From an uncultured Nitrospiraceae bacterium (lineage in GTDB: Bacteria > Nitrospirota > Nitrospiria > Nitrospirales > Nitrospiraceae): a stretch of DNA of 64,000 nucleotides. A program made the translations under genes and the position numbers. The stretch covers positions 128,001-192,000 of the forward strand of contig CAVSTP010000004.1 of the NCBI GenBank assembly GCA_963730935.1, written 5' to 3'. Of this stretch, positions 1-64,000 are shown piece after piece; position 1 is the first letter of the stretch; the number at the start of each line of letters is the position of its first letter. The notes below the pieces were generated by a model, which was not told the DNA's origin, ran no database searches, and worked only from the letters and a program-made list of their open reading frames with translations.

Positions 1-279
1 CTTGTTGGCCCGATCCAGATAGACCCCGATCAATGGGCTTAAGACAAGCGGCGGAATCGTCTGCAACAGTCCGATCATCACCATCTTCATCGCGGATCCG
101 GTCAGTTGGTAGACGAACCATAACAGGGCGACACGGTTCAGACTGTCGCCGATTTGGGACGTCATCTGACCCCAAAACAGCAAACTGAAATCCCGGGTCT
201 TCAACAGTTGCCAACCAGTTATAGGGGAAGGACTCGTGTCCTTCTTCTTTTCCTGCCTGTCACGAGTCGAGGTGGTCAT
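1..279 (-). CDS. MFS transporter (DHA3/MefA-like), 5' part only; runs off the window start
   Basis: Not in the ORF track. Manual translation from ATG at 279 gives MTTSTRDRQEKKKDTSPSPITGWQLLKTRDFSLLFWGQMTSQIGDSLNRVALLWFVYQLTGSAMKMVMIGLLQTIPPLVLSPLIGVYLDRANK, matching the N-termini of the two other MFS genes here. GAGG lies upstream. Confidence 0.85.
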   Translation of the reverse strand, partial: MTTSTRDRQEKKKDTSPSPITGWQLLKTRDFSLLFWGQMTSQIGDSLNRVALLWFVYQLTGSAMKMVMIGLLQTIPPLVLSPLIGVYLDRANK

Positions 280-494
280 GCTCTGGCCTCAATAGGAAAA
301 TATAACGAAAATATAGAATAACACAAGGACACTACTCAGGAATGCACAGACCTTGCCAGGGAATTTGCTCGCTTCCTCTTATTACTTCACTGCTGGCCTG
401 GATGCTGGGCGCGATCCAAACCAATGATCGATATTGCGCTTTTACGGAATGGAGAGGATATCCAAACATAACGCACAACCAGCTCAAATCAAGA

Positions 495-510
495 CTAGGG
501 AGATCCCCCG
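495..510. promoter_or_regulatory. Putative operator palindrome (CTAGGG-N4-CCCTAG family), degenerate copy
   Basis: CTAGGG AGAT CCCCCG in the intergenic region upstream of the MFS gene at 279. Confidence 0.45.
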
Positions 511-565
511 TTCTGGAGCCCTGCATTTTCACTCACAAAGACCATACAGGCGTAGGATTCCATGA

Positions 566-581
566 CTCGGGCTTACCCTAG
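566..581. promoter_or_regulatory. Putative operator palindrome (CTAGGG-N4-CCCTAG family)
   Basis: CTCGGG CTTA CCCTAG, 1 mismatch to consensus, intergenic. Confidence 0.55.
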
Positions 582-590
582 CACGACCCA

Positions 591-1925
591 TTAAGCCTGG
601 TCTCGGGCCAACGGCGCCTCACGTTTGGGAGGCCTGTCGGAGACGTGATTGAGATATTGCCAAGCCGAGAGGCCCGTGCTGGCCATAACGACGCCGATGC
701 TCACGACGGCAGCCGGCACACCGAATTCTCCTGTAATCCAACCGAACAGGGTAATGCCAGCCATGGCCGCCGCCATAGCACCAAGGGTATAGAACGCCAA
801 GACCCGTCCGAGCATGTGCGGTGGAGCCACTTCTTGAAGCACGCCCCACGCCACCGGAGTCAGGACCCCCAGACCGGCACCGAGGAGCATCAGTAGGACG
901 GCAGCCGACGCCGGCTGATTCGTCTTCACCAGGGCGAGGAGCACGAGGCCGCTCATGGTGCTGGCGAACGCAATCACCTTGATCCGCCGCTTGATGCTCC
1001 AAGCGCTGATGATCGTGAGCGCGACGGACACGCTGAGCAGTCCGACGCCGAGCATGGACCACAAATAGCCGACCTCCACAGGGCCAAGATCCAACAGTGT
1101 TCGGGCGAAGACAGGGAAGAGGGTGGTGAAGGCGCTCGTCGCAAAGGTATAGAGCGATGCGGTGATCGTCAAAAAAATGATGATGCGGCGACCTGTCATG
1201 ACATATCGCACACCGTCGACCATGTCGCGCCATGTCGAAGCGATAGGAGACTGAGACACGAGGCTCAAGATCGGCGGTGCAAAGCGAATGGGCACGAAAC
1301 AGGCCGCTGAAATCAGGTATGTCAACGCGTTGAGGCAGAGCACTTCCTGGGAGCTCAGGGCTGCGATGCCCAGCCCGCTTAACGCGGGACCGAAGATAAT
1401 GCCCAAGCTGGTCGTGATCTGCAGCAGCGCGTTGGCAGAGGTGTACTGCGACGGCGGAACCAACGACGGAACGGCTGCGGTCAGCGCGGGGCCGAACACC
1501 GCGGTCGCGACCGCGTGGAGCGTCACCAGAATATATAAAGAAGAAACGGTAAAGCTGTCGACGGACATCCAGCAGGGGATTAGGCCGATCACCACCGCCC
1601 GCACGAGATCAGACGTAATGAGTAGCGCCTTTTTGGGCAGACGGTCGACTGCCACGCCGATGAGAGGCGCAAGGACGATCGCGGGGGCGGTTTGCAGAAT
1701 CCCGATGATGCTGGTTTTCAGCGGCGAGCCGGTGACTGAATACACGAACCACAATAGCGCCAGCTTCGAGATCCCGTCACCGACCTGGGAGACGACCTGG
1801 CCCCACCAGACGTACGAGAAGCCGTCGCTGAGCAACCACCGTGGCTTGGCGTGCTGATGCCGGTGATGCTGGCGGGAATGCGTCGATAAGTCGCTGATGA
1901 CACGCGTGAGACGGATCCTCCACAA
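591..1925 (-). CDS. MFS transporter (DHA3/MefA-like); start codon uncertain
   Basis: About 12 hydrophobic segments, GQVVSQVGDG motif and motif A-like GVAVDRLPKK; His-rich N-terminus. Confidence 0.88.
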   Translation of the reverse strand: MWRIRLTRVISDLSTHSRQHHRHQHAKPRWLLSDGFSYVWWGQVVSQVGDGISKLALLWFVYSVTGSPLKTSIIGILQTAPAIVLAPLIGVAVDRLPKKALLITSDLVRAVVIGLIPCWMSVDSFTVSSLYILVTLHAVATAVFGPALTAAVPSLVPPSQYTSANALLQITTSLGIIFGPALSGLGIAALSSQEVLCLNALTYLISAACFVPIRFAPPILSLVSQSPIASTWRDMVDGVRYVMTGRRIIIFLTITASLYTFATSAFTTLFPVFARTLLDLGPVEVGYLWSMLGVGLLSVSVALTIISAWSIKRRIKVIAFASTMSGLVLLALVKTNQPASAAVLLMLLGAGLGVLTPVAWGVLQEVAPPHMLGRVLAFYTLGAMAAAMAGITLFGWITGEFGVPAAVVSIGVVMASTGLSAWQYLNHVSDRPPKREAPLARDQA

Positions 1926-1928
1926 ACA

Positions 1929-1995
1929 GTTGAGGCTCAGACCGGGTCACGCGGCGATGCGCGGGCTCTTCGCTCGACCCGACCTCAGCCTCAGC
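1929..1995. repeat. Imperfect 20-bp inverted repeat with CTCAGC hexamers (REP-like or RNA hairpin)
   Basis: gttgaggctcagaccgggtc (1929-1948) versus gacccgacctcagcctcagc (1976-1995): 16/20 complementary. Confidence 0.5.
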
Positions 1996-2016
1996 CTCGA
2001 CCTTGCCTCTGGTGGT

Positions 2017-2811
2017 TTATTCCTTGGCGATGAGCTGCACGCCGGCGGTGTCAACGGCGCGGACACCTGGAACCTGCCGAGCGGCCTCCGCCGCTTCAAG
2101 TGCGATGACCTGAAAGCGCGTTTTTCCGCTCAAGTACACGATACCGTTTTCGGATTTGACGTCGAACCCGACGGCCTTCAGCGTTTCGCTTCGCGACAGA
2201 CGGTCCCGCACGACGTGGGCAATGCTCTCGTCTTGCTTCTTGGCCAGCTTGTCCTTGAGCGCCGGCGTGACGGTCAATTTGCTGACCACGCTGTCGACAC
2301 CTTCGATCTTGCCCGCGATCTCGGCCACCTTGGACTTGTCCTCCTCGGTGGGGACCGATCCGCTGAGAATGGCCTTCCCTTTGTCCATCTCGACTTCAAT
2401 ATCAAGGGGAAACAATTGCGGATCGGCCATTAACGCCAATTTGATGGCGAGATTCACGGAGGTGACAGGCTTTCTGGCCGGCTCTTCCGGTTTGGATTCT
2501 TCCGCCTTTGGCTTCTCGTCCGCCGTTTTAGCCTTTTCTTCAGTCTTTGCTTTGTCGTCTTTCGCTTTCTCGTCCGCTGCTTTCGCCTTCTCTTCGGTCG
2601 GCGATTTGTCCGCTTCGGGCTTCCCGTTGCTGTCGGTCTTGGTGTCCGTCTCTTGTTTTTTCTTCGGTTCGTCCGTGTCCTGTTTTTTCTTCGGCTCGAC
2701 CGCGCGCGAGGGTTCCTTCGCTCGATCCCCGCTCGTTCCTTCCTCAGCCGCATAGCCAATGGCGCTCATGAGAGCGAACACCAGAAAACCACAGAGGGGC
2801 CATATAATCAT
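2017..2811 (-). CDS. Secreted double BON-domain (OsmY-like) protein with Lys/Glu-rich linker
   Basis: Signal peptide from ATG 2811 (MIIWPLCGFLVFALMSAIGYA). Two BON-like repeats (IEVEMDKGKAILSGSV...GVDSVVSKL; FDVKSENGIVYLSG...VPGVRAV). Confidence 0.85.
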   Translation of the reverse strand: MIIWPLCGFLVFALMSAIGYAAEEGTSGDRAKEPSRAVEPKKKQDTDEPKKKQETDTKTDSNGKPEADKSPTEEKAKAADEKAKDDKAKTEEKAKTADEKPKAEESKPEEPARKPVTSVNLAIKLALMADPQLFPLDIEVEMDKGKAILSGSVPTEEDKSKVAEIAGKIEGVDSVVSKLTVTPALKDKLAKKQDESIAHVVRDRLSRSETLKAVGFDVKSENGIVYLSGKTRFQVIALEAAEAARQVPGVRAVDTAGVQLIAKE

Positions 2812-2884
2812 CAGAAACCCGCCTTCGCCTGTCGCTTGTGCGCACCAGTGGTTGCATCTTCGCCGGTAGACTTGGTGAAACGTA

Positions 2885-2900
2885 CTGGGGATTTCCCCAG
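2885..2900. promoter_or_regulatory. Putative operator palindrome in the divergent BON/glgC promoter region
   Basis: CTGGGG ATTT CCCCAG, arms perfectly complementary. Confidence 0.6.
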
Positions 2901-3010
2901 GGGATGGTCGCCACGCTGCCGGCGTAGGCAAAGGAGTCACAGAGTTATCGGGTCGACAAGGGCAACACCTAGGTATCGTGCATTCCAAACCCTCCTAAAG
3001 TAAGGAACCA

Positions 3011-4249
3011 ATGAAGCCACAACGGGTTCTGGGAATCATCATGGCCGGAGGCAAGGGCGAACGTCTCATGCCGCTGACCGAAGTCCGCAGTAAACCTGCC
3101 GTACCCTTCGGAGGGAAATATCGCATCATCGATTTCGTGCTCAGCAACTTCGTGAATTCTGACATCACATCGTTGTACGTGCTCGTCCAATACCGATCGC
3201 AATCCTTGATCGAACACCTACGCAAGAGCTGGCAGATTGTTGGACGCTTGTCCCACAGTTTTGTGAGCGTCGTTCCGCCGCAGATGCGCACACGCGAGGG
3301 GTGGTACGAAGGGACGGCGGACGCGGTGTACCAGAACCTCAACCTCATTGATGATTGGCAACCCGACGTCATCGCCGTCTTCGGTGCCGATCATGTCTAT
3401 CGGATGGACATCCGCCAGATGCTCGAGGACCATCTCGAGCACGATGCGGACGCGACGGTGGCGGCGTTACCCGTCCCGGTCGAGGCTGCAAGCGGCTTCG
3501 GGATTCTGGAGGTCGACACACTTGGAAGGATGATCGGATTCGAGGAAAAGCCGTCCGCGCCCAAGCAGATGCCCGGCCGCCCTGGGTACGCGCTGTCCTC
3601 CATGGGCAATTACCTTTTCAAGACTGAGACGCTGGTGCCGCTCTTAAAGCGCGACGCCTCCCATCCCGGCACGCATGACTTCGGTCGCAATATCGTGCCA
3701 GAGCTGCTTGAGGAACAGCGAGTGTATGTCTACAACCTCGAGCACAACAACATCCCTGGCGTGCGCCAGTACGAAGAGAAGGGTTATTGGCGCGACGTGG
3801 GCACCCTCGAAGCCTATTGGCAGTCCAATATGGATCTGCTCGGCGAGAGTCCGCTCTTCGATTTGCGCAACCCGGCGTGGCCGATCTTCTCAAGCGAGTA
3901 TGATGGGCCCATGGCCATGCTGGTCAGGACGCGCGTCGACGAATCGATGATCGGGCATGGAACGCTGTGCGTCGACGCCGACATTCGCAAGTCGGTCATC
4001 GGCAGAGGCGTGCGCATCGAGCGCGGCGCGCAGTTAGAGGAGTGTGTCATCCTGGACAACGTGGAGATCGGAGCGCATGCGCGGCTACGCCGGGTGATCG
4101 CCGACCGGGGGAGCTCGGTTCCGGCGCACAGCCGTATTGGGTTTGACCCGGGACACGACAGCAGAAGATTTCATCTCTCCCCATCCGGTCTGGTCGTGCT
4201 GCCGCATCCCTCTTCTGTGAATGCCGACCTGTTGAGGCGCGCATCATGA
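3011..4249 (+). CDS. glgC: Glucose-1-phosphate adenylyltransferase (ADP-glucose pyrophosphorylase)
   Basis: MAGGKGERLMPLT, RSKPAVPFGGKYRIIDF, GTADAVYQN, FEEKP, YWRDVGT; C-terminal beta-helix. Confidence 0.97.
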   Translation: MKPQRVLGIIMAGGKGERLMPLTEVRSKPAVPFGGKYRIIDFVLSNFVNSDITSLYVLVQYRSQSLIEHLRKSWQIVGRLSHSFVSVVPPQMRTREGWYEGTADAVYQNLNLIDDWQPDVIAVFGADHVYRMDIRQMLEDHLEHDADATVAALPVPVEAASGFGILEVDTLGRMIGFEEKPSAPKQMPGRPGYALSSMGNYLFKTETLVPLLKRDASHPGTHDFGRNIVPELLEEQRVYVYNLEHNNIPGVRQYEEKGYWRDVGTLEAYWQSNMDLLGESPLFDLRNPAWPIFSSEYDGPMAMLVRTRVDESMIGHGTLCVDADIRKSVIGRGVRIERGAQLEECVILDNVEIGAHARLRRVIADRGSSVPAHSRIGFDPGHDSRRFHLSPSGLVVLPHPSSVNADLLRRAS

Positions 4250-7143
4250 CCGTGCCGCCGCAGCCGACGTTCCCCTTGGCCACATATCGACTACAGTTGC
4301 ACCGTGGGTTCACCTTTGCCGACGCCGCGCGGGCCGTGACCTATCTCCACACCCTCGGCATCACCGATTGTTACCTGTCTCCCATCAGCAAAGCGGCGCC
4401 AGGAAGCGATCACGGATACGACGTGATCGACCCCGTCGTGATGAATCCAGAGCTGGGAAGTGAGAAGGACTTTGAGGAATTTGTCAGGACGGTGCAGGCC
4501 CACGGGGTGGGCCTCGTCCTCGACGTCGTTCCCAATCATATGGGCATCGGCAAGTCCATGAACCGCTGGTGGCGTGATGTGCTGGAAAACGGTCCCAGCT
4601 CCAGGTACGCAACGGCGTTCGACATCGACTGGCATCCGATCAAGCGCGAACTCGAGAACAAAGTCTTACTGCCGATTCTCGGCGATCAATACGGTGCAGT
4701 CCTCGAAAATCAGGACATGGAGCTCGTATACGAGGATGGGACATTTCTGCTGCGATATGGAGACCATCGCCTTCCTTTGGCGCCGAAAACCTGGACAAGG
4801 ATCCTCGCGCACCGTCTCGAGTTGCTGGTAGCGGAAGACGACCAGGCGATGCCGGTGTTGGAGCTACAAAGCATTCTGACCGCACTCAAGAACCTGCCCG
4901 GCGTTGAGGAACGAACACCCGAACGGATCGCCGAGCATTACCGCGAAAAAGAAATCGTGAAGAAACGGCTGATGGTTTTGATGGAGGAGAGCCCCGTCAT
5001 CCGCGCATTCGTGCTCGAGAATGTGCGGATCTTCAACGGGGAGCACGGGCGGTCCGAGAGCTTCGATCTTCTCGATGCGCTGCTCAACGAACAGGCGTAC
5101 CGACTCGCCTCTTGGAAAGTGGCGTCCGAGGAAATAAATTATCGGCGATTTTTCGACATCAATGAACTCGCCGCCATCCGGATGGAAGAGGAAGCAGTGT
5201 TCCAGGAATCGCACCTGCTCCTGCTGCAGTTGGTGCGCCAGGGAATCGTCCGGGGCTGCCGCATCGATCATATCGACGGCCTGTACGATCCCGGGCGTTA
5301 TCTTCAGCAACTGCGGGAACTGACGACGTCGCAGGCGGACGGTTCACAGACGCCGCTGTTTATTGTGGTGGAGAAAATCCTCGGCAAGGATGAGCCGTTG
5401 CCGGAATCGTGGCCTGTCCAAGGGACCACGGGCTACGATTTTCTCAACCAGGTGAATGGGCTGTTCGTGGCGGGCATGAACGAAAAATTCTTCACCTCTT
5501 TCTACACCAAGATCACCGGCTGGGAAGACGACTACGCCGATCTGGTGTACGCCTGCAAGCAATTGATCATGCAGGTTTCGATGGCGAGTGAGATCAACGT
5601 GCTGGGCCACCAACTCAACGTGATCTCGGAGCGGGACCGGCGCTCGCGGGACTTTACGTTGAACAATCTCACAGACGCGATTCGGGAAATCATCGCCTGC
5701 TTCCCGGTCTATCGGACGTACGTCACCGTAGGGTCGGAAACCGTCGTCGACCGTGATCGCGCCTACATCCATATGGCCGTTGCGCGTGCGAAACGAAGGA
5801 ACCCCGCCATCAGCGGTCAGGTGTTTGATTTCATCCGGTCGATTCTCTTGAAGCAGCGCGAAACCCGCACAAAGGATGATCAGGACGAACAGCTCCGCTT
5901 CGTCATGAAATTCCAGCAAACGACGAGCCCGGTCACGGCCAAAGGTGTCGAGGACACGGCATTTTACCGGTATCACCGCCTGGCCTCGCTGAACGAGGTC
6001 GGCGGCGAGCCGGAGCAGTTTGGACTGTCGGTGGAAGAATTCCACAAACGGATGTGGGAGCGGCAGGCTCGCTGGCCTCACTCCCTGTCTGCCTCGTCCA
6101 CGCACGACACGAAACGGAGCGAAGACGTGCGCGCCCGGATCAATGTGCTGTCGGAGCTGCCGCAGGAATGGAAACTCAAAGTGAGCCGATGGAGTCGTCT
6201 GAACCGGCATCACTTCAAGAAGAACGAAGGCGAGCGGATGCCCAATCGCAATGACGAGTATCTGTTTTATCAAACTCTCGTCGGTGTGTGGCCGCTCGAA
6301 GCCTTGGGTGATGACGCGTATAAGGAATTCTCCGAGCGCATTCAGCGATACATGCAAAAGGCCGTGCACGAGGCCAAGGCCCATACCAGTTGGATAAACC
6401 CGAGCCCTGCCTACGATCACTCGGTGCAGACGTTCGTCGAAGGTGCGCTGGCGCGGACGCCGTCGAATCGCTTTCTCGAGGATTTTCTGCCTTTTCAGGA
6501 ACGCGTGGCGCGCTACGGCCTGTACAACTCCCTGAGCCAATTGGCCTTGAAAATCACCTCGCCCGGCGTGCCTGATTTTTACCAGGGCACCGAACTCTGG
6601 TCCTTCCACCTCGTTGACCCTGACAACCGCGGTCCGGTGGACTATCGCATCCGATCGGAGATGGCGGAAGAACTTCGTTCGACCATGAAGCATCTTGGAC
6701 CCGATCGTGCGGAATTCGCGCGAGGGATGTTTGAACAGGTGCATGATGCGCGGGTGAAGATGTACACGATCATGACCGGGTTGGAATATCGCCGCCTGCA
6801 TCCGGAGCTCTTTCAGCAGGGTGAATATTTGCCGTTGGAATGCGGAGGCAGCAAGAAACAGCACGTCTGCGCCTTCGCCCGCCTGTATCAGCATAAGGCG
6901 CTGATCGCGGTGGTGCCGCGGCTGGTCGCCACGCTACACCCCGACGGCAAGCATCCGCCGATGGGATCCTCGGTATGGGAAGACACTTGGATTGCGACTC
7001 CTCCCTGGCCGACGCTCGGCGAGTTTCATCACCTCTTGACCGGCGAGATCATGAACGCCGAATCCCTCAACGGTCGCAGAGTCCTCCCCCTGGCGCGAGT
7101 GCTCAACCATGCGCCGATCGCTCTCCTCGAACGACTCTCGTAA
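4246..7143 (+). CDS. treY: Malto-oligosyltrehalose synthase
   Basis: ATYRLQ, GSDHGYDV, DVVPNHMG, INYRRFFDINEL, RIDHIDGL, STHDTKRSED, PGVPDFYQG, LVDPDNR. Confidence 0.96.
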   Translation: MTVPPQPTFPLATYRLQLHRGFTFADAARAVTYLHTLGITDCYLSPISKAAPGSDHGYDVIDPVVMNPELGSEKDFEEFVRTVQAHGVGLVLDVVPNHMGIGKSMNRWWRDVLENGPSSRYATAFDIDWHPIKRELENKVLLPILGDQYGAVLENQDMELVYEDGTFLLRYGDHRLPLAPKTWTRILAHRLELLVAEDDQAMPVLELQSILTALKNLPGVEERTPERIAEHYREKEIVKKRLMVLMEESPVIRAFVLENVRIFNGEHGRSESFDLLDALLNEQAYRLASWKVASEEINYRRFFDINELAAIRMEEEAVFQESHLLLLQLVRQGIVRGCRIDHIDGLYDPGRYLQQLRELTTSQADGSQTPLFIVVEKILGKDEPLPESWPVQGTTGYDFLNQVNGLFVAGMNEKFFTSFYTKITGWEDDYADLVYACKQLIMQVSMASEINVLGHQLNVISERDRRSRDFTLNNLTDAIREIIACFPVYRTYVTVGSETVVDRDRAYIHMAVARAKRRNPAISGQVFDFIRSILLKQRETRTKDDQDEQLRFVMKFQQTTSPVTAKGVEDTAFYRYHRLASLNEVGGEPEQFGLSVEEFHKRMWERQARWPHSLSASSTHDTKRSEDVRARINVLSELPQEWKLKVSRWSRLNRHHFKKNEGERMPNRNDEYLFYQTLVGVWPLEALGDDAYKEFSERIQRYMQKAVHEAKAHTSWINPSPAYDHSVQTFVEGALARTPSNRFLEDFLPFQERVARYGLYNSLSQLALKITSPGVPDFYQGTELWSFHLVDPDNRGPVDYRIRSEMAEELRSTMKHLGPDRAEFARGMFEQVHDARVKMYTIMTGLEYRRLHPELFQQGEYLPLECGGSKKQHVCAFARLYQHKALIAVVPRLVATLHPDGKHPPMGSSVWEDTWIATPPWPTLGEFHHLLTGEIMNAESLNGRRVLPLARVLNHAPIALLERLS

Positions 7144-7175
7144 CACGCTCGAATGACACGCTCAGCGCCGTTTCT

Positions 7176-7191
7176 CTAGGGATGCTCCCAG
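7176..7191. promoter_or_regulatory. Putative operator palindrome upstream of the 7242-14192 gene run
   Basis: CTAGGG ATGC TCCCAG, intergenic. Confidence 0.55.
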
Positions 7192-7241
7192 TTGGTGACC
7201 CCCAGGTGCGTGGTATCGTCATCAGAGGAACGAACAACGAG

Positions 7242-7460
7242 ATGCCGCACCAACATCCCAGCGCAACCGGCGAGACCATGACGGGGACCACGACCGAGTC
7301 ACTTGGGCTCAACCCCGAGGACGAAACCTATGTCGATGAAACAACAGGATGGCTTGATCGCATCGAACGCATCGAATTGGTGATCAAGCGGTACCCCTGG
7401 CCAACGGTGCTCCTCGCACTGGGTGTCGGGTACGCGATCTCCCGGCGGTTGTTGAGGTAA
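7242..7460 (+). CDS. Small ElaB/YqjD (DUF883)-like membrane-anchored protein; alternative start 7278
   Basis: C-terminus IKRYPWPTVLLALGVGYAISRRLLR resembles the DUF883 anchor (P-W..hydrophobic..RR); lies immediately before a YqjE-like gene. Confidence 0.65.
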   Translation: MPHQHPSATGETMTGTTTESLGLNPEDETYVDETTGWLDRIERIELVIKRYPWPTVLLALGVGYAISRRLLR

Positions 7461-7462
7461 CC

Positions 7463-7879
7463 ATGCAGGAAACAACTCGGCAGTCCGGATTCGGGTTGAT
7501 GAGCCTTGTGAGCGGCATCCTGGACGATGCCAGAGTGCTGATGCGTCAAGAGGCGCAACTATTAAAGGATGAAGTCAAACTTGAATTATCCAAAGCCGGA
7601 CGCGCGGCTTCCGGCTTCGGCATTGGCGCAGTCTTGACGGGCATCGGGGTGCTCTTCCTCTTGCTCATGGTGGTTCACGGCCTGCACGAATGGTTCTCGT
7701 GGCCGCTGTGGGTGTGCTACGGACTGGTCGGAGCTGCCATCGCCGGAATCGGCATCACGCTGATCCTGAGGGCGCAGACCCTGGCTGGGAGCGTGCAGGC
7801 CACGCCGCGTCGAAGCCTCAAAACGATGAAGGAAAATGTCCAATGGATCAAAGAGCGCATGATGTTGAAGAGGACGTAA
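7463..7879 (+). CDS. Holin-like membrane protein (YqjE / Phage_holin_3_6-like)
   Basis: LVSGILDDARVLMRQEAQLLKDE helix, two TM segments, C-terminal PRRSLKTMKENVQWIKE. Confidence 0.8.
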   Translation: MQETTRQSGFGLMSLVSGILDDARVLMRQEAQLLKDEVKLELSKAGRAASGFGIGAVLTGIGVLFLLLMVVHGLHEWFSWPLWVCYGLVGAAIAGIGITLILRAQTLAGSVQATPRRSLKTMKENVQWIKERMMLKRT

Positions 7880-8547
7880 AAAGCATCCTACAAACCCGTC
7901 TCGCATTGGGGGATAAGATCGAGACACTCGAGCGGCAGGTCGAAGCCACCGTGGAGTCCACCAAGGCCGCAGCGTTGGATGCGCTGGACCTCGCCAGGGA
8001 TAAGGCGGCCGGCTTCATCGAACGCACGACTCACCATCTCGATCCCTCTCTGCAGGCAGGCCGGAGACCGTGGATCATGGTGGGCAGTGCCATCGCGTTG
8101 GGGTTTGTCGTGGGCCTAGTCGAGCACAGGAGGCGAAGGTCCGGCGTTTATCGCTACTATCCACCGGACGCCGATGGAGCCGATGTGATGCCTGAGGATG
8201 GAGAATCCCGTGAGCCCAGGGGTGTCTATCCGTTCTACGGCCGTGAAGAAACCCGACCATACGCCGGTCGCCGACGGTTCGACGAGCCATCGGAGGGCCC
8301 CCGGTCGCATGCGGCGATCCCAGCGATGTCGGATGGGTGGAAGCCGTTGCGCGCCTTCTGGGAAGACCTTACGGCGGAAGTCGCCCAGGAACGGGACCGG
8401 CTGCAAAACACCGTCCTTCAAGCGGGCCGTTCGTTCATTCAGGACATGATTCGGATAGCTGGACAGTCGCTGCTTGATCAGCTGAGCCGGTCCGGCGGAC
8501 CAGGAGCCGCACGCCGCTCGGAGCGACGCCCGGTCCGCTACGAGTGA
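7843..8547 (+). CDS. Hypothetical protein, DUF3618-like N-terminal coiled coil plus membrane anchor
   Basis: From ATG 7843: VEEDVKSILQTRLALGDKIETLERQV, then RRPWIMVGSAIALGFVVG; overlaps the end of the holin-like gene. Confidence 0.7.
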   Translation: MDQRAHDVEEDVKSILQTRLALGDKIETLERQVEATVESTKAAALDALDLARDKAAGFIERTTHHLDPSLQAGRRPWIMVGSAIALGFVVGLVEHRRRRSGVYRYYPPDADGADVMPEDGESREPRGVYPFYGREETRPYAGRRRFDEPSEGPRSHAAIPAMSDGWKPLRAFWEDLTAEVAQERDRLQNTVLQAGRSFIQDMIRIAGQSLLDQLSRSGGPGAARRSERRPVRYE

Positions 8548-8639
8548 TCGGTGTCGATCCACTGCGAGAGAGTCTTTCCCTTCACTGCCGCAGGGCGCTT
8601 TCTCTAACTGAATCCAGGCATCGCTTGGAAGGATAACAG

Positions 8640-10205
8640 ATGGCGAAGCGTCGTCGCGGATGGATTGTCGCGGTCGTCGTCCTGAGCCTCCTGGTACTGA
8701 CCGTCGTTCTAGCTGCGTCCTTGGCCGACGAGCCTCTTCGACGGTATGTCGAAGACCAGGCGAATTCGAAATTGCCGGGCTTTCACGTGACGATCGGCGC
8801 CCTCGACCTCCATCCGCTGACTTTGTCGGCGGATCTTCGCGACGTCGTCGTCCGCCAGGACATTCACCCTGATCCACCCGTCGTTTCTATTCCACGCGTC
8901 ACCGCCGATGCCCTGCTGGCCCCTCTGTTCTCAGGACAAGTGGGGGCTGATCTTCGCGTGGAGACGCCGGCATTCGCCTTTAATAAAAAACACATTGATG
9001 GATTGTTCAGGAAACGGGAGACGGAAGACGTCGACGATCAGGCCGAAGTGTGGCAAAACCGGTTGCGGGAGAGCGTGGCGTTCCGAGGGACGTTCTCCGT
9101 GAACAACGGTCACCTCACGTATGACGAAGGCAAAACGGCTTCCGAACCCTTTCGGATCGACCGTATAGACGTCGAAGTGCGGAACTTTACGAATCGGCCC
9201 GAGGAAAACCAGGAATATCCTTCGCAGGTACGCATGAACGCGCTGTTTCAGGATCAGTCGCAGATGGGGCTCGAGGGCCGGGTAAATCTCTTGGCCATCC
9301 CGGTGCCTCGAGTCGAAGCCGACCTCAAGGTGGACCGTCTGCAATTGAAAAATCTGCTTCCGATTGCCGGGCGATACAACGTGCAGTGCACAACAGGGGC
9401 GCTCGATCTCCACGCGCGGGTGAAATACTCAACGGAAGCCACTATCGTCGAGATCAACGAACTGCGACTGCAAGATGCCAAGATCGATTACGTGCACTCG
9501 GCGGCGACGAAGCCTAAAGAAGTCCGACGGGCTAAGAAGGTCGCCGAGAAGGCCAACGAAGCGCCATCGACACGGGTCAAGGTCGAACATGGGAAGATCG
9601 TCAACAGCGAGGTCGGCTTCGTCAACAAGGCCACGGATCCCGACTATCGTGTCTCCATCAGCGACATAGACATGGATGTGACGAATCTCAGCAATCGCCT
9701 TGAGGAGGGGACCGGGATCGTCAAGATGACGGGCAAATTCATGGGGAGCGGTCCGATGGAGTGGAACGCCGCGTTCCGGCCGGAAAAACCCAGACCGGAC
9801 TTCGACCTGAACGTGAAAATCGTCCGGACGAAGGTGGAAGCGTTCAACAACGTCCTCCGTGCCTATGGCGACATGGACACGCATCACGGCATGTTCGCGT
9901 TTTTTGCCGACTTGAAGGTCAAGGACGATCAAATCCGCGGCTACGTGAAGCCGTTACTGAAGGACGTCGAGGTGTACGATCCGGAACAGGACAAGGATAA
10001 GCCGTTGACGAAAAAAATCTACGAATCGGTGGTCGGCGGCGTGCTGGGGATCCTGGAGAACAAGTCGAGGCACGAGGCGGCGACCGTCACCGACTTGTCC
10101 GGCCCTGTCGAGAACCCGCAGGCCAACACCTGGCAGATTGTCGCGAACTTGGTGCAAAACGCCTTCTTCAAAGCGATCCTGCCGGGCTTTGAACGAGTCA
10201 AATAA
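8640..10205 (+). CDS. DUF748-family (AsmA-like) protein
   Basis: N-terminal TM anchor, beta-rich body, C-terminal GYVKPLL...NAFFKAILPGF. Confidence 0.75.
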   Translation: MAKRRRGWIVAVVVLSLLVLTVVLAASLADEPLRRYVEDQANSKLPGFHVTIGALDLHPLTLSADLRDVVVRQDIHPDPPVVSIPRVTADALLAPLFSGQVGADLRVETPAFAFNKKHIDGLFRKRETEDVDDQAEVWQNRLRESVAFRGTFSVNNGHLTYDEGKTASEPFRIDRIDVEVRNFTNRPEENQEYPSQVRMNALFQDQSQMGLEGRVNLLAIPVPRVEADLKVDRLQLKNLLPIAGRYNVQCTTGALDLHARVKYSTEATIVEINELRLQDAKIDYVHSAATKPKEVRRAKKVAEKANEAPSTRVKVEHGKIVNSEVGFVNKATDPDYRVSISDIDMDVTNLSNRLEEGTGIVKMTGKFMGSGPMEWNAAFRPEKPRPDFDLNVKIVRTKVEAFNNVLRAYGDMDTHHGMFAFFADLKVKDDQIRGYVKPLLKDVEVYDPEQDKDKPLTKKIYESVVGGVLGILENKSRHEAATVTDLSGPVENPQANTWQIVANLVQNAFFKAILPGFERVK

Positions 10206-10206
10206 C

Positions 10207-11112
10207 ATGAGCGGAGCCAATCCCTGGAAGCTCGGCGGCCTGAACCTGGTGGAGTTGGGACGGCGGCTGTGGCACAAAAATCAACAAGACGAGGTGATGG
10301 GCCGTGCGGCGCAACTGTCGTATTACGCCCTGCTTGCGCTCTTTCCCGCTTTGATCTTCCTGACCGCCTTGATGGGTCTGTTCTCGGTTCAGCGCTTCAT
10401 GCCGGAGCTGATGAGTTACCTGCGCAACGTGCTTCCGGCGGACGCCTTGTCGATGGTCGAGCGATTTTTGACCCAGGTCGCCGAAGGCAGCGGAGCCAAT
10501 ATCTTGTCACTGGGTGCGCTCGGAGCGCTCTGGGCCTCGTCGAGCGGGGTGACGGCCATGATGGACGCGTTGAACGTAGTGTTCGATGTCAAGGAGGACC
10601 GGCGTCCCTTTTGGCGCGTCCGTTTGATCGCCATTCTCCTCACGATCGGACTGGCGGGTTTCGTGATCATGTCCCTGGCGCTGGTACTCTATGGACCGAC
10701 GATCGGGCGGTGGATTGCGGATCGGATGGGGTTCGGCATCGCATTCACCGGGATCTGGAACGTGCTGCAGTGGCCGATCATCGCCGGTCTCATGCTCATC
10801 GTCGTCGCGACCATTTATCACATCTGCCCCGACCGCCGGTACAAGCGCTGGCGTTTGATTACTCCCGGGGCGCTGTTCGCCGTAATCATGTGGCTGGTCG
10901 TGTCGCTCGGATTCAAGGCCTACGTGGACAATTTCAGCGACTACAACAAAGTGTACGGCTCGATCGCCGGCGTCATTGTCCTGATGCTGTGGTTTTACTG
11001 GAGCGGCCTAGTGCTGCTGCTGGGCGGGGAGATCAACGCGGAAATCGAAAAGCCGGCCGCCGAAAGGAATGTTGCGTCTGCTGAGCAGAGTCGGGCGAAA
11101 CAGGCGGCGTAA
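10207..11112 (+). CDS. YihY/virulence factor BrkB family membrane protein
   Basis: AAQLSYYALLALFPALI, ALWASSSG, YNKVYGSIAGVIVLMLW..LLGGEINA; start set at ATG 10207. Confidence 0.92.
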   Translation: MSGANPWKLGGLNLVELGRRLWHKNQQDEVMGRAAQLSYYALLALFPALIFLTALMGLFSVQRFMPELMSYLRNVLPADALSMVERFLTQVAEGSGANILSLGALGALWASSSGVTAMMDALNVVFDVKEDRRPFWRVRLIAILLTIGLAGFVIMSLALVLYGPTIGRWIADRMGFGIAFTGIWNVLQWPIIAGLMLIVVATIYHICPDRRYKRWRLITPGALFAVIMWLVVSLGFKAYVDNFSDYNKVYGSIAGVIVLMLWFYWSGLVLLLGGEINAEIEKPAAERNVASAEQSRAKQAA

Positions 11113-11129
11113 GCAGAGGGGAGGATGCC

Positions 11130-11996
11130 ATGGCTCGAACGCTTTGGAAGGGCGCCATCAGTTTTGGTCTCGTGCACATTCCGGTTGGACTCTATTCCGC
11201 CGAGAAGCGCAACAGCTTCGACCTCACGATGCTGGATCGGCGCTCGATGAAACCGGTGGGGTTCAAACGCTACAACAAGGAGACCGGAGAGGACGTTTCG
11301 TGGGACGACATCGTCAAGGGCTATGAGTATGAGAAAGACCGTTATGTCGTCCTGACCGAAGAAGATTTCAAACGCGCCAACGTCGAAGCGACTCAAACCG
11401 TCGATATTCTCAGTTTCGTCAATCGAGACCAGATCGGTACGATGTATTACGAAACCCCGTACTACCTCGCGCCGGACAAGCGGGGCCATAAAGGCTACGC
11501 GCTTCTGCGGGAAACGCTGACGCAGACCGGAAAAATCGGCATTGCCAACGTCGTCATCCGGACGCGCCAGTATGTGGCTGCTCTCATTCCTTACAAGCAC
11601 GTCATTCTGATGAACACGCTCCGGTACCCCAGCGAGTTGCGGGACACCGACGATCTGGATGTGCCCTCGAGCAATCTCAAAGAGGTCGGCGTCAGTTCCC
11701 GGGAGGTGGAGATGGCGCGCAAGCTTGTCGAAGGCATGAGCGCGTCCTGGAAACCCGAGGACTACCGCGATACCTATCATGAAGATCTGCTGGCGTTGAT
11801 TGAAAAACGCGTGCAGGCGGGGCAGACGGAAATGGTGACTGAACCCTCGCCGGACGAGGAGAAACGGCCCGCCAAAGGCGAAGTCGTGGATTTGATGGCG
11901 CTGCTGAAGAAGAGCGTGGAAGAAAAAGGGAAGGTGCGCAGGCCGCAGGCGGCGGCGAAGGCACGAGCCCGGAAGTCCGGTCGCAAAGCGGCATAA
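11130..11996 (+). CDS. ku: Ku protein, NHEJ DNA end-binding
   Basis: WKGAISFGLVHIPV, IVKGYEY, YETPYYL, VVDLMALLKKSV, basic C-terminal tail. Confidence 0.96.
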   Translation: MARTLWKGAISFGLVHIPVGLYSAEKRNSFDLTMLDRRSMKPVGFKRYNKETGEDVSWDDIVKGYEYEKDRYVVLTEEDFKRANVEATQTVDILSFVNRDQIGTMYYETPYYLAPDKRGHKGYALLRETLTQTGKIGIANVVIRTRQYVAALIPYKHVILMNTLRYPSELRDTDDLDVPSSNLKEVGVSSREVEMARKLVEGMSASWKPEDYRDTYHEDLLALIEKRVQAGQTEMVTEPSPDEEKRPAKGEVVDLMALLKKSVEEKGKVRRPQAAAKARARKSGRKAA

Positions 11997-12000
11997 CGTG

Positions 12001-12093
12001 CATATCAGATCTCCAATCTCCAGTTTCAGATCGCCAAGATTGTGAGATCCGAGATTCTTGCACATGTGAAATGTGAGCTCTGAGATATGAAAT
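12001..12093. repeat. Degenerate heptamer repeats (ATCTCAA/TTGAGAT-like) in inverted arrangement
   Basis: atcagat-ctccaat-ctccagt-ttcagat facing atgtgaa-atgtgag-ctctgag-atatgaa. Confidence 0.45.
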
Positions 12094-13181
12094 CGGGACC
12101 ATGTTCCCCCACCACCGCCGACGGCAAATCGGCAGCTCGTTCTGCCGGTTTGCGCTACGTCGACGACCGACGTCCAGGCATCACCAGAGTCAGGCAGGGA
12201 AAGGGCGTCAGCTATCGGGATCCCGACGGGCGCCGAATCCTTCACGGGGAAACACTCACCCGCATCCGGTCATTGGCCGTGCCGCCGGCGTGGCGCGACG
12301 TCTGGATCTGTCCCGATCCAGAAGGGCACGTGCAGGCAACCGGTCGCGACGCGAGAGGCCGCAAACAGTACCGGTATCATCCACGCTGGCGTGAGGTGCG
12401 TGACGGCGACAAATACGAGCGGATGATTGCCTTTGGCCGTGCGCTCCCATTCATTCGAAGACGTGTGGAAAAGGATCTCGCGCGGCCGGGTCTTCCACGG
12501 GAAAAAATCCTGGCCACTGTGGTGCGACTTTTAGAAGTGACGCTGATTCGCGTCGGCAACGAGGAGTACGCCAGACAGAATGAGTCGTTTGGTCTTGCGA
12601 CGATGCGCGATCGTCACGTGCGTGTGAACGGGTCATCCCTCAGGTTCGAATTTCGAGGCAAGAGCGGCATCTTTCACGCGGTCGATGTCGAAGACCGCCG
12701 CCTCGCACGCATCGTTCGTCAGAGCCGTGATCTGCCGGGGTTCGAACTGTTCCAGTACGTCGATGCCAGCGGTGAGCGGCGGGCGATCGGTGCCTCCGAC
12801 GTCAACGCCTATCTCAAATCCGCCGCGGGGGATGAGTTTACCGCTAAGGATTTTCGCACTTGGGCCGGTACCGTGCTCGCGGCGCGGGCCCTGCGTGAAT
12901 TGGCGGTGTTCGAGTCCCAGGCCCAGGCGAAACGGAATGTTCTTCGAGCGGTCGAGGCGGTGGCGAAACGTCTCGGGAACACGAGAGCCGTCTGCCGGAG
13001 GTGCTATGTCCATCCTGAGGTCGTGAACGCATACCTCGACGGGACACTTGCGGAGTCGCTCAATCGGAAAGCCGGCCGGGAACTCCGCTCAAATCTGAAA
13101 AACTTGTCACACGAGGAAGCGGCCGTCTTGGCGCTGCTCCGCCGCGGATTGGAACAGGACGCCCGCTTGGCGGCGGCTTGA
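12087..13181 (+). CDS. Bacterial (poxvirus-like) DNA topoisomerase IB
   Basis: PPAWRDVWI, GRDARGRKQYRYH, IRVGNEEY, GKSG, AKDFRTW, LGNTRAVCRRCY (catalytic Tyr). Confidence 0.95.
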   Translation: MKSGPCSPTTADGKSAARSAGLRYVDDRRPGITRVRQGKGVSYRDPDGRRILHGETLTRIRSLAVPPAWRDVWICPDPEGHVQATGRDARGRKQYRYHPRWREVRDGDKYERMIAFGRALPFIRRRVEKDLARPGLPREKILATVVRLLEVTLIRVGNEEYARQNESFGLATMRDRHVRVNGSSLRFEFRGKSGIFHAVDVEDRRLARIVRQSRDLPGFELFQYVDASGERRAIGASDVNAYLKSAAGDEFTAKDFRTWAGTVLAARALRELAVFESQAQAKRNVLRAVEAVAKRLGNTRAVCRRCYVHPEVVNAYLDGTLAESLNRKAGRELRSNLKNLSHEEAAVLALLRRGLEQDARLAAA

Positions 13182-13196
13182 AGAGGCGACCGGCGA

Positions 13197-14192
13197 GTGA
13201 TGCCATCCACCTGCTGCTCCATCGTCGTGCTCTCTTCACTTCTTCTCACCGCCTGTGCCTCTACGTTGCCGCCCGGGAAAGCGACCTTCATGTTTGACCG
13301 TCGCTGCCTGCCTGCTTCAATGGAGCTGCGCCGGATGCCACTTAGCGAGGTCGACAGGCGGGTTTCATCCAAGCCGTCGGCGGAACGGGACGCAGCGGCT
13401 AAACTGTATTCCACGATCGCCGTCCATGCCGCGGAGGTCATGGACCTTTTGCCGCTGCTGAATCGTCTGGCCCAGTTGGAAACCGAACAAGCGCCCCTTG
13501 CGGACATCGAGCGCGCACGCAGAAAATTGACGACGCACCTGCAACTGGCAAATCTTGAGGTTTCCAGTATCGTCGCAGAGATCGAGTGCGAAGCTCAACG
13601 AGCAGACGAGGTTCAGGATCGACTGAAACAAGTGCAAACGACACGGACGACGACCCAGACGATCCTCGGCGTGATCTTCGGAGGCTTGGCAAACATTTTG
13701 TCGGGCGGCATCGGCATGGCGACGCGGGCTGGAGATGCGGCCAACATCGCCTCGGTTGCGGGCGGTACCTTGGAAGTGCTGTTCGGCACGTCCGCCAATT
13801 TCACGAAGGTGCGTCAGGAATTCAGCCATCCGCACAATCACCTCCAAGCCTTCTGGGACGGCGAAGCAAACCAGCGAGAGTTTTTTCCCCCCGGCGTTTG
13901 GCGGTTTCTGACGGAGCCGGATATCCGCGATGTCGAGGGACACAGCCTGCGCGATGTGCTCGTTGAGACGTGGAATGAACAGGGGCGGCTGGGTGATCCA
14001 GGGTCTCAGGAAGAGCAACGCCGTAAGGCGCTCTTGTTCGGCGACGGCGGACTCTACGATAGCGATGATTTGCATGTCAGAGAAGCGATGCTGCAACAGT
14101 TGGAATCCAGCATCCAACTCATGCACCAGGATCTGGAAACGCTGTTACGTGAAGTATTGCTCCGCCAGGCGTTGGAGGAGGATCGCGTCTGA
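13197..14192 (+). CDS. Hypothetical lipoprotein
   Basis: Lipobox LLTAC; coiled coil followed by a Gly-rich hydrophobic hairpin. Confidence 0.7.
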   Translation: MMPSTCCSIVVLSSLLLTACASTLPPGKATFMFDRRCLPASMELRRMPLSEVDRRVSSKPSAERDAAAKLYSTIAVHAAEVMDLLPLLNRLAQLETEQAPLADIERARRKLTTHLQLANLEVSSIVAEIECEAQRADEVQDRLKQVQTTRTTTQTILGVIFGGLANILSGGIGMATRAGDAANIASVAGGTLEVLFGTSANFTKVRQEFSHPHNHLQAFWDGEANQREFFPPGVWRFLTEPDIRDVEGHSLRDVLVETWNEQGRLGDPGSQEEQRRKALLFGDGGLYDSDDLHVREAMLQQLESSIQLMHQDLETLLREVLLRQALEEDRV

Positions 14193-14245
14193 GACCGGAT
14201 GTACAAAATGGTGACGGATATCCCGTAGGAGCAGGCGGAGGTTTT

Positions 14246-14261
14246 CCAGGGGTATCACTAG
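14246..14261. promoter_or_regulatory. Putative operator palindrome, degenerate
   Basis: CCAGGG GTAT CACTAG, same GTAT spacer as the perfect copies. Confidence 0.55.
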
Positions 14262-14392
14262 GTAGGTCCAGCGGTGGCCTGCCAAAGGATCGCTTTAGGG
14301 AAGCTCTTCGCTCTGCCGGTCAAAGTAGCTAAAGGCCAGAAAAACGGGAGCTTAGGAACAATCTTCGGATGCCTCACCAATACGGCTTCTCT

Positions 14393-14412
14393 AACTAGGG
14401 GTATCCCTAGTT
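14393..14412. promoter_or_regulatory. Perfect operator-like palindrome upstream of the poly-HAMP kinase
   Basis: AACTAGGG GTAT CCCTAGTT (8-bp perfect arms). Confidence 0.7.
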
Positions 14413-14499
14413 CGCAAGGTCTATTTCCCCGATGTACGGTGCTTCGGTTCATATCCACCAGCTTCCTCAAAACGGGCATTTCCTCCCCGGAGGCATACG

Positions 14500-17400
14500 A
14501 TGAAGCAACCAAGCGACGAGCAAGAGAGAACGGCGCTGGAAGAAGCGCCAACCGCGACCAATGGAGGGACGCGGCGACGGCAGGATATTGCCGAGCAACT
14601 CGGCGAAATTCTTAACGTCATGGTCGCTTACCGCAACGGAGATTTCAGCGTCAGGCTGCCGTCGACGTGGACAGGGGTGCTCGGAAAAATGTCCGACACG
14701 ATGAACGATATTCTGGCCGTCAGTCAAAGACGGGCAGAAGAAGTCGTTCGTATCTCGCGCGTCGTCGGTAAAGAAGGACGACTACGGCAGCGTTTGTCCG
14801 TGCCCGGGGTGTCGGGAGGATGGGCGGACGAAATCGATTCACTCAACACATTGATCGACGACCTGGCATCTCCAACGACCGAGGTGACCCGCGCGGTCGG
14901 TGCCGTCGGTAAGGGCGACCTCAGTCAGGCGATGGCGCTGGACAAAGACGGGCGTCCGCTCGAGGGAGAATTCCTTCGCAGCGCGAAGCTGGTCAACAAG
15001 ATGATCGAGCAATTGGCGGTCTTCACATCGGAAGTCACCCGTGTGGCGCGCGAGGTCGGCACCGAAGGCAAGCTCGGCGGCCAGGCCCAAGTCAAAGGGG
15101 CGAGCGGCGTGTGGAAAGAGCTTACCGATTCCGTCAACCAGATGGCCGGCAACCTGACGGCGCAGGTGCGCAACATCGCCGAGGTGACGATCGCGGTCGC
15201 CAACGGCGACCTGTCGAAAAAGATCACCGTCGACGTCCGGGGCGAAATCCTTCAATTGAAAGAGGCCATCAATACGATGGTCGAGCAGCTGCGGTCGTTC
15301 GCCTCGGAGGTCACGCGTGTGGCCCGCGAGGTCGGCACCGAAGGCAAGCTCGGCGGCCAGGCGGTCGTGCCGGGCGTGGCGGGAACCTGGAAAGACCTCA
15401 CCGACAACGTCAATTCCATGGCCTCCAACCTCACCGCGCAGGTCCGCAACATCGTCGAAGTCACGGTCGCCGTGGCCCGCGGCGACTTGTCCCGCAAGAT
15501 CACTGTGGACGTCCGGGGCGAAATTCTTCAGCTCAAGGAAACAATCAATACGATGGTCGAGCAGTTGCGGTCGTTCGCGTCGGAAGTCACCCGCGTGGCG
15601 CGCGAGGTCGGCACCGAGGGTAAGCTCGGCGTCAACGCGGACGTACCTGGCGTCGGCGGAACTTGGAAGGATCTCACCGACTCGGTCAACGCCATGGCCA
15701 ACAACCTGACAGCGCAGGTGCGCAACATCGCCGAAGTCACGACGGCCGTGGCCCGCGGCGACTTGTCCCGCAAGATCACGGTCGACGTGAAGGGCGAGAT
15801 CCTCGCGTTGAAAAACACAATCAACACGATGGTAGACCAGCTCAACGGTTTCGCGGCCGAGGTCACCCGCGTGGCACGCGACGTCGGCACGGAAGGGAAA
15901 CTCGGCGTGCAGGCCGTCGTGCCGGGCGTCGGAGGAACTTGGAAAGATCTCACCGATTCGGTCAACGCGATGGGCGTCAACCTCACGGCGCAGGTGCGCA
16001 ATATTGCCGAGGTGGCGACGGCCGTGGCCCGCGGCGACTTGTCCCGCAAGATCACGGTCGACGTGAAGGGCGAGATCCTCGAGTTGAAAAACACGCTGAA
16101 TACGATGGTGGACCAGCTCAACGGTTTCGCAGCCGAGGTCACTCGGGTCGCGCGTGAGGTCGGCACCGAAGGGAAACTCGGCGTGCAGGCCGTCGTGCCG
16201 GGCGTCGGGGGGACCTGGAAAGACCTCACCGACAACGTCAACAGCATGGCGAACAATCTGACGGCGCAGGTGCGCAATATTGCCGAGGTGGCGACGTCAG
16301 TTGCGCGCGGCGACTTGTCCCGCAAGATCACGGTCGACGTGAGCGGCGAGATTCTTCAGCTGAAGGAAACGATCAACGTCATGGTCGAGCAGTTACGGTC
16401 GTTCGCCTCGGAAGTGACACGTGTGGCCCGCGAGGTCGGCACCGAAGGCAAGCTCGGCGGCCAGGCCCAGGTCAAAGGCGTCAGCGGCGTCTGGAAGGAG
16501 TTGACCGAGAGCGTGAACGAAATGGCGGGAAACCTCACCGCGCAGGTGCGCAACATTGCGGAGGTCACGGTCGCCGTGGCCAACGGTGACTTGTCGAAAA
16601 AGATCATCGTCGACGTGCGCGGAGAAATTCTTCAGTTGAAAGAGGCCATCAATACGATGGTCGAGCAGCTGCGGTCGTTCGCGTCGGAGGTCACCCGCGT
16701 GGCCCGCGAGGTCGGCACGGAAGGCAAGCTCGGCGGCCAGGCCCAGGTCCGTGGTGTCAGCGGCGTGTGGAAGGAATTGACCGACTCCGTCAATCAGATG
16801 GCGGGTAACCTCACAGACCAGGTCCGGAACATCGCCGAGGTGACGATCGCGGTCGCCAACGGCGACCTGTCGAAAAAGATTACCGTCGATGTGCGTGGCG
16901 AAATCCTGCAGCTCAAGGAAGCGGCGAACACGATGGTGGAGCAGCTGCGGTCGTTCGCGTCGGAAGTCACCCGCGTGGCGCGCGAGGTCGGCACGGAAGG
17001 CAAGCTCGGCGGCCAGGCGGTCGTGCCCGGCGTCGCGGGAACCTGGAAGGACCTGACCGACAACGTGAACTCCATGGCATCGAACCTGACGGCGCAGGTG
17101 CGCAACATCGCCGAGGTCACGATCGCGGTTGCCAACGGCGACTTGTCGCGCAAGATCACGGTCGACGTCCGCGGGGAAATTTTGCAGTTGAAGGAGGCCA
17201 TCAACACGATGGTCGAGCAGTTGCGGTCGTTCGCGTCGGAGGTCACCCGCGTGGCCCGCGAGGTCGGGACCGAAGGACGATTGGGCGTGCAGGCGGTCGT
17301 GCCGGGCGTCGCCGGCACGTGGAAGGACCTCACCGACTCGGTCAACGCGATGGGCGCCAATCTCACCGCACAGGTGAGAAACATCGCCGAGGTCACGACC

Positions 17401-20400
17401 GCGGTGGCCCGCGGCGACCTGTCGCGTAAGATCACGGTCGACGTCAAAGGCGAAATTCTCGAGTTGAAGAACACCATTAATACGATGGTCGACCAGCTCA
17501 ACGCGTTCGCGGCCGAGGTCACGCGTGTGGCGCGCGAAGTCGGAACGGAAGGAAAACTTGGCGGTCAGGCGGTCGTGCAGGGCGTGGCCGGTACCTGGAA
17601 GGACCTCACCGACTCGGTCAACGTCATGGCGACCAATTTGACGGACCAGGTCCGCGGCATCGTGAAAGTCGTCACGTCGGTGGCGAACGGAAACTTGAGA
17701 CAGAAGCTGACGGTCGAAGCCAAGGGCGAGGTGGCGGCGCTGGGTGAAACGATCAATAACATGACCGATACCCTCGCGATCTTCGCCGACCAGGTCACCA
17801 ACGTTGCGCGCGAAGTCGGCGTCGAAGGACGATTGGGCGGACAGGCCAACGTACCGGGCGCCGCCGGCACCTGGAAGGACCTCACCGGAAACGTGAACCT
17901 GTTGGCCGCGAACCTGACCACCCAGGTGCGCGCGATTGCCGAAGTGGCGACTGCCGTGACCAAGGGCGACCTGACCCGCTCCATTCAGGTGGAAACGCGC
18001 GGCGAGGTCGCGGAGCTCAAGGACAACATCAATACGATGATCGATAACCTGCGCGTGACCACCGAGCGCAACCAAGAGCAGGACTGGCTGAAGACCAACG
18101 TCGCGAAGTTCACCCGTATGTTGCAGGGGCAACGCGACCTTTTCACAGTCGGCCAGATGCTGCTGTCCGAACTCGCTCCGCTGGTCGAAGCCCAGCAAGG
18201 GACGATGTATCAAATGGACGCCGTCGAAGGGGAAAACCCCTCACTGCGCCTCCTGGCCGCCTATGCCAGTTCACGGGAACCGGAGGATCGGGTAGAAAGC
18301 GGAGAGGGCCTGATCGGTCAATGCGCCTTGGAAAAACAGCGCATTCTCCTCACGGATGTTCCGCCTGCGTACGCCGCAATTCAATCGAGTCTCGGCCGCG
18401 CGCTGCCGGCCAATATCGTCGTCCTGCCCGTGTTGTTCGAAGGGCAAACCAAGGCGGTCATCGAACTGGCCTCGCTGCATACCTTCAAGGTGACGCACCT
18501 CGCGTTCTTGGAGCAGCTCACGCAAAGCATCGGCGTCGTGCTCAATACCATTGAAGCGACGATGCGCACCGAAAACCTACTGCAACAGTCGCAACAGCTC
18601 ACTACCGAGCTGCAGTCTCAGCAGAAAGAATTGACGCAGACCAACGAAGAGCTCGAGCGCAAGGCTAAGCAGCTGGCCGAGCGCAACACGGAAGTCGAGC
18701 GGAAGAACAAGGAAGTCGAGCAGGCACGCCGCGCCCTCGAAGAAAAGGCGGCCGAGCTTGCTTTGACGTCGAAGTACAAATCGGAGTTCCTGGCGAACAT
18801 GTCCCACGAGCTGCGCACGCCATTGAACAGCATTTTGATTCTCGGCCAGCAGCTCGGCGACAACACGACAGGCAATCTGTCGCAGAAGCAGGTGGAATTC
18901 GCCAAGAACATCCACAGCGCCGGTTCTGACCTCCTCAACCTCATCAACGACATTCTGGACCTGTCAAAGATCGAATCGGGCACTGTCACGGTTGAGGCGG
19001 AAGAAATGACCTTCCTGTCTCTGCGTGAGAGCGTCGAGCGCAACTTCAAGCACATTGCCGAGCAGAAGACTCTGCCGTTCCATCTGGAGTTCGAGCCCGG
19101 CCTGCCGCGAGCGTTCACGACCGACCCGAAGCGACTCCAGCAGATTCTCAAGAACCTGCTGTCGAACGCCTTCAAGTTCACGTCCCATGGCCACGTGGCC
19201 ATGAATGTCAGGCTCGCCACCGAAGGCTGGTCGATGGAGCATCCGGTACTGAGCCGGTCGCACACGGTCATGGCGCTCGCAATTACCGACACGGGCATCG
19301 GCATTGCGCCCGAGAAACAGAAGCTGATCTTCGAGGCGTTTCAACAGGCGGATGCCGGCACGAGCCGCAAATACGGCGGCACCGGGTTGGGTCTGGCCAT
19401 CAGCCGCGAACTTGCAACGTTGCTGGGCGGCGAAATCAAGCTGACCAGCGAACCACGGCAGGGCAGCACCTTCACCTTGTATCTCCCCTTGGTGTACACC
19501 GGACCGTCGACGGCGGAGCTTCGTCCGACGATCACCACATCCGTCCCTGGCCAGCCGCCGGCGCTCACCATCCTTCCCGTGGCCGGCGAAGAAAAAATCG
19601 CCGACGACCGGGACACCGTGAAGGACAGCGACCTCGCCGTGCTCATCGTGGAGGACGATCCGCACTATGCGCGGGTCTTGCTGGGGCTGGCACGCGACAA
19701 GGGATTCAAAGGCATCGTGGCCACGCGTGGGAAACAGGCGCTGGATCTCGCGCTAGAATACGTTCCAGCCGCGATCACGCTCGATATCTTCCTCCCCGAC
19801 ATGCTCGGGTGGACCGTGTTGAACAACCTCAAGCTGAATCCAAAGACCCGGCACATCCCCGTGCAGATCATTTCGCTCGAAGAAGAACGGCAGCATGGTC
19901 TGGCACACGGCGCCTTTTCCTACATGGTGAAGCCGGTCACGACCGAAGGCTTGGAATCCTGCTTCGATCGCATCCGGAACTTCATCACGCCGCACCTCAA
20001 GCGGTTGCTGGTGGTGGAGGACAATGAGCTGGAAAGCCGCAGCATCACCGAGTTGCTCCTGCATGACGACATCGAGATCTCCAATGTCAGCACAGGAGCC
20101 GCCGCCTTGGAAGCGCTTCGCACTCAGTCCTTTGACTGTTGTGTGCTCGATCTCCGGCTGCCTGACATGAGCGGCTTCGAACTGCTCGATCAGGTGAAGG
20201 CCGATCCGACCTTGGGCAACGTGCCGATCGTCGTGTTTACGGGGAAAGATCTGAGTACGGAGGAAGAACGGCGGCTGAAAGCGGTGGCCAAGAGCGTCGT
20301 GCTGAAAGACGTCCAGTCGCCAGAACGGCTGTTCGACGAGACGGCCCTCTTCCTGCACCGAGTGGTCGCCGATTTGCCGGAACCCAAACAGCAACTATTG

Positions 20401-20802
20401 GAGCGCTTGCATCAATCGAACGAAGCGTTGCGCGGTCACAAAGTCCTCGTGGTGGACGACGACGCGCGCAATATTTTCGCCCTGACGACGGTGCTCGAGA
20501 ATCAGGATATGGACGTGATCAGTGCCACCAACGGGCGGCATGCCATCGAAATCATTGAACAGACACCGGAACTCAGCGTCGTCCTTATGGACATCATGAT
20601 GCCCGAAATGGACGGCTATACGACGATCCGGGAGATCCGCAAACAGCCCGAGTTCCGGTCCTTGCCGATCTTGGCCTTGACGGCCAAGGCTATGAAGGGC
20701 GACCGAGAAAAGTGCCTGGAAGCCGGCGCCTCGGACTACGTGGCCAAACCGGTGAATACGGAACAGCTCCTGTCCATGTTGCGTGTCTGGCTGTACCGAT
20801 GA
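14500..20802 (+). CDS. Cytoplasmic poly-HAMP hybrid histidine kinase (HAMP array-GAF-HisKA-HATPase-3xREC)
   Basis: 92-aa [16 protein letters not shown] repeats, [13 protein letters not shown]-box, [17 protein letters not shown], three receivers; no TM segment seen. Confidence 0.95.
15031..18066 (+). repeat. 11 tandem 276-bp coding repeats (poly-HAMP units), plus one degenerate unit upstream
   Basis: The EVTRV-type motif recurs at 15031, 15307, 15583 and so on to 17791, exactly 276 bp apart. Confidence 0.9.
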
Positions 20803-20923
20803 AGGTGAACGATGGCCAGGGGGCTGCCAGGTTGAAAATCCGGAAACTCGGCCCTTACACTCACGAGGTGCAGGGGCCGCCATCGGGTATCTCCACGTCC
20901 ACAATGGAGCCGGGATCGACATC

Positions 20924-22072
20924 ATGACGACGTTCAAAGAGCCTGCGAACATCCTACTGGTGGACGACGATTCACGGAACCTCGACGTCCTCGAGAGCAT
21001 CCTATCCATTCCGGACTACAGGCTGTTTCGCGCACGCACGGCCGACGAAGCCCTGCTTGCGCTCATTGCGGACGAATTTGCCGTTATCGTGCTGGATGTG
21101 CGCATGCCGGACGTCAGCGGCTATGAGTTGGCCCAACTGATCAAGCAGCGCAAGCGGACGCAGCACATCCCCATTCTCTTCTTGACGGCCTACTACCGCG
21201 AAGACGGGGACGTGCTCCAAGGCTATGGCGCCGGGGCGGTGGACTATCTGAGCAAACCGGTCAATCCGCTCATCCTGAAGTCCAAGGTGGCGGTGTTCGT
21301 GGATCTCTTCCGCAAGACCCGGGCGCTGGCCACGATGAACCGGGCCATGGAGGTGGAGATCGAAGAGCGGCTCAAGCAGCTCAAGACCTCGTTGCATGAA
21401 AAAGACATTCTGCTTAAGGAAGTGCATCACCGGGTCAAGAACAATCTGCAAGTGATCTCCAGCCTGATCGATCTGCAGGCGGAGCGCCTCACGGATCCGG
21501 CGACTCGGACGCTCTTCCGCGACACGCGTGATCGCGTCCGATCCATGGCTTTGGTGCACGAGAAGCTGTATCAATCCGCCGATCTCGCGCACACGGAGCT
21601 TGGCGCCTACATACGAAACGTCATGAAGGAGTTATTCCTGGCGCACGGCGAGGTGTCGTCCAAGGTCACGTTGCAGCTCGAGCTTGAACCGGTGTTTCTG
21701 CCGGTCGATATGGCCATTCCCTGCGGACTCATTCTCAACGAACTCGCGACCAATAGCCTCAAGCATGCGTTCGTGGGACGAGAGCACGGCACGATCGACA
21801 TCCAGCTGATCAGCGTAGGCAATGAATCGGTGCGTCTGCTCTTCCGGGACGATGGATGGGGATTGCCGGCTGGGCTCGAATTACAGGCGGCCGAGTCGTT
21901 GGGATTGCGCCTGATCCGCATGCTGAGCAAGCAGTTGCGCGGCGAAGTGGTGACACAAACAGGGAAGGGGACCACGTTCGAATTGCGGTTCCAGATCCCG
22001 GACTCGCGTGTCGGTTCATCTCCCGAGGCAAAGGCGGTACCCGATGCCCAAGGCGAACATACTCATCGTTGA
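20924..22072 (+). CDS. Receiver-histidine kinase of the HisKA_2 class
   Basis: ILLVDD...LDVRMP receiver; [12 protein letters not shown]-box; [17 protein letters not shown]. Start set at ATG 20924. Confidence 0.9.
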
Positions 22073-24467
22073 AGATGAAGCGGTCGTGGCGGCCGATTTA
22101 GCCGGCAAGCTCGAACGGGCAGGGTACCGTTCGATCGGCATCGCCTGCGACGGTGAAGACGCCGTGGAGACGGCGAAGGCCCTTGTGCCGGATCTCGTGC
22201 TGATGGACATCCGGTTGGCCGGTTCCATTGACGGCATCAAAACCGCCGAACGTATTCAAGCCTTCCGGAACATCCCTATCGTCTATCTGACCGCCCATTC
22301 CGACATGGCCACCCTGCGGCGCGCCGCCGCAACTGAACCCTTCGGGTACATTCTCAAGCCTTTTGAGGAGCGCGATGTCACGACCCAGATCGAGATCGCT
22401 CTCTTCAAGCACCAGGCGGAACGGCGCTTGCGCGAAAGCGAAGAGCGGTATCGCAAGCTCGTCGAAACCGCGATGGACAGCATCATCACGTTCGATCATG
22501 CCGGACTCATTCTCTCGTGCAATGCGGCGACCGAACACATGTTTGGCTATCGTAGCGAAGAGATGGTCGGACGAAATATCTCGATGCTGCTCCCCGCATG
22601 GTTTGCCGAAGGAGGGGACGAATCCCCCGCCGATGCGGCCAGCCGCATCATGCGGCTCATCGGTCTCTGGCGGGAAGTGAACGGGCGGCGCCGGGAGGGC
22701 GACGACTTTCCCGTCGAGATTGCCGTCAGCGAGAGTTTTTCCAATGGGGAAGTCCGGTACACAGGAATCCTGCGCGACATCTCGGAACGCAAGCGGACCG
22801 AGGCGGAACTTCGATGGCGTGCCGGCCTGCTCGCTCAGACCCATGATGCGGTGGTGGTCTGGCGGATGGGCGGAGGCGTCATCTACTGGAATCACGGAGC
22901 GGAAGAACTGTACGGGTGGAAGGTGGCAGAGGCGGCCGGCCGGCCGATCCATCGATTGTTGTCCTCCGCCTTGCCGCTCTCCGAGGAGGAGTTTCACCGT
23001 CAGCTGATCGAGAACGGCCGGTGGCAGGGCGAGATCCGCCAAGCGACCAAAGACGGACAGGCGGTGATTGTTGAAAGCCGGATGGTGACGATGACCGAAG
23101 AATTCGGCGGCATTCTGGTGCTTGAGACGAACCGGGACGTCACCGAGCGTCGGGCGATCCATGAGAAAGTGTGCCGGCTGGCCGAAGAGCTCGAGGACCG
23201 GGTCAAGGACCGTACCAAGGAGTTGCTCCAATCGCAGAGCTTGCTGCGTCAGCTCGCGTCAGAACTGACGATCGCTGAGCAGCGGGAGCGGCGACGCATC
23301 GCCACGGACCTGCACGATTACCTCGCGCAACTGCTGGTCTGCGCGCGGCTGAAGGTTTCGCAGTCCCGCGGACACGTGGGGGACTCGGAAGTCGAAAGCT
23401 GGCTTGGCGAATCCGACGACATCCTGCAACAGGCGCTGACGTATACCCGATCGTTGGTCGCCCAGCTGACCCCGATGGCTCTGCACGAATTCGGCCTGGC
23501 GGCGGCGCTCAAGTGGCTGGCCGATCAGATGCGCCAGCAGTACCGGCTGTCGGTGCAGGTGGACGTGCAGCAGGGCATGTCCGTCACGTTGCCCGAAGAT
23601 CAGTCGGTCCTGATCTTCCAGTCCATCAGAGAGCTCCTCATCAATGTGGCGAAGCATGCCCGCGTCGATCAGGCGGCGATTCGAATGGAGCAGCGCGATG
23701 GACGGCTGGTGATCGCTGTCATCGACGAAGGCCTCGGATCCGATACGATCACTTCGCCGCCACCGAAGTTGTCTTCGAAATTTGGATTGTTCAGCATCGC
23801 CGAGCGCATGCGCGCGCTGGGCGGGACCTTCGAGTTCCGGTCCACGCACGGCAAGGGCACGACGGCCACGCTCACGCTGCCCCTTCCGGCGGTTGGCGCT
23901 GATGCCCCGGCTCCGGCTCCGAAGCCGCAAGCCAACGTGATGCCACAGCCGCAGCCGGCCGCCACCGAGTATTCGCAGCTCCATGCTCAGAAGTCGGCGT
24001 TTGGCGGCAGCCTGGAACGCGGGAGACAGAGCGATCCTCTCGAGGACAAGCTCCGCATTCGGGTGCTGCTCGTGGATGATCACGCACTCGTCAGAAACGG
24101 CCTCTCGAGCGTGTTGCGCTATCACACGGAACTACAAGTAGTCGGCGAGGCTGCCGACGGCCAGGAAGCGGTCGCGTTGGCGGTCGCCTTGAAACCCGAC
24201 GTCGTTGTCATGGACGTCAACATGCCTCGAATGGACGGTGTGGAAGCGTCGAAGCGCATCAAGCGGGAGCTGCCGGGGACGGTCGTGATCGGCCTGTCCA
24301 TGCATGAGGGGGGGCACCACGAAAATGCGATGCGGGAATCGGGCGCCGCCGCCTATTTGACGAAGGATTCGGCCGCGGACCGCTTGATCGAAACCATCCT
24401 CAGATGCCGGGCGGCGAGCCTCACGGGCACGAACGCCTTTTTCTCATCATCGTCGCTGTCGGAGTAA
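22044..24467 (+). CDS. REC-PAS-PAS-HisKA_3-HATPase-REC hybrid kinase
   Basis: ILIVEDE receiver; two [44 protein letters not shown]-terminal VLLVDDH receiver without HTH. Confidence 0.92.
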
Positions 24468-24579
24468 TTGTGAGCGATGAACTCTTCCAGAAATTCGACG
24501 CACAACCGATCGTTCCACTTGAAGTGCAGCAATGCGTTGCCCCTCCGTGGCATACCTCCATGTCTCAGGAGTATCCTCC

Positions 24580-25326
24580 GTGAAACAACTTCGCCGCATT
24601 CGTGAGTTGACCGAGTTGACGATCCTTGCCACCGACGGCGAGATCGGCAGCGTCCAGGAAGTCTATTTTGACGATCGCAACTGGGCGATCCGCTATCTGG
24701 TGGTGAAGGCGGGTGGGTGGTTGCTTAGCCGAGAAGTGTTGTTGGCGCCTGCCGCCGTGGCTGAGATCAACGACGCGCATCGCACGATGAAGGTGGCGCT
24801 CACGAAGGATCAAATCAGACAAGCTCCGCCGATCGAAGCGGCCAAGCCCTTATCCCGAGAATATGAAGAGGCCTATTTCCACCATTTCCAGTGGGCGCCC
24901 TACTGGGAACCAGGACCGACCGAATGGGCAAGCTCGGTGCCGTATCCGGAGACGCCACCGCTGCCGATCGACACGACGCTTCCGGCCGATGCGCCGAAAA
25001 ACCCGCACCTGCGCAGCAGCAGCGAAATTACCGGCTACGACATCCAGGCGACCAACGGGGCCATCGGTCACGTTGAAGACCTGGTAGTGGATGACGAAAC
25101 GTGGACGGTCCGGTATATCGAAGTTAATACGCGGAACTGGCTCCCGGGAAAGAAAGTGTTGCTGCAAATGATGCGTATCGACCATATCAGCTGGGTCGAC
25201 CGCTCGGTCGCCGTCATGCTTGCCAGACAGGCCATCGAATCCGCCCCTGCCTATGACCATTCGAAACTCATTACCCCCAGCTACGAAGTCCAGCTGTTCA
25301 AGCACTACGGAACGCTAGCGGCTTAG
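24580..25326 (+). CDS. Tandem PRC-barrel domain protein
   Basis: Two repeats, ATDGEIGSVQEVYFDDRNWAIRYLVV and ATNGAIGHVEDLVVDDETWTVRYIEV; GTG 24580 follows AGGAG. Confidence 0.88.
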   Translation: MKQLRRIRELTELTILATDGEIGSVQEVYFDDRNWAIRYLVVKAGGWLLSREVLLAPAAVAEINDAHRTMKVALTKDQIRQAPPIEAAKPLSREYEEAYFHHFQWAPYWEPGPTEWASSVPYPETPPLPIDTTLPADAPKNPHLRSSSEITGYDIQATNGAIGHVEDLVVDDETWTVRYIEVNTRNWLPGKKVLLQMMRIDHISWVDRSVAVMLARQAIESAPAYDHSKLITPSYEVQLFKHYGTLAA

Positions 25327-25336
25327 AAGCATAACG

Positions 25337-25474
25337 TCATCTCATGAACTTGACGGGGCGCCGCTTGACCGGCGGGTCGCCAGCTGGCGTTTTGCCCGTC
25401 TTGCGGGAGGGCGGATCCCTCACGGGGGGCCTTTCGGGTCGAGGCTCCTTGATCGGTGTCTTCTTTCGACTCAT
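25337..25474 (-). CDS. Putative 45-aa Pro/Lys/Arg-rich small protein
   Basis: MSRKKTPIKEPRPERPPVRDPPSRKTGKTPAGDPPVKRRPVKFMR; internal PxxE/DP repeats; stop lies 11 bp from the convergent PRC-barrel stop. Confidence 0.45.
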   Translation of the reverse strand: MSRKKTPIKEPRPERPPVRDPPSRKTGKTPAGDPPVKRRPVKFMR

Positions 25475-25824
25475 GTCGCGAAAATTCCAGTCACCGTGCT
25501 TGATCGTCACCCGTCCTCTTCATCCCCTTCACGCTCGACAACCCTGGGTCTCTGATACTATTCACCCGAGGGGAGAAAGCTTAATGAAACAGTATTCATA
25601 TAGAAATTATCGTCCCCTGCTCGGACAAGTTGTCCCGCCTTGTAGGAATCGGGTGCTAGGTCAATCCCTGTAGAGACCGGCGACATCCTGTTTTCATAAG
25701 ATTCCTCACGGATCTCGTCATGGTACTCGTTCGGAACTATTCTTGCACTACTCTAAAGTGAGTAAGTAATTGCGCGGTCTTTGAACAGGATCGGGATGCA
25801 CTGAGCCTGCTTTAGGAGACGAAG

Positions 25825-26136
25825 ATGAACGCCATCGCCTTATTTCTGATGCTAGTATTGAACGGGAATATGACTTGTGGTGCAGAGCCGCCGGATCAAG
25901 TCATGCTTGGCGGTCAGGCGGTCCAAGTCCAAGTCTATGACTGCTACTGGAGCGAACGGGAGGCCGCCTCACATCAATTCGTCGTGATCTCTCCAGTGTG
26001 TCCCACCTATATCGCTCAACCCGTACTGCTCAAAGAAGTGCACGCCCATAAGGGCTGGGTCATGAATCGGTTTGGCGAATTTTACCCGGCCACGGTTAAC
26101 ATCGAAATGATGGACGTGTATAGGCCCCCCTGCTAA
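25825..26136 (+). CDS. Small exported hypothetical protein (4 Cys)
   Basis: AGGAG RBS, hydrophobic N-terminus. Confidence 0.65.
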   Translation: MNAIALFLMLVLNGNMTCGAEPPDQVMLGGQAVQVQVYDCYWSEREAASHQFVVISPVCPTYIAQPVLLKEVHAHKGWVMNRFGEFYPATVNIEMMDVYRPPC

Positions 26137-26204
26137 AGACGTCAGATTCATTTCGCCATCCTCTTCGGCTCGCCGTTCCTTCCTTATTGCTCAAATCTAC
26201 CGAA

Positions 26205-26246
26205 AACTAGGGGTATCCCTAGGGGTTGGCGTAGTCCAATCCCTAC
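26205..26246. promoter_or_regulatory. Perfect operator palindrome plus two overlapping degenerate copies at 12-bp spacing
   Basis: CTAGGG GTAT CCCTAG (26207-26222); AACTAGGGGTATCCCTAG is identical to 14393-14410. Then CTAGGG GTTG GCGTAG (26219-26234) and GTAGTC CAAT CCCTAC (26231-26246). Confidence 0.7.
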
Positions 26247-26373
26247 TATACTTCTTTCGTTTCACCAACAACTTACGACGTCTGACGGATCCGGAGACCA
26301 CCCTAACGACGGGTTAGGGATGCCGAGATGTGAATGCTCGCGGGCATCTCTGAAGAGTGACTGAAGGCAACGA

Positions 26374-29049
26374 ATGGTCAAGACAAGTTTTGTGTTGAAG
26401 GGACAAGCCGTAGCCCTCATCGCCACCGCCATCGCGCTGGCTTGGCGGCTTGCCCTGGATCCCTTGCTCGGTGACCACTTACCGTACGTGACCTTTTTTG
26501 TCGCCATCGCGTTCACGACCTGGTATGCCGGTCTGGCCGCCGCTTTGACCGCGACCCTGCTGGGCGGTCTCGCTGCCGTGTGGTTTTTTATCCCGCCGCG
26601 TTTTTCTCTGGCCATCACTGATGTTTCCCAACAGGTGGGTCTTGTGACCTATGGAATGGTCAGCCTGACATTCGTTGCGTTCGGTCAGGTGATGCATCGG
26701 GCGCGGCAACGCGCCGAGAATCTTGCTCAAGGTCTACGTGCGACGGAGGAGCGGCTGACCTTGGCGCAACAAGCTTCACAGATAGGCTCGTTTGATTGGA
26801 ATCTGGAGACAGGGCTCAACACCTGGAGTCCTGAACTGTACGCCATGTACGGCATCCAACCGGATGAATTCGGCCACACCCAGGGGGCGTGGGAGCGCTA
26901 CCTCCACCCGGATGACCGCCGCATGATGATACAAGCCGTCGAGCAATCACGGACAAGTGGGGACGCGGAAGAACGGGAGTTTCGCATCATCAGACCGAAC
27001 GGCGAGATTCGCTGGTTGGTGGGCCGCTGGCGGTGCGTCAAGGGTCTCTCGGGGCAACCCGTACGGCTCACCGGTGTGAATATCGACATCACGGAGCGCA
27101 AGCGTGCGGACGACGTGGTGCGGGAAAGCGAAGCCAGGACGCGGGCAATATTTGAATCGGCGCTCGATGCCTTGATCACGATGGATGCGGAGGGGCGGAT
27201 CCAGGATTGGAATCCCGCCGCCGAACAGATGTTCGGATACAGTCAATCTCAGGCCGCCGGACGGACAATCGCCGAGCTGATCATTCCGCTGCCGTTACGT
27301 GACCGTCACAGAAAGGGATTGCAGCGGTATCTGGAAACCAGCGAGCCGACGGTGCTCGGACGGCGAATCCAAATGCCGGCTTTGAAGGCAGATGGGACCG
27401 AATTCCCGGTCGAGTTTTCAATTGCCGTGACCCGCCGACCAGGGATGCCGCCATTTTTCACCGCCTACGTGCGCGATCTTTCCGACCGGTTGCGCTCCGA
27501 GCGGGATACGGCGCATCTGGCGGCGATCGTCAAATGCTCCGATGACGCCATCATCAGCAAAGACCTGACCGGCATCGTGATGACCTGGAACCAGGCGGCG
27601 GAACGGCTCTTCGGCTATCGGGCCGACGAGATGGTCGGCCAGCCGGTGAAGACGTTGATCCCACCGGATCGTCATGACGAAGAACGCCGTATCCTCGAGA
27701 AGGTGTCTCGCGGCGAGATCGTCGAGACGTATGAAACGATCAGACGCCGTAAGGACGGCACCGACTTCCACGTCTCGCTTACTGTTTCTCCCTTGTTCGA
27801 CGCACAAGGCCGAGTGATCGGAGCTTCGAAGATCGCCCGGGACATCACGGAGCGGGTTCAGCAACAGCACGTCTTGGCTCAGAGCCGTGAACGGCTCCGT
27901 CAAGCCTTGCAATACCAGGAGGCGATCTTTAGCAACATCGGCGAAGGACTCTATACGGTGAATCGGCAGGGTCTCGTTGTCTCCATGAATCGCGCGGCTG
28001 AGCGACTGTTGGGGTGGACGAAAGACGAGCTGGTCGGAGGCAAAATGCACGACCTCACCCATTACAAGCATCCGGATGGCAGGCCATTTCCAGCCAAAGA
28101 CTGCGGCGGATTGCAGGTGCTCCTAACCGGTGTCTCTCTGGTGAACCAGGAAGACGTGTTCATCCGGAAGGATGGCAGCTTTTTCCACGTGGTCTATAGC
28201 GCCTCCCCCATTCGGTCGGGAGACGAAATCACCGGATTGGTCGTCGTGTTCCGCGACGTCACCGAGCACAAGCGCGCAGAGGATGCTCTCAGAGACCGCG
28301 ACCGGGCTTTGACCGCGGCGAACGACGAGTTAGTTCACCAAAAAGCCGGCCTGGCGGAAGCCAACAAGGAGCTGCAAAGTTTTTCCTATTCGGTCTCGCA
28401 CGATTTGCGAGCGCCTCTGCGCACCATCGACGCCTATGTGCGCATCGTCGAAGAAGACCATGGCCCGCGCTTGAACGACGAAGTGCGTCGCTGTCTGGGT
28501 ATCGTCAAAAAGGCCGCCGGCCAAGCGGGTGAGTTGATCGACGATCTCTTGGAATTCTCCCGCTTGGGCCGCGTCGGGATGGATTTGCGCCCGACCAACA
28601 TGACGGATCTTGCTCGGGAGGCGGCGGAGGAATACAACTTGACGCAGTACCGACCGGCCGTCGATCTGACCATCCGCGATCTCCCGATGTGCAATGGCGA
28701 TTGGCGCCTGCTCAAGCTCGTGTGGGTGAATCTCCTGTCGAATGCTTTCAAGTTCACACGCGATCGCGCGCTGGCCCACATCGAGGTCGGCTGGCTGCCG
28801 GACGACCGGAAGCCGAATGCTTGTGTCTACTATGTCAAAGACAACGGTGTGGGGTTCGACATGAAGTATGTGCATAAACTCTTCGGCGTATTTCAGCGCC
28901 TGCACCTGAAAGATGAGTTCGAAGGTACGGGTGTCGGCCTCGCCATTGTGCAGCGCATTGTGCAACGGCACGGCGGACGGGTCTGGGCGGAAGGCAAGCT
29001 CGACGGCGGGGCCACATTCTTTTTCTCCCTACGAAAGGCCATGGAATGA
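26374..29049 (+). CDS. Membrane sensor kinase: DUF4118-like TM domain, 4 PAS, phytochrome-type HisKA-HATPase core
   Basis: PYVTFFVAIAFTTWYAG TM region; four PAS/PAC; SFSYSVSHDLRAPLR; LFGVFQRLH..EFEGTGVGLA. Confidence 0.92.
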   Translation: MVKTSFVLKGQAVALIATAIALAWRLALDPLLGDHLPYVTFFVAIAFTTWYAGLAAALTATLLGGLAAVWFFIPPRFSLAITDVSQQVGLVTYGMVSLTFVAFGQVMHRARQRAENLAQGLRATEERLTLAQQASQIGSFDWNLETGLNTWSPELYAMYGIQPDEFGHTQGAWERYLHPDDRRMMIQAVEQSRTSGDAEEREFRIIRPNGEIRWLVGRWRCVKGLSGQPVRLTGVNIDITERKRADDVVRESEARTRAIFESALDALITMDAEGRIQDWNPAAEQMFGYSQSQAAGRTIAELIIPLPLRDRHRKGLQRYLETSEPTVLGRRIQMPALKADGTEFPVEFSIAVTRRPGMPPFFTAYVRDLSDRLRSERDTAHLAAIVKCSDDAIISKDLTGIVMTWNQAAERLFGYRADEMVGQPVKTLIPPDRHDEERRILEKVSRGEIVETYETIRRRKDGTDFHVSLTVSPLFDAQGRVIGASKIARDITERVQQQHVLAQSRERLRQALQYQEAIFSNIGEGLYTVNRQGLVVSMNRAAERLLGWTKDELVGGKMHDLTHYKHPDGRPFPAKDCGGLQVLLTGVSLVNQEDVFIRKDGSFFHVVYSASPIRSGDEITGLVVVFRDVTEHKRAEDALRDRDRALTAANDELVHQKAGLAEANKELQSFSYSVSHDLRAPLRTIDAYVRIVEEDHGPRLNDEVRRCLGIVKKAAGQAGELIDDLLEFSRLGRVGMDLRPTNMTDLAREAAEEYNLTQYRPAVDLTIRDLPMCNGDWRLLKLVWVNLLSNAFKFTRDRALAHIEVGWLPDDRKPNACVYYVKDNGVGFDMKYVHKLFGVFQRLHLKDEFEGTGVGLAIVQRIVQRHGGRVWAEGKLDGGATFFFSLRKAME

Positions 29050-29504
29050 CACAGGGAATGGACATTTTGTTGATTGAAGACAATCCCGAGGACGTCGAGA
29101 TCACGTTGCGGGCCTTTCAGAAGCATCACATTGCGAACAAAATTCATGTGGTGAGAGACGGGGAAGAGGCATTGGAATGCCTGTTTTCCACCGGGCGGTA
29201 TGCGGAAGGAAGTCCCTGCCAGAATACCCGGCTCATCCTTCTCGATCTCAAGCTCCCGAAGGTCGACGGGCTGGAAATCCTACAGAAGTGCAAGAGCGAC
29301 CCACGCACCAGGCACATCCCCGTCGTCGTCCTGACCTCCTCACGTGAAGAGGAGGATCTGGCCAAAAGCTATAATTACGGCGTGAACAGCTACGTCGTCA
29401 AACCGGTCGATTTTCCGCAGTTCAGTGATGCGGTTCGGCAAGTAGGTCTCTATTGGATGCTGCTCAATCACGTGCCTGCGGAACTGTCGATGGATTCCGT
29501 ATAG
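29046..29504 (+). CDS. Single-domain response regulator (Rcp1-like)
   Basis: ILLIEDNPED, LILLDLKLPKVDGLE, VVLTSSREEED, NSYVVKP. Confidence 0.93.
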   Translation: MTQGMDILLIEDNPEDVEITLRAFQKHHIANKIHVVRDGEEALECLFSTGRYAEGSPCQNTRLILLDLKLPKVDGLEILQKCKSDPRTRHIPVVVLTSSREEEDLAKSYNYGVNSYVVKPVDFPQFSDAVRQVGLYWMLLNHVPAELSMDSV

Positions 29505-29538
29505 TCATCATCACTTGTAAGGGGAAGGAGTCGGGGCT

Positions 29539-31311
29539 ATGGCAACGTTGCGCCTCTTGATCGTCGAGGATGATGCGACCGATGCTGAACTGGTCATCCG
29601 TGAACTGAGAAAAGGCGGGTTCGATCCGCACTATCGCCGGGTCGATACCCGCGAAGCATTTCTGACGGGACTGTCCGAGGAGCAGTTGGATGTGATCATC
29701 TATGACCACAACCTGCCGCACTTCAGTTCATCAGAAGCACTGCAGCTCACGCGACAGAGTGACCTAAGCATCCCGTTCATCATCGTCTCCCACGCCATCG
29801 GCGATGAAGAGGCGGTGGCGCTCATGCGTGCCGGTGCCGCCGATTATCTGCTGAAAGACCGGCTGGGACGACTGGGAGAGTCGGTCCGTCATGCCTTGGA
29901 GCAGCGGCGACTGCGCGAAGAGCATACGGCCGCCCGCAACGCCATCGTGTCGCTCAACGCGGAGCTGGAGCTTCGCATCGCATCGAGAACGGCTCAGCTC
30001 AAGGTCGCCAACCATGCGTTGGAGATGGAGTTGGGCCAACGCAAACGCGCCGAGGAGGCACTGCGCCGGTTGAACGCCGACCTGGAACAGCGCATCACGG
30101 ACCGCACGAGGGATCTCGTGGCCTCAAATCACCGCCTCCAAGCCCTTGCAAGCGAATTGACCCTGGCGGAGCAGCGCGAGCGGAAACGGCTGGCCTCGGA
30201 ACTCCACGATTATCTCGCGCAAATCCTGGCCCTGGGACGTATCAAGATGAGCCAGCTCCGCCAGAAGGTGTCGGTGGAATCGCCGGGGGTGCAGCAGCTG
30301 GTGGCGGAAATCGACAGCCTCCTCGAGAAGGCCGGTGAGTACACCCGGTCGCTAATGGCCAAACTCAACCCGCCCGTCCTGGACGAGCTGGGATTGCCGT
30401 CGGCCCTCACCTGGCTGGCCAAACAGATGCCGCTCCACGGGCTGCTGGTAGAGGTCCGTCTCGGCCAGGAGCAGGTACCGCTGCCGGACGATAAGTCGGT
30501 TCTTCTGTTTCAATCTGTGCGAGAACTATTGATCAACGTCGCAAAACATGCCGGCACCGATCGCGCCATCGTGACATTGAGGGTGGACCCCAACCAACAA
30601 CTTTCCATCGAGGTCCAGGATCAAGGGCGCGGGTTCGATCCAGTTGCCCTGGAAGCCAAGTCGGAAAACGGCCGCTTCGGACTTTTCAGCGTGAGAGAGC
30701 GCATGCAGGCGATGGGCGGCCGGCTCGACGTCACAAGCCGGCCCGGCGAAGGCACGACGATCACGATGATTTTGCCGCTCACGACGTCCAAACCGGCCGA
30801 GGCGGAAACAACGGCCGGCACGTTTGCCGATACTGCTGCGCGCCAGGCGCCGTCCGAGCAATCCATCTTTCAAATTCCGCATGCGCCGTTTCACCCGCCA
30901 CCGGGCAATACGATCCGACTGCTGCTCGTCGATGACCACACGATGGTTCGCCAGGGGCTCCGGAGCCTTTTGGAGTCGTACGAGGATGTGATGATCGTCG
31001 GCGAGGGCTCGAACGGCGATGAGGCAATCGAATTGGTGGAGCAACTGCGCCCCGCGCTGGTCGTGATGGATCTCAACATGCCGAAGAAGAACGGCATTGA
31101 AGCAACGGCGCGCATCAAAGCCCGATGGCCCGAGACCGTGGTCATCGGCCTGTCCGTCCAGGCCGGCGAGGAGGCCCGCCGGGCGATCATCAATGCCGGT
31201 GGAGCTGTTCTGCTCACGAAGGAGGCCGCCGTCGATGAGCTGTATCGAACCATACGGGAAGTCCTCGACGGTCAGATGACGAACGGCAAGGGCGTGGCAG
31301 AGGTCCATTAA
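29539..31311 (+). CDS. REC-coiled coil-HisKA_3-HATPase-REC hybrid kinase
   Basis: LLIVEDD receiver; EQRERKRLASELHDYLAQ; FGLFSVRER; C-terminal LLLVDDH receiver. Confidence 0.92.
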   Translation: MATLRLLIVEDDATDAELVIRELRKGGFDPHYRRVDTREAFLTGLSEEQLDVIIYDHNLPHFSSSEALQLTRQSDLSIPFIIVSHAIGDEEAVALMRAGAADYLLKDRLGRLGESVRHALEQRRLREEHTAARNAIVSLNAELELRIASRTAQLKVANHALEMELGQRKRAEEALRRLNADLEQRITDRTRDLVASNHRLQALASELTLAEQRERKRLASELHDYLAQILALGRIKMSQLRQKVSVESPGVQQLVAEIDSLLEKAGEYTRSLMAKLNPPVLDELGLPSALTWLAKQMPLHGLLVEVRLGQEQVPLPDDKSVLLFQSVRELLINVAKHAGTDRAIVTLRVDPNQQLSIEVQDQGRGFDPVALEAKSENGRFGLFSVRERMQAMGGRLDVTSRPGEGTTITMILPLTTSKPAEAETTAGTFADTAARQAPSEQSIFQIPHAPFHPPPGNTIRLLLVDDHTMVRQGLRSLLESYEDVMIVGEGSNGDEAIELVEQLRPALVVMDLNMPKKNGIEATARIKARWPETVVIGLSVQAGEEARRAIINAGGAVLLTKEAAVDELYRTIREVLDGQMTNGKGVAEVH

Positions 31312-31314
31312 GAC

Positions 31315-34300
31315 ATGACGCGGAACGTCGTGAAGGACACGAAGGAGCCGACGAACGATTTCCTGAGCGGCGGGGGGGAAGTGACCCGCCTAGTACGGAC
31401 GTTTGATTGGGCGAAGAGCGATCTCGGGCCGGCGGAGGGCTGGCCTCAGAGCCTCAAAACCGCCGTCCGGATCATGCTCGATTCGCGCTACGCGATGTGG
31501 CTTGGCTGGGGACCAAACCTCACGTTCTTGTACAACGACGCGTACGCCAAAATGACACTTGGGCCGAAGCATCCCTGGGCCTTGGGCCGGTCCGCTCGCG
31601 AAGTCTGGAGCGAAATCTGGAGCGACATCGGTCCACGGGCTGAAGCGGTCCTAAGCACGGGCCAAGCGACCTGGGATGAAGGATTGCTCTTGTTTCTGGA
31701 GCGAATGGGATTTCCCGAGGAGACCTACCACACCTTTTCCTATAGTCCTGTGCCCGATGATCAGGGCGCCATCGGGGGTATGCTCTGCGTCGTTACGGAG
31801 GACACCGGGCGGACGATCGGCGAACGCCGGTTGCGGACGCTACGGGAACTCTCGGCCCAGACGAACGAAGAAACGAAATCGGTCGAGGACACGTGCCGTA
31901 TCACCGCTCGGATTCTCGGTGCCAATCCCCATGACGTGCCGTTCGCACTGTTGTACTTGCTGGATGCCCCAGACCGGCAGGCTCACCTGGCGGCAATCGC
32001 CGGCATCGAGCGGGAGACCCCGGCCAGTCCTAGCAGCGTGGAATTGGGCACCGCACAAGACCCGTGGTCGTTTGACGTGGTTCGGCACACCGGGGCGGCG
32101 TTGGAGCGTTCCGATCTGTCTCACACGGTCGGAGTTGTTCGAGCCGGCGCATGGCCGGAGCCGGTCAAGCAGGCCGTGGTCTTGCCGGTCGCCAAACCAG
32201 GACAGGCGCGGCCTACGGGTTTTCTTGTCGTCGGAGTCAGCCCGCGTCGTCCATTCGACGAAGCCTATCGAGGCTTCCTCGACATGCTTGCCGTGCAAGT
32301 CGCCAGTGCGATCGGCAACGCCAGGGCGTATGAAGAGGAACGCAAGCGCGCCGAAGCGCTTGCCGAACTGGATCGCGCGAAGACCACATTTTTTTCGAAC
32401 GTCAGTCACGAATTCCGCACGCCGCTCACGCTGATGCTCGATCCTCTCGTGGAGGCGTTGCACGATCCCGTGTCGGACACCGACCCTGCGCACAAGGAAC
32501 GGCTCGAGTTTGCCTACCGAAACAGCCGGCGCCTGCTCAAATTGGTCAACTCGCTGCTGGATTTTTCTCGCATTGAGGGCGGACGGATGGAGGCCAGCTA
32601 CGAGCCGACCGATGTCGCGGCGGTCACCGCGGAGTTGGCCGGCGTATTCCGGTCGGCCATGGAGCAGGCTGGGTTGAGCTTGCATGTCGATTGTCCGCCG
32701 CTCTCGGAGCCGGTCTATGTGGACCGCGACATGTGGGAAAAGATTGTGCTCAATCTGCTGAGCAACGCGTTTAAATTTACCTTCGAGGGCGGTGTCTCGG
32801 TCAGCGTGCACGAAGAGATGCATCCCGCTCACTGCATGGTCTTGCACGTGCGGGACACCGGAACGGGCATTCCGAATGATCAGCTCTCTCGGATTTTTGA
32901 ACGATTCCATCGCGTGCAAGGCGCCCGCGGCCGGACGATTGAGGGCACGGGCATCGGGCTGGCCCTCGTGAAGCAGTTGGTCCAACTGCACGGAGGTACG
33001 ATCGACGCCGCCAGCGAACTGAATCGAGGCTCGGCGTTCAGCGTCAAATTCCCATTCGGAACTTCGCATCTTCCGCAGGATCATTTGCGCGGACCACGCC
33101 TCTTGACGTCGACCGCCAGTCGTGCAGATGTCTTTGTCGAGGAAGCACTTCGCTGGCTGCCATCTTCCGACGCCAATGACGAGCGCGGCTTCGAGCCGGG
33201 AGCGGATAGCATCGCGCCCGTTCCACATGCCGCATTGCCCATTTCACAAGCCCGCCCACGCGTGCTCGTTGTGGACGACAATGCGGACATGCGAGGGTAC
33301 CTGGGCCGTCTCCTAAGCCAGCACTATGAGGTGGAAACGGTTACTAACGGCCGAGTCGCGCTTGCTCGTGTGGAGAGCCAGCCACCGGATCTCGTACTGA
33401 CCGACGTCATGATGCCCGAGATAGACGGATTCGGCCTGCTGTGCGAGCTCCGACGGCGCCCGGAGACGAAGACGCTGCCGGTCATTCTTCTGTCGGCTCG
33501 TGCGGGGGAGGAATCGCGGATCGAAGGGCTCGAGCGGGGCGCAGACGACTATCTCATCAAGCCGTTCAGCGCTAAAGAATTGCTGGCCCGAGTGGCCGCC
33601 CATCTCGAGATCGCCCGCGTGCGGCGTGAAGCCGAACGGGCCTTGCGTCATCAGAACGAGCAGTTTGAAACCCTGTTGAAACAAGCGCCACTCGGCGTCT
33701 ACCTCGTCGACGCGGATCTCCGCATCGCGCAGGTCAATCCCGTCGCGCTGCCCGTGTTCGGCGATATTTCCAATCTGATCGGCCGGGACTTTGACGAAGT
33801 CGTGCATGTGCTCTGGGAGAAGCCCTACGCGGACGAAATCATGACACTCTTCCGGCATACGTTTGAAACCGGGGAACCCTATGTGGCTCCCGAACGGATC
33901 GAGCGAAGGTCCGACCGAGACGTCATCGAGTCCTACGAATGGCGGATCGATCGGATTCTCTTGGCCGACGGTCGCTTCGGCGTCGTCTGCTATTTCCGCG
34001 ATGTGTCAGTCCAGGTGCTGGCCCGTGAGGCCTTGCGGAGAAGCGAGGAGCGTCTCCGTGAGTTTGCCTCGCAGCTGGAGCAACTCGTCGGCGAGCGCAC
34101 CCAGGAACTCGTGCAGTCACAGGCCCGGCTCCGAGCCCTCGCGACCGAACTGAACCTGGCCGAGCAGCGTGAGCGCAAACGGCTGGCCGCCGAGCTTCAC
34201 GACCATCTTCAGCAGATGCTGGTGTTGGGCAAGCTCAAATTGGGACAAGGGATGCGGCTGCCGCACGCGCCACCCCGTGCCATTGAAATCATGAAGCAAA

Positions 34301-35316
34301 CGGATGACGTGTTGGCCGAGGCGCTTGATTACACTCGAACGATGGTGGCCGAATTGAGCCCGCCCGTACTGCATGAGCATGGGTTGGGTGCAGGCCTCCT
34401 GTGGCTGGCCAATCAGATGAAACGACATGACCTGACGGTGACGGTACGGGTTCCTGAGACCGAGATCTCGCTGCCAGAGGAACAGGCGGTCTTGCTGTTC
34501 CAATCGGTCCGAGAGCTCTTGATCAATGTGGCCAAACATGCGCACTCGCATGAAGCGACCGTCGTCCTCGAACGGGCCGAGGGCAGTCTGCGTATTGAGG
34601 TGAAGGACAACGGGGCGGGCTTTGACGTGGCCAGCAAGGCTCTGGAGCTGGCCGACGGTCCGCAGGGAGCGGTGTCCTCAAAGTTCGGGTTGTTCAGTAT
34701 CCGGGAACGCATGAAAGCGCTCGGCGGCACCTTCGACATCCGTTCTTCTCAGGGACAGGGCACCACGGCGACGTTGTCGTTGCCGGTTGGGACGGACACC
34801 TTCGCCGCATGTGACACGATGAATGGAACATCAGCCATCAGGGGAGAGGGTGCCGTGGCAGTGAAGCGAGCGTCCGGTCAGGGCTCATCTGAAGCCTCAG
34901 AGGCCTCCCTTGAGCACAAACCTCCGAAGGTGCGTGTGCTGTTGGTGGACGATCACGCCATGGTTCGCGAAGGATTGCGCAGCGTCCTTGATTCTTACGA
35001 TGACGTGGAGATTGTGGGCGAGGCCTCAAACGGCCAGGACGCGGTAGCGCTGGTCGAGCAGCTGCGCCCCGCGCTCGTCGTCATGGATATCAACATGCCG
35101 GGCATGAACGGCATCGAGGCGACGGCCCATATTACGAGAACATATCCTGAGATCCAGGTGATTGGGTTGTCCGTCAATGCGACAGGGAACAATGTCCAGG
35201 CCATGCTGAAGGCTGGCGCCGTCCTTCTTCTCACCAAAGAGGCCGCGGTGAACGAGTTATATCGCACGATGCGGGAAGTGCTGGAGCATGTCGGAAGCGG
35301 GTCGGCTTCCCAGTGA
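31315..35316 (+). CDS. Dual-core hybrid kinase: PAS-GAF-HisKA-HATPase-REC-PAS-HisKA_3-HATPase-REC
   Basis: FSNVSHEFRTP and GTGIGLA (first core); VLVVDDNADMR receiver; EQRERKRLAAELHDHLQQ and FGLFSIRER (second core); terminal receiver. Confidence 0.9.
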   Translation: MTRNVVKDTKEPTNDFLSGGGEVTRLVRTFDWAKSDLGPAEGWPQSLKTAVRIMLDSRYAMWLGWGPNLTFLYNDAYAKMTLGPKHPWALGRSAREVWSEIWSDIGPRAEAVLSTGQATWDEGLLLFLERMGFPEETYHTFSYSPVPDDQGAIGGMLCVVTEDTGRTIGERRLRTLRELSAQTNEETKSVEDTCRITARILGANPHDVPFALLYLLDAPDRQAHLAAIAGIERETPASPSSVELGTAQDPWSFDVVRHTGAALERSDLSHTVGVVRAGAWPEPVKQAVVLPVAKPGQARPTGFLVVGVSPRRPFDEAYRGFLDMLAVQVASAIGNARAYEEERKRAEALAELDRAKTTFFSNVSHEFRTPLTLMLDPLVEALHDPVSDTDPAHKERLEFAYRNSRRLLKLVNSLLDFSRIEGGRMEASYEPTDVAAVTAELAGVFRSAMEQAGLSLHVDCPPLSEPVYVDRDMWEKIVLNLLSNAFKFTFEGGVSVSVHEEMHPAHCMVLHVRDTGTGIPNDQLSRIFERFHRVQGARGRTIEGTGIGLALVKQLVQLHGGTIDAASELNRGSAFSVKFPFGTSHLPQDHLRGPRLLTSTASRADVFVEEALRWLPSSDANDERGFEPGADSIAPVPHAALPISQARPRVLVVDDNADMRGYLGRLLSQHYEVETVTNGRVALARVESQPPDLVLTDVMMPEIDGFGLLCELRRRPETKTLPVILLSARAGEESRIEGLERGADDYLIKPFSAKELLARVAAHLEIARVRREAERALRHQNEQFETLLKQAPLGVYLVDADLRIAQVNPVALPVFGDISNLIGRDFDEVVHVLWEKPYADEIMTLFRHTFETGEPYVAPERIERRSDRDVIESYEWRIDRILLADGRFGVVCYFRDVSVQVLAREALRRSEERLREFASQLEQLVGERTQELVQSQARLRALATELNLAEQRERKRLAAELHDHLQQMLVLGKLKLGQGMRLPHAPPRAIEIMKQTDDVLAEALDYTRTMVAELSPPVLHEHGLGAGLLWLANQMKRHDLTVTVRVPETEISLPEEQAVLLFQSVRELLINVAKHAHSHEATVVLERAEGSLRIEVKDNGAGFDVASKALELADGPQGAVSSKFGLFSIRERMKALGGTFDIRSSQGQGTTATLSLPVGTDTFAACDTMNGTSAIRGEGAVAVKRASGQGSSEASEASLEHKPPKVRVLLVDDHAMVREGLRSVLDSYDDVEIVGEASNGQDAVALVEQLRPALVVMDINMPGMNGIEATAHITRTYPEIQVIGLSVNATGNNVQAMLKAGAVLLLTKEAAVNELYRTMREVLEHVGSGSASQ

Positions 35317-35421
35317 TCCCTTCGGCAATTGGTGGTGGGCGGCGGGGAATCACAGGCTGACGACGGCCAGTGCGCCAGTAGGATTGTGCAGCGAATTATC
35401 ATTAAGAAGGGGAGGACTTCC

Positions 35422-36279
35422 ATGGGGCAGAACACGCAGATGGCCGAAGAAATTCAAAAACGCCAGGATGCCATTTTAAAAGATTGGATGGGGTATCAAA
35501 TGTCCTCGCTGACGTTGAGACGGGATCTGGTGAAGGAATCAGCGCTGCGGGAGTCCTCGCGGCAGTTTTTGGAACTGTTTGGAGAGGCGCTTGCCACGAG
35601 CGACGACGTCTCGTCGCCCCACTGGAAGCCGGTGAAAGACAATCTTGCGGAGGTCTCCAAGACCCGCGCGGTCCTGGGATTTAGCCCCTCCGAGACGGCG
35701 ACATTTGTGTTTTCGCTCAAGCAGCCGTTGTTCGATCTGGCGCAGCAACGGTTAGGTCAGGACGCCAAGCGCTTGGCCGAATTCCTTTGGAACCTCACCA
35801 TCATCCTGGACAAGCTGGGTCTCTACACGACGGAGGTCTATCAGGAGAGCCGGGAAGGGGTAATTAGCCGGCAGCAGCAGGAACTGATGGAATTGTCCAC
35901 GCCCGTTGTCCAACTGTGGGACGAGGTCCTGGCGCTGCCGCTCATCGGCACACTCGACAGCGCGAGGACGCAGGTCGTCATGGAGAATTTACTGCAGCGG
36001 GTGGTGGAGACCGGCGCCCGGATCGCGATCATCGACATTACCGGAGTGCCGACGGTCGATACGCTGGTGGCACAACATCTCATGAAGACCGTCGCGGCGA
36101 CGCGTCTCATGGGGGCGGACTGCATCATCAGCGGCATCCGTCCGCAGATCGCCCAAACGATCGTCCATCTGGGCGTCAACCTGAACGACATCGTGACCAA
36201 GGCCACGCTGGCGGACGCCTTTCAGGTCGCGTTAACGCGGCTGGGTTCGATGGTTTCGAAGGCGGGGCCGACGGCATAG
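35422..36279 (+). CDS. rsbR: Stressosome RsbR-like protein (RsbRD_N-like domain plus STAS)
   Basis: ELSTPVVQLW, LPLIGTLDSAR, IDITGVPTVDTLVA, ISGIRPQIAQT; ATG 35422 follows GGAGG. Confidence 0.9.
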   Translation: MGQNTQMAEEIQKRQDAILKDWMGYQMSSLTLRRDLVKESALRESSRQFLELFGEALATSDDVSSPHWKPVKDNLAEVSKTRAVLGFSPSETATFVFSLKQPLFDLAQQRLGQDAKRLAEFLWNLTIILDKLGLYTTEVYQESREGVISRQQQELMELSTPVVQLWDEVLALPLIGTLDSARTQVVMENLLQRVVETGARIAIIDITGVPTVDTLVAQHLMKTVAATRLMGADCIISGIRPQIAQTIVHLGVNLNDIVTKATLADAFQVALTRLGSMVSKAGPTA

Positions 36280-36317
36280 GTTCGATAGGCCACACGCTCA
36301 TACAAACGGAGAAACGG

Positions 36318-36701
36318 ATGGAACGCATTCCCATACTCAAGATGGGCCCCTATCTGCTGGTGACGATCCAGGTCGATATGCATGACCGCATCGCGATGAA
36401 CCTGCAGGATGAGTTGACCCAGCGCATCGTCACCGAGCGGGCGCGAGGGGTGCTCCTGGACATTTCCTCCGTAGATGTCGTCGATTCGTTCATCGGCCGC
36501 ATGATCGGCAACATAGCCTCCATGTCGCGGGTGCTGGATGCCGAGACAGTCGTGGTGGGCATGCGCCCGGCTGTGGCCATTACGCTGGTGGAGCTGGGGT
36601 TGGCGTTGCCGAGCATCAGGACCGCCCTCAACGTGGACGCCGGAATGACGCTGCTCAAGTCGGCCAGAAAGATGTCGGGCAATGGCCGTCCTGCGCGATG
36701 A
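36318..36701 (+). CDS. rsbS: Stressosome RsbS-like STAS protein
   Basis: MERIPILK, DISSVDVVDSFIGR (phospho-Ser), VGMRPAVAITLVELG. Confidence 0.92.
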   Translation: MERIPILKMGPYLLVTIQVDMHDRIAMNLQDELTQRIVTERARGVLLDISSVDVVDSFIGRMIGNIASMSRVLDAETVVVGMRPAVAITLVELGLALPSIRTALNVDAGMTLLKSARKMSGNGRPAR

Positions 36702-37086
36702 GCTGATCGGCCTGCGGTCGACGGACGATATCATCAAGGCCCGCCAGCACGTGCGGGACTGCGCCATCTTCCTCGGCCTGTCGCTGGTCGATCAAACCAA
36801 GATCGTCACTGCCGCCAGCGAGCTGGCGCGAAACACGCTGATTCACGGAGGAGGCGGCGAGATGCACCTGCAAGCGCTGAACGACGGCCCGCGTCGCGGC
36901 GTGAAAGTCATTTTTGTCGATAGCGGTCCGGGCATTCCCGATATCGAGCTGGCGATGAAGGACGGCTATACGACGCGCGGCGGACTGGGATTGGGCCTGA
37001 GCGGGTCCAAACGGCTTGTGAACGAGTTTGCCATCGAAAGCCAACCTGGAAAAGGCACGACGGTCAGCATCGTGAGGTGGAAATGA
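36682..37086 (+). CDS. rsbT: RsbT-like Ser/Thr switch kinase
   Basis: TAASELARN, DSGPGIPDIELAMKDGYTT..GLGLGLSGSKRLVNEF. Confidence 0.92.
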   Translation: MAVLRDELIGLRSTDDIIKARQHVRDCAIFLGLSLVDQTKIVTAASELARNTLIHGGGGEMHLQALNDGPRRGVKVIFVDSGPGIPDIELAMKDGYTTRGGLGLGLSGSKRLVNEFAIESQPGKGTTVSIVRWK

Positions 37087-38117
37087 TTGAAACAATTCCC
37101 TTTGATCAGATCTGTGTGCCGGTGACGGAGTCGAGTCAACCAGCGGCTGCGAGACGTGCGGCCGTCTCCTTGGCACAAGACGCAGACTTGGACGAGCCGA
37201 CCGTCGGCCATCTGGCGCTGGTCGTGACCGAGCTGGCCACGAATCTCGTGAAGCATGCGAAAGGCGGAGAGCTGCTGATGCGCCGGCTCGGTGCCGAAGG
37301 ACAGGAAGGCATCGAAGTGCTGTCGCTGGACAAAGGGCCCGGGATTTCCAATGTCGCGCGGTCGCTCGGCGACGGCTATTCGACTGCCGGAAGCTCGGGA
37401 ACGGGATTGGGTGCTGTGCTGCGCAGGGCCGGCGCCTTCGATCTGTACTCCCAGCCGGAGAAGGGCACGGCGGTGGTCGCGCGGGTGTTCGCACAGAGTC
37501 GGACAGGTTCGCCGCATGCCCAATCGGTCGGAGTGGTCCGGCAGGCGAAACACGGTGAAGTCGTCTGCGGCGACAACTGGATTGTCCGTTGGTTCGCGGA
37601 CGGATGGGTGTGCGCAGTGGTGGACGGGCTGGGACATGGTGTGATTGCATCGGACGCCGCGACGGCGGTCATCGACGCGGTGCGCCGCGCCCCGGGCAGG
37701 CTTTCGCCGGTCGAGATCGTGGAAGCGGCCCATCAGGCGGCAAAACCGACGCGGGGAGCGGCATTCGGCGTTGCGGTCCTCGACGAAGCGGCCGGGGTCG
37801 TTCGGTTCGCGGGGGTCGGCAATATTGCGGCGGTGGTCGTGAACGGTGCCGAGCGACGGCATCTCGTCTCCTATAACGGCATCATCGGCCATGAGTACCG
37901 CAAACTCTCGGAGTTCTCGCATCCGTGGCAGGCCCAGTCGGTCTTGATCCTGCATAGCGACGGCATCGCGACCCAGTGGGACCTCGAGCGCTATCCCGGG
38001 CTTCTCGCACGAGACCCCAGCCTCATCGCGGGCGTGCTCTACCGCGATTTCACGCGTGGCCGTGACGATGCCACCTTGGTCGTGCTCAAGACGCGAGGCA
38101 CAGACGGGCTTCAATAG
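37083..38117 (+). CDS. HATPase(RsbT-like)-SpoIIE/PP2C phosphatase fusion (RsbX-like)
   Basis: TELATNLVKHA, DGYSTAGSSGTGLG; PP2C motifs CGD, VDGLGHG, HSDG, DDAT. Confidence 0.87.
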   Translation: MIETIPFDQICVPVTESSQPAAARRAAVSLAQDADLDEPTVGHLALVVTELATNLVKHAKGGELLMRRLGAEGQEGIEVLSLDKGPGISNVARSLGDGYSTAGSSGTGLGAVLRRAGAFDLYSQPEKGTAVVARVFAQSRTGSPHAQSVGVVRQAKHGEVVCGDNWIVRWFADGWVCAVVDGLGHGVIASDAATAVIDAVRRAPGRLSPVEIVEAAHQAAKPTRGAAFGVAVLDEAAGVVRFAGVGNIAAVVVNGAERRHLVSYNGIIGHEYRKLSEFSHPWQAQSVLILHSDGIATQWDLERYPGLLARDPSLIAGVLYRDFTRGRDDATLVVLKTRGTDGLQ

Positions 38118-38125
38118 GAGACGTT

Positions 38126-40309
38126 ATGCCCCAGAGCATCAGTGCCGTCGAAATCAACTATGAAGACGATGTGGTGACCGCTCGGCAGCGGGCGCGGCTG
38201 GTGGCGCGGCTGCTCTCGTTCGACGAGCAGGACCAGACCAGGATCTCGACCGCCCTTTCTGAGATTGCGAGATTGTTCGTGCACTCGAACAAGGGTAGTC
38301 GCATCGAGTTCCAGCTCGAAGGAGCCACCGCTCCACAAGTCTTGCTCATCGAGATCAGCTGGACCCGTGGCGCCGGCGCCAGGGCCCGTGCTGGCGCGGC
38401 CGGGAACGGCGGAACGCTTGGTCCTGAGTGGGAGGGACCGCTCATCGCCGCGCGGCGGCTCATGGATCAGTGCGAAGTGGTAGCCGCTTCGTCGGAGGCG
38501 CGCGAGATCCGTCTGGCGAAAATACTTTCCCCGAAAGCGCCGTTCATTACCGGCAAGACCTTGGATCGGGTCGTCAAGCAGCTGGGGAAGCAAGAACCGC
38601 AGAATCCCATCGAAGAGGTCAGACAGCAAAACCAGGAATTACTCAGAGCCTTGGAGGAGTTGCACGAACGGCAGCAGGAGTTGATCCGCCTCAACGGCGA
38701 GCTGGAAGATACCAATCGTGGCGTGGTCGCGCTCTATGCCGAACTGGATGAGAAGGCGGGGCATTTGCGGCGCGCGGACGAAATGAAATCGCGCTTCCTC
38801 TCCAACATGAGCCATGAATTCAGAACGCCGGTGAATGCGATCCTCGCCTTGTCGCACTTGCTGCTCGAGCACACCGACGGGGAGCTCAACAGCGAGCAGA
38901 CCAAGCAGGTCAACTATATCCGCAAGAGCGGAGAGGACCTGCTGGAACTCGTCAATGACTTGCTGGATTTGGCCAAGATTGAAGCGGGCAAAGTCACCGT
39001 CAAGGTTTCCGAGTTCGAGGTGGCGAATCTCTTCAGCGCCTTGCGTGGTATGCTGCGGCCACTCCTGGTCTCGAACGTCGTGAATCTCGTCTTCGACGAG
39101 CCGGTGGGGATTCCGCTCATGCAGACCGATGAAGGCAAGGTGTCTCAAATTCTCAGGAATTTCATTTCCAATGCGATCAAGTTCACCGAGCGGGGCGAGG
39201 TGCGCGTGGCCGCAGCATTGACGGCAGACGGGCGCTCGGTCGCCTTTTCCGTGGCCGATACGGGCATCGGCATTGCGCAGGACGATCAAGGACGCATTTT
39301 CGAAGAATTTTCCCAGCTCGATCATCCGATTCAACAGCAGGTCAAGGGCACGGGCTTGGGACTTCCACTGTGCCGGAAACTGGCTCAGCTGCTTCGCGGA
39401 TCGGTGGAGCTCACCAGCCGGCCGGGCGAGGGGTCAACGTTCATCGCCACGATCCCTGTGAATTACGCCGTCGATGACATCGAACGGGCCGAGCAGCTCG
39501 AGCCGGTACGGGTGTCGGAGGAGGACGACAGGCTTCCTGTGCTGGTCGTAGAAGACGAACCCGAAACGCGCCTGTTGTACGAGAAGTATCTGCGCGGCAC
39601 GCCGTACAGGCCGATTCCGGCCGGCAGCATCAGGCAGGCCCGTGAACAGTTGCGTCGACACCCCATCGCTGCGGTCGTCCTCGACGTGCTTCTACCCGAT
39701 GAGCCCGCTTGGCAATGGCTCGCAGAGCTCAAGCGTGAAGCAGCAACTGCGAAGTTGCCGATTTTCGTTGTGTCGAGCGTAGAGGATCCACGGAAAGCTC
39801 TCGCGCTCGGAGCAGACGACTATTGCCTCAAGCCTCTGCGGCGAGCGTGGCTGCTCGAACGACTGCAACGGGTGACAAAGCTCGTTCCAGATCCGTCAAA
39901 GAGTGTTCCGCTGGTGCTGATCATCGACGATCAGGAAACCGACCGGTATATCATCCGCCATCGCCTCGACGAATCCGGATGTTCGATCATCGAAGCCACC
40001 GGAGGTGAAGAAGGCCTGCAATTGGCTCGTCAATTGAAGCCGGCCCTGATCCTGCTTGATCTCAATATGCCCGGCATGGACGGTTTTGAAGTCCTTGCTC
40101 GGCTGGCTGAAGATCCCGCCACTGCTCCGCTTTCGGTGACGATTGTCACTTCACAAATTCTGACACCGGAGCAGTACCAGGCGCTCACACATGCCCGTGG
40201 GGTGCTCCTCAAACATGAGTTGTTCCCGGCCGTCTTGCAGCGGGTCTTCCGTGAAGCAGGGCTCGGATATCTCGAGCTGACCGCCCCGGAAACGACCAAG
40301 CCTGCGTAA
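38126..40309 (+). CDS. Stressosome-linked hybrid kinase: degenerate RsbT-like domain-HisKA-HATPase-REC-REC
   Basis: EDDVVTARQRAR...DQTRISTALSEIAR; ELEDTNRGVVALYAELD; MSHEFRTP; GTGLGL; two receivers. Confidence 0.9.
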   Translation: MPQSISAVEINYEDDVVTARQRARLVARLLSFDEQDQTRISTALSEIARLFVHSNKGSRIEFQLEGATAPQVLLIEISWTRGAGARARAGAAGNGGTLGPEWEGPLIAARRLMDQCEVVAASSEAREIRLAKILSPKAPFITGKTLDRVVKQLGKQEPQNPIEEVRQQNQELLRALEELHERQQELIRLNGELEDTNRGVVALYAELDEKAGHLRRADEMKSRFLSNMSHEFRTPVNAILALSHLLLEHTDGELNSEQTKQVNYIRKSGEDLLELVNDLLDLAKIEAGKVTVKVSEFEVANLFSALRGMLRPLLVSNVVNLVFDEPVGIPLMQTDEGKVSQILRNFISNAIKFTERGEVRVAAALTADGRSVAFSVADTGIGIAQDDQGRIFEEFSQLDHPIQQQVKGTGLGLPLCRKLAQLLRGSVELTSRPGEGSTFIATIPVNYAVDDIERAEQLEPVRVSEEDDRLPVLVVEDEPETRLLYEKYLRGTPYRPIPAGSIRQAREQLRRHPIAAVVLDVLLPDEPAWQWLAELKREAATAKLPIFVVSSVEDPRKALALGADDYCLKPLRRAWLLERLQRVTKLVPDPSKSVPLVLIIDDQETDRYIIRHRLDESGCSIIEATGGEEGLQLARQLKPALILLDLNMPGMDGFEVLARLAEDPATAPLSVTIVTSQILTPEQYQALTHARGVLLKHELFPAVLQRVFREAGLGYLELTAPETTKPA

Positions 40310-40338
40310 CCCATCACAATTCTGAAAGGCAAGCGTAC

Positions 40339-42828
40339 ATGGAAGCCGTTCGGCAGAGCGAACAACATCTGGAGATGATCAGCAACACCGTGCCGGCTCT
40401 GATTTCTTACGTCGATAGGGATCTCTGTTACCGCACGTGCAATGAGGCCTATCTCAAGTGGTTCGGTGTGTCGCGTGAGGACGTCATTGGAAAGCCGGTT
40501 CGAGAGATTTTGGGTGAAGAGGCCTGGTCGACCGTGCTCCCCTATGTCGAGGCGGGATTTGCCGGCGAGACGGTCGACTATGAAATAGACGTTAACTATC
40601 TGCGGGCTGGAAGGCGCTGGATACACGCCGTCTATACCCCCCATCGGAATGCTCTCGGAGAGGTGATCGGCCTCGTGGTCATGGTGACCGACATTACGGC
40701 GCGCAAGCGGGCCGAGGAGGCGCTTCGCGAAGGCGACGAGCGTTTCCGGGCCGTCGCCAACCAGGCCACCGTCGGTGTGACACGCACGGACCTGACCGGA
40801 CGCTTTACCTTCGCGAACCCCAGGTACTGCGAGATTGTGGGCTATACACAAGCGGAACTTCTCGAGATGCGCACGGAGGACATTACCCACGCGGAGGATC
40901 TGCCAGGCAATCGCGAACAGTTCCATCGACTCGTCGACGGGGGTGCGGATTTCGTCATCGAGGAACGCGATATCCGCAAAGACGGCCGCGTGATCTGGGT
41001 GAACAACAGCGTGAGCGGCGTGCGCGACGCCAATGGGCAGCTCAAGGGCGCATTGGCGGTCACGCTTGACATTACCCAGCGCCGTCGGCAGGAACTTGAG
41101 CTCGCGCATCGAAGCCGCCAGCAAGTGCTCATGTATGAATTGGCGGAGGTAGTGAACCATGCTGATGTGCTTGACGATCTCTATCAAAAGGCGCTGGACG
41201 TCATTACCGCTTCACTGAACGCCCACCGCGGTTCCATTCTCTTGCTCGATCCCGACGGTGTGATGCGGTTCAAGGCCTGGCGAGACCTCTCGGAGCCGTA
41301 CCGCCGCGCGGTAGAAGGGCACAGCCCTTGGACTCGGGAGGAGCGCATCCCTAGGCCGATTCACGTGAGCGATGTGACGGAAGCGGCTCTCGACGCCCCC
41401 CTGGCGGACGTGATCCGGCGGGAGGGGATTCGAGCGTTGAGCTACATCCCCCTGACCTCCGGCGGCCGGTTGATCGGAGAATTCATGGTCTATTTCGACC
41501 TGCCTTACGTCATGAGCGATGAAGACCGCAGCCTGGCGCAGGCCATTGCCGGGACGTTGGCTATCGGCATCGAGCGCAAAACGGCTGAGGCCCAACTTCG
41601 GCAGCAGCAGGGCCAGCTCCAGGCGTTTGCCGATCAATTGGAGCAGCTGGTGAACAAGCGGACGCAGGAATTGGTTCAATCCCGTGATCAGCTGCGTGCG
41701 TTGGCCAAGGAGCTCAATCTGGCCGAGCAGCGTGAACGGAAACGGGTGGCGGCGGAGCTCCACGACTATCTCGCACAATTGCTGGTCCTTGCCAAAATGA
41801 AGCTGGGACAAGGCAAGCGCCTCGCCGACCGGATTCCAGCCTGTGTCGAATTCATCAGGGAAAGCGAAGATGCCTTGGCGGAGGCCCTGACCTACACCAG
41901 GACATTGGTGGCTGATCTGAGCCCGCCCGTGCTTCATGATTTTGGCCTACCGACCGCGCTGGGCTGGCTGGGTCAACAGATGGAGCGTCACCAATTGAAG
42001 GTTGCAGTCCGCGTGGCGCAGGACGTTCATCCCAAGCTGCCGACCGATCGCGCATTGCTGGTCTTTCAATCGGTGCGAGAGCTGCTGATGAATATTGCCA
42101 AGCACAGCGGCACGGGAGAAGCGTTTCTTTCGCTCGCGCAATCCGGCGGCTATCTCCGCATCGAGGTCCGGGACGAGGGAAAGGGTTTTACCGTTGCGCC
42201 TGAATCGGGAGCCTCGACCAAGTTCGGCTTGTTCAGTATCCGCGAACGAATGAGAGCGCTGGGCGGCACCTTCGACATCGATTCGGCTCCCGGGAAGGGA
42301 ACGACAGCGGTGTTGACCTTGCCATTTGACGACGAAAGGGTGACGGAATGTGAGCTTGTCGAAGCAGAAGTGGAAGGTGAGGAGCCTGTCAACGCCTTAC
42401 GCCGGTTCGATCCTGCGTTGTTCCAGGGGCAGCATTCCTCGTCCTCTCAGCACGGCACAGAGCCCATCCGTGTGTTGTTGGTTGACGACCACGCCATGGT
42501 CCGTCAGGGACTCCGCAGCGTGCTGGACGATTATGCGGACATCGAAGTGGTCGGAGAAGCGGCCAACGGTGAGGAGGGGGTCGCCATGACCGACCGGCTT
42601 CGCCCCTCGCTGGTGCTGATGGACATCAACATGCCGAAGATGAGCGGAGTCGACGCGACCGCTCACATCAAAGCCCGCCATCCCGGGATCGTGGTCATCG
42701 GCCTATCGGTACAAGCGGGTCATGAACCACACTTGGCCATGTTGAAGGCTGGAGCGACAAGACTGCTGACGAAGGAAGCGGCGGTCGATCAACTCCATCA
42801 CGCGATTCTACAGGCCCTGAACAGGTAG
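40339..42828 (+). CDS. PAS-PAS-GAF-HisKA_3-HATPase-REC hybrid kinase
   Basis: Two [43 protein letters not shown] receiver. Confidence 0.9.
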   Translation: MEAVRQSEQHLEMISNTVPALISYVDRDLCYRTCNEAYLKWFGVSREDVIGKPVREILGEEAWSTVLPYVEAGFAGETVDYEIDVNYLRAGRRWIHAVYTPHRNALGEVIGLVVMVTDITARKRAEEALREGDERFRAVANQATVGVTRTDLTGRFTFANPRYCEIVGYTQAELLEMRTEDITHAEDLPGNREQFHRLVDGGADFVIEERDIRKDGRVIWVNNSVSGVRDANGQLKGALAVTLDITQRRRQELELAHRSRQQVLMYELAEVVNHADVLDDLYQKALDVITASLNAHRGSILLLDPDGVMRFKAWRDLSEPYRRAVEGHSPWTREERIPRPIHVSDVTEAALDAPLADVIRREGIRALSYIPLTSGGRLIGEFMVYFDLPYVMSDEDRSLAQAIAGTLAIGIERKTAEAQLRQQQGQLQAFADQLEQLVNKRTQELVQSRDQLRALAKELNLAEQRERKRVAAELHDYLAQLLVLAKMKLGQGKRLADRIPACVEFIRESEDALAEALTYTRTLVADLSPPVLHDFGLPTALGWLGQQMERHQLKVAVRVAQDVHPKLPTDRALLVFQSVRELLMNIAKHSGTGEAFLSLAQSGGYLRIEVRDEGKGFTVAPESGASTKFGLFSIRERMRALGGTFDIDSAPGKGTTAVLTLPFDDERVTECELVEAEVEGEEPVNALRRFDPALFQGQHSSSSQHGTEPIRVLLVDDHAMVRQGLRSVLDDYADIEVVGEAANGEEGVAMTDRLRPSLVLMDINMPKMSGVDATAHIKARHPGIVVIGLSVQAGHEPHLAMLKAGATRLLTKEAAVDQLHHAILQALNR

Positions 42829-42870
42829 CCGAGATGCGACGCTGACGGTGAGACCGCGGTCGCGCTCCGT

Positions 42871-43344
42871 CTACGGGGTATGACCGTAGCCGGCGGCCCA
42901 CGCAATGTCGACGATCTGTCTGGTGGACTCAGCGGCTGGAATTACATCGTCGAACATCGTGCTGTACGAGTCCTGCATCAGGGATTGGAATTCAGGAAAT
43001 TGCGCAGACGGTACGCCAGCCAGGGTCGCCAGCGACACAAGATATTCGCCGTGGCCGCGTGAAATGTCCGAACGGAGATTGTCGTACGACGACGCGGTGA
43101 ACACTTGCAGACGTTTCTTTGCCCGCAAGGGATTCTGAGCGCCTCCCGCACCTGGTGTTGTGCTTGAGGTGAAGTCCGTCACCGCTCTGGTGATATCTGC
43201 AGCGGCAGCGGTTGTCCCATTGGTTATGTCTGTGGTCGCGACGAAGGGTGCCTCCAACAGTTGGGTCGTCGCATTCGTGACGCATCCGTCTGATGCCAAC
43301 AAGACGCCGATGCACAGAACAGCCCGCCAATCTATGGTTCTCAT
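42871..43344 (-). CDS. DUF3015-like exported protein/lipoprotein
   Basis: ATG 43344 follows GAGGAGGAG; TDFTSSTTP and YDNLRSDISRGHGEYLVSLATLAGV motifs. Confidence 0.65.
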   Translation of the reverse strand: MRTIDWRAVLCIGVLLASDGCVTNATTQLLEAPFVATTDITNGTTAAAADITRAVTDFTSSTTPGAGGAQNPLRAKKRLQVFTASSYDNLRSDISRGHGEYLVSLATLAGVPSAQFPEFQSLMQDSYSTMFDDVIPAAESTRQIVDIAWAAGYGHTP

Positions 43345-43472
43345 TTGCTCCTCCTCATGAACCTCTAAGTATTGACATACCTGGTTGAGCGTCCGGATAC
43401 GCCTGGGAAGACCCCCTAAGTTTGAATCTTGGTGCTGAACGCTAGCGATCAGAAATGATTTGCTCGATGGGA

Positions 43473-43488
43473 CTAGGGTCCTTCCCAG
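43473..43488. promoter_or_regulatory. Putative operator palindrome in the divergent promoter upstream of treZ
   Basis: CTAGGG TCCT TCCCAG; arms identical to the 7176 copy. Confidence 0.55.
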
Positions 43489-43601
43489 GCTTGCCTCCTG
43501 CACGGGAATGATAAATCTGGAATTTGCAATGAGGAACGAGTCTGTGCTCTATCCTCACACATCTACGTTCCATATCCACACTCCATAATTAGTGAGTTCA
43601 G

Positions 43602-45509
43602 ATGACCATCACGACTTCTTCGATCAATGTTATTGGTGAGCACGCAACATCTTCCACGACCTGGCAGATGACGCTGGGCGCACAGGTGGAACCGGTCGGG
43701 GTCCGGTTTCGTGTCTGGGCCCCGAAACGGGCCCGCGTGGACGTCGTCCTTGAAGACGACGGACGCAGCTTCCCCCTGCTGAAAGACGAAGCAGGCTATT
43801 TCTCGGGCCTCGTGCCCATTGCCACGGCGGGCATGCGGTACCGCTACCGGCTGGATAACGGAGAGGCCTATCCGGATCCCTGTTCACGCTTTCAACCCGA
43901 GGGCCCCCACGGGCCTTCGCTGATCGTCGACCCCTCGGCGTACGAATGGCGCACCCAACAATGGCCCGGCGTGCGGATGCCGGGCCAGGTGATCTATGAG
44001 CTGCATGTCGGCACCTTTACGCCCGAAGGTACGCTCGATGCCTTGATTGGACAGCTGGATGAACTGAAAGAGTGTGGGGTGACGCTGATTGAATTGATGC
44101 CGATGGCCGAGTTTCCCGGTCGGTGGAATTGGGGGTATGACGGAGTCGCCTTGTTCGCGCCGGCGCATGTCTACGGGGACCCAAACGCGCTGAGGCGCTT
44201 TGTCGACGCCGCCCATGCGCGGGGGCTCGGCGTCATACTCGATGTGGTCTATAACCACTTCGGCCCCGACGGAAACTATTTGCCCGTCTACAGCGACCTG
44301 TATCTGACGGATCGACACCCGAACGAGTGGGGACAAGCCATTAACTATGACGGGCCGGGATCACAGGGCGTCAGAGATTTCGTGCTGCAGAACGCCTGCT
44401 ACTGGATCACGGAATTTCGTCTCGATGGGCTGCGCCTCGATGCCGTGCATGCCATCTACGATGACAGTCCCGTGCATGTGCTGGCGGAGCTGTCGCAGAG
44501 GACTCGGGCTTCGGCAGGCGAGCGGTCGATTGTCCTGATCGCAGAATGCGAATCGCAACTGATCAAGACCGTCCGGCCGATCGAAGAAGGCGGCTGGGCC
44601 CTAGACGGCATATGGAGCGACGACTTCCATCACATCTGCCGAGTCGCCGCGACGGGGAGAAGCGAGGCCTACTACGCTGATTACCGCGGGACCGCCCAGG
44701 AACTACTCTCGGTCATCAAGCGGGGATTCGTCTTTCAGGGCCAGAGGCACGACTGGCAAAAGAAACCGCGGGGCACGGTGGTCAAGCACGAACCGGCGTC
44801 CGCCTTCGTCTTCTACCTGCAGAACCACGATCAGGTGGCCAACCACCTGCACGGAGACCGCATTCATGACATGGTTTCTCCCGCCGGCTACCGGGCGCTG
44901 GTTGCGCTGATGCTGCTCGCACCGGAAACGCCCATGCTGTTCATGGGCCAAGAATTCGCGGCGTCCAGTCCCTTTCTCTTTTTTGCGGATCACCATTCCG
45001 ATCTCGCCGCGAAGGTCTACGAAGGACGGAAGAAGTTTCTCTCCGAGTTTCCTGAGTATGCGACACCCGAGGCGCAGGACGCAGTGCCGGATCCGGCTCA
45101 CGAGTCCACATTCGAGCAGTCGCGATTGGATCTGTCCGAACGGAGACGTCACGCTGCGATTTACCTGCTGCACAAAGACTTACTGCGCCTGCGTCGCGAA
45201 GACCGCGTCCTGGCCCGCCAAGACCGTGCAACGCTCGACGGTGCCGTGCTGAGTACTCACGCCCTGGCGCTCCGATATAGCGCTCCCATGGACGATGACC
45301 GGCTGTTGGTCGTGAATCTGGGGCCGGACCTGAATTTTATTCCTGGGCCGGAGCCGCTGCTGGCTCCGGTCGAAGCTGGGGCCTGGGTCCTCCAATGGTC
45401 GAGCGACCATCCCCGCTATGGTGGTCCCGGTATCATCAATCCGCTGACTGAAGATGGATGGCGCATCCTCGCCGCCAGCGCAACCCTGTTTCGAGCAGTG
45501 AAGCACTAG
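43602..45509 (+). CDS. treZ: Malto-oligosyltrehalose trehalohydrolase
   Basis: FRVWAP, PDPCSRFQPEGPHGPS, IYELHVGTFT, NWGYDG, DVVYNHFGPDGNY, LRLDAVH, QNHDQVAN. Confidence 0.95.
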   Translation: MTITTSSINVIGEHATSSTTWQMTLGAQVEPVGVRFRVWAPKRARVDVVLEDDGRSFPLLKDEAGYFSGLVPIATAGMRYRYRLDNGEAYPDPCSRFQPEGPHGPSLIVDPSAYEWRTQQWPGVRMPGQVIYELHVGTFTPEGTLDALIGQLDELKECGVTLIELMPMAEFPGRWNWGYDGVALFAPAHVYGDPNALRRFVDAAHARGLGVILDVVYNHFGPDGNYLPVYSDLYLTDRHPNEWGQAINYDGPGSQGVRDFVLQNACYWITEFRLDGLRLDAVHAIYDDSPVHVLAELSQRTRASAGERSIVLIAECESQLIKTVRPIEEGGWALDGIWSDDFHHICRVAATGRSEAYYADYRGTAQELLSVIKRGFVFQGQRHDWQKKPRGTVVKHEPASAFVFYLQNHDQVANHLHGDRIHDMVSPAGYRALVALMLLAPETPMLFMGQEFAASSPFLFFADHHSDLAAKVYEGRKKFLSEFPEYATPEAQDAVPDPAHESTFEQSRLDLSERRRHAAIYLLHKDLLRLRREDRVLARQDRATLDGAVLSTHALALRYSAPMDDDRLLVVNLGPDLNFIPGPEPLLAPVEAGAWVLQWSSDHPRYGGPGIINPLTEDGWRILAASATLFRAVKH

Positions 45510-45524
45510 TCTGGAGAGATCGAA

Positions 45525-47543
45525 GTGATGGCGACTATGGCGACTCCCAGCATCATGCCGCCTATGACGGACGATCCCTTGTCTCTCTTGGCGAAGGAAT
45601 GGCTGGTCACCAATGGAACCGGGGGGTATGCCTCGAGCTCGCTGCTCGGCATTGCCACGCGCCGTTATCACGGCCTTTTTGTGCCGGACTTGCCCGGCCG
45701 GGGCCGCACGTTGATCATTCCGCGTCTGGACGAAACCGTCGAACGGGACGGGCAGACGGTGCTGCTAGCCGGCGCGGAATATGCCGGCGGACGGATCGAG
45801 TTCGATGGGGTCCGCTATCTGAAACATATACGGCTCGAATGGCAAACACCGGTGTGGACGTACGATATCGGCGGGTCGGTATTCGAAAAGCGGATCGTGG
45901 CTCCCCACGGGCAGAACACCACGTACATTCAATACCGCTGCCTGAACGGTTCGGTGCGGTTGCACCTGCGGCCGTTCGTCACCTACCGGATGCACGACGC
46001 GAGGCTGGGCGAAGGTCAGGCAGAGGTGTTTTCCCTGACGATCAGCAGCGGACGGTTCGAGATCCCTTTGCCACATGGCGCGCCGAGCCTCAAGCTGTGT
46101 GTGCGGCCGCTCAAAGGCGTCTTCGTCACAGAAGAAGTGACCAGCAAAGATGTGTCGTATCGAGTGGACCACGACCGCGGCTCCGAACACATCCAGGATT
46201 TGTTCAGTCCCGGCTATTTCACGATCGATCTCTCGGACGGTCAACACGTGGCCCTAGTCGCCAGCGTCGAGACGTGGGATATGCTCGACTTCGACTGCGA
46301 CGAGATTGTCCAGGCGGAGCAACGTCGTTTGGAAAGACTCATGTCGCTGGCTCCGGCGCACCAGAAGGATGATTTCGCCAGGCAGCTTCAATTGGCCGCC
46401 GATCAATTCATCGTGCAGCCGGGCGCCCGACCCGAGGACCAGGCACTGGCCCAGGCCTCGGGCGACGAAGCCAGGACCATCATCGCGGGGTATCACTGGT
46501 TCGGCGATTGGGGCCGGGACACGATGATCAGTCTCGAAGGATTGACGCTTTGTACCGGCCGGCCGCAGGAAACGAGAGCGATTCTGCGGACGTTCGCCCG
46601 CTACATTCAGGACGGGCTCCTTCCGAATCTGTTCCCGGAAGGATCTCGACAAGCGCTCTATCACACGGCAGACGCGACGCTCTGGTACTTCCATGCACTC
46701 GATCGCTATCTCACGGCGACCCAGGATTGGGACACGTTGATGCAGCTGTATCCCACCTTGAAAGAAGTGATACGCCATCACCGGCAGGGAACCAGGTTCA
46801 ATATTGGCGTCGATCCCAAGGATGGGCTGTTGCACGCGGGGGCGCCGGGATATCAACTTAGCTGGATGGATGCCAAGGTCGACGACTGGGTCGTCACGCC
46901 ACGCCGGGGAAAACCGGTAGAAATCCAGGGGCTCTGGTACAACGCCCTTCGTTTGATGGGTGAGTGGGCCGGCCAGCTGGGTGAACAGCCGGCTCCCTGG
47001 CTCGAGATGGCCGAGCAGGCCGAAGCCTCATTCCACGGGCGCTACTGGTATCCGAAGGGCGGCTATCTGTACGACGTCGTGGACGGCGAGGACGGGGACG
47101 ATCCGAGTCTTCGTCCCAATCAGATCTTCTCCCTGTCGTTACGCTTTCCAATCCTTCGTGCTGAGCGATGGCGGCCGGTCGTTGATGTCGTGAGCGAAAA
47201 GCTGCTGACGCCCTTTGGGCTGCGGACGCTCTCTCCCGATCATCCCGACTACAAGCGGACATACGCCGGTGATCTACGTGCCAGGGATGCCGCTTACCAT
47301 CAGGGTACGGTCTGGCCCTGGTTGATCGGTCACTACATCGATGCCCGACTCAAGGTGTATGGAGACAAGGTGGAGGCGCGGGGCCTACTGCGCGCGTTCG
47401 CCGACCATCTGCACGACGCCGGTATCGGGACGATCAGTGAAATTTTTGACGCGGAGCCGCCATTCCGCCCCCGTGGATGCATTGCCCAGGCCTGGAGCGT
47501 GGCGGAGGTGCTGAGAGCCTATCTTCTCACTCGTACGGAGTGA
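45525..47543 (+). CDS. Glycogen debranching enzyme / amylo-alpha-1,6-glucosidase (GDE_N plus GDE_C)
   Basis: EWLVTNGTGGYAS, TRRYHGL, AGYHWFGDWGRDTMI, WMDAK, YHQGTVWPW, GCIAQAWSVAE. Confidence 0.93.
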   Translation: MMATMATPSIMPPMTDDPLSLLAKEWLVTNGTGGYASSSLLGIATRRYHGLFVPDLPGRGRTLIIPRLDETVERDGQTVLLAGAEYAGGRIEFDGVRYLKHIRLEWQTPVWTYDIGGSVFEKRIVAPHGQNTTYIQYRCLNGSVRLHLRPFVTYRMHDARLGEGQAEVFSLTISSGRFEIPLPHGAPSLKLCVRPLKGVFVTEEVTSKDVSYRVDHDRGSEHIQDLFSPGYFTIDLSDGQHVALVASVETWDMLDFDCDEIVQAEQRRLERLMSLAPAHQKDDFARQLQLAADQFIVQPGARPEDQALAQASGDEARTIIAGYHWFGDWGRDTMISLEGLTLCTGRPQETRAILRTFARYIQDGLLPNLFPEGSRQALYHTADATLWYFHALDRYLTATQDWDTLMQLYPTLKEVIRHHRQGTRFNIGVDPKDGLLHAGAPGYQLSWMDAKVDDWVVTPRRGKPVEIQGLWYNALRLMGEWAGQLGEQPAPWLEMAEQAEASFHGRYWYPKGGYLYDVVDGEDGDDPSLRPNQIFSLSLRFPILRAERWRPVVDVVSEKLLTPFGLRTLSPDHPDYKRTYAGDLRARDAAYHQGTVWPWLIGHYIDARLKVYGDKVEARGLLRAFADHLHDAGIGTISEIFDAEPPFRPRGCIAQAWSVAEVLRAYLLTRTE

Positions 47544-47552
47544 AGACGGGGG

Positions 47553-48314
47553 ATGTGGTCGGATGCAAGACGCATGAAGGGGAGCGAGCAGCGCAGCGCG
47601 GTGCACATCGGAACGTCCGGCTGGCACTACAAGCACTGGCTGGGACCGTTTTATCCAGCGAACCTTCGGCCCAAAGAGATGTTGTCCTGGTATATGGAAC
47701 GGTTCGACACCGTGGAACTCAACAACAGCTTTTACCATCTGCCGGCTCGAGAGACCTTCGAAGGCTGGCGGCGGGCAACGCCCGCGTGCTTCTGCTTTGC
47801 CGTGAAAGGGAGCCGGTACATTACGCATCGCAAAAAATTGAATGATCCCGCTCCGGCTCTCGCTCGCTTCATGGAACCGGTCGAATCACTAGGCGACAAG
47901 CTCGGGCCGATCCTCTTTCAGCTGCCGCCGCGGTGGGCGTGCAATGTGCCGCGTTTGAACGCCTTCCTGGACGCGCTGCCGCCGAGTCACCGATATACGT
48001 TCGAATTTCGCGATCCGAGTTGGCATGATCCCGCCGTCTATCGGGTGTTGGGACGGCACAATGCCGCCTTCTGTTTGTACGAGCTCGACGGCTTCGAGGC
48101 GCCCTGCCAGCTCACGGCTGATTTCGTGTATGTCCGGCTCCACGGGCCAGGGCGCAAATATCAGGGGGATTATTCCCCACAACAGCTGCGAGCCTGGGCT
48201 CGCCGGATTGCGGGGTGGCGGCAAAGAGTCAAGGCCGTCTATGTGTATTTCGACAACGATCAGGCGGGATATGCCGCGAAGAATGCGGCCGAGCTTAAAT
48301 CACTGCTCAATTAA
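47553..48314 (+). CDS. DUF72 family protein
   Basis: IGTSGWHY, VELNNSFY, LFQLPP, EFRDPSW, YVRLHG, YFDND. Confidence 0.92.
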   Translation: MWSDARRMKGSEQRSAVHIGTSGWHYKHWLGPFYPANLRPKEMLSWYMERFDTVELNNSFYHLPARETFEGWRRATPACFCFAVKGSRYITHRKKLNDPAPALARFMEPVESLGDKLGPILFQLPPRWACNVPRLNAFLDALPPSHRYTFEFRDPSWHDPAVYRVLGRHNAAFCLYELDGFEAPCQLTADFVYVRLHGPGRKYQGDYSPQQLRAWARRIAGWRQRVKAVYVYFDNDQAGYAAKNAAELKSLLN

Positions 48315-48424
48315 TACGTTCCCGAATGCTGAGGCCTAAGGTCCACCGTTTAAGATTTGAAATCTGGAATTTGAAAAGCAGGTGTGAAGGGGAAGCTCCG
48401 TTCGCACCTGCCAGGAGGTGAGAT

Positions 48425-48892
48425 ATGGAAACGCGCGCCACAGTGGCCAAGCACCCCGTTCATCCGATGCTGATTCCGTTCCCGATCGCGCTCTGGATTT
48501 TTTCCCTGGCGAGTGACCTGATCTCCCTCTTTGGATTCGGCGGTCCGGTCTGGAAGGACATCGCCTTGTACACGATGGTGGGGGGGATCGTCGGCGGGCT
48601 GGCGGCGGCGGTTCCAGGGTACATCGATTACCGTTCGCTGAGCGATCCGGTGATTGTGCGCGTCGCGCAGATGCACATGATCATCAATGTCGGGCTCATT
48701 GTATTGTTCACGATCAATGCCAGCCTGCGCATCATGTATGGGACCGAGGCGCTGCTGCCCGTGTTCCTCTCTGTGCTGGGAGTCGCGGCGCTCGGCGTCT
48801 CTGGCTGGCTGGGAGGCAAACTGGTTTACGTGCAGGGGGTGGCTGTACAACCGGAGCGGGAATCCACAGGACCGAAACGGCGGGCCGCGTAA
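48425..48892 (+). CDS. DUF2231 family membrane protein
   Basis: HPVHPMLIPFPIAL, HMIIN, SGWLGGKLVY. Confidence 0.88.
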   Translation: METRATVAKHPVHPMLIPFPIALWIFSLASDLISLFGFGGPVWKDIALYTMVGGIVGGLAAAVPGYIDYRSLSDPVIVRVAQMHMIINVGLIVLFTINASLRIMYGTEALLPVFLSVLGVAALGVSGWLGGKLVYVQGVAVQPERESTGPKRRAA

Positions 48893-48941
48893 ACGCACGT
48901 GCTGACTGTGCAGGCTTCACTCAGGTTCTCTTGGAGCACTT

Positions 48942-50693
48942 ATGGCTGACACTGTTGCAGATTTATTGGTGGATCGGTTGATTGAGTGGGAAGTCGATAC
49001 GGTCTTCAGTCTTCCCGGTGACGGGATCAACGGCATTTTTGAATCCCTGCGCCGGCGGCAGGACCATATTAAGTTGATCCAGGTGCGGCACGAAGAGGCA
49101 GCCGCCTTCGCGGCCTGCGGCTATGCCAAGTTTACCCGGCGTCTCGGTGTCTGTCTGGCGACATCCGGACCCGGCGGGCTGCATCTGCTGAACGGCCTGT
49201 ATGACGCCAAGTGCGACGGCCAGCCCGTCCTCGCCATCACGGGCCATACCTTCCACGATCTCATCGGCACCCACTACCAGCAGGATGTCGACCTCGTGAA
49301 GGTCTTCAGCGACGTCGCCGCTTACAATGAGCGGGTCATGGGACCCGCGCATGTCTGCAACGTCGTGGATGAGGCGGTGAAGACCGCGATCGCCCGGCGG
49401 ACCGTGGCGCATATTACGATACCCAAAGACATTCAGGACTGGTCTGCCGACGGCCATCGGTCGAAGGCCAACATTCCGATGCACAGCGGGGATCTCTACA
49501 GCGAGGCGCTGCCGCTTCCGCCCACTGCGACGCTGCGTCATGCAGCCGACATGCTCAATGCCGGCTCCAAAGTTGCCATCCTGGCCGGACGGGGCTGTCT
49601 CACAGCCCGTAAGGAAATTCTTGCGATTGCGGAAACGCTCGCTGCGCCGATCGTCAAACCGCTGCTCGGCAAAGCAGTCGTGCCGGACGATCATCCCTAC
49701 ACCACCGGCGGCATCGGTCTGCTCGGCACGGCGCCGTCGCAGGAGGTGTTGGAAGAGTGTGATACGTTGCTCATTGCCGGCAGCAGCTTCCCATATCTCG
49801 AATTCTATCCCAAGCCCGGGCAGGCGAAAGCCGTCCAGATCGATCTGGATCCGTCCCGCATCGGACTGCGCTATCCGGCGGATGTCGGATTGGTCGGACA
49901 CTGCTGGGACGTGCTCAGGGCGCTCATGCCGTTGCTCAAACAGAAAACCGACCGGACCTTCCTCTCGAAGGCACAGGAGCGGATGCGTCACTGGAACGAA
50001 CTGATGGAGATCCGCGGGACGCGCAGCGATCTCCCGTTGAAGCCCCAAGTGGTCGCGCGGGCGCTGAATGAGTATCTGGACCGCGACGCGATCATCTGCA
50101 GCGACACGGGCACCGTCACGACGTGGGCCGCGCGCCATATTCAGATCCGCGGGGATATGGAGTTTTCCGTGTCGGGGACGTTGGCCACCATGGCCAATGG
50201 ATTGGCCTACAGTATCGGGGCTGCGGTGGCGTTTCCCGGGCGGCAGGTCGTCTGCTTCACGGGTGACGGCGGTCTCACGATGTTGATGGGTGAGCTGGCC
50301 ACGATCGCCAAGTACCGTTTGCCCGTGAAGGTGATCGTGATCAAGAACAACGTCTTGGGCATGATCAAGTGGGAGCAGTTGGCCTTCGAGGGCAATCCGC
50401 AATACGGGGTGCAATTACAGCCCATCGACTTTGTTGCGGTCGCGCGGGCCTGTGGAATAGCCGGCTTCAGCGTTGAGGATCCCGCCCTCGTCCGGGCCGT
50501 GTTGGGCGAAGCCTTCCATCATGCAGGACCGGCGCTTGTCGAGGCCTCAGTCGATCCCAACGAGCCGCCGCTCCCGGGCAAGATTACGACCGATCAGGCC
50601 TGGCAGTTCGCGAAAGCCCTGGCGAAAGGGCAAAAAGATAGATGGGACATCATCAAAACGGTCGTCGAGAACAAGATCAGAGAAGTGGTGTAA
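48942..50693 (+). CDS. Thiamine-pyrophosphate-dependent pyruvate oxidase/dehydrogenase (PoxB-like)
   Basis: LPGDGING, VRHEEAAA, TSGPGGLHLLNGLYDAK, GDGG...NN TPP motif. Confidence 0.88.
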   Translation: MADTVADLLVDRLIEWEVDTVFSLPGDGINGIFESLRRRQDHIKLIQVRHEEAAAFAACGYAKFTRRLGVCLATSGPGGLHLLNGLYDAKCDGQPVLAITGHTFHDLIGTHYQQDVDLVKVFSDVAAYNERVMGPAHVCNVVDEAVKTAIARRTVAHITIPKDIQDWSADGHRSKANIPMHSGDLYSEALPLPPTATLRHAADMLNAGSKVAILAGRGCLTARKEILAIAETLAAPIVKPLLGKAVVPDDHPYTTGGIGLLGTAPSQEVLEECDTLLIAGSSFPYLEFYPKPGQAKAVQIDLDPSRIGLRYPADVGLVGHCWDVLRALMPLLKQKTDRTFLSKAQERMRHWNELMEIRGTRSDLPLKPQVVARALNEYLDRDAIICSDTGTVTTWAARHIQIRGDMEFSVSGTLATMANGLAYSIGAAVAFPGRQVVCFTGDGGLTMLMGELATIAKYRLPVKVIVIKNNVLGMIKWEQLAFEGNPQYGVQLQPIDFVAVARACGIAGFSVEDPALVRAVLGEAFHHAGPALVEASVDPNEPPLPGKITTDQAWQFAKALAKGQKDRWDIIKTVVENKIREVV

Positions 50694-50783
50694 GCCGTCG
50701 TCCGCACAGAGTTGAACCATTCCTATTCGCCGAAGGAGAAGAAGAGGCGATAGGAACACATTCTGCCGAAGGGAGTCCAGTCT

Positions 50784-52931
50784 GTGGCCCACAGTATCGC
50801 CAATGCTGTCGTCATCAAGCATGGAAACCTATTTTTTCTCGCGCCTCCCGACGGAGTAGTGCCGATGGTGCGCGGCCATGGGTTCGGTCTCTATTACCAC
50901 GATTGCCGGTATCTGAACGGCTATGAGTTGTTGGTCGGCGGCGAGCATCCAGAGCCGTTGGCAGCACGTTCGTGGGAGGGAGGCCGCGCAGTCTTTCAAT
51001 TGACCACGCCGGATTTTCAGGCGCCGAACGGCCGGACTATTCATCGTGAGACGGTCGGCCTGAAGTGGGACCGCGTGATCGACGCCGAGCAGTGCGTGCT
51101 GCATGAACAGCTGGATATCCAGTGCTTCGGCTACGAGGCGATCGACTTTCCGCTGACCATGCGCTTCCGTGCAGGCTTTGAAGATGTGTTTGAGATCCGC
51201 GGGCTGCTCCGCGAGGTCAAAGGCAAGCTCTTCAAGCCCGTCTGGAAGGACAAATGCCTCGTGTTCTCCTATGAGGGAGGAGACAAGATCCGGCGGAGCT
51301 TGGCCGTGCATTTCTATCCGTTGCCGGCAGAGATCAAGGGCGACACCGTCCAGTTTCACATTTCGCTCAAGCCGAACGAGACCAGGCAGATCCGTATTTC
51401 GCTGGCCATCGCCGAGTCGGAGGAGCAGCCAAACCGGCTGTTCGCGCAAACGAGCGTGTACCGAGATCTGCAGGCCGTTTCCCACGGCATCAAGGCGTCC
51501 GCCGAGCATTGGCTGAAACGAGAGACGGAATTCCGCAGCGACAGCCTGCTGCTCAACCGCGTGATGCGCCGTTCGCTGATGGATCTGCACATGTTGAAAT
51601 CGTCCATTGGAGGGGACGAATTCTTCGCGGCCGGCGTGCCTTGGTTCGTCTCCCTCTTCGGACGGGACAGTCTGACCACCTCCCTGCAGACGATGGCGTT
51701 CTGGTCCGACACGCCGGCGCCGACGCTCCGATTGCTCGCCCGCCACCAGGGCACGCAGGTGAGCGACTGGCGCGACGAGCAGCCGGGCAAGATCCTGCAT
51801 GAGCTGCGGGTCGGCGAGCTGGCCCGGATGAACAAGATCCCCCACACGCCGTACTACGGCACCATCGATGCCACGCCGCTCTTCCTGATCTTGATGAGCA
51901 GGCAAGCCCGGTGGACCGGCAACCTGGACCTCTTCCGGGAGTTACGCGTCCCCGTCGAGCGGGCGCTGCACTGGATCGACAAGTATGGAGATGTCGCTGG
52001 CGACGGCTATGTCAGCTATTTGAGCAACACCAACAAAGGCCTGATCAATCAAGGCTGGAAGGATTCCGGAGATGCGCTGGTGACAGAAGACGGCCGGTTT
52101 GCCGAGCCGCCCATTGCACTGGCCGAAGTGCAGGGCTATGTGTACATGGCAAAGAGGGAAATCGCCGATCTCTATGAGCGGATCGGAGAGCGAGAGCATG
52201 CGACGCGTCTGCGCGCCGAAGCACGGGCGTTGCGTGCGCGCTTCAACCACGACTTCTGGATGGAGGAAGAAGGTTGCTATGCGATGGCGCTCGAAGCGGG
52301 GCATCGTCCCTGCCGCGTCATGTCCTCGAACGCCGGCCAGGCCCTGTGGACGGGCATCGTGGACGAGGACAAGGCCGGTCGGATGGTGCAACGCCTGATG
52401 AAGCCCGACCTGTTCAACGGGTGGGGCATCAGAACGCTGTCCTACAAGGAGCGGCGCTACAATCCGATGGGTTATCACCTGGGCACCGTCTGGCCCCACG
52501 ACAATTCGCTCATTGCGGCCGGGTTTCGGCGCTACGGATACGACGAAGAAGCGACCAGGATTTTTGTCGGCTTGCTCGAAGCCGCCATGGAGTTCGAGGA
52601 CTATCGCCTTCCGGAACTGTTCACCGGCTTCGGCCGCGAGGAATACGGTCAGCCGGTCCGCTATCCGGTGGCTTGCCATCCGCAGGCCTGGGCGGCAGGA
52701 TCCATTCCGTTCCTGGTCGAGACCTTCCTCGGCCTCGCCCCGGATGCCTTCAATAATCGGTTGAAAATTATCAAGCCGTCTCTGCCCGAATTCATCAATC
52801 AGGTGGAACTCCGCCACCTGCGCATCGGCCAGTCATCGGTAAATTTGCGGTTTGAGCGAAAGCGAGACAGGTCGTTAGAGGTGCAGGTTGGAGAGGTAAC
52901 CGGTGACCTGAAGGTGGAGGTCGAGACCTAG
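50784..52931 (+). CDS. Amylo-alpha-1,6-glucosidase family protein (second, distinct subfamily)
   Basis: AAGVPWFVSLFGRDS, EQPGKILHELR, YYGTIDATPLF, NQGWKDS, YHLGTVWPHDN, ACHPQAWAA. Confidence 0.9.
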   Translation: MAHSIANAVVIKHGNLFFLAPPDGVVPMVRGHGFGLYYHDCRYLNGYELLVGGEHPEPLAARSWEGGRAVFQLTTPDFQAPNGRTIHRETVGLKWDRVIDAEQCVLHEQLDIQCFGYEAIDFPLTMRFRAGFEDVFEIRGLLREVKGKLFKPVWKDKCLVFSYEGGDKIRRSLAVHFYPLPAEIKGDTVQFHISLKPNETRQIRISLAIAESEEQPNRLFAQTSVYRDLQAVSHGIKASAEHWLKRETEFRSDSLLLNRVMRRSLMDLHMLKSSIGGDEFFAAGVPWFVSLFGRDSLTTSLQTMAFWSDTPAPTLRLLARHQGTQVSDWRDEQPGKILHELRVGELARMNKIPHTPYYGTIDATPLFLILMSRQARWTGNLDLFRELRVPVERALHWIDKYGDVAGDGYVSYLSNTNKGLINQGWKDSGDALVTEDGRFAEPPIALAEVQGYVYMAKREIADLYERIGEREHATRLRAEARALRARFNHDFWMEEEGCYAMALEAGHRPCRVMSSNAGQALWTGIVDEDKAGRMVQRLMKPDLFNGWGIRTLSYKERRYNPMGYHLGTVWPHDNSLIAAGFRRYGYDEEATRIFVGLLEAAMEFEDYRLPELFTGFGREEYGQPVRYPVACHPQAWAAGSIPFLVETFLGLAPDAFNNRLKIIKPSLPEFINQVELRHLRIGQSSVNLRFERKRDRSLEVQVGEVTGDLKVEVET

Positions 52932-52971
52932 TTGAGGCGGGCACGACGGACATTCAGCCCGGGAGTTCACC

Positions 52972-54330
52972 ATGTTCTCACACATTAACCCACTGCCGGA
53001 CGAGGATACGGCCGTCGATATGAGGGATTCATTCTCCATTCGATCGGCCATCGGCTTTTTCGAAGAGCTGTTCCGCGGCTGCGACACCCCCAATATCGCG
53101 GTGCGCTTCTGGGACGGGTCCGTCTGGAGACTGCGGTCGGATGAGCGGACCGACGCAACCCTGGTTCTCCGGCATCCGGAATCGCTCAGCCGGCTGCTTC
53201 GCTGGCCCGTCCAGCTGGCTATCGGAGAAGCCTACATCTATGACGACATCGATGTCCTTGGTTCGCTCGACACCCTGGTGCCCCTGGCCGACCATCTGAT
53301 GCAACGGCGCTGGTCGCTGATGGACTGGCTGCGCTGTGGAGCGGCCACCTTGAGGCAGCGCAGACTGGATCGTCTGCCTGAGGAAACGAGAAGTCTCGTT
53401 CTGCACGGACGGCGCCACGAGAAACTGCGGGACAAGGAGGCCGTGCGATTCCACTACGACGTGCCGGTCGAGTTCTACCGGCTGTGGCTGGACAGCCGTC
53501 TGATGTACTCGTGTGGTTATTATCAGAATGACGACGACGGGCTCGAGCAGGCGCAAACACAGAAGCTGGAATATCTGTGCCGAAAATTGAGCCTGAAGCC
53601 GGGCGACCGTGTGTTGGAGATCGGCTGCGGGTGGGGCGGCTTTGCGTTGTACGCCGCACAGGCCCATGGCGCACTGGTCCATGGAATCACGCTGAGCCGG
53701 CGGCAGGCCGAGGTGGCGAATCAACGCATCAGCGCGGCCGGCTTGTCCCGACGCTGTCGCATCGAGGTGCGCGATTTCCGCGATGTACACGGCGAACAGA
53801 TGTACGACAAGATCATCAGCATCGGCATGGTGGAACACATCGGCAAACATCGGCTGGCAGCCTATTATGGGCAGGCCATGGAGCTGCTGGGACCGGGCGG
53901 AGCCTTTCTCACCCAGGGCATCGGGACCAGGGACGGAGAGCCGACCTTGGGTCCATTCGCGAATCGCTATGTCTTTCCCGACGCTGAAGTTCTTCCGATT
54001 CAGGATATCGTCCGGGCGGCGGAACGTTCGGGCTTCGAAGTGCGCGACGTGGAAAGCCTGCGCGAGCACTATGCGCTGACGTTGAACGCTTGGAGCCAGC
54101 GGCTTGAACAGCATCATCAAGAAGCCGTGCGCGTGGTCGGCGAGGTGACGTACCGCGTGTGGCGCGCATACATGGCGATGGCCGGCTATCTGTTCCGTGT
54201 TGGGCGGCTCAGCCTGTATCACACGCTCTGCGTGAGAGCCGAAGATGGATGCGCCGGTCTTCCCCTGACCAGGGAGGACTGGTATGAGCCGCTACCGTCG
54301 ACTCTCAGCATTCGCAAAGATGCAGCCTAA
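52972..54330 (+). CDS. cfa: Cyclopropane-fatty-acyl-phospholipid synthase family methyltransferase
   Basis: HYDV..EFY, YSCGY, VLEIGCGWG, GITLS, SIGMVEHIG, YVFP, ESLREHYALTL. Confidence 0.9.
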   Translation: MFSHINPLPDEDTAVDMRDSFSIRSAIGFFEELFRGCDTPNIAVRFWDGSVWRLRSDERTDATLVLRHPESLSRLLRWPVQLAIGEAYIYDDIDVLGSLDTLVPLADHLMQRRWSLMDWLRCGAATLRQRRLDRLPEETRSLVLHGRRHEKLRDKEAVRFHYDVPVEFYRLWLDSRLMYSCGYYQNDDDGLEQAQTQKLEYLCRKLSLKPGDRVLEIGCGWGGFALYAAQAHGALVHGITLSRRQAEVANQRISAAGLSRRCRIEVRDFRDVHGEQMYDKIISIGMVEHIGKHRLAAYYGQAMELLGPGGAFLTQGIGTRDGEPTLGPFANRYVFPDAEVLPIQDIVRAAERSGFEVRDVESLREHYALTLNAWSQRLEQHHQEAVRVVGEVTYRVWRAYMAMAGYLFRVGRLSLYHTLCVRAEDGCAGLPLTREDWYEPLPSTLSIRKDAA

Positions 54331-54372
54331 CGGCACGTTTTGGGGTAGGAAGGCAGGGCTCACAATTCGGTA

Positions 54373-55677
54373 ATGTCCAAATCCGCAACTCATCGAGGAG
54401 CGTCGACCGGATGGCGACAACTCCTGCAAGATCGGAACGTACGATGGCTCTTTGCAGGTCAGACCGTCTCTCAAGTGGGAGACGGCGTGAGCAAGGTCGC
54501 TCTCCTCTGGTTCGTCTATGCGATGACCGAATCGGCGCTGAAAATGTCGCTGATCGGCGTCTTGCAGACCATACCGCCGCTCGTCTTCGGACCCTTCGCG
54601 GGCGTCCTGCTCGACCGGCTCGACAAGCGACGGGCCATGATCGTGATCGATCTGGTGAGAACCGGACTGCTCGCCTCCATTCCCATCCTGTATGCCGTCG
54701 GACTGCTGACTCTGCCATTGTTGTATGTGCTGGTTTTCGTCATCGCGATGTTTTCGATGGCGTTCGGGCCGGCCCTCAACGCAACACTGCCCCTCATCGT
54801 GAAAAAGGAGCAGTTGACCGGGGTCAACGCGCTGATGCAAAGCGCCATGACAATCGGTCAGCTTCTCGGACCGGCGCTGAGCGGGATCCTGATTGCCGCC
54901 ATCGGCGCGCAGAATGCGCTGTATGTGAATGCCGCAGCGTTTTTTCTCTCGGCGCTCTGTAAGATCCCGCTGCGCCTGCCGCATGTCCGCGCTCACCGAT
55001 CGAGTGACAACGTCTGGACGCAAGCCATCAAGGATCTGCAGGACGGCATCCGTTTCGTGTTCGTCAAGCAACGCCTGCTGTTCCTCCTCATGATCGTCGC
55101 TTCAATTTTTGCCCTGGGATCGACGGCCTTCGTCTATCTCTTGCCGGTCATCGGCGACCGCCTCCTGCACGTCGGATCCGTCGCGTTGGGATGGTTGTGG
55201 TCGTCGTTGAGCCTGGGAATTCTTGCCACCACGGTGTGGCTGATTTGGAAGCCGCAGCAAACAGTCTGCACGCGCATTTGGATGATTGCCGTCGCGGCGG
55301 CGATCGCCTCCGTCGCAGTCCCCGGGTTGTTGATGAGCGACTCGATGCTGTGGGCCGTGGGGCTGATCGTGGCCATCGGCGCCACCTCCGGGCTGATCAC
55401 ACCGCTCGTCGCCACCTCATTGCAGGAGCGGACCCCAAAAGATTTGATGGCTCGCGTCTTCGGTCTGTTCAACACCGGCACGATGGTCTTCTCGATGATC
55501 GGGATGACGCTGTTCGGCTGGGTCGCCGACCGTTTTGGGCCTGGAGTGAGCCTCGCCGCGATCGGCGTCGTCAACGGAGCCACGGCAATCGTCTCGATGG
55601 CGTTGCTTCCCTGGTGTTACCGCCTTGTCAAAGCGAACGCCTCTCGCCCGCCGCAGTCTCTGCGCCGGGCGTCCTAG
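54373..55677 (+). CDS. MFS transporter (DHA3/MefA-like), third paralog
   Basis: GQTVSQVGDGVSKVALLWFVY, GVLLDRLDKR; about 12 TM segments. Confidence 0.9.
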   Translation: MSKSATHRGASTGWRQLLQDRNVRWLFAGQTVSQVGDGVSKVALLWFVYAMTESALKMSLIGVLQTIPPLVFGPFAGVLLDRLDKRRAMIVIDLVRTGLLASIPILYAVGLLTLPLLYVLVFVIAMFSMAFGPALNATLPLIVKKEQLTGVNALMQSAMTIGQLLGPALSGILIAAIGAQNALYVNAAAFFLSALCKIPLRLPHVRAHRSSDNVWTQAIKDLQDGIRFVFVKQRLLFLLMIVASIFALGSTAFVYLLPVIGDRLLHVGSVALGWLWSSLSLGILATTVWLIWKPQQTVCTRIWMIAVAAAIASVAVPGLLMSDSMLWAVGLIVAIGATSGLITPLVATSLQERTPKDLMARVFGLFNTGTMVFSMIGMTLFGWVADRFGPGVSLAAIGVVNGATAIVSMALLPWCYRLVKANASRPPQSLRRAS

Positions 55678-55795
55678 CACAGGACAGGTTGTTCGCCATC
55701 TGAGACCGCTTGCCCGCCAGAAGGGTCTGAGACCCCTCAGAGCGTCGGCTCTCAACAGGGAACTGAGATGGTCTTGGAATTGCAAAGTTATCACC

Positions 55796-56419
55796 ATGAC
55801 CAAATCAAGGGCTTGGTGTGCGTTGTCGCTCGCCATCGCCTGTCTTTCTCCAACAGCTGCGCAGGCCGAATACTATGTTGCAGGACAAGTCGGCGTGAAC
55901 TTTGCCGACAGACTGACAGGAATCCAAGGGACCGGCAATTTTGTGACACAACGGGGCCCTGATCTCGACCTCAAGAATGCTGTTCTGTATGGAGGAAAAT
56001 TAGGTTTTTTCCCAGGCAATGGAGCGATGGGTCTGGAGTTGGATGTGTTCAACAGTCAACCCAACATCAAGAATCTGGACAACATCCCGGGTATTCATCT
56101 CGGCGTGACCAATGTCGGCATCAACCTCCTGCTGCGGTACCCCGGCCAGACGTTTCAGCCGTACATAGGCTTCGGAGGCGCCGCGCTGATCGCCCGCATT
56201 TCGGAGACGGTAGACGTGCAGAGCGACACCGATGTCGGATTCGGGATCAATCTGCTGGGCGGGCTGCGCACCTTCATTACCCCCTACGTGGCCATTTTTG
56301 CTGAATACAAATATACGCGTGGAACGCTCTCCTTCAACGAAGCCTTTGGATCAGCTGGAGGCTTCTCAGGGGACTATCACGCGCAACAGGTGGTTTTTGG
56401 CGTGTCGTACCATTTCTAA
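55796..56419 (+). CDS. Outer-membrane beta-barrel protein (8-strand, OmpA/OmpW-like)
   Basis: Signal peptide ending AQA, QPYIGFG, C-terminal beta-signal FGVSYHF; start set at ATG 55796. Confidence 0.85.
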   Translation: MTKSRAWCALSLAIACLSPTAAQAEYYVAGQVGVNFADRLTGIQGTGNFVTQRGPDLDLKNAVLYGGKLGFFPGNGAMGLELDVFNSQPNIKNLDNIPGIHLGVTNVGINLLLRYPGQTFQPYIGFGGAALIARISETVDVQSDTDVGFGINLLGGLRTFITPYVAIFAEYKYTRGTLSFNEAFGSAGGFSGDYHAQQVVFGVSYHF

Positions 56420-56430
56420 GGAAACACATC

Positions 56431-57033
56431 ATGAACGCTCCACATTTTGCTCGGCCGATGCATCATTCTAGAGTACTGCTTCCGCTTGTCGCGGTTGCAT
56501 TCGCGCTGCTTGCCTCCGCCTGCTCTGGATCGAAGGTGATTCCGCCTGAGTGGGAAAAACAAATCGACTCGTCGGTATCGTTTCGCGACATACAGGCCTC
56601 TCCCCAGGCGCTACAGGGACGGACGGTACTGCTGGGTGGTGAGGTGCTCGGAGCAAGGCGGGTACAGGACGGAGTGGAATTGGAGGTGTTGCAATTGCCC
56701 GTCAAGGACGATGATCCACCGTCCGAGCGGAGAACGGAATCGGAGGGCCGGTTTTTCGCGATCGACCGCTCAGCCGGAGATCCCGCGTCCTTTCCTCCTG
56801 GGACAAAGGTCACCCTCGTCGGGGTGGTTGCCGGCGAGGAAACACGCCGCCTTGACGAATCCACCTACCGATATCCTATCGTCGAGGTCAAGCACCTGTA
56901 CGTCTGGAGTGAAGACGCCTACCGCGAGCGCTCGGGCAACTCCGTCGGCCTGTTCGGTGGAGTGGGATTTGGATTCGGCAGCGGCGGAAGGGGCGGCAGT
57001 TTTGGTGGTGTCGGTGTCGGCATGGGATACTAG
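56431..57033 (+). CDS. Slp-family outer-membrane lipoprotein
   Basis: Lipobox LASAC, VLLGGEV, LEVLQLP, SEGRF, VTLVG, YRYP. Confidence 0.88.
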   Translation: MNAPHFARPMHHSRVLLPLVAVAFALLASACSGSKVIPPEWEKQIDSSVSFRDIQASPQALQGRTVLLGGEVLGARRVQDGVELEVLQLPVKDDDPPSERRTESEGRFFAIDRSAGDPASFPPGTKVTLVGVVAGEETRRLDESTYRYPIVEVKHLYVWSEDAYRERSGNSVGLFGGVGFGFGSGGRGGSFGGVGVGMGY

Positions 57034-57111
57034 GCGTTCAGCCGGGGTCTTTGGTAAGTTCAAAAGGCTGTGTTTAAATAGTTGAAATCGCAGAAGCGTG
57101 CGAGGGCGTGC

Positions 57112-57837
57112 ATGACTCTGATCCGGCTATCCCTGCTTATAATGGTGATTGCCTGCGCCGGCTTTTTCGCCACCAGTTGCGCGAAATCGGCTCATCAGAC
57201 TGGGCAAGATCAATTAGAGCGCTTGGTCCCTGCTGACGTCCTCTCTCAGGTGGACGATACCGTGTCCTTCAGCCAACTCCACGCCGATCCTCGCCAATAT
57301 GTGGGCCGGACGGTGATGGTGAGCGGAGTGGCCCTGAAGGCTCGGCGCATCAACGAGGGAACCGAAATTGAAATCCTGCAGGTGCCGACCGAGCGCGGCC
57401 TATCGCCGTCTGATCGGAAGGCAAAGTCCGAGGGACGTTTTCTCGCGGTCCAATCCGCTGGCTTTCTCGACCCTGTCGTGGTCGAGAAGGATTCCCCCTT
57501 GACGGTTGTGGGGGAGGTGAAAGGCGCGACTACCAAACCGCTTGATGAAGGCGAGTATCAATATCCGATCCTCGACGTTAAACATCTGATTGATTGGAAC
57601 GAAGTGAAGGGCAGCGGCCGCGACGGATACGACTCGGCGTACTATGGCCAGTACGGCGGATATTATGGTGGCTGGTCCCACTGGTACTACGGGTTCGGCA
57701 GCCCCTTTGCGGGACCGTACGGCCTCTATCCCTATTCCTATTATGGACCGTATTATTCGTTCCCACGCGGGTATTCCGTGCCGGCACCGTCTCCGCCGCC
57801 TCCCGCATCGATACCCCGCCTCTTCCAAAAAGACTGA
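57112..57837 (+). CDS. Slp-family outer-membrane lipoprotein with Tyr/Gly/Pro-rich tail
   Basis: Lipobox FATSC, IEILQVP, SEGRFLA, FLDP, LTVVGEV, YQYP. Confidence 0.88.
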   Translation: MTLIRLSLLIMVIACAGFFATSCAKSAHQTGQDQLERLVPADVLSQVDDTVSFSQLHADPRQYVGRTVMVSGVALKARRINEGTEIEILQVPTERGLSPSDRKAKSEGRFLAVQSAGFLDPVVVEKDSPLTVVGEVKGATTKPLDEGEYQYPILDVKHLIDWNEVKGSGRDGYDSAYYGQYGGYYGGWSHWYYGFGSPFAGPYGLYPYSYYGPYYSFPRGYSVPAPSPPPPASIPRLFQKD

Positions 57838-57843
57838 CGAACG

Positions 57844-60486
57844 ATGAAACGCGCCACGGTGACCAAGCAGCTGCAACGGTATCGCGGGAAGCGCAACTTT
57901 GTGAAAAGCCCCGAGCCGGCCGGTCATCCGGGACATCATCAGCCGGCCGAAGGACCGATCTATGTCGTTCAGAAACATGCCGCGACGCGCCTCCACTATG
58001 ATTTCCGGCTCGAGCTCGACGGGACATTGAAGAGCTGGGCCGTGCCGAAGGGGCCAAGTCTCGATCCTGGCCAAAAGCGCTTGGCCGTGCATGTCGAAGA
58101 CCATCCGCTGGAATACGCGCAATTCGAAGGCGTCATTCCCCCCAAGCAATACGGCGCGGGGACGGTGTTGATCTGGGACCGCGGCGTCTGGCGGCCGCAG
58201 GGCGATCCGCACGACGGCTATCGTCATGGCGTGCTGAAGTTCCGGCTGGATGGGCAAAAGCTGCAGGGCGCCTGGACCCTCGTTCGTATGCAGTCGCGGC
58301 GCAACGAAGCGCGGGACAACGGCAAGGAAAATTGGCTATTGATCAAGGAAAAAGATGCGGAGGCACGAAGGGGCAAGGCGGGCGAGATCGTGGAGTCCTT
58401 GACGGAGAGCGTGGAGAGCGGTCGCGGTCTCACTGATATTGCGACCGCCGGTGCGCGGGTGTGGCATTCGAACCGGACTTCGTTGAATTCCGAATCACGC
58501 GCCGCGAGCCCTGAGGTCACGACGCCAAAGGGCAAACGTCGGTCTTCGGTGAAACCCTCGGGCCTCACCGACGTGGAAGCCTCGAAATTGCCCGGCGCCG
58601 TCAAAGCGCGTCAGCCGGACTGGATTGCCCCGCAGCTGGCTATGCTGGTCGACCGGATGCCCACGGATGATAACTGGCTGCATGAGATCAAATTCGACGG
58701 GTATCGCCTTTTGTGCCGTGTGAAAAACGGCGATGCCAGGTTCTTCACGCGCAATGGCAACGATTGGACTCCGAAGCTTTCCGCTCAGGCGGAAGCGGTA
58801 GGTCGGCTTGGCCTGAAGGATGCCTGGCTCGACGGGGAGGCGGTCGTGCTGACGGAGCAAGGACGATCGAGCTTTCAGGCCTTGCAGAATGCCTTCGATT
58901 CGCGGTTTACGGGGACGATTGTCTACTGCGTCTTCGATCTGTTGTATCTCAACGGCTATGACCTCCGTGCGACTCCTCTCATCGAGCGGAAGCGTCTGCT
59001 CGCATCTCTCTTGAACCAGTTCAAAGATCCTCAGCTGCGCTATAGCGATCACATCATCGGGGACAATCAAGCCTCCTTCGAGGAAGCCTGCCGGCAGGGA
59101 CTCGAAGGGTTGATCGTCAAACGGATGGACGCCGGCTACCGGTCCGGACGGGGGCGCAGTTGGCTCAAAGTGAAATGCGAGCAACGGCAGGAATTCGTCA
59201 TCGGCGGATTCACGGAGCCGGCCGGCTCAAGGCAAGGGTTCGGGGCTCTGCTGGTGGGTTTGTACGAAGACGGAGCCTTGCGGTATGCGGGAAAAGTCGG
59301 CACAGGATTCTCCGACAGCCTGTTGAAGAAACTCCATCGGACGCTGCGCTCCCTCGAGCAGGCGAAATCGCCGTTCGTGAATCCGCCCTCAGGATACGAC
59401 GCGAAGGGCGCGCATTGGGTGAAGCCGAAACTCGTGGCGGAAATACGGTTTGCCGAATGGACGCAGGAGGGCATCCTGCGGCAACCGAGCTTCCAAGGCC
59501 TCCGGACCGATAAGCCGGCCACGGCGATCGGTCGGGAGCGTGCACAGCATCTCAGCGAAGATCGCAAGGATGAACGTTCTCCCAAGTCCCGGCGGAAGCC
59601 CGTGATGGATGCGGGACGGCTCACCAATCCGGACCGGGTCTTGTATCCGGACATTGGGCTGACCAAGGCCGCGCTTGCTGACTACTATGAACAAGTCGCT
59701 GAGTGGATGTTGCCGCATCTGCGGGGGCGCCCCCTGACGCTTCTCCGATGTCCGGAAGGGTACCAAAAATGTTTCTACCAGAAGCACGTCAACGAAAAGG
59801 TGCCTCCGGCCATCGGCCGGATTGAGATCGAGGAAGCAGATAAAAGGGATACGTATATGTTGGCCGAATCGCCCGAGGCATTGCGAGGTTTGGTCCAGAT
59901 GGGAGTGTTGGAAGTGCACACCTGGGGAGCGACGAAAGACCGCCTGGAGCGCCCTGACCGTTTGACCTTCGATCTCGACCCCGATCCGTCGGTTCCCTGG
60001 GAGCAGGTGATCGAAGCGGCTCAACTGACCAAGACGTTGCTCGATGAACTCGGCCTCGTGTGCTTTCTCAAGACCACCGGTGGCAAAGGGCTGCACGTCG
60101 TCACGCCGATTCAGCGCACGCTAGGCTGGGAGGAGGCCAAGCTCTTCGCAAAAATGGTCGCCGATCATCTCGTGACGGCAATCCCTCAGCGCTTCACCTC
60201 GAATATGGCCAAGCGCGCTCGGAAAGGAAAAATTTTCATCGATTATCTTCGGAACGCGCGCGGCGCGACGGCCATTGCCGCCTACTCGACAAGGGCCAAG
60301 CCCGGCGCTCCGGTCTCGGTGCCGATCGCGTGGGACGAGTTGTCGAAAGAGCTGCATTCGGACCACTTCACGGTCATGAACGTGCCGGCACGGCTCAAGC
60401 GTTTCCGGCACGATCCCTGGGAAGCCTACCGCCGGTCCGCCCGTCGAGTGACTGCGGAGATGGGACAGCGGCTAAAGTCCCGCTAA
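57844..60486 (+). CDS. ligD: NHEJ DNA ligase D (phosphoesterase-ligase-polymerase)
   Basis: QKHAATRLHYDFRLE (PE), EIKFDGYR (ligase), FDLDP and KTTGGKGLHV (polymerase). Confidence 0.96.
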   Translation: MKRATVTKQLQRYRGKRNFVKSPEPAGHPGHHQPAEGPIYVVQKHAATRLHYDFRLELDGTLKSWAVPKGPSLDPGQKRLAVHVEDHPLEYAQFEGVIPPKQYGAGTVLIWDRGVWRPQGDPHDGYRHGVLKFRLDGQKLQGAWTLVRMQSRRNEARDNGKENWLLIKEKDAEARRGKAGEIVESLTESVESGRGLTDIATAGARVWHSNRTSLNSESRAASPEVTTPKGKRRSSVKPSGLTDVEASKLPGAVKARQPDWIAPQLAMLVDRMPTDDNWLHEIKFDGYRLLCRVKNGDARFFTRNGNDWTPKLSAQAEAVGRLGLKDAWLDGEAVVLTEQGRSSFQALQNAFDSRFTGTIVYCVFDLLYLNGYDLRATPLIERKRLLASLLNQFKDPQLRYSDHIIGDNQASFEEACRQGLEGLIVKRMDAGYRSGRGRSWLKVKCEQRQEFVIGGFTEPAGSRQGFGALLVGLYEDGALRYAGKVGTGFSDSLLKKLHRTLRSLEQAKSPFVNPPSGYDAKGAHWVKPKLVAEIRFAEWTQEGILRQPSFQGLRTDKPATAIGRERAQHLSEDRKDERSPKSRRKPVMDAGRLTNPDRVLYPDIGLTKAALADYYEQVAEWMLPHLRGRPLTLLRCPEGYQKCFYQKHVNEKVPPAIGRIEIEEADKRDTYMLAESPEALRGLVQMGVLEVHTWGATKDRLERPDRLTFDLDPDPSVPWEQVIEAAQLTKTLLDELGLVCFLKTTGGKGLHVVTPIQRTLGWEEAKLFAKMVADHLVTAIPQRFTSNMAKRARKGKIFIDYLRNARGATAIAAYSTRAKPGAPVSVPIAWDELSKELHSDHFTVMNVPARLKRFRHDPWEAYRRSARRVTAEMGQRLKSR

Positions 60487-60529
60487 AAATTTGAGATCTG
60501 CAATTCCAGAGGCAGCTAGGGAGCCTCTA

Positions 60530-60845
60530 CTCATCGGCCGGCACTTCGGGATTCGGAAGGCGATAATGAATACCGGAGCGGTCGACATCGGTCGAAGAGG
60601 TCAACAAGATTCCTCATTACGAGGGTGTGGTCGGCGTGACGGCGGATCCCGTCGTCTCCTCGGACATCATTCAAGATCCTCGCGCTTCGATCATCGACCG
60701 TGAGATGACACAGGTGGTGGATGGAGACCTCTTGAAGGTGATGAGTTGGTACGACAATGAGTGGGGCTACGCGAGTCAAATGGTTCGACAGGCGGTCAGC
60801 ATGGCCCAGATCCTTCCCGTGGAACCGGCACTGTCTTCTCTGTAG
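60530..60845 (+). pseudogene. gap: Glyceraldehyde-3-phosphate dehydrogenase remnant with several deletions
   Basis: LIGRHFGIRKAIMNT (from 60530), then in another frame ERSTSVEEVNKI-PHYEGVVGVTADPVVSSDII...KVMSWYDNEWGY; the NAD-binding domain and catalytic Cys are absent. Confidence 0.85.
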
Positions 60846-60851
60846 TCGCGT

Positions 60852-60886
60852 TCTGGGTGCTGGCCATGCAGAGGCCAGCACCCAGA
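60852..60886. terminator. Perfect 14-bp hairpin between convergent genes (likely bidirectional terminator)
   Basis: tctgggtgctggcc-atgcaga-ggccagcacccaga; no strong U-tract. Confidence 0.6.
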
Positions 60887-60924
60887 TATCGTGCGACGCT
60901 TGATGCTCGCTAATTCCGAAGCCA

Positions 60925-62049
60925 TTACGCGACGTCGGTCTGTGGCGTCAGACTGAGCACCGTGCCGGCCCGTACGTGCCCCGAGGTTCGCGTATGGGTG
61001 ACCAGCTGTGGACGGTGCGAGGTGGCTGCCATGCTCTCGTAAATTGCAAGATAGTCCTTCACCATGCGCTCGACCGTGAATCGTTTTTCGAAGATTTCAC
61101 GGCAACGGGAGCGGTCGATCAACGACAGACCGGCGACGGCTTGCGCCATCTCGCCGATGTTGTCGCAGATGTACCCCGTCACGCCATGGTCAATGATTTC
61201 GGGGATCGACCCTTGACGATAGGCCAGAACCGGCGTGCCGCATGCCATGGCTTCGATCAACACGAGTCCGAACGGCTCGGGCCAATCGTAGGGACAGAGG
61301 AGTGCGGTCGCTTCGCCCAGAAAATCGTTTTTTTCGGCGTCGTTGATTTCGCCGACGTACTCGATCAACGGGTGATCCAGGAGATGCTCGATCTTCTGCT
61401 TGAAATAGGCCTCGTCTGCAGGATCGACCTTCGCGGCGATGCGTAGCGGCATGCCGACGCGCTTTGCGACTTCGATGGCGTGATCGGGACATTTCTCGGG
61501 CGAGATGCGCCCGAGAAACGCCAAATAGGATCCCGGCCGGTCGTGCACCGAGTACAAGTTCTTCGGAATACCGTGATACACGGTGCCCGCCCAATTCGCT
61601 TGCGGCAAGGGCTTTCGTTGGGCGTCGGAAATGGACACCACGGGCATTTCGGCATACTCGTTGAAGATGGGCTGCAATTCCGGCAAGTCCAGACGCCCGT
61701 GCAGCGTGGTGACGACCGGCGCGTGAGCGCGGCGGCTCATGGGAAAGCTCAGAAAATCCAGATGGGAGTGGATGATGTCGTATTGTGCGGAGGCGGCGCC
61801 CAGCGCCTGCTCCTGCATTAGGAGCAAGGGAGCATCACGATTGATCAGACTGGTGTCGTGGAGACGAAGCGCCCGTGGACAGCCGGCCTTGAGCTGCGCG
61901 GCTGTCTTGGAGTCTCCGCTTGCGAACAGGGTGACCTCATGGCCTTGACGTACGAGTTCCTCGGTCAGGTAGGACACAATCCGTTCGGTCCCGCCGTACA
62001 GCTGCGGGGGCACACTTTCCCAGAGCGGAGACAACTGAGCGATCTTCAT
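60925..62049 (-). CDS. Glycosyltransferase family 4 protein
   Basis: VPPQLYGGTER, FLGRISPEK, EPFGLVLIEAMACGTPV (EX7E). Confidence 0.93.
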   Translation of the reverse strand: MKIAQLSPLWESVPPQLYGGTERIVSYLTEELVRQGHEVTLFASGDSKTAAQLKAGCPRALRLHDTSLINRDAPLLLMQEQALGAASAQYDIIHSHLDFLSFPMSRRAHAPVVTTLHGRLDLPELQPIFNEYAEMPVVSISDAQRKPLPQANWAGTVYHGIPKNLYSVHDRPGSYLAFLGRISPEKCPDHAIEVAKRVGMPLRIAAKVDPADEAYFKQKIEHLLDHPLIEYVGEINDAEKNDFLGEATALLCPYDWPEPFGLVLIEAMACGTPVLAYRQGSIPEIIDHGVTGYICDNIGEMAQAVAGLSLIDRSRCREIFEKRFTVERMVKDYLAIYESMAATSHRPQLVTHTRTSGHVRAGTVLSLTPQTDVA

Positions 62050-62125
62050 GTGGGTGATCCTTTCTATAAAAGAACATGCGCGAGGTGAGATGCTTTACTA
62101 TGGCGAACTGCAGTCCTGACTCGAA

Positions 62126-62141
62126 CTAGGGGAACTTCTAG
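62126..62141. promoter_or_regulatory. Putative operator palindrome in the divergent GT4/antiterminator promoter
   Basis: (AA)CTAGGG GAAC TTCTAG, intergenic. Confidence 0.55.
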
Positions 62142-62421
62142 CCCGTCCAGGTTGTCCTACCCTGGCCCCTGCTCGCTTTGGCCCTTGATGCCCGCTCAGC
62201 AGTTCTCCCGATGTGCCCTCCACGATTCTCCCCCGGCAGTTTCAGTGACATCACGGATAGTCGCATCGGGATGCATTCGATACTGTGGCGACAATAGGGA
62301 TGAAAGACCGGCCGGCTAGGTACTTGCCGAGCCGATCGACAAAGGCGCAGGTCACGATTTGTACAAGAATTCTTGTACGAGGGATTGGCGGCTTGCGGAT
62401 CAAAGGTAATGGAGGTTCGGG

Positions 62422-63018
62422 ATGGGGAACCATGGCCAAACCGAAAGGGGCGGAGCCCTTTCGCTTCTTGCGACGGCCGACAGAGCGCACGTAAAAGTAT
62501 CCGACGTCGGCGCACATCAGCCGCAGTGGTACGCTCTGTGGACCCACAGTCATTGCGAGCAACTGGTGAGGGGACAGCTCGACTCCAGAGGGTTCGAAGT
62601 CTTCCTCCCGACGATCGGTGTGTGGTCCTGGCGTGCCGGTGTGAAGCACCGGATTCGCCGCCCGTTGTTTCCGGGCTATCTGTTTGTGCGCGACGTGTTG
62701 AGCGCCTCTCGCTATGTCGAACTGCTCAAGGCGAGGGGGTTGGTCGGCGTGCTGGGAGGACAAGACGGCGGTCCAGGAGAGATCCCGGAAGTCGAGATCG
62801 ATGCCATCCGTTCCCTCGTGAACTCCGAATTGCCGGCTTCCCCCTATCCATATCTACAGACCGGCCAGCGAGCGCGCATCAGCGAGGGACCGCTCGCGGG
62901 CGTGAAAGGCATTCTCGTAGACCGGCGCGCCGGCAAAAGGCTTCTGGTGTTGTCGGTGCATCTCTTTCGCCGCAGCGTCGCCGTCGAAGTGGACTGTCCC
63001 TTGGCCGTTGCCGCATGA
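62422..63018 (+). CDS. NusG-paralog transcription antiterminator (UpxY/RfaH-like)
   Basis: WYALWT..HCE, FLP, PLFPGYLFV (NGN); GQRARISEGPLAGVKG (KOW); GGAGG RBS. Confidence 0.88.
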   Translation: MGNHGQTERGGALSLLATADRAHVKVSDVGAHQPQWYALWTHSHCEQLVRGQLDSRGFEVFLPTIGVWSWRAGVKHRIRRPLFPGYLFVRDVLSASRYVELLKARGLVGVLGGQDGGPGEIPEVEIDAIRSLVNSELPASPYPYLQTGQRARISEGPLAGVKGILVDRRAGKRLLVLSVHLFRRSVAVEVDCPLAVAA

Positions 63019-63184
63019 CGTGGCCCATGCGGTGCACGGGCAGGTGCGTTGCGATGCGGAATCTCCGGCTCCTTGTCAACCTTGTGTTGTGGATACGGAT
63101 GGCGATCGACGGTGAGGAACCGCAGGCCCTGGCACGGCCGATGGAGCGAGTGGCGGTATCAGTCTGACGGTGACACACACGGCG

Positions 63185-64000
63185 ATGACACCAATTTCTG
63201 CGAGGCTGAGAAAACTCGCCGGCATGGAACCGGTCGAGTGGCGCGAACGGGGGCGGCAGCTTCTGCTGAAGTCCGGCGAGCGATACTTCGGCATGAGGCA
63301 GGGCGAGATGAACGACCGAACTTTCCGGCGCCGGTTAGTGCCTCCCTTCGATCAGGCGCCTGTTGAGACAGTGGCCGAAGATGTGCTGGAGGTGATGCGA
63401 GGCCTGGATTTCAGCCGTCGTCCCTTCATGCCGCTGTTCGGCGCGCGCGAGCTGACGGCCTCGCTGTTCCGCCGCCGGTTTCCTGCCGAATGTGAGCGGT
63501 TGCTGCACCGCGCCGATCGGGCGATTGCCGGACGGTTCGACCTCCTTGGCCTCACCGACGTGTCGTTCGGGCATCCGATCGATTGGCATCTCGAGCCGAC
63601 ATCGGGAAAGCGGACCGGAAATCCCCATTGGAGTGTGATTTCTTACCTGAATCCGTCCGTCGCAGGCGATAAGAAGATCACCTGGGAGCTCAATCGGCAC
63701 GGGCATTTCGTCACGTTGGGCCAAGCCTATCTCCTAACCAAGGATGACCGGTATGCCGAGGCCTTCATCTGCCAACTGACGGCGTGGCTGGACGCGAATC
63801 CCCCGCGCCGGGGGATCAATTGGGCCAGCTCCCTCGAGCTGTCGATTAGATGCATCGCCTGGCTGTGGGCCATGCCCTGTTTTGCCTGGTCCGGCCGGCT
63901 GACCCCTATCATTATATGGAGGATCCTGAAGAGCCTGTTCCAGCAAGGGTCGTACATCGAATCGTACCTATCGCATTACGTTGCGCCGAATACGCACTTG
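63185..64000 (+). CDS. Heparinase II/III-like (alginate lyase fold) protein, 5' part; runs off the window end
   Basis: Not in the ORF track. Open from ATG 63185 to the window end; IDWHLEP, GDKKITWELNRHGHF, NPPRRGINWASSLELSIR. Confidence 0.85.
   Translation, partial: MTPISARLRKLAGMEPVEWRERGRQLLLKSGERYFGMRQGEMNDRTFRRRLVPPFDQAPVETVAEDVLEVMRGLDFSRRPFMPLFGARELTASLFRRRFPAECERLLHRADRAIAGRFDLLGLTDVSFGHPIDWHLEPTSGKRTGNPHWSVISYLNPSVAGDKKITWELNRHGHFVTLGQAYLLTKDDRYAEAFICQLTAWLDANPPRRGINWASSLELSIRCIAWLWAMPCFAWSGRLTPIIIWRILKSLFQQGSYIESYLSHYVAPNTHL

What the first reader, a model, noticed from the sequence alone, without database searches (positions are those of the whole stretch)
14500..42828. Candidate 'funnel' stress-signalling system: four input branches ending in the same HisKA_3-REC output module
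Seen in sequence: four genes (22044, 29539, 31315, 40339) share a paralogous C-terminal module, ELxxAEQRERxRxAxxLHD...ELLxNxAKH...FGLFSxxERM...GxGTT, followed by a NarL-type receiver with no HTH. Each closes a different input chain in gene order. (1) Poly-HAMP kinase, REC-HisKA_2, module. (2) Membrane PAS kinase, Rcp1-like REC, module. (3) PAS-GAF-HisKA-REC fused directly to the module. (4) RsbRST stressosome, hybrid kinase, module. The block has 9 kinase cores and 14 receivers, but I recognise no DNA-binding domain, sigma factor, Hpt or c-di-GMP output. Established knowledge: HisKA_3 kinases generally phosphorylate NarL/FixJ-family regulators. Inference: several stress inputs are integrated onto one shared NarL-type regulator encoded elsewhere, which drives the flanking trehalose/glycogen/NHEJ genes. 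That would be a general stress response built without SigB or PhyR/EcfG. I cannot confirm novelty without a literature and database search.
Basis: partly seen in the sequence, partly recalled or inferred. Interest (0 to 1): 0.85.

Follow-up and report, generated by a model that had tools for sequence, protein, structure and literature searches.

The report
Nitrospira stress kinases and their regulon
In these nitrifying bacteria a cluster of stress-sensing kinases sits under a short DNA palindrome that also marks trehalose, glycogen and DNA-repair genes, and a conserved pair of DNA-binding regulators elsewhere on the chromosome is the likely reader of that palindrome and the likely target of the kinases, which would be a general stress switch built without the usual stress sigma factors.

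Summary
In detail: four intact HisKA_3-receiver modules, 9 kinase cores, 14 receivers, no DNA-binding output. The host is Nitrospira-like. The four are not a special set: the genome has 18 such cores, 11 fused and 28 other receivers of one clade, with shared specificity residues. New here: a palindrome CTRGGG-N4-CCCYAG precedes both kinase operons and flanking stress genes (7 window sites against 0.38 expected), with a -10 box 22-24 bp downstream (82 of 173 sites, control 9), the spacing of a class II activator. A tail-to-tail NarL pair 80 kb away carries the palindrome in its own promoter. All 41 genomes with the regulator have the module; palindrome counts average 4.5 against 0.4. Rival regulators and a rival kinase do not track the module. 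Not shown: phosphotransfer. The pair's receivers lie outside the modules' receiver clade, and 4 genomes have modules without the pair. No SigB or PhyR; an RpoS-like sigma and a second, sigma-54-type regulon exist. Verdict: new variant, DosR-like logic on SigB-type inputs.

The parts
14395..14410 (.). Operator A (palindrome) before the poly-HAMP operon; -10-like hexamer at 14435-14440
14500..20802 (+). Poly-HAMP (11) - GAF - HisKA - HATPase - 3 receivers hybrid kinase
20924..22072 (+). Receiver - HisKA_2 - HATPase kinase (best NCBIfam PhyK, below cut-off)
22044..24467 (+). PhyR-type receiver - 2 PAS - HisKA_3 module - HTH-less receiver (module 1)
25624..25634 (.). Motif B (GACA-N3-TGTC) with a sigma-54-like promoter at about 25732-25748, before gene 25825-26136; a second regulon, not the module's
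26207..26222 (.). Operator A before the PAS-kinase operon; -10-like hexamer at 26247-26252
26374..29049 (+). DUF4118 membrane - PAS x4 - HisKA kinase
29046..29504 (+). Single-domain receiver (Rcp1-like label recalled, not from a call)
29539..31311 (+). Receiver - HisKA_3 module - HTH-less receiver (module 2)
31315..35316 (+). PAS - GAF - HisKA - HATPase - receiver - PAS - HisKA_3 module - HTH-less receiver (module 3)
35422..38117 (+). rsbR (35422), rsbS (36318), rsbT (36682), rsbX-like (37083): stressosome genes
38126..40309 (+). Stressosome-associated HisKA hybrid kinase with 2 receivers
40339..42828 (+). PAS - PAS - GAF - HisKA_3 module - HTH-less receiver (module 4)
495..510 (.). Operator A (1 mismatch), -10-like hexamer on the minus strand; a second site at 566-581
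2885..2900 (.). Operator A between the BON gene (minus) and glgC-treY (3011-7143); no -10 at the usual spacing
7176..7191 (.). Operator A (1 mismatch), -10-like at 7214-7219, before the plus-strand run 7242-14192 that holds Ku and topoisomerase IB
43473..43488 (.). Operator A (1 mismatch) between DUF3015 (minus) and treZ - debranching enzyme; no -10 at the usual spacing

Best explanation
A general-stress regulon switched by a NarL-type activator pair. Inputs (poly-HAMP kinase to receiver-HisKA_2 to module 1; membrane PAS kinase to modules 2; the internal relay of module 3; PAS/GAF domains; probably the stressosome) control autophosphorylation of module-class HisKA_3 cores, which share one specificity. 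The cores phosphorylate in trans the orphan regulators RR1/RR2 (G000:C4:250717-251370 and 251507-252172), possibly acting as a heterodimer; the fused and lone HTH-less receivers compete for the phosphate as dampers. The activated pair binds CTRGGG-N4-CCCYAG centred near -43.5 and recruits sigma-70-family polymerase at trehalose/glycogen, Ku, BON, USP and hemerythrin genes, at RR1 itself and at the kinase operons (positive feedback). Shown: architectures, clades, operator, spacing, co-distribution. Inferred: that the pair binds the operator (about 0.85), that the cores phosphorylate it directly, and what the signals are.
For: Shared DHp helix in all 18 cores, also the 7 without a fused receiver. 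Operator: 7 window sites vs 0.38 expected; 48 of 56 genome sites intergenic at 80% coding; -10 at 22-24 bp in 82 of 173 sites vs mean 9.1, max 18 at other offsets; 7 of 18 module genes lie in 4 operator-led runs vs 39 of 2187 leaders (with the window runs joined across gaps of 105-122 bp by my reading). RR1 orthologues in 41 of 121 genomes, all 41 among the 45 with the module, 0 of 76 without; RR1 and RR2 adjacent in 38 of 41; operator within 400 bp upstream of RR1 in 37 of 54 loci, module kinase in 23 of the 54 Nitrospira-type RR1 loci and a clear other-class HisKA_3 in 1. Exact operator counts 4.5 vs 0.41, higher in RR1-positive genomes in each of 7 genera with both kinds. The two main exceptions G021, G023 have a same-subfamily regulator beside their sites. 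Rivals fail: orphan kinase C2:795835 in 6 of 121, orphan NarL C4:194327 in 13, C4:1748589 in 8. Precedent for an inhibitory fused receiver: B. cereus RsbK (PMC4574943, abstract).
Against: No HTH-bearing regulator falls in the modules' receiver clade (39 rows, 100/99); RR1/RR2 score lower against the fused-receiver profile (80, 84 bits) than several regulators with their own kinases, and RR2's closest relatives sit beside kinases of another HisKA_3 class. G062 (complete, 6 cores), G007, G083, G087 have modules without RR1 and 0-1 operators. Outside Nitrospiraceae 51 of 76 cores carry the fused receiver, yet 842 kb of their surroundings hold 1 operator match and rarely a NarL gene. 11 of 18 module genes and 25 of 28 other clade receivers have no operator at 1 mismatch or less. 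Co-distribution can come from one island gained and lost whole; kin are not independent. treZ occurs in 22 of 80 RR1-negative genomes. 3 of 7 window sites, including those before glgC and treZ, lack the -10 at 22-24 bp.
Confidence: 0.45

Rival explanations
1. Same output pair, indirect route: cores phosphorylate the HTH-less receivers, which pass the phosphate on through receiver-less cores acting as phosphotransferases, or bind RR1/RR2 as partner receivers (as SdrG-PhyT-PhyR, or RcsB-type heterodimers).
For: The co-evolved partners are the HTH-less receivers; 27 lone receivers and 7 receiver-less cores exist, two of which (C4:983787, C4:991112) did not match my G1/G2 patterns; only 4 Hpt matches, none in the island; precedent in PMC5898713 (abstract).
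Against: Lone receivers vary in the alpha-1 specificity positions and several have very low coding scores, which looks like drift; several RR1-positive genomes have only 1-2 cores.
Confidence: 0.2
2. The modules are members of the regulon but do not feed the pair: they end on their own receivers with a non-transcriptional or still unknown output, and RR1/RR2 are activated by something else.
For: Modules persist without the pair in G062 with the same specificity residues; the fused architecture is spread over at least ten phyla without the operator; RR1/RR2 belong to a different receiver clade.
Against: No other orphan HisKA_3 kinase tracks the pair; 0 of 76 module-less genomes have RR1; module-class cores without a fused receiver sit beside ordinary NarL regulators in other phyla (L260, L283, L286).
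Confidence: 0.25
3. An alternative sigma factor is the master switch (RpoS-like, or sigma-54 with the island's NtrC-type regulator) and the kinases and operator only fine-tune.
For: RpoS-like gene at C4:1613322 (best hit RpoS, 334 bits, cut-off 394); motif B with sigma-54-like promoters in 5 of 11 island leaders vs 30 of 2045 elsewhere.
Against: The RpoS-like gene is in 16 of 18 genus genomes, with or without the operator; no C bias at -13 in operator promoters (0.30; the RpoS C-13 rule is recalled); 0 of 11 operator-A leaders have a sigma-54 site. RpoS may still be the sigma used at these promoters.
Confidence: 0.1

Closest known systems
DosS/DosT-DevR of Mycobacterium tuberculosis and OsdK-OsdR of Streptomyces coelicolor
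   Same: HisKA_3 kinases, a NarL-type autoregulated activator, a palindrome with GGG/CCC half-sites before clustered stress genes including USP (PMC5069765, passages).
   Different: Half-site spacing differs from the OsdR consensus AGGGCCGATCGGCCCT; the regulators do not reach a DevR model; kinases are hybrids, up to about 20 per genome, not adjacent to the regulator; two regulators; inputs are poly-HAMP, stressosome and PAS rather than heme-GAF.
SigB general stress pathways: B. subtilis RsbRST-RsbU and B. cereus RsbK-RsbM-RsbY
   Same: Same input devices (stressosome; in relatives a hybrid kinase followed by two genes I read as CheR/CheB-like and a receiver-led output gene) and same kind of targets; inhibitory fused receiver (PMC4574943 abstract; PMC3231935 passages).
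   Different: The place of the PP2C phosphatase is taken by the HisKA_3-receiver module; no SigB/F/G family member.
Alphaproteobacterial Pak-SdrG-PhyT-PhyR-EcfG
   Same: Many kinases, lone receivers, a HisKA_2 kinase next to a PhyR-type receiver (PMC5898713 abstract).
   Different: Only the receiver half of the PhyR model matches (92 bits, cut-off 240); output is a class II activator, not an ECF sigma.
Gram-negative rsbRSTX with downstream two-component genes (Vibrio vulnificus; noted in N. moscoviensis)
   Same: rsbRSTX followed by a hybrid kinase, no SigB (PMC9237108 passages; bioRxiv 10.1101/138586 passage).
   Different: Those papers name no transcriptional output for Nitrospira; here a regulator pair and operator are proposed.
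BldM-WhiI response-regulator heterodimer (Streptomyces)
   Same: Two orphan NarL-type regulators that could act together (PMC4125116, abstract).
   Different: RR1/RR2 keep the phospho-acceptor Asp, Thr and Lys; heterodimer untested.

Membership tests
HisKA_3 - NarL/FixJ two-component systems | HisKA_3 + HATPase_c with intact catalytic boxes | tested here: met
HisKA_3 - NarL/FixJ two-component systems | Cognate receiver fused to a GerE HTH and encoded beside the kinase | tested here: not met
   Receiver clade has no HTH member; candidate pair is 80 kb away
HisKA_3 - NarL/FixJ two-component systems | Phosphotransfer kinase to regulator | not testable with these tools
   needs in vitro assay
DosRST/OsdKR dormancy regulon | Regulator orthologous to DevR/OsdR | tested here: not met
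   Best NCBIfam rows are MctR and PRK15369, both below cut-off
DosRST/OsdKR dormancy regulon | Autoregulated palindromic operator before clustered stress genes | tested here: met
   sequence differs from the OsdR consensus
DosRST/OsdKR dormancy regulon | Heme-GAF oxygen/NO sensing | not tested
   ligands of the PAS/GAF domains not examined
SigB general stress response | rsbR, rsbS, rsbT (and rsbX) | tested here: met
SigB general stress response | SigB-family sigma with RsbU/V/W downstream of the stressosome | tested here: not met
   0 matches over the TIGR02980 cut-off; a separate SpoIIE + STAS locus lies at C4:1480731-1482073
PhyR-NepR-EcfG general stress response | PhyR with sigma-like domain | tested here: not met
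   only receiver half matched, below cut-off
RpoS general stress response | RpoS orthologue | tested here: inconclusive
   best hit RpoS, 334 vs cut-off 394 bits
Class II sigma-70 activator promoter | Operator overlapping the -35 region, fixed distance to -10 | tested here: met
   82 of 173 sites vs control mean 9.1; start sites not mapped

The most novel reading that the evidence does not exclude
A further architecture of the bacterial general stress response, beside RpoS, SigB and EcfG: the SigB-type sensors (stressosome, poly-HAMP and RsbK-like kinases) are plugged into an interchangeable HisKA_3-receiver output cassette that replaces the PP2C phosphatase, and up to about 20 such cassettes per genome converge on one heterodimeric NarL activator with positive feedback; the cassette occurs in at least ten phyla, where it would feed other NarL master regulators.
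Probability: 0.35. Interest if true: 0.8.

Novelty: new variant of a known kind. Interest (0 to 1): 0.62.

Why it matters
What Gram-negative stressosomes and bacterial poly-HAMP kinases signal to is largely open. This locus supplies named, purifiable parts for a test: a kinase class, two regulators, an operator and about 45 candidate promoters. It would also give the first stress master switch for Nitrospira, key nitrifiers of soils and water plants, and explain why some lineages (41 of 121 genomes sampled) may survive drying or starvation better. I found no description in 10 paper searches (listings and starts of abstracts only, open-licence library, supplements not opened).

Tried and rejected
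Clustering all ORFs around 79 module loci gave mostly antisense noise and no conserved neighbour. The receiver-sigma2-cupin fusion at C4:986724 was considered as the output; it lacks sigma region 4, is single and was not followed up. HTH-only LuxR genes as a 'split regulator': not tested across genomes. Orphan kinase C2:795835 and orphan regulators C4:194327, C4:1748589 rejected by distribution. RNA runs: shares of 0.23 or less, coverage dominated by other organisms' HAMP repeats, contigs only; no expression or start-site evidence. Generic promoter/terminator scans at chance level. First sigma-54 pattern was one base short and found 0 of 11; corrected pattern after looking at one site gave 5 of 11, so that count is partly post hoc. 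A recalled likeness of the operator to the staphylococcal NreC box was not confirmed. No structure or complex prediction was run: kinase-receiver and NarL-NarL pairs would pass by likeness. Look-ups of earlier findings by place and sequence returned nothing.
Full report
Observation. The window is G000:C4:128001-192000 of a 4.05 Mb, 57% GC genome; the nearest relatives of gene 40339 are almost all labelled Nitrospira or Nitrospiraceae. Pfam confirms the four HisKA_3-HATPase-receiver ends, 9 kinase cores, 14 receivers and no DNA-binding, sigma, Hpt or c-di-GMP domain in the block. Catalytic boxes and receiver Asp/Ser/Lys are intact. The flanks are typical general-stress genes: BON, glgC, treY, Ku, topoisomerase IB, treZ, debranching enzymes, a TPP enzyme, cyclopropane synthase, ligD. 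The same kind of gene continues over about C4:109-256 kb (glgB, MscS, SOD, glgX, ferritin-like, BON).

The module is a family. Profiles from the four copies find 18 cores genome-wide; they form one clade (100/99) among 26 HisKA_3 kinases and share the helix after the histidine, also in the 7 without a fused receiver (which positions set specificity is recalled from DesK-DesR work). Their receivers form a clade of 39 of the 52 receivers treed: 11 fused, 27 lone, 1 fused to a sigma2-cupin; none has an HTH. In 121 Nitrospiraceae genomes 45 have the core at E<1e-50 (1-20 copies; lower bounds, 23 candidates scored each). The core with fused receiver also occurs in Planctomycetota, Omnitrophota, Desulfobacterota, Acidobacteriota, Spirochaetota and others (51 of 76 non-Nitrospira cores). 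So the four window genes are the local share of a mobile output cassette attached to varied inputs; gene order is shuffled in relatives.

Inputs. Branch 1 is credible as a cascade: the N-terminal receiver of 22044 matches the receiver half of the PhyR model, the usual partner type of HisKA_2 kinases (pairing rule recalled), and the three-gene order is kept in G001. Branch 2 is kept in G001, G060, G069. Branch 4 is weaker: 40339 has no input receiver; of 13 genomes with the stressosome kinase, 7 have a module gene next (G000, G005, G062, G073, G106 seen; G107, G027 from coordinates), 2 have none (G069, G095), 2 have another receiver gene (G003, G036), 2 end at a contig edge.

An operator. Comparing 77 island leaders with 2045 others gave two palindromes. 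Motif A, CTRGGG-N4-CCCYAG, has 7 window matches at 1 mismatch or less against 0.38 in shuffles (partly circular, as the island was the training set). Independent checks: 48 of 56 genome matches are intergenic at 80% coding; a TANNNT lies 22-24 bp downstream in 82 of 173 pooled sites against a mean of 9.1 (max 18) at other offsets, which puts the centre near -43.5, the class II activator position (recalled); sites outside the island precede a second Ku, a DUF5752-amylase-TreT trehalose operon, USP, hemerythrin, SDR and glyoxalase genes. It precedes both window kinase operons, module genes at C4:236712 and C2:420500 and 3 of 28 other clade receivers, and the same gene types in G001, G040, G053, G060, G094.

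The likely reader. Of 21 GerE matches, a tail-to-tail pair at C4:250717 (RR1) and C4:251507 (RR2) has no kinase beside it and an operator before RR1. RR1 orthologues (E<1e-60, cut chosen at a gap in the scores after viewing) are in 41 of 121 genomes, all with the module; none of the 76 module-less genomes has one. RR2 is adjacent in 38 of 41. Exact operator counts average 4.5 (33 of 41 with two or more) against 0.41 (5 of 80); in the window's genus 5-13 against 0-1. G062 has 6 cores but neither pair nor operator, so the operator follows the pair, not the kinases. G021 and G023 have 5 and 4 sites without RR1, next to ordinary regulators of the same subfamily, which ties the box to this recognition helix. 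The operator is upstream of RR1 in 37 of 54 loci; 23 of 54 RR1 loci hold a module kinase and one a clear other-class kinase with its own regulator. Alternative orphans occur in only 6, 13 and 8 of 121 genomes. Kin are not independent and the island may move as a block.

What is not shown. The link from module to pair is inferred. Against it: RR1/RR2 are outside the modules' receiver clade and score 80-84 bits on its profile, below several unrelated regulators; 4 of 45 module genomes lack RR1; outside Nitrospiraceae the operator is absent from module neighbourhoods (1 match in 842 kb); treZ is in 35 of 41 RR1-positive but also 22 of 80 RR1-negative genomes. Sigma factors: RpoD-type, RpoH-like, ECFs and an RpoS-like gene below cut-off; no SigB, no PhyR. 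The RpoS-like gene is in 16 of 18 genus genomes regardless of the operator. Motif B (GACA-N3-TGTC) goes with sigma-54-like promoters in 5 of 11 leaders, none of them motif-A leaders, and lies before the island's NtrC-type pair: a second regulon, kept in G062.

Mechanism and comparison. Best reading (0.45): module cores phosphorylate RR1/RR2 in trans, fused and lone receivers damp the signal as the RsbK receiver does (PMC4574943, abstract), and the pair activates stress genes, itself and the kinase operons. An indirect relay to the same pair (0.2; model PMC5898713, abstract) brings 'modules feed the pair' to about 0.65. It works like DosRST/OsdKR (PMC5069765, passages) wired to the sensors of SigB systems (PMC3231935, passages), but fails membership of DosR, SigB and PhyR systems. 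Stressosome genes were noted in N. moscoviensis without this output (10.1101/138586, one passage) and Gram-negative stressosome outputs are described as unresolved (PMC9237108, passages). PMC4125116 was seen as abstract only. Ten paper searches showed no description of this regulon; supplements were not opened and subscription papers are not covered. Two unchecked earlier notes describe a similar NarL-operator stress regulon in Verrucomicrobia; I did not test them and do not count them as support.

Noticed in passing
G000:C4:986724-988043 (L081:2727-4043, minus): Module-clade receiver fused to an ECF sigma region 2 and a cupin-like tail, without sigma region 4, between two receiver-less module cores; real fusion or read-through unknown.
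   Followed up: partly
window 25624-25748; G000:C4:228710-232241: Second palindrome GACA-N3-TGTC, often in tandem, upstream of sigma-54-like promoters and of an NtrC-type two-component pair: a separate island regulon of small exported proteins, also present in G062.
   Followed up: partly
G000:C2:321682 and C3:100730: Two extra RR1 copies (76-80% identical) without RR2, each among lone module-clade receivers.
   Followed up: partly
G000:C2:1067941, C4:902709, C3:283357: HTH-only LuxR-type genes; could partner lone receivers, not tested.
   Followed up: no
G000:C4:1480731-1482073: SpoIIE phosphatase match split over two frames next to a STAS gene: a partner-switch locus without SigB, possibly frameshifted.
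   Followed up: no
L107 (G001:C1:1702990-1708200): ligD and the TPP-enzyme gene survive only as short fragments in G001's island: decay of parts of the regulon.
   Followed up: no
L110-L111, L117, L103, L118 (G094, G060, G062, G040): A 1030-1050 aa hybrid kinase followed by two genes I read as CheR/CheB-like and a module gene, resembling B. cereus RsbK-RsbM-RsbY with the phosphatase replaced; labels not scanned against a library.
   Followed up: partly
window 62422-64000: NusG-like gene and heparinase II/III-like gene start a polysaccharide-type locus at the island's edge.
   Followed up: no
G000:C2:628235 and C4:973021: Two lone receivers with identical protein sequence on different contigs: recent duplication.
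   Followed up: no
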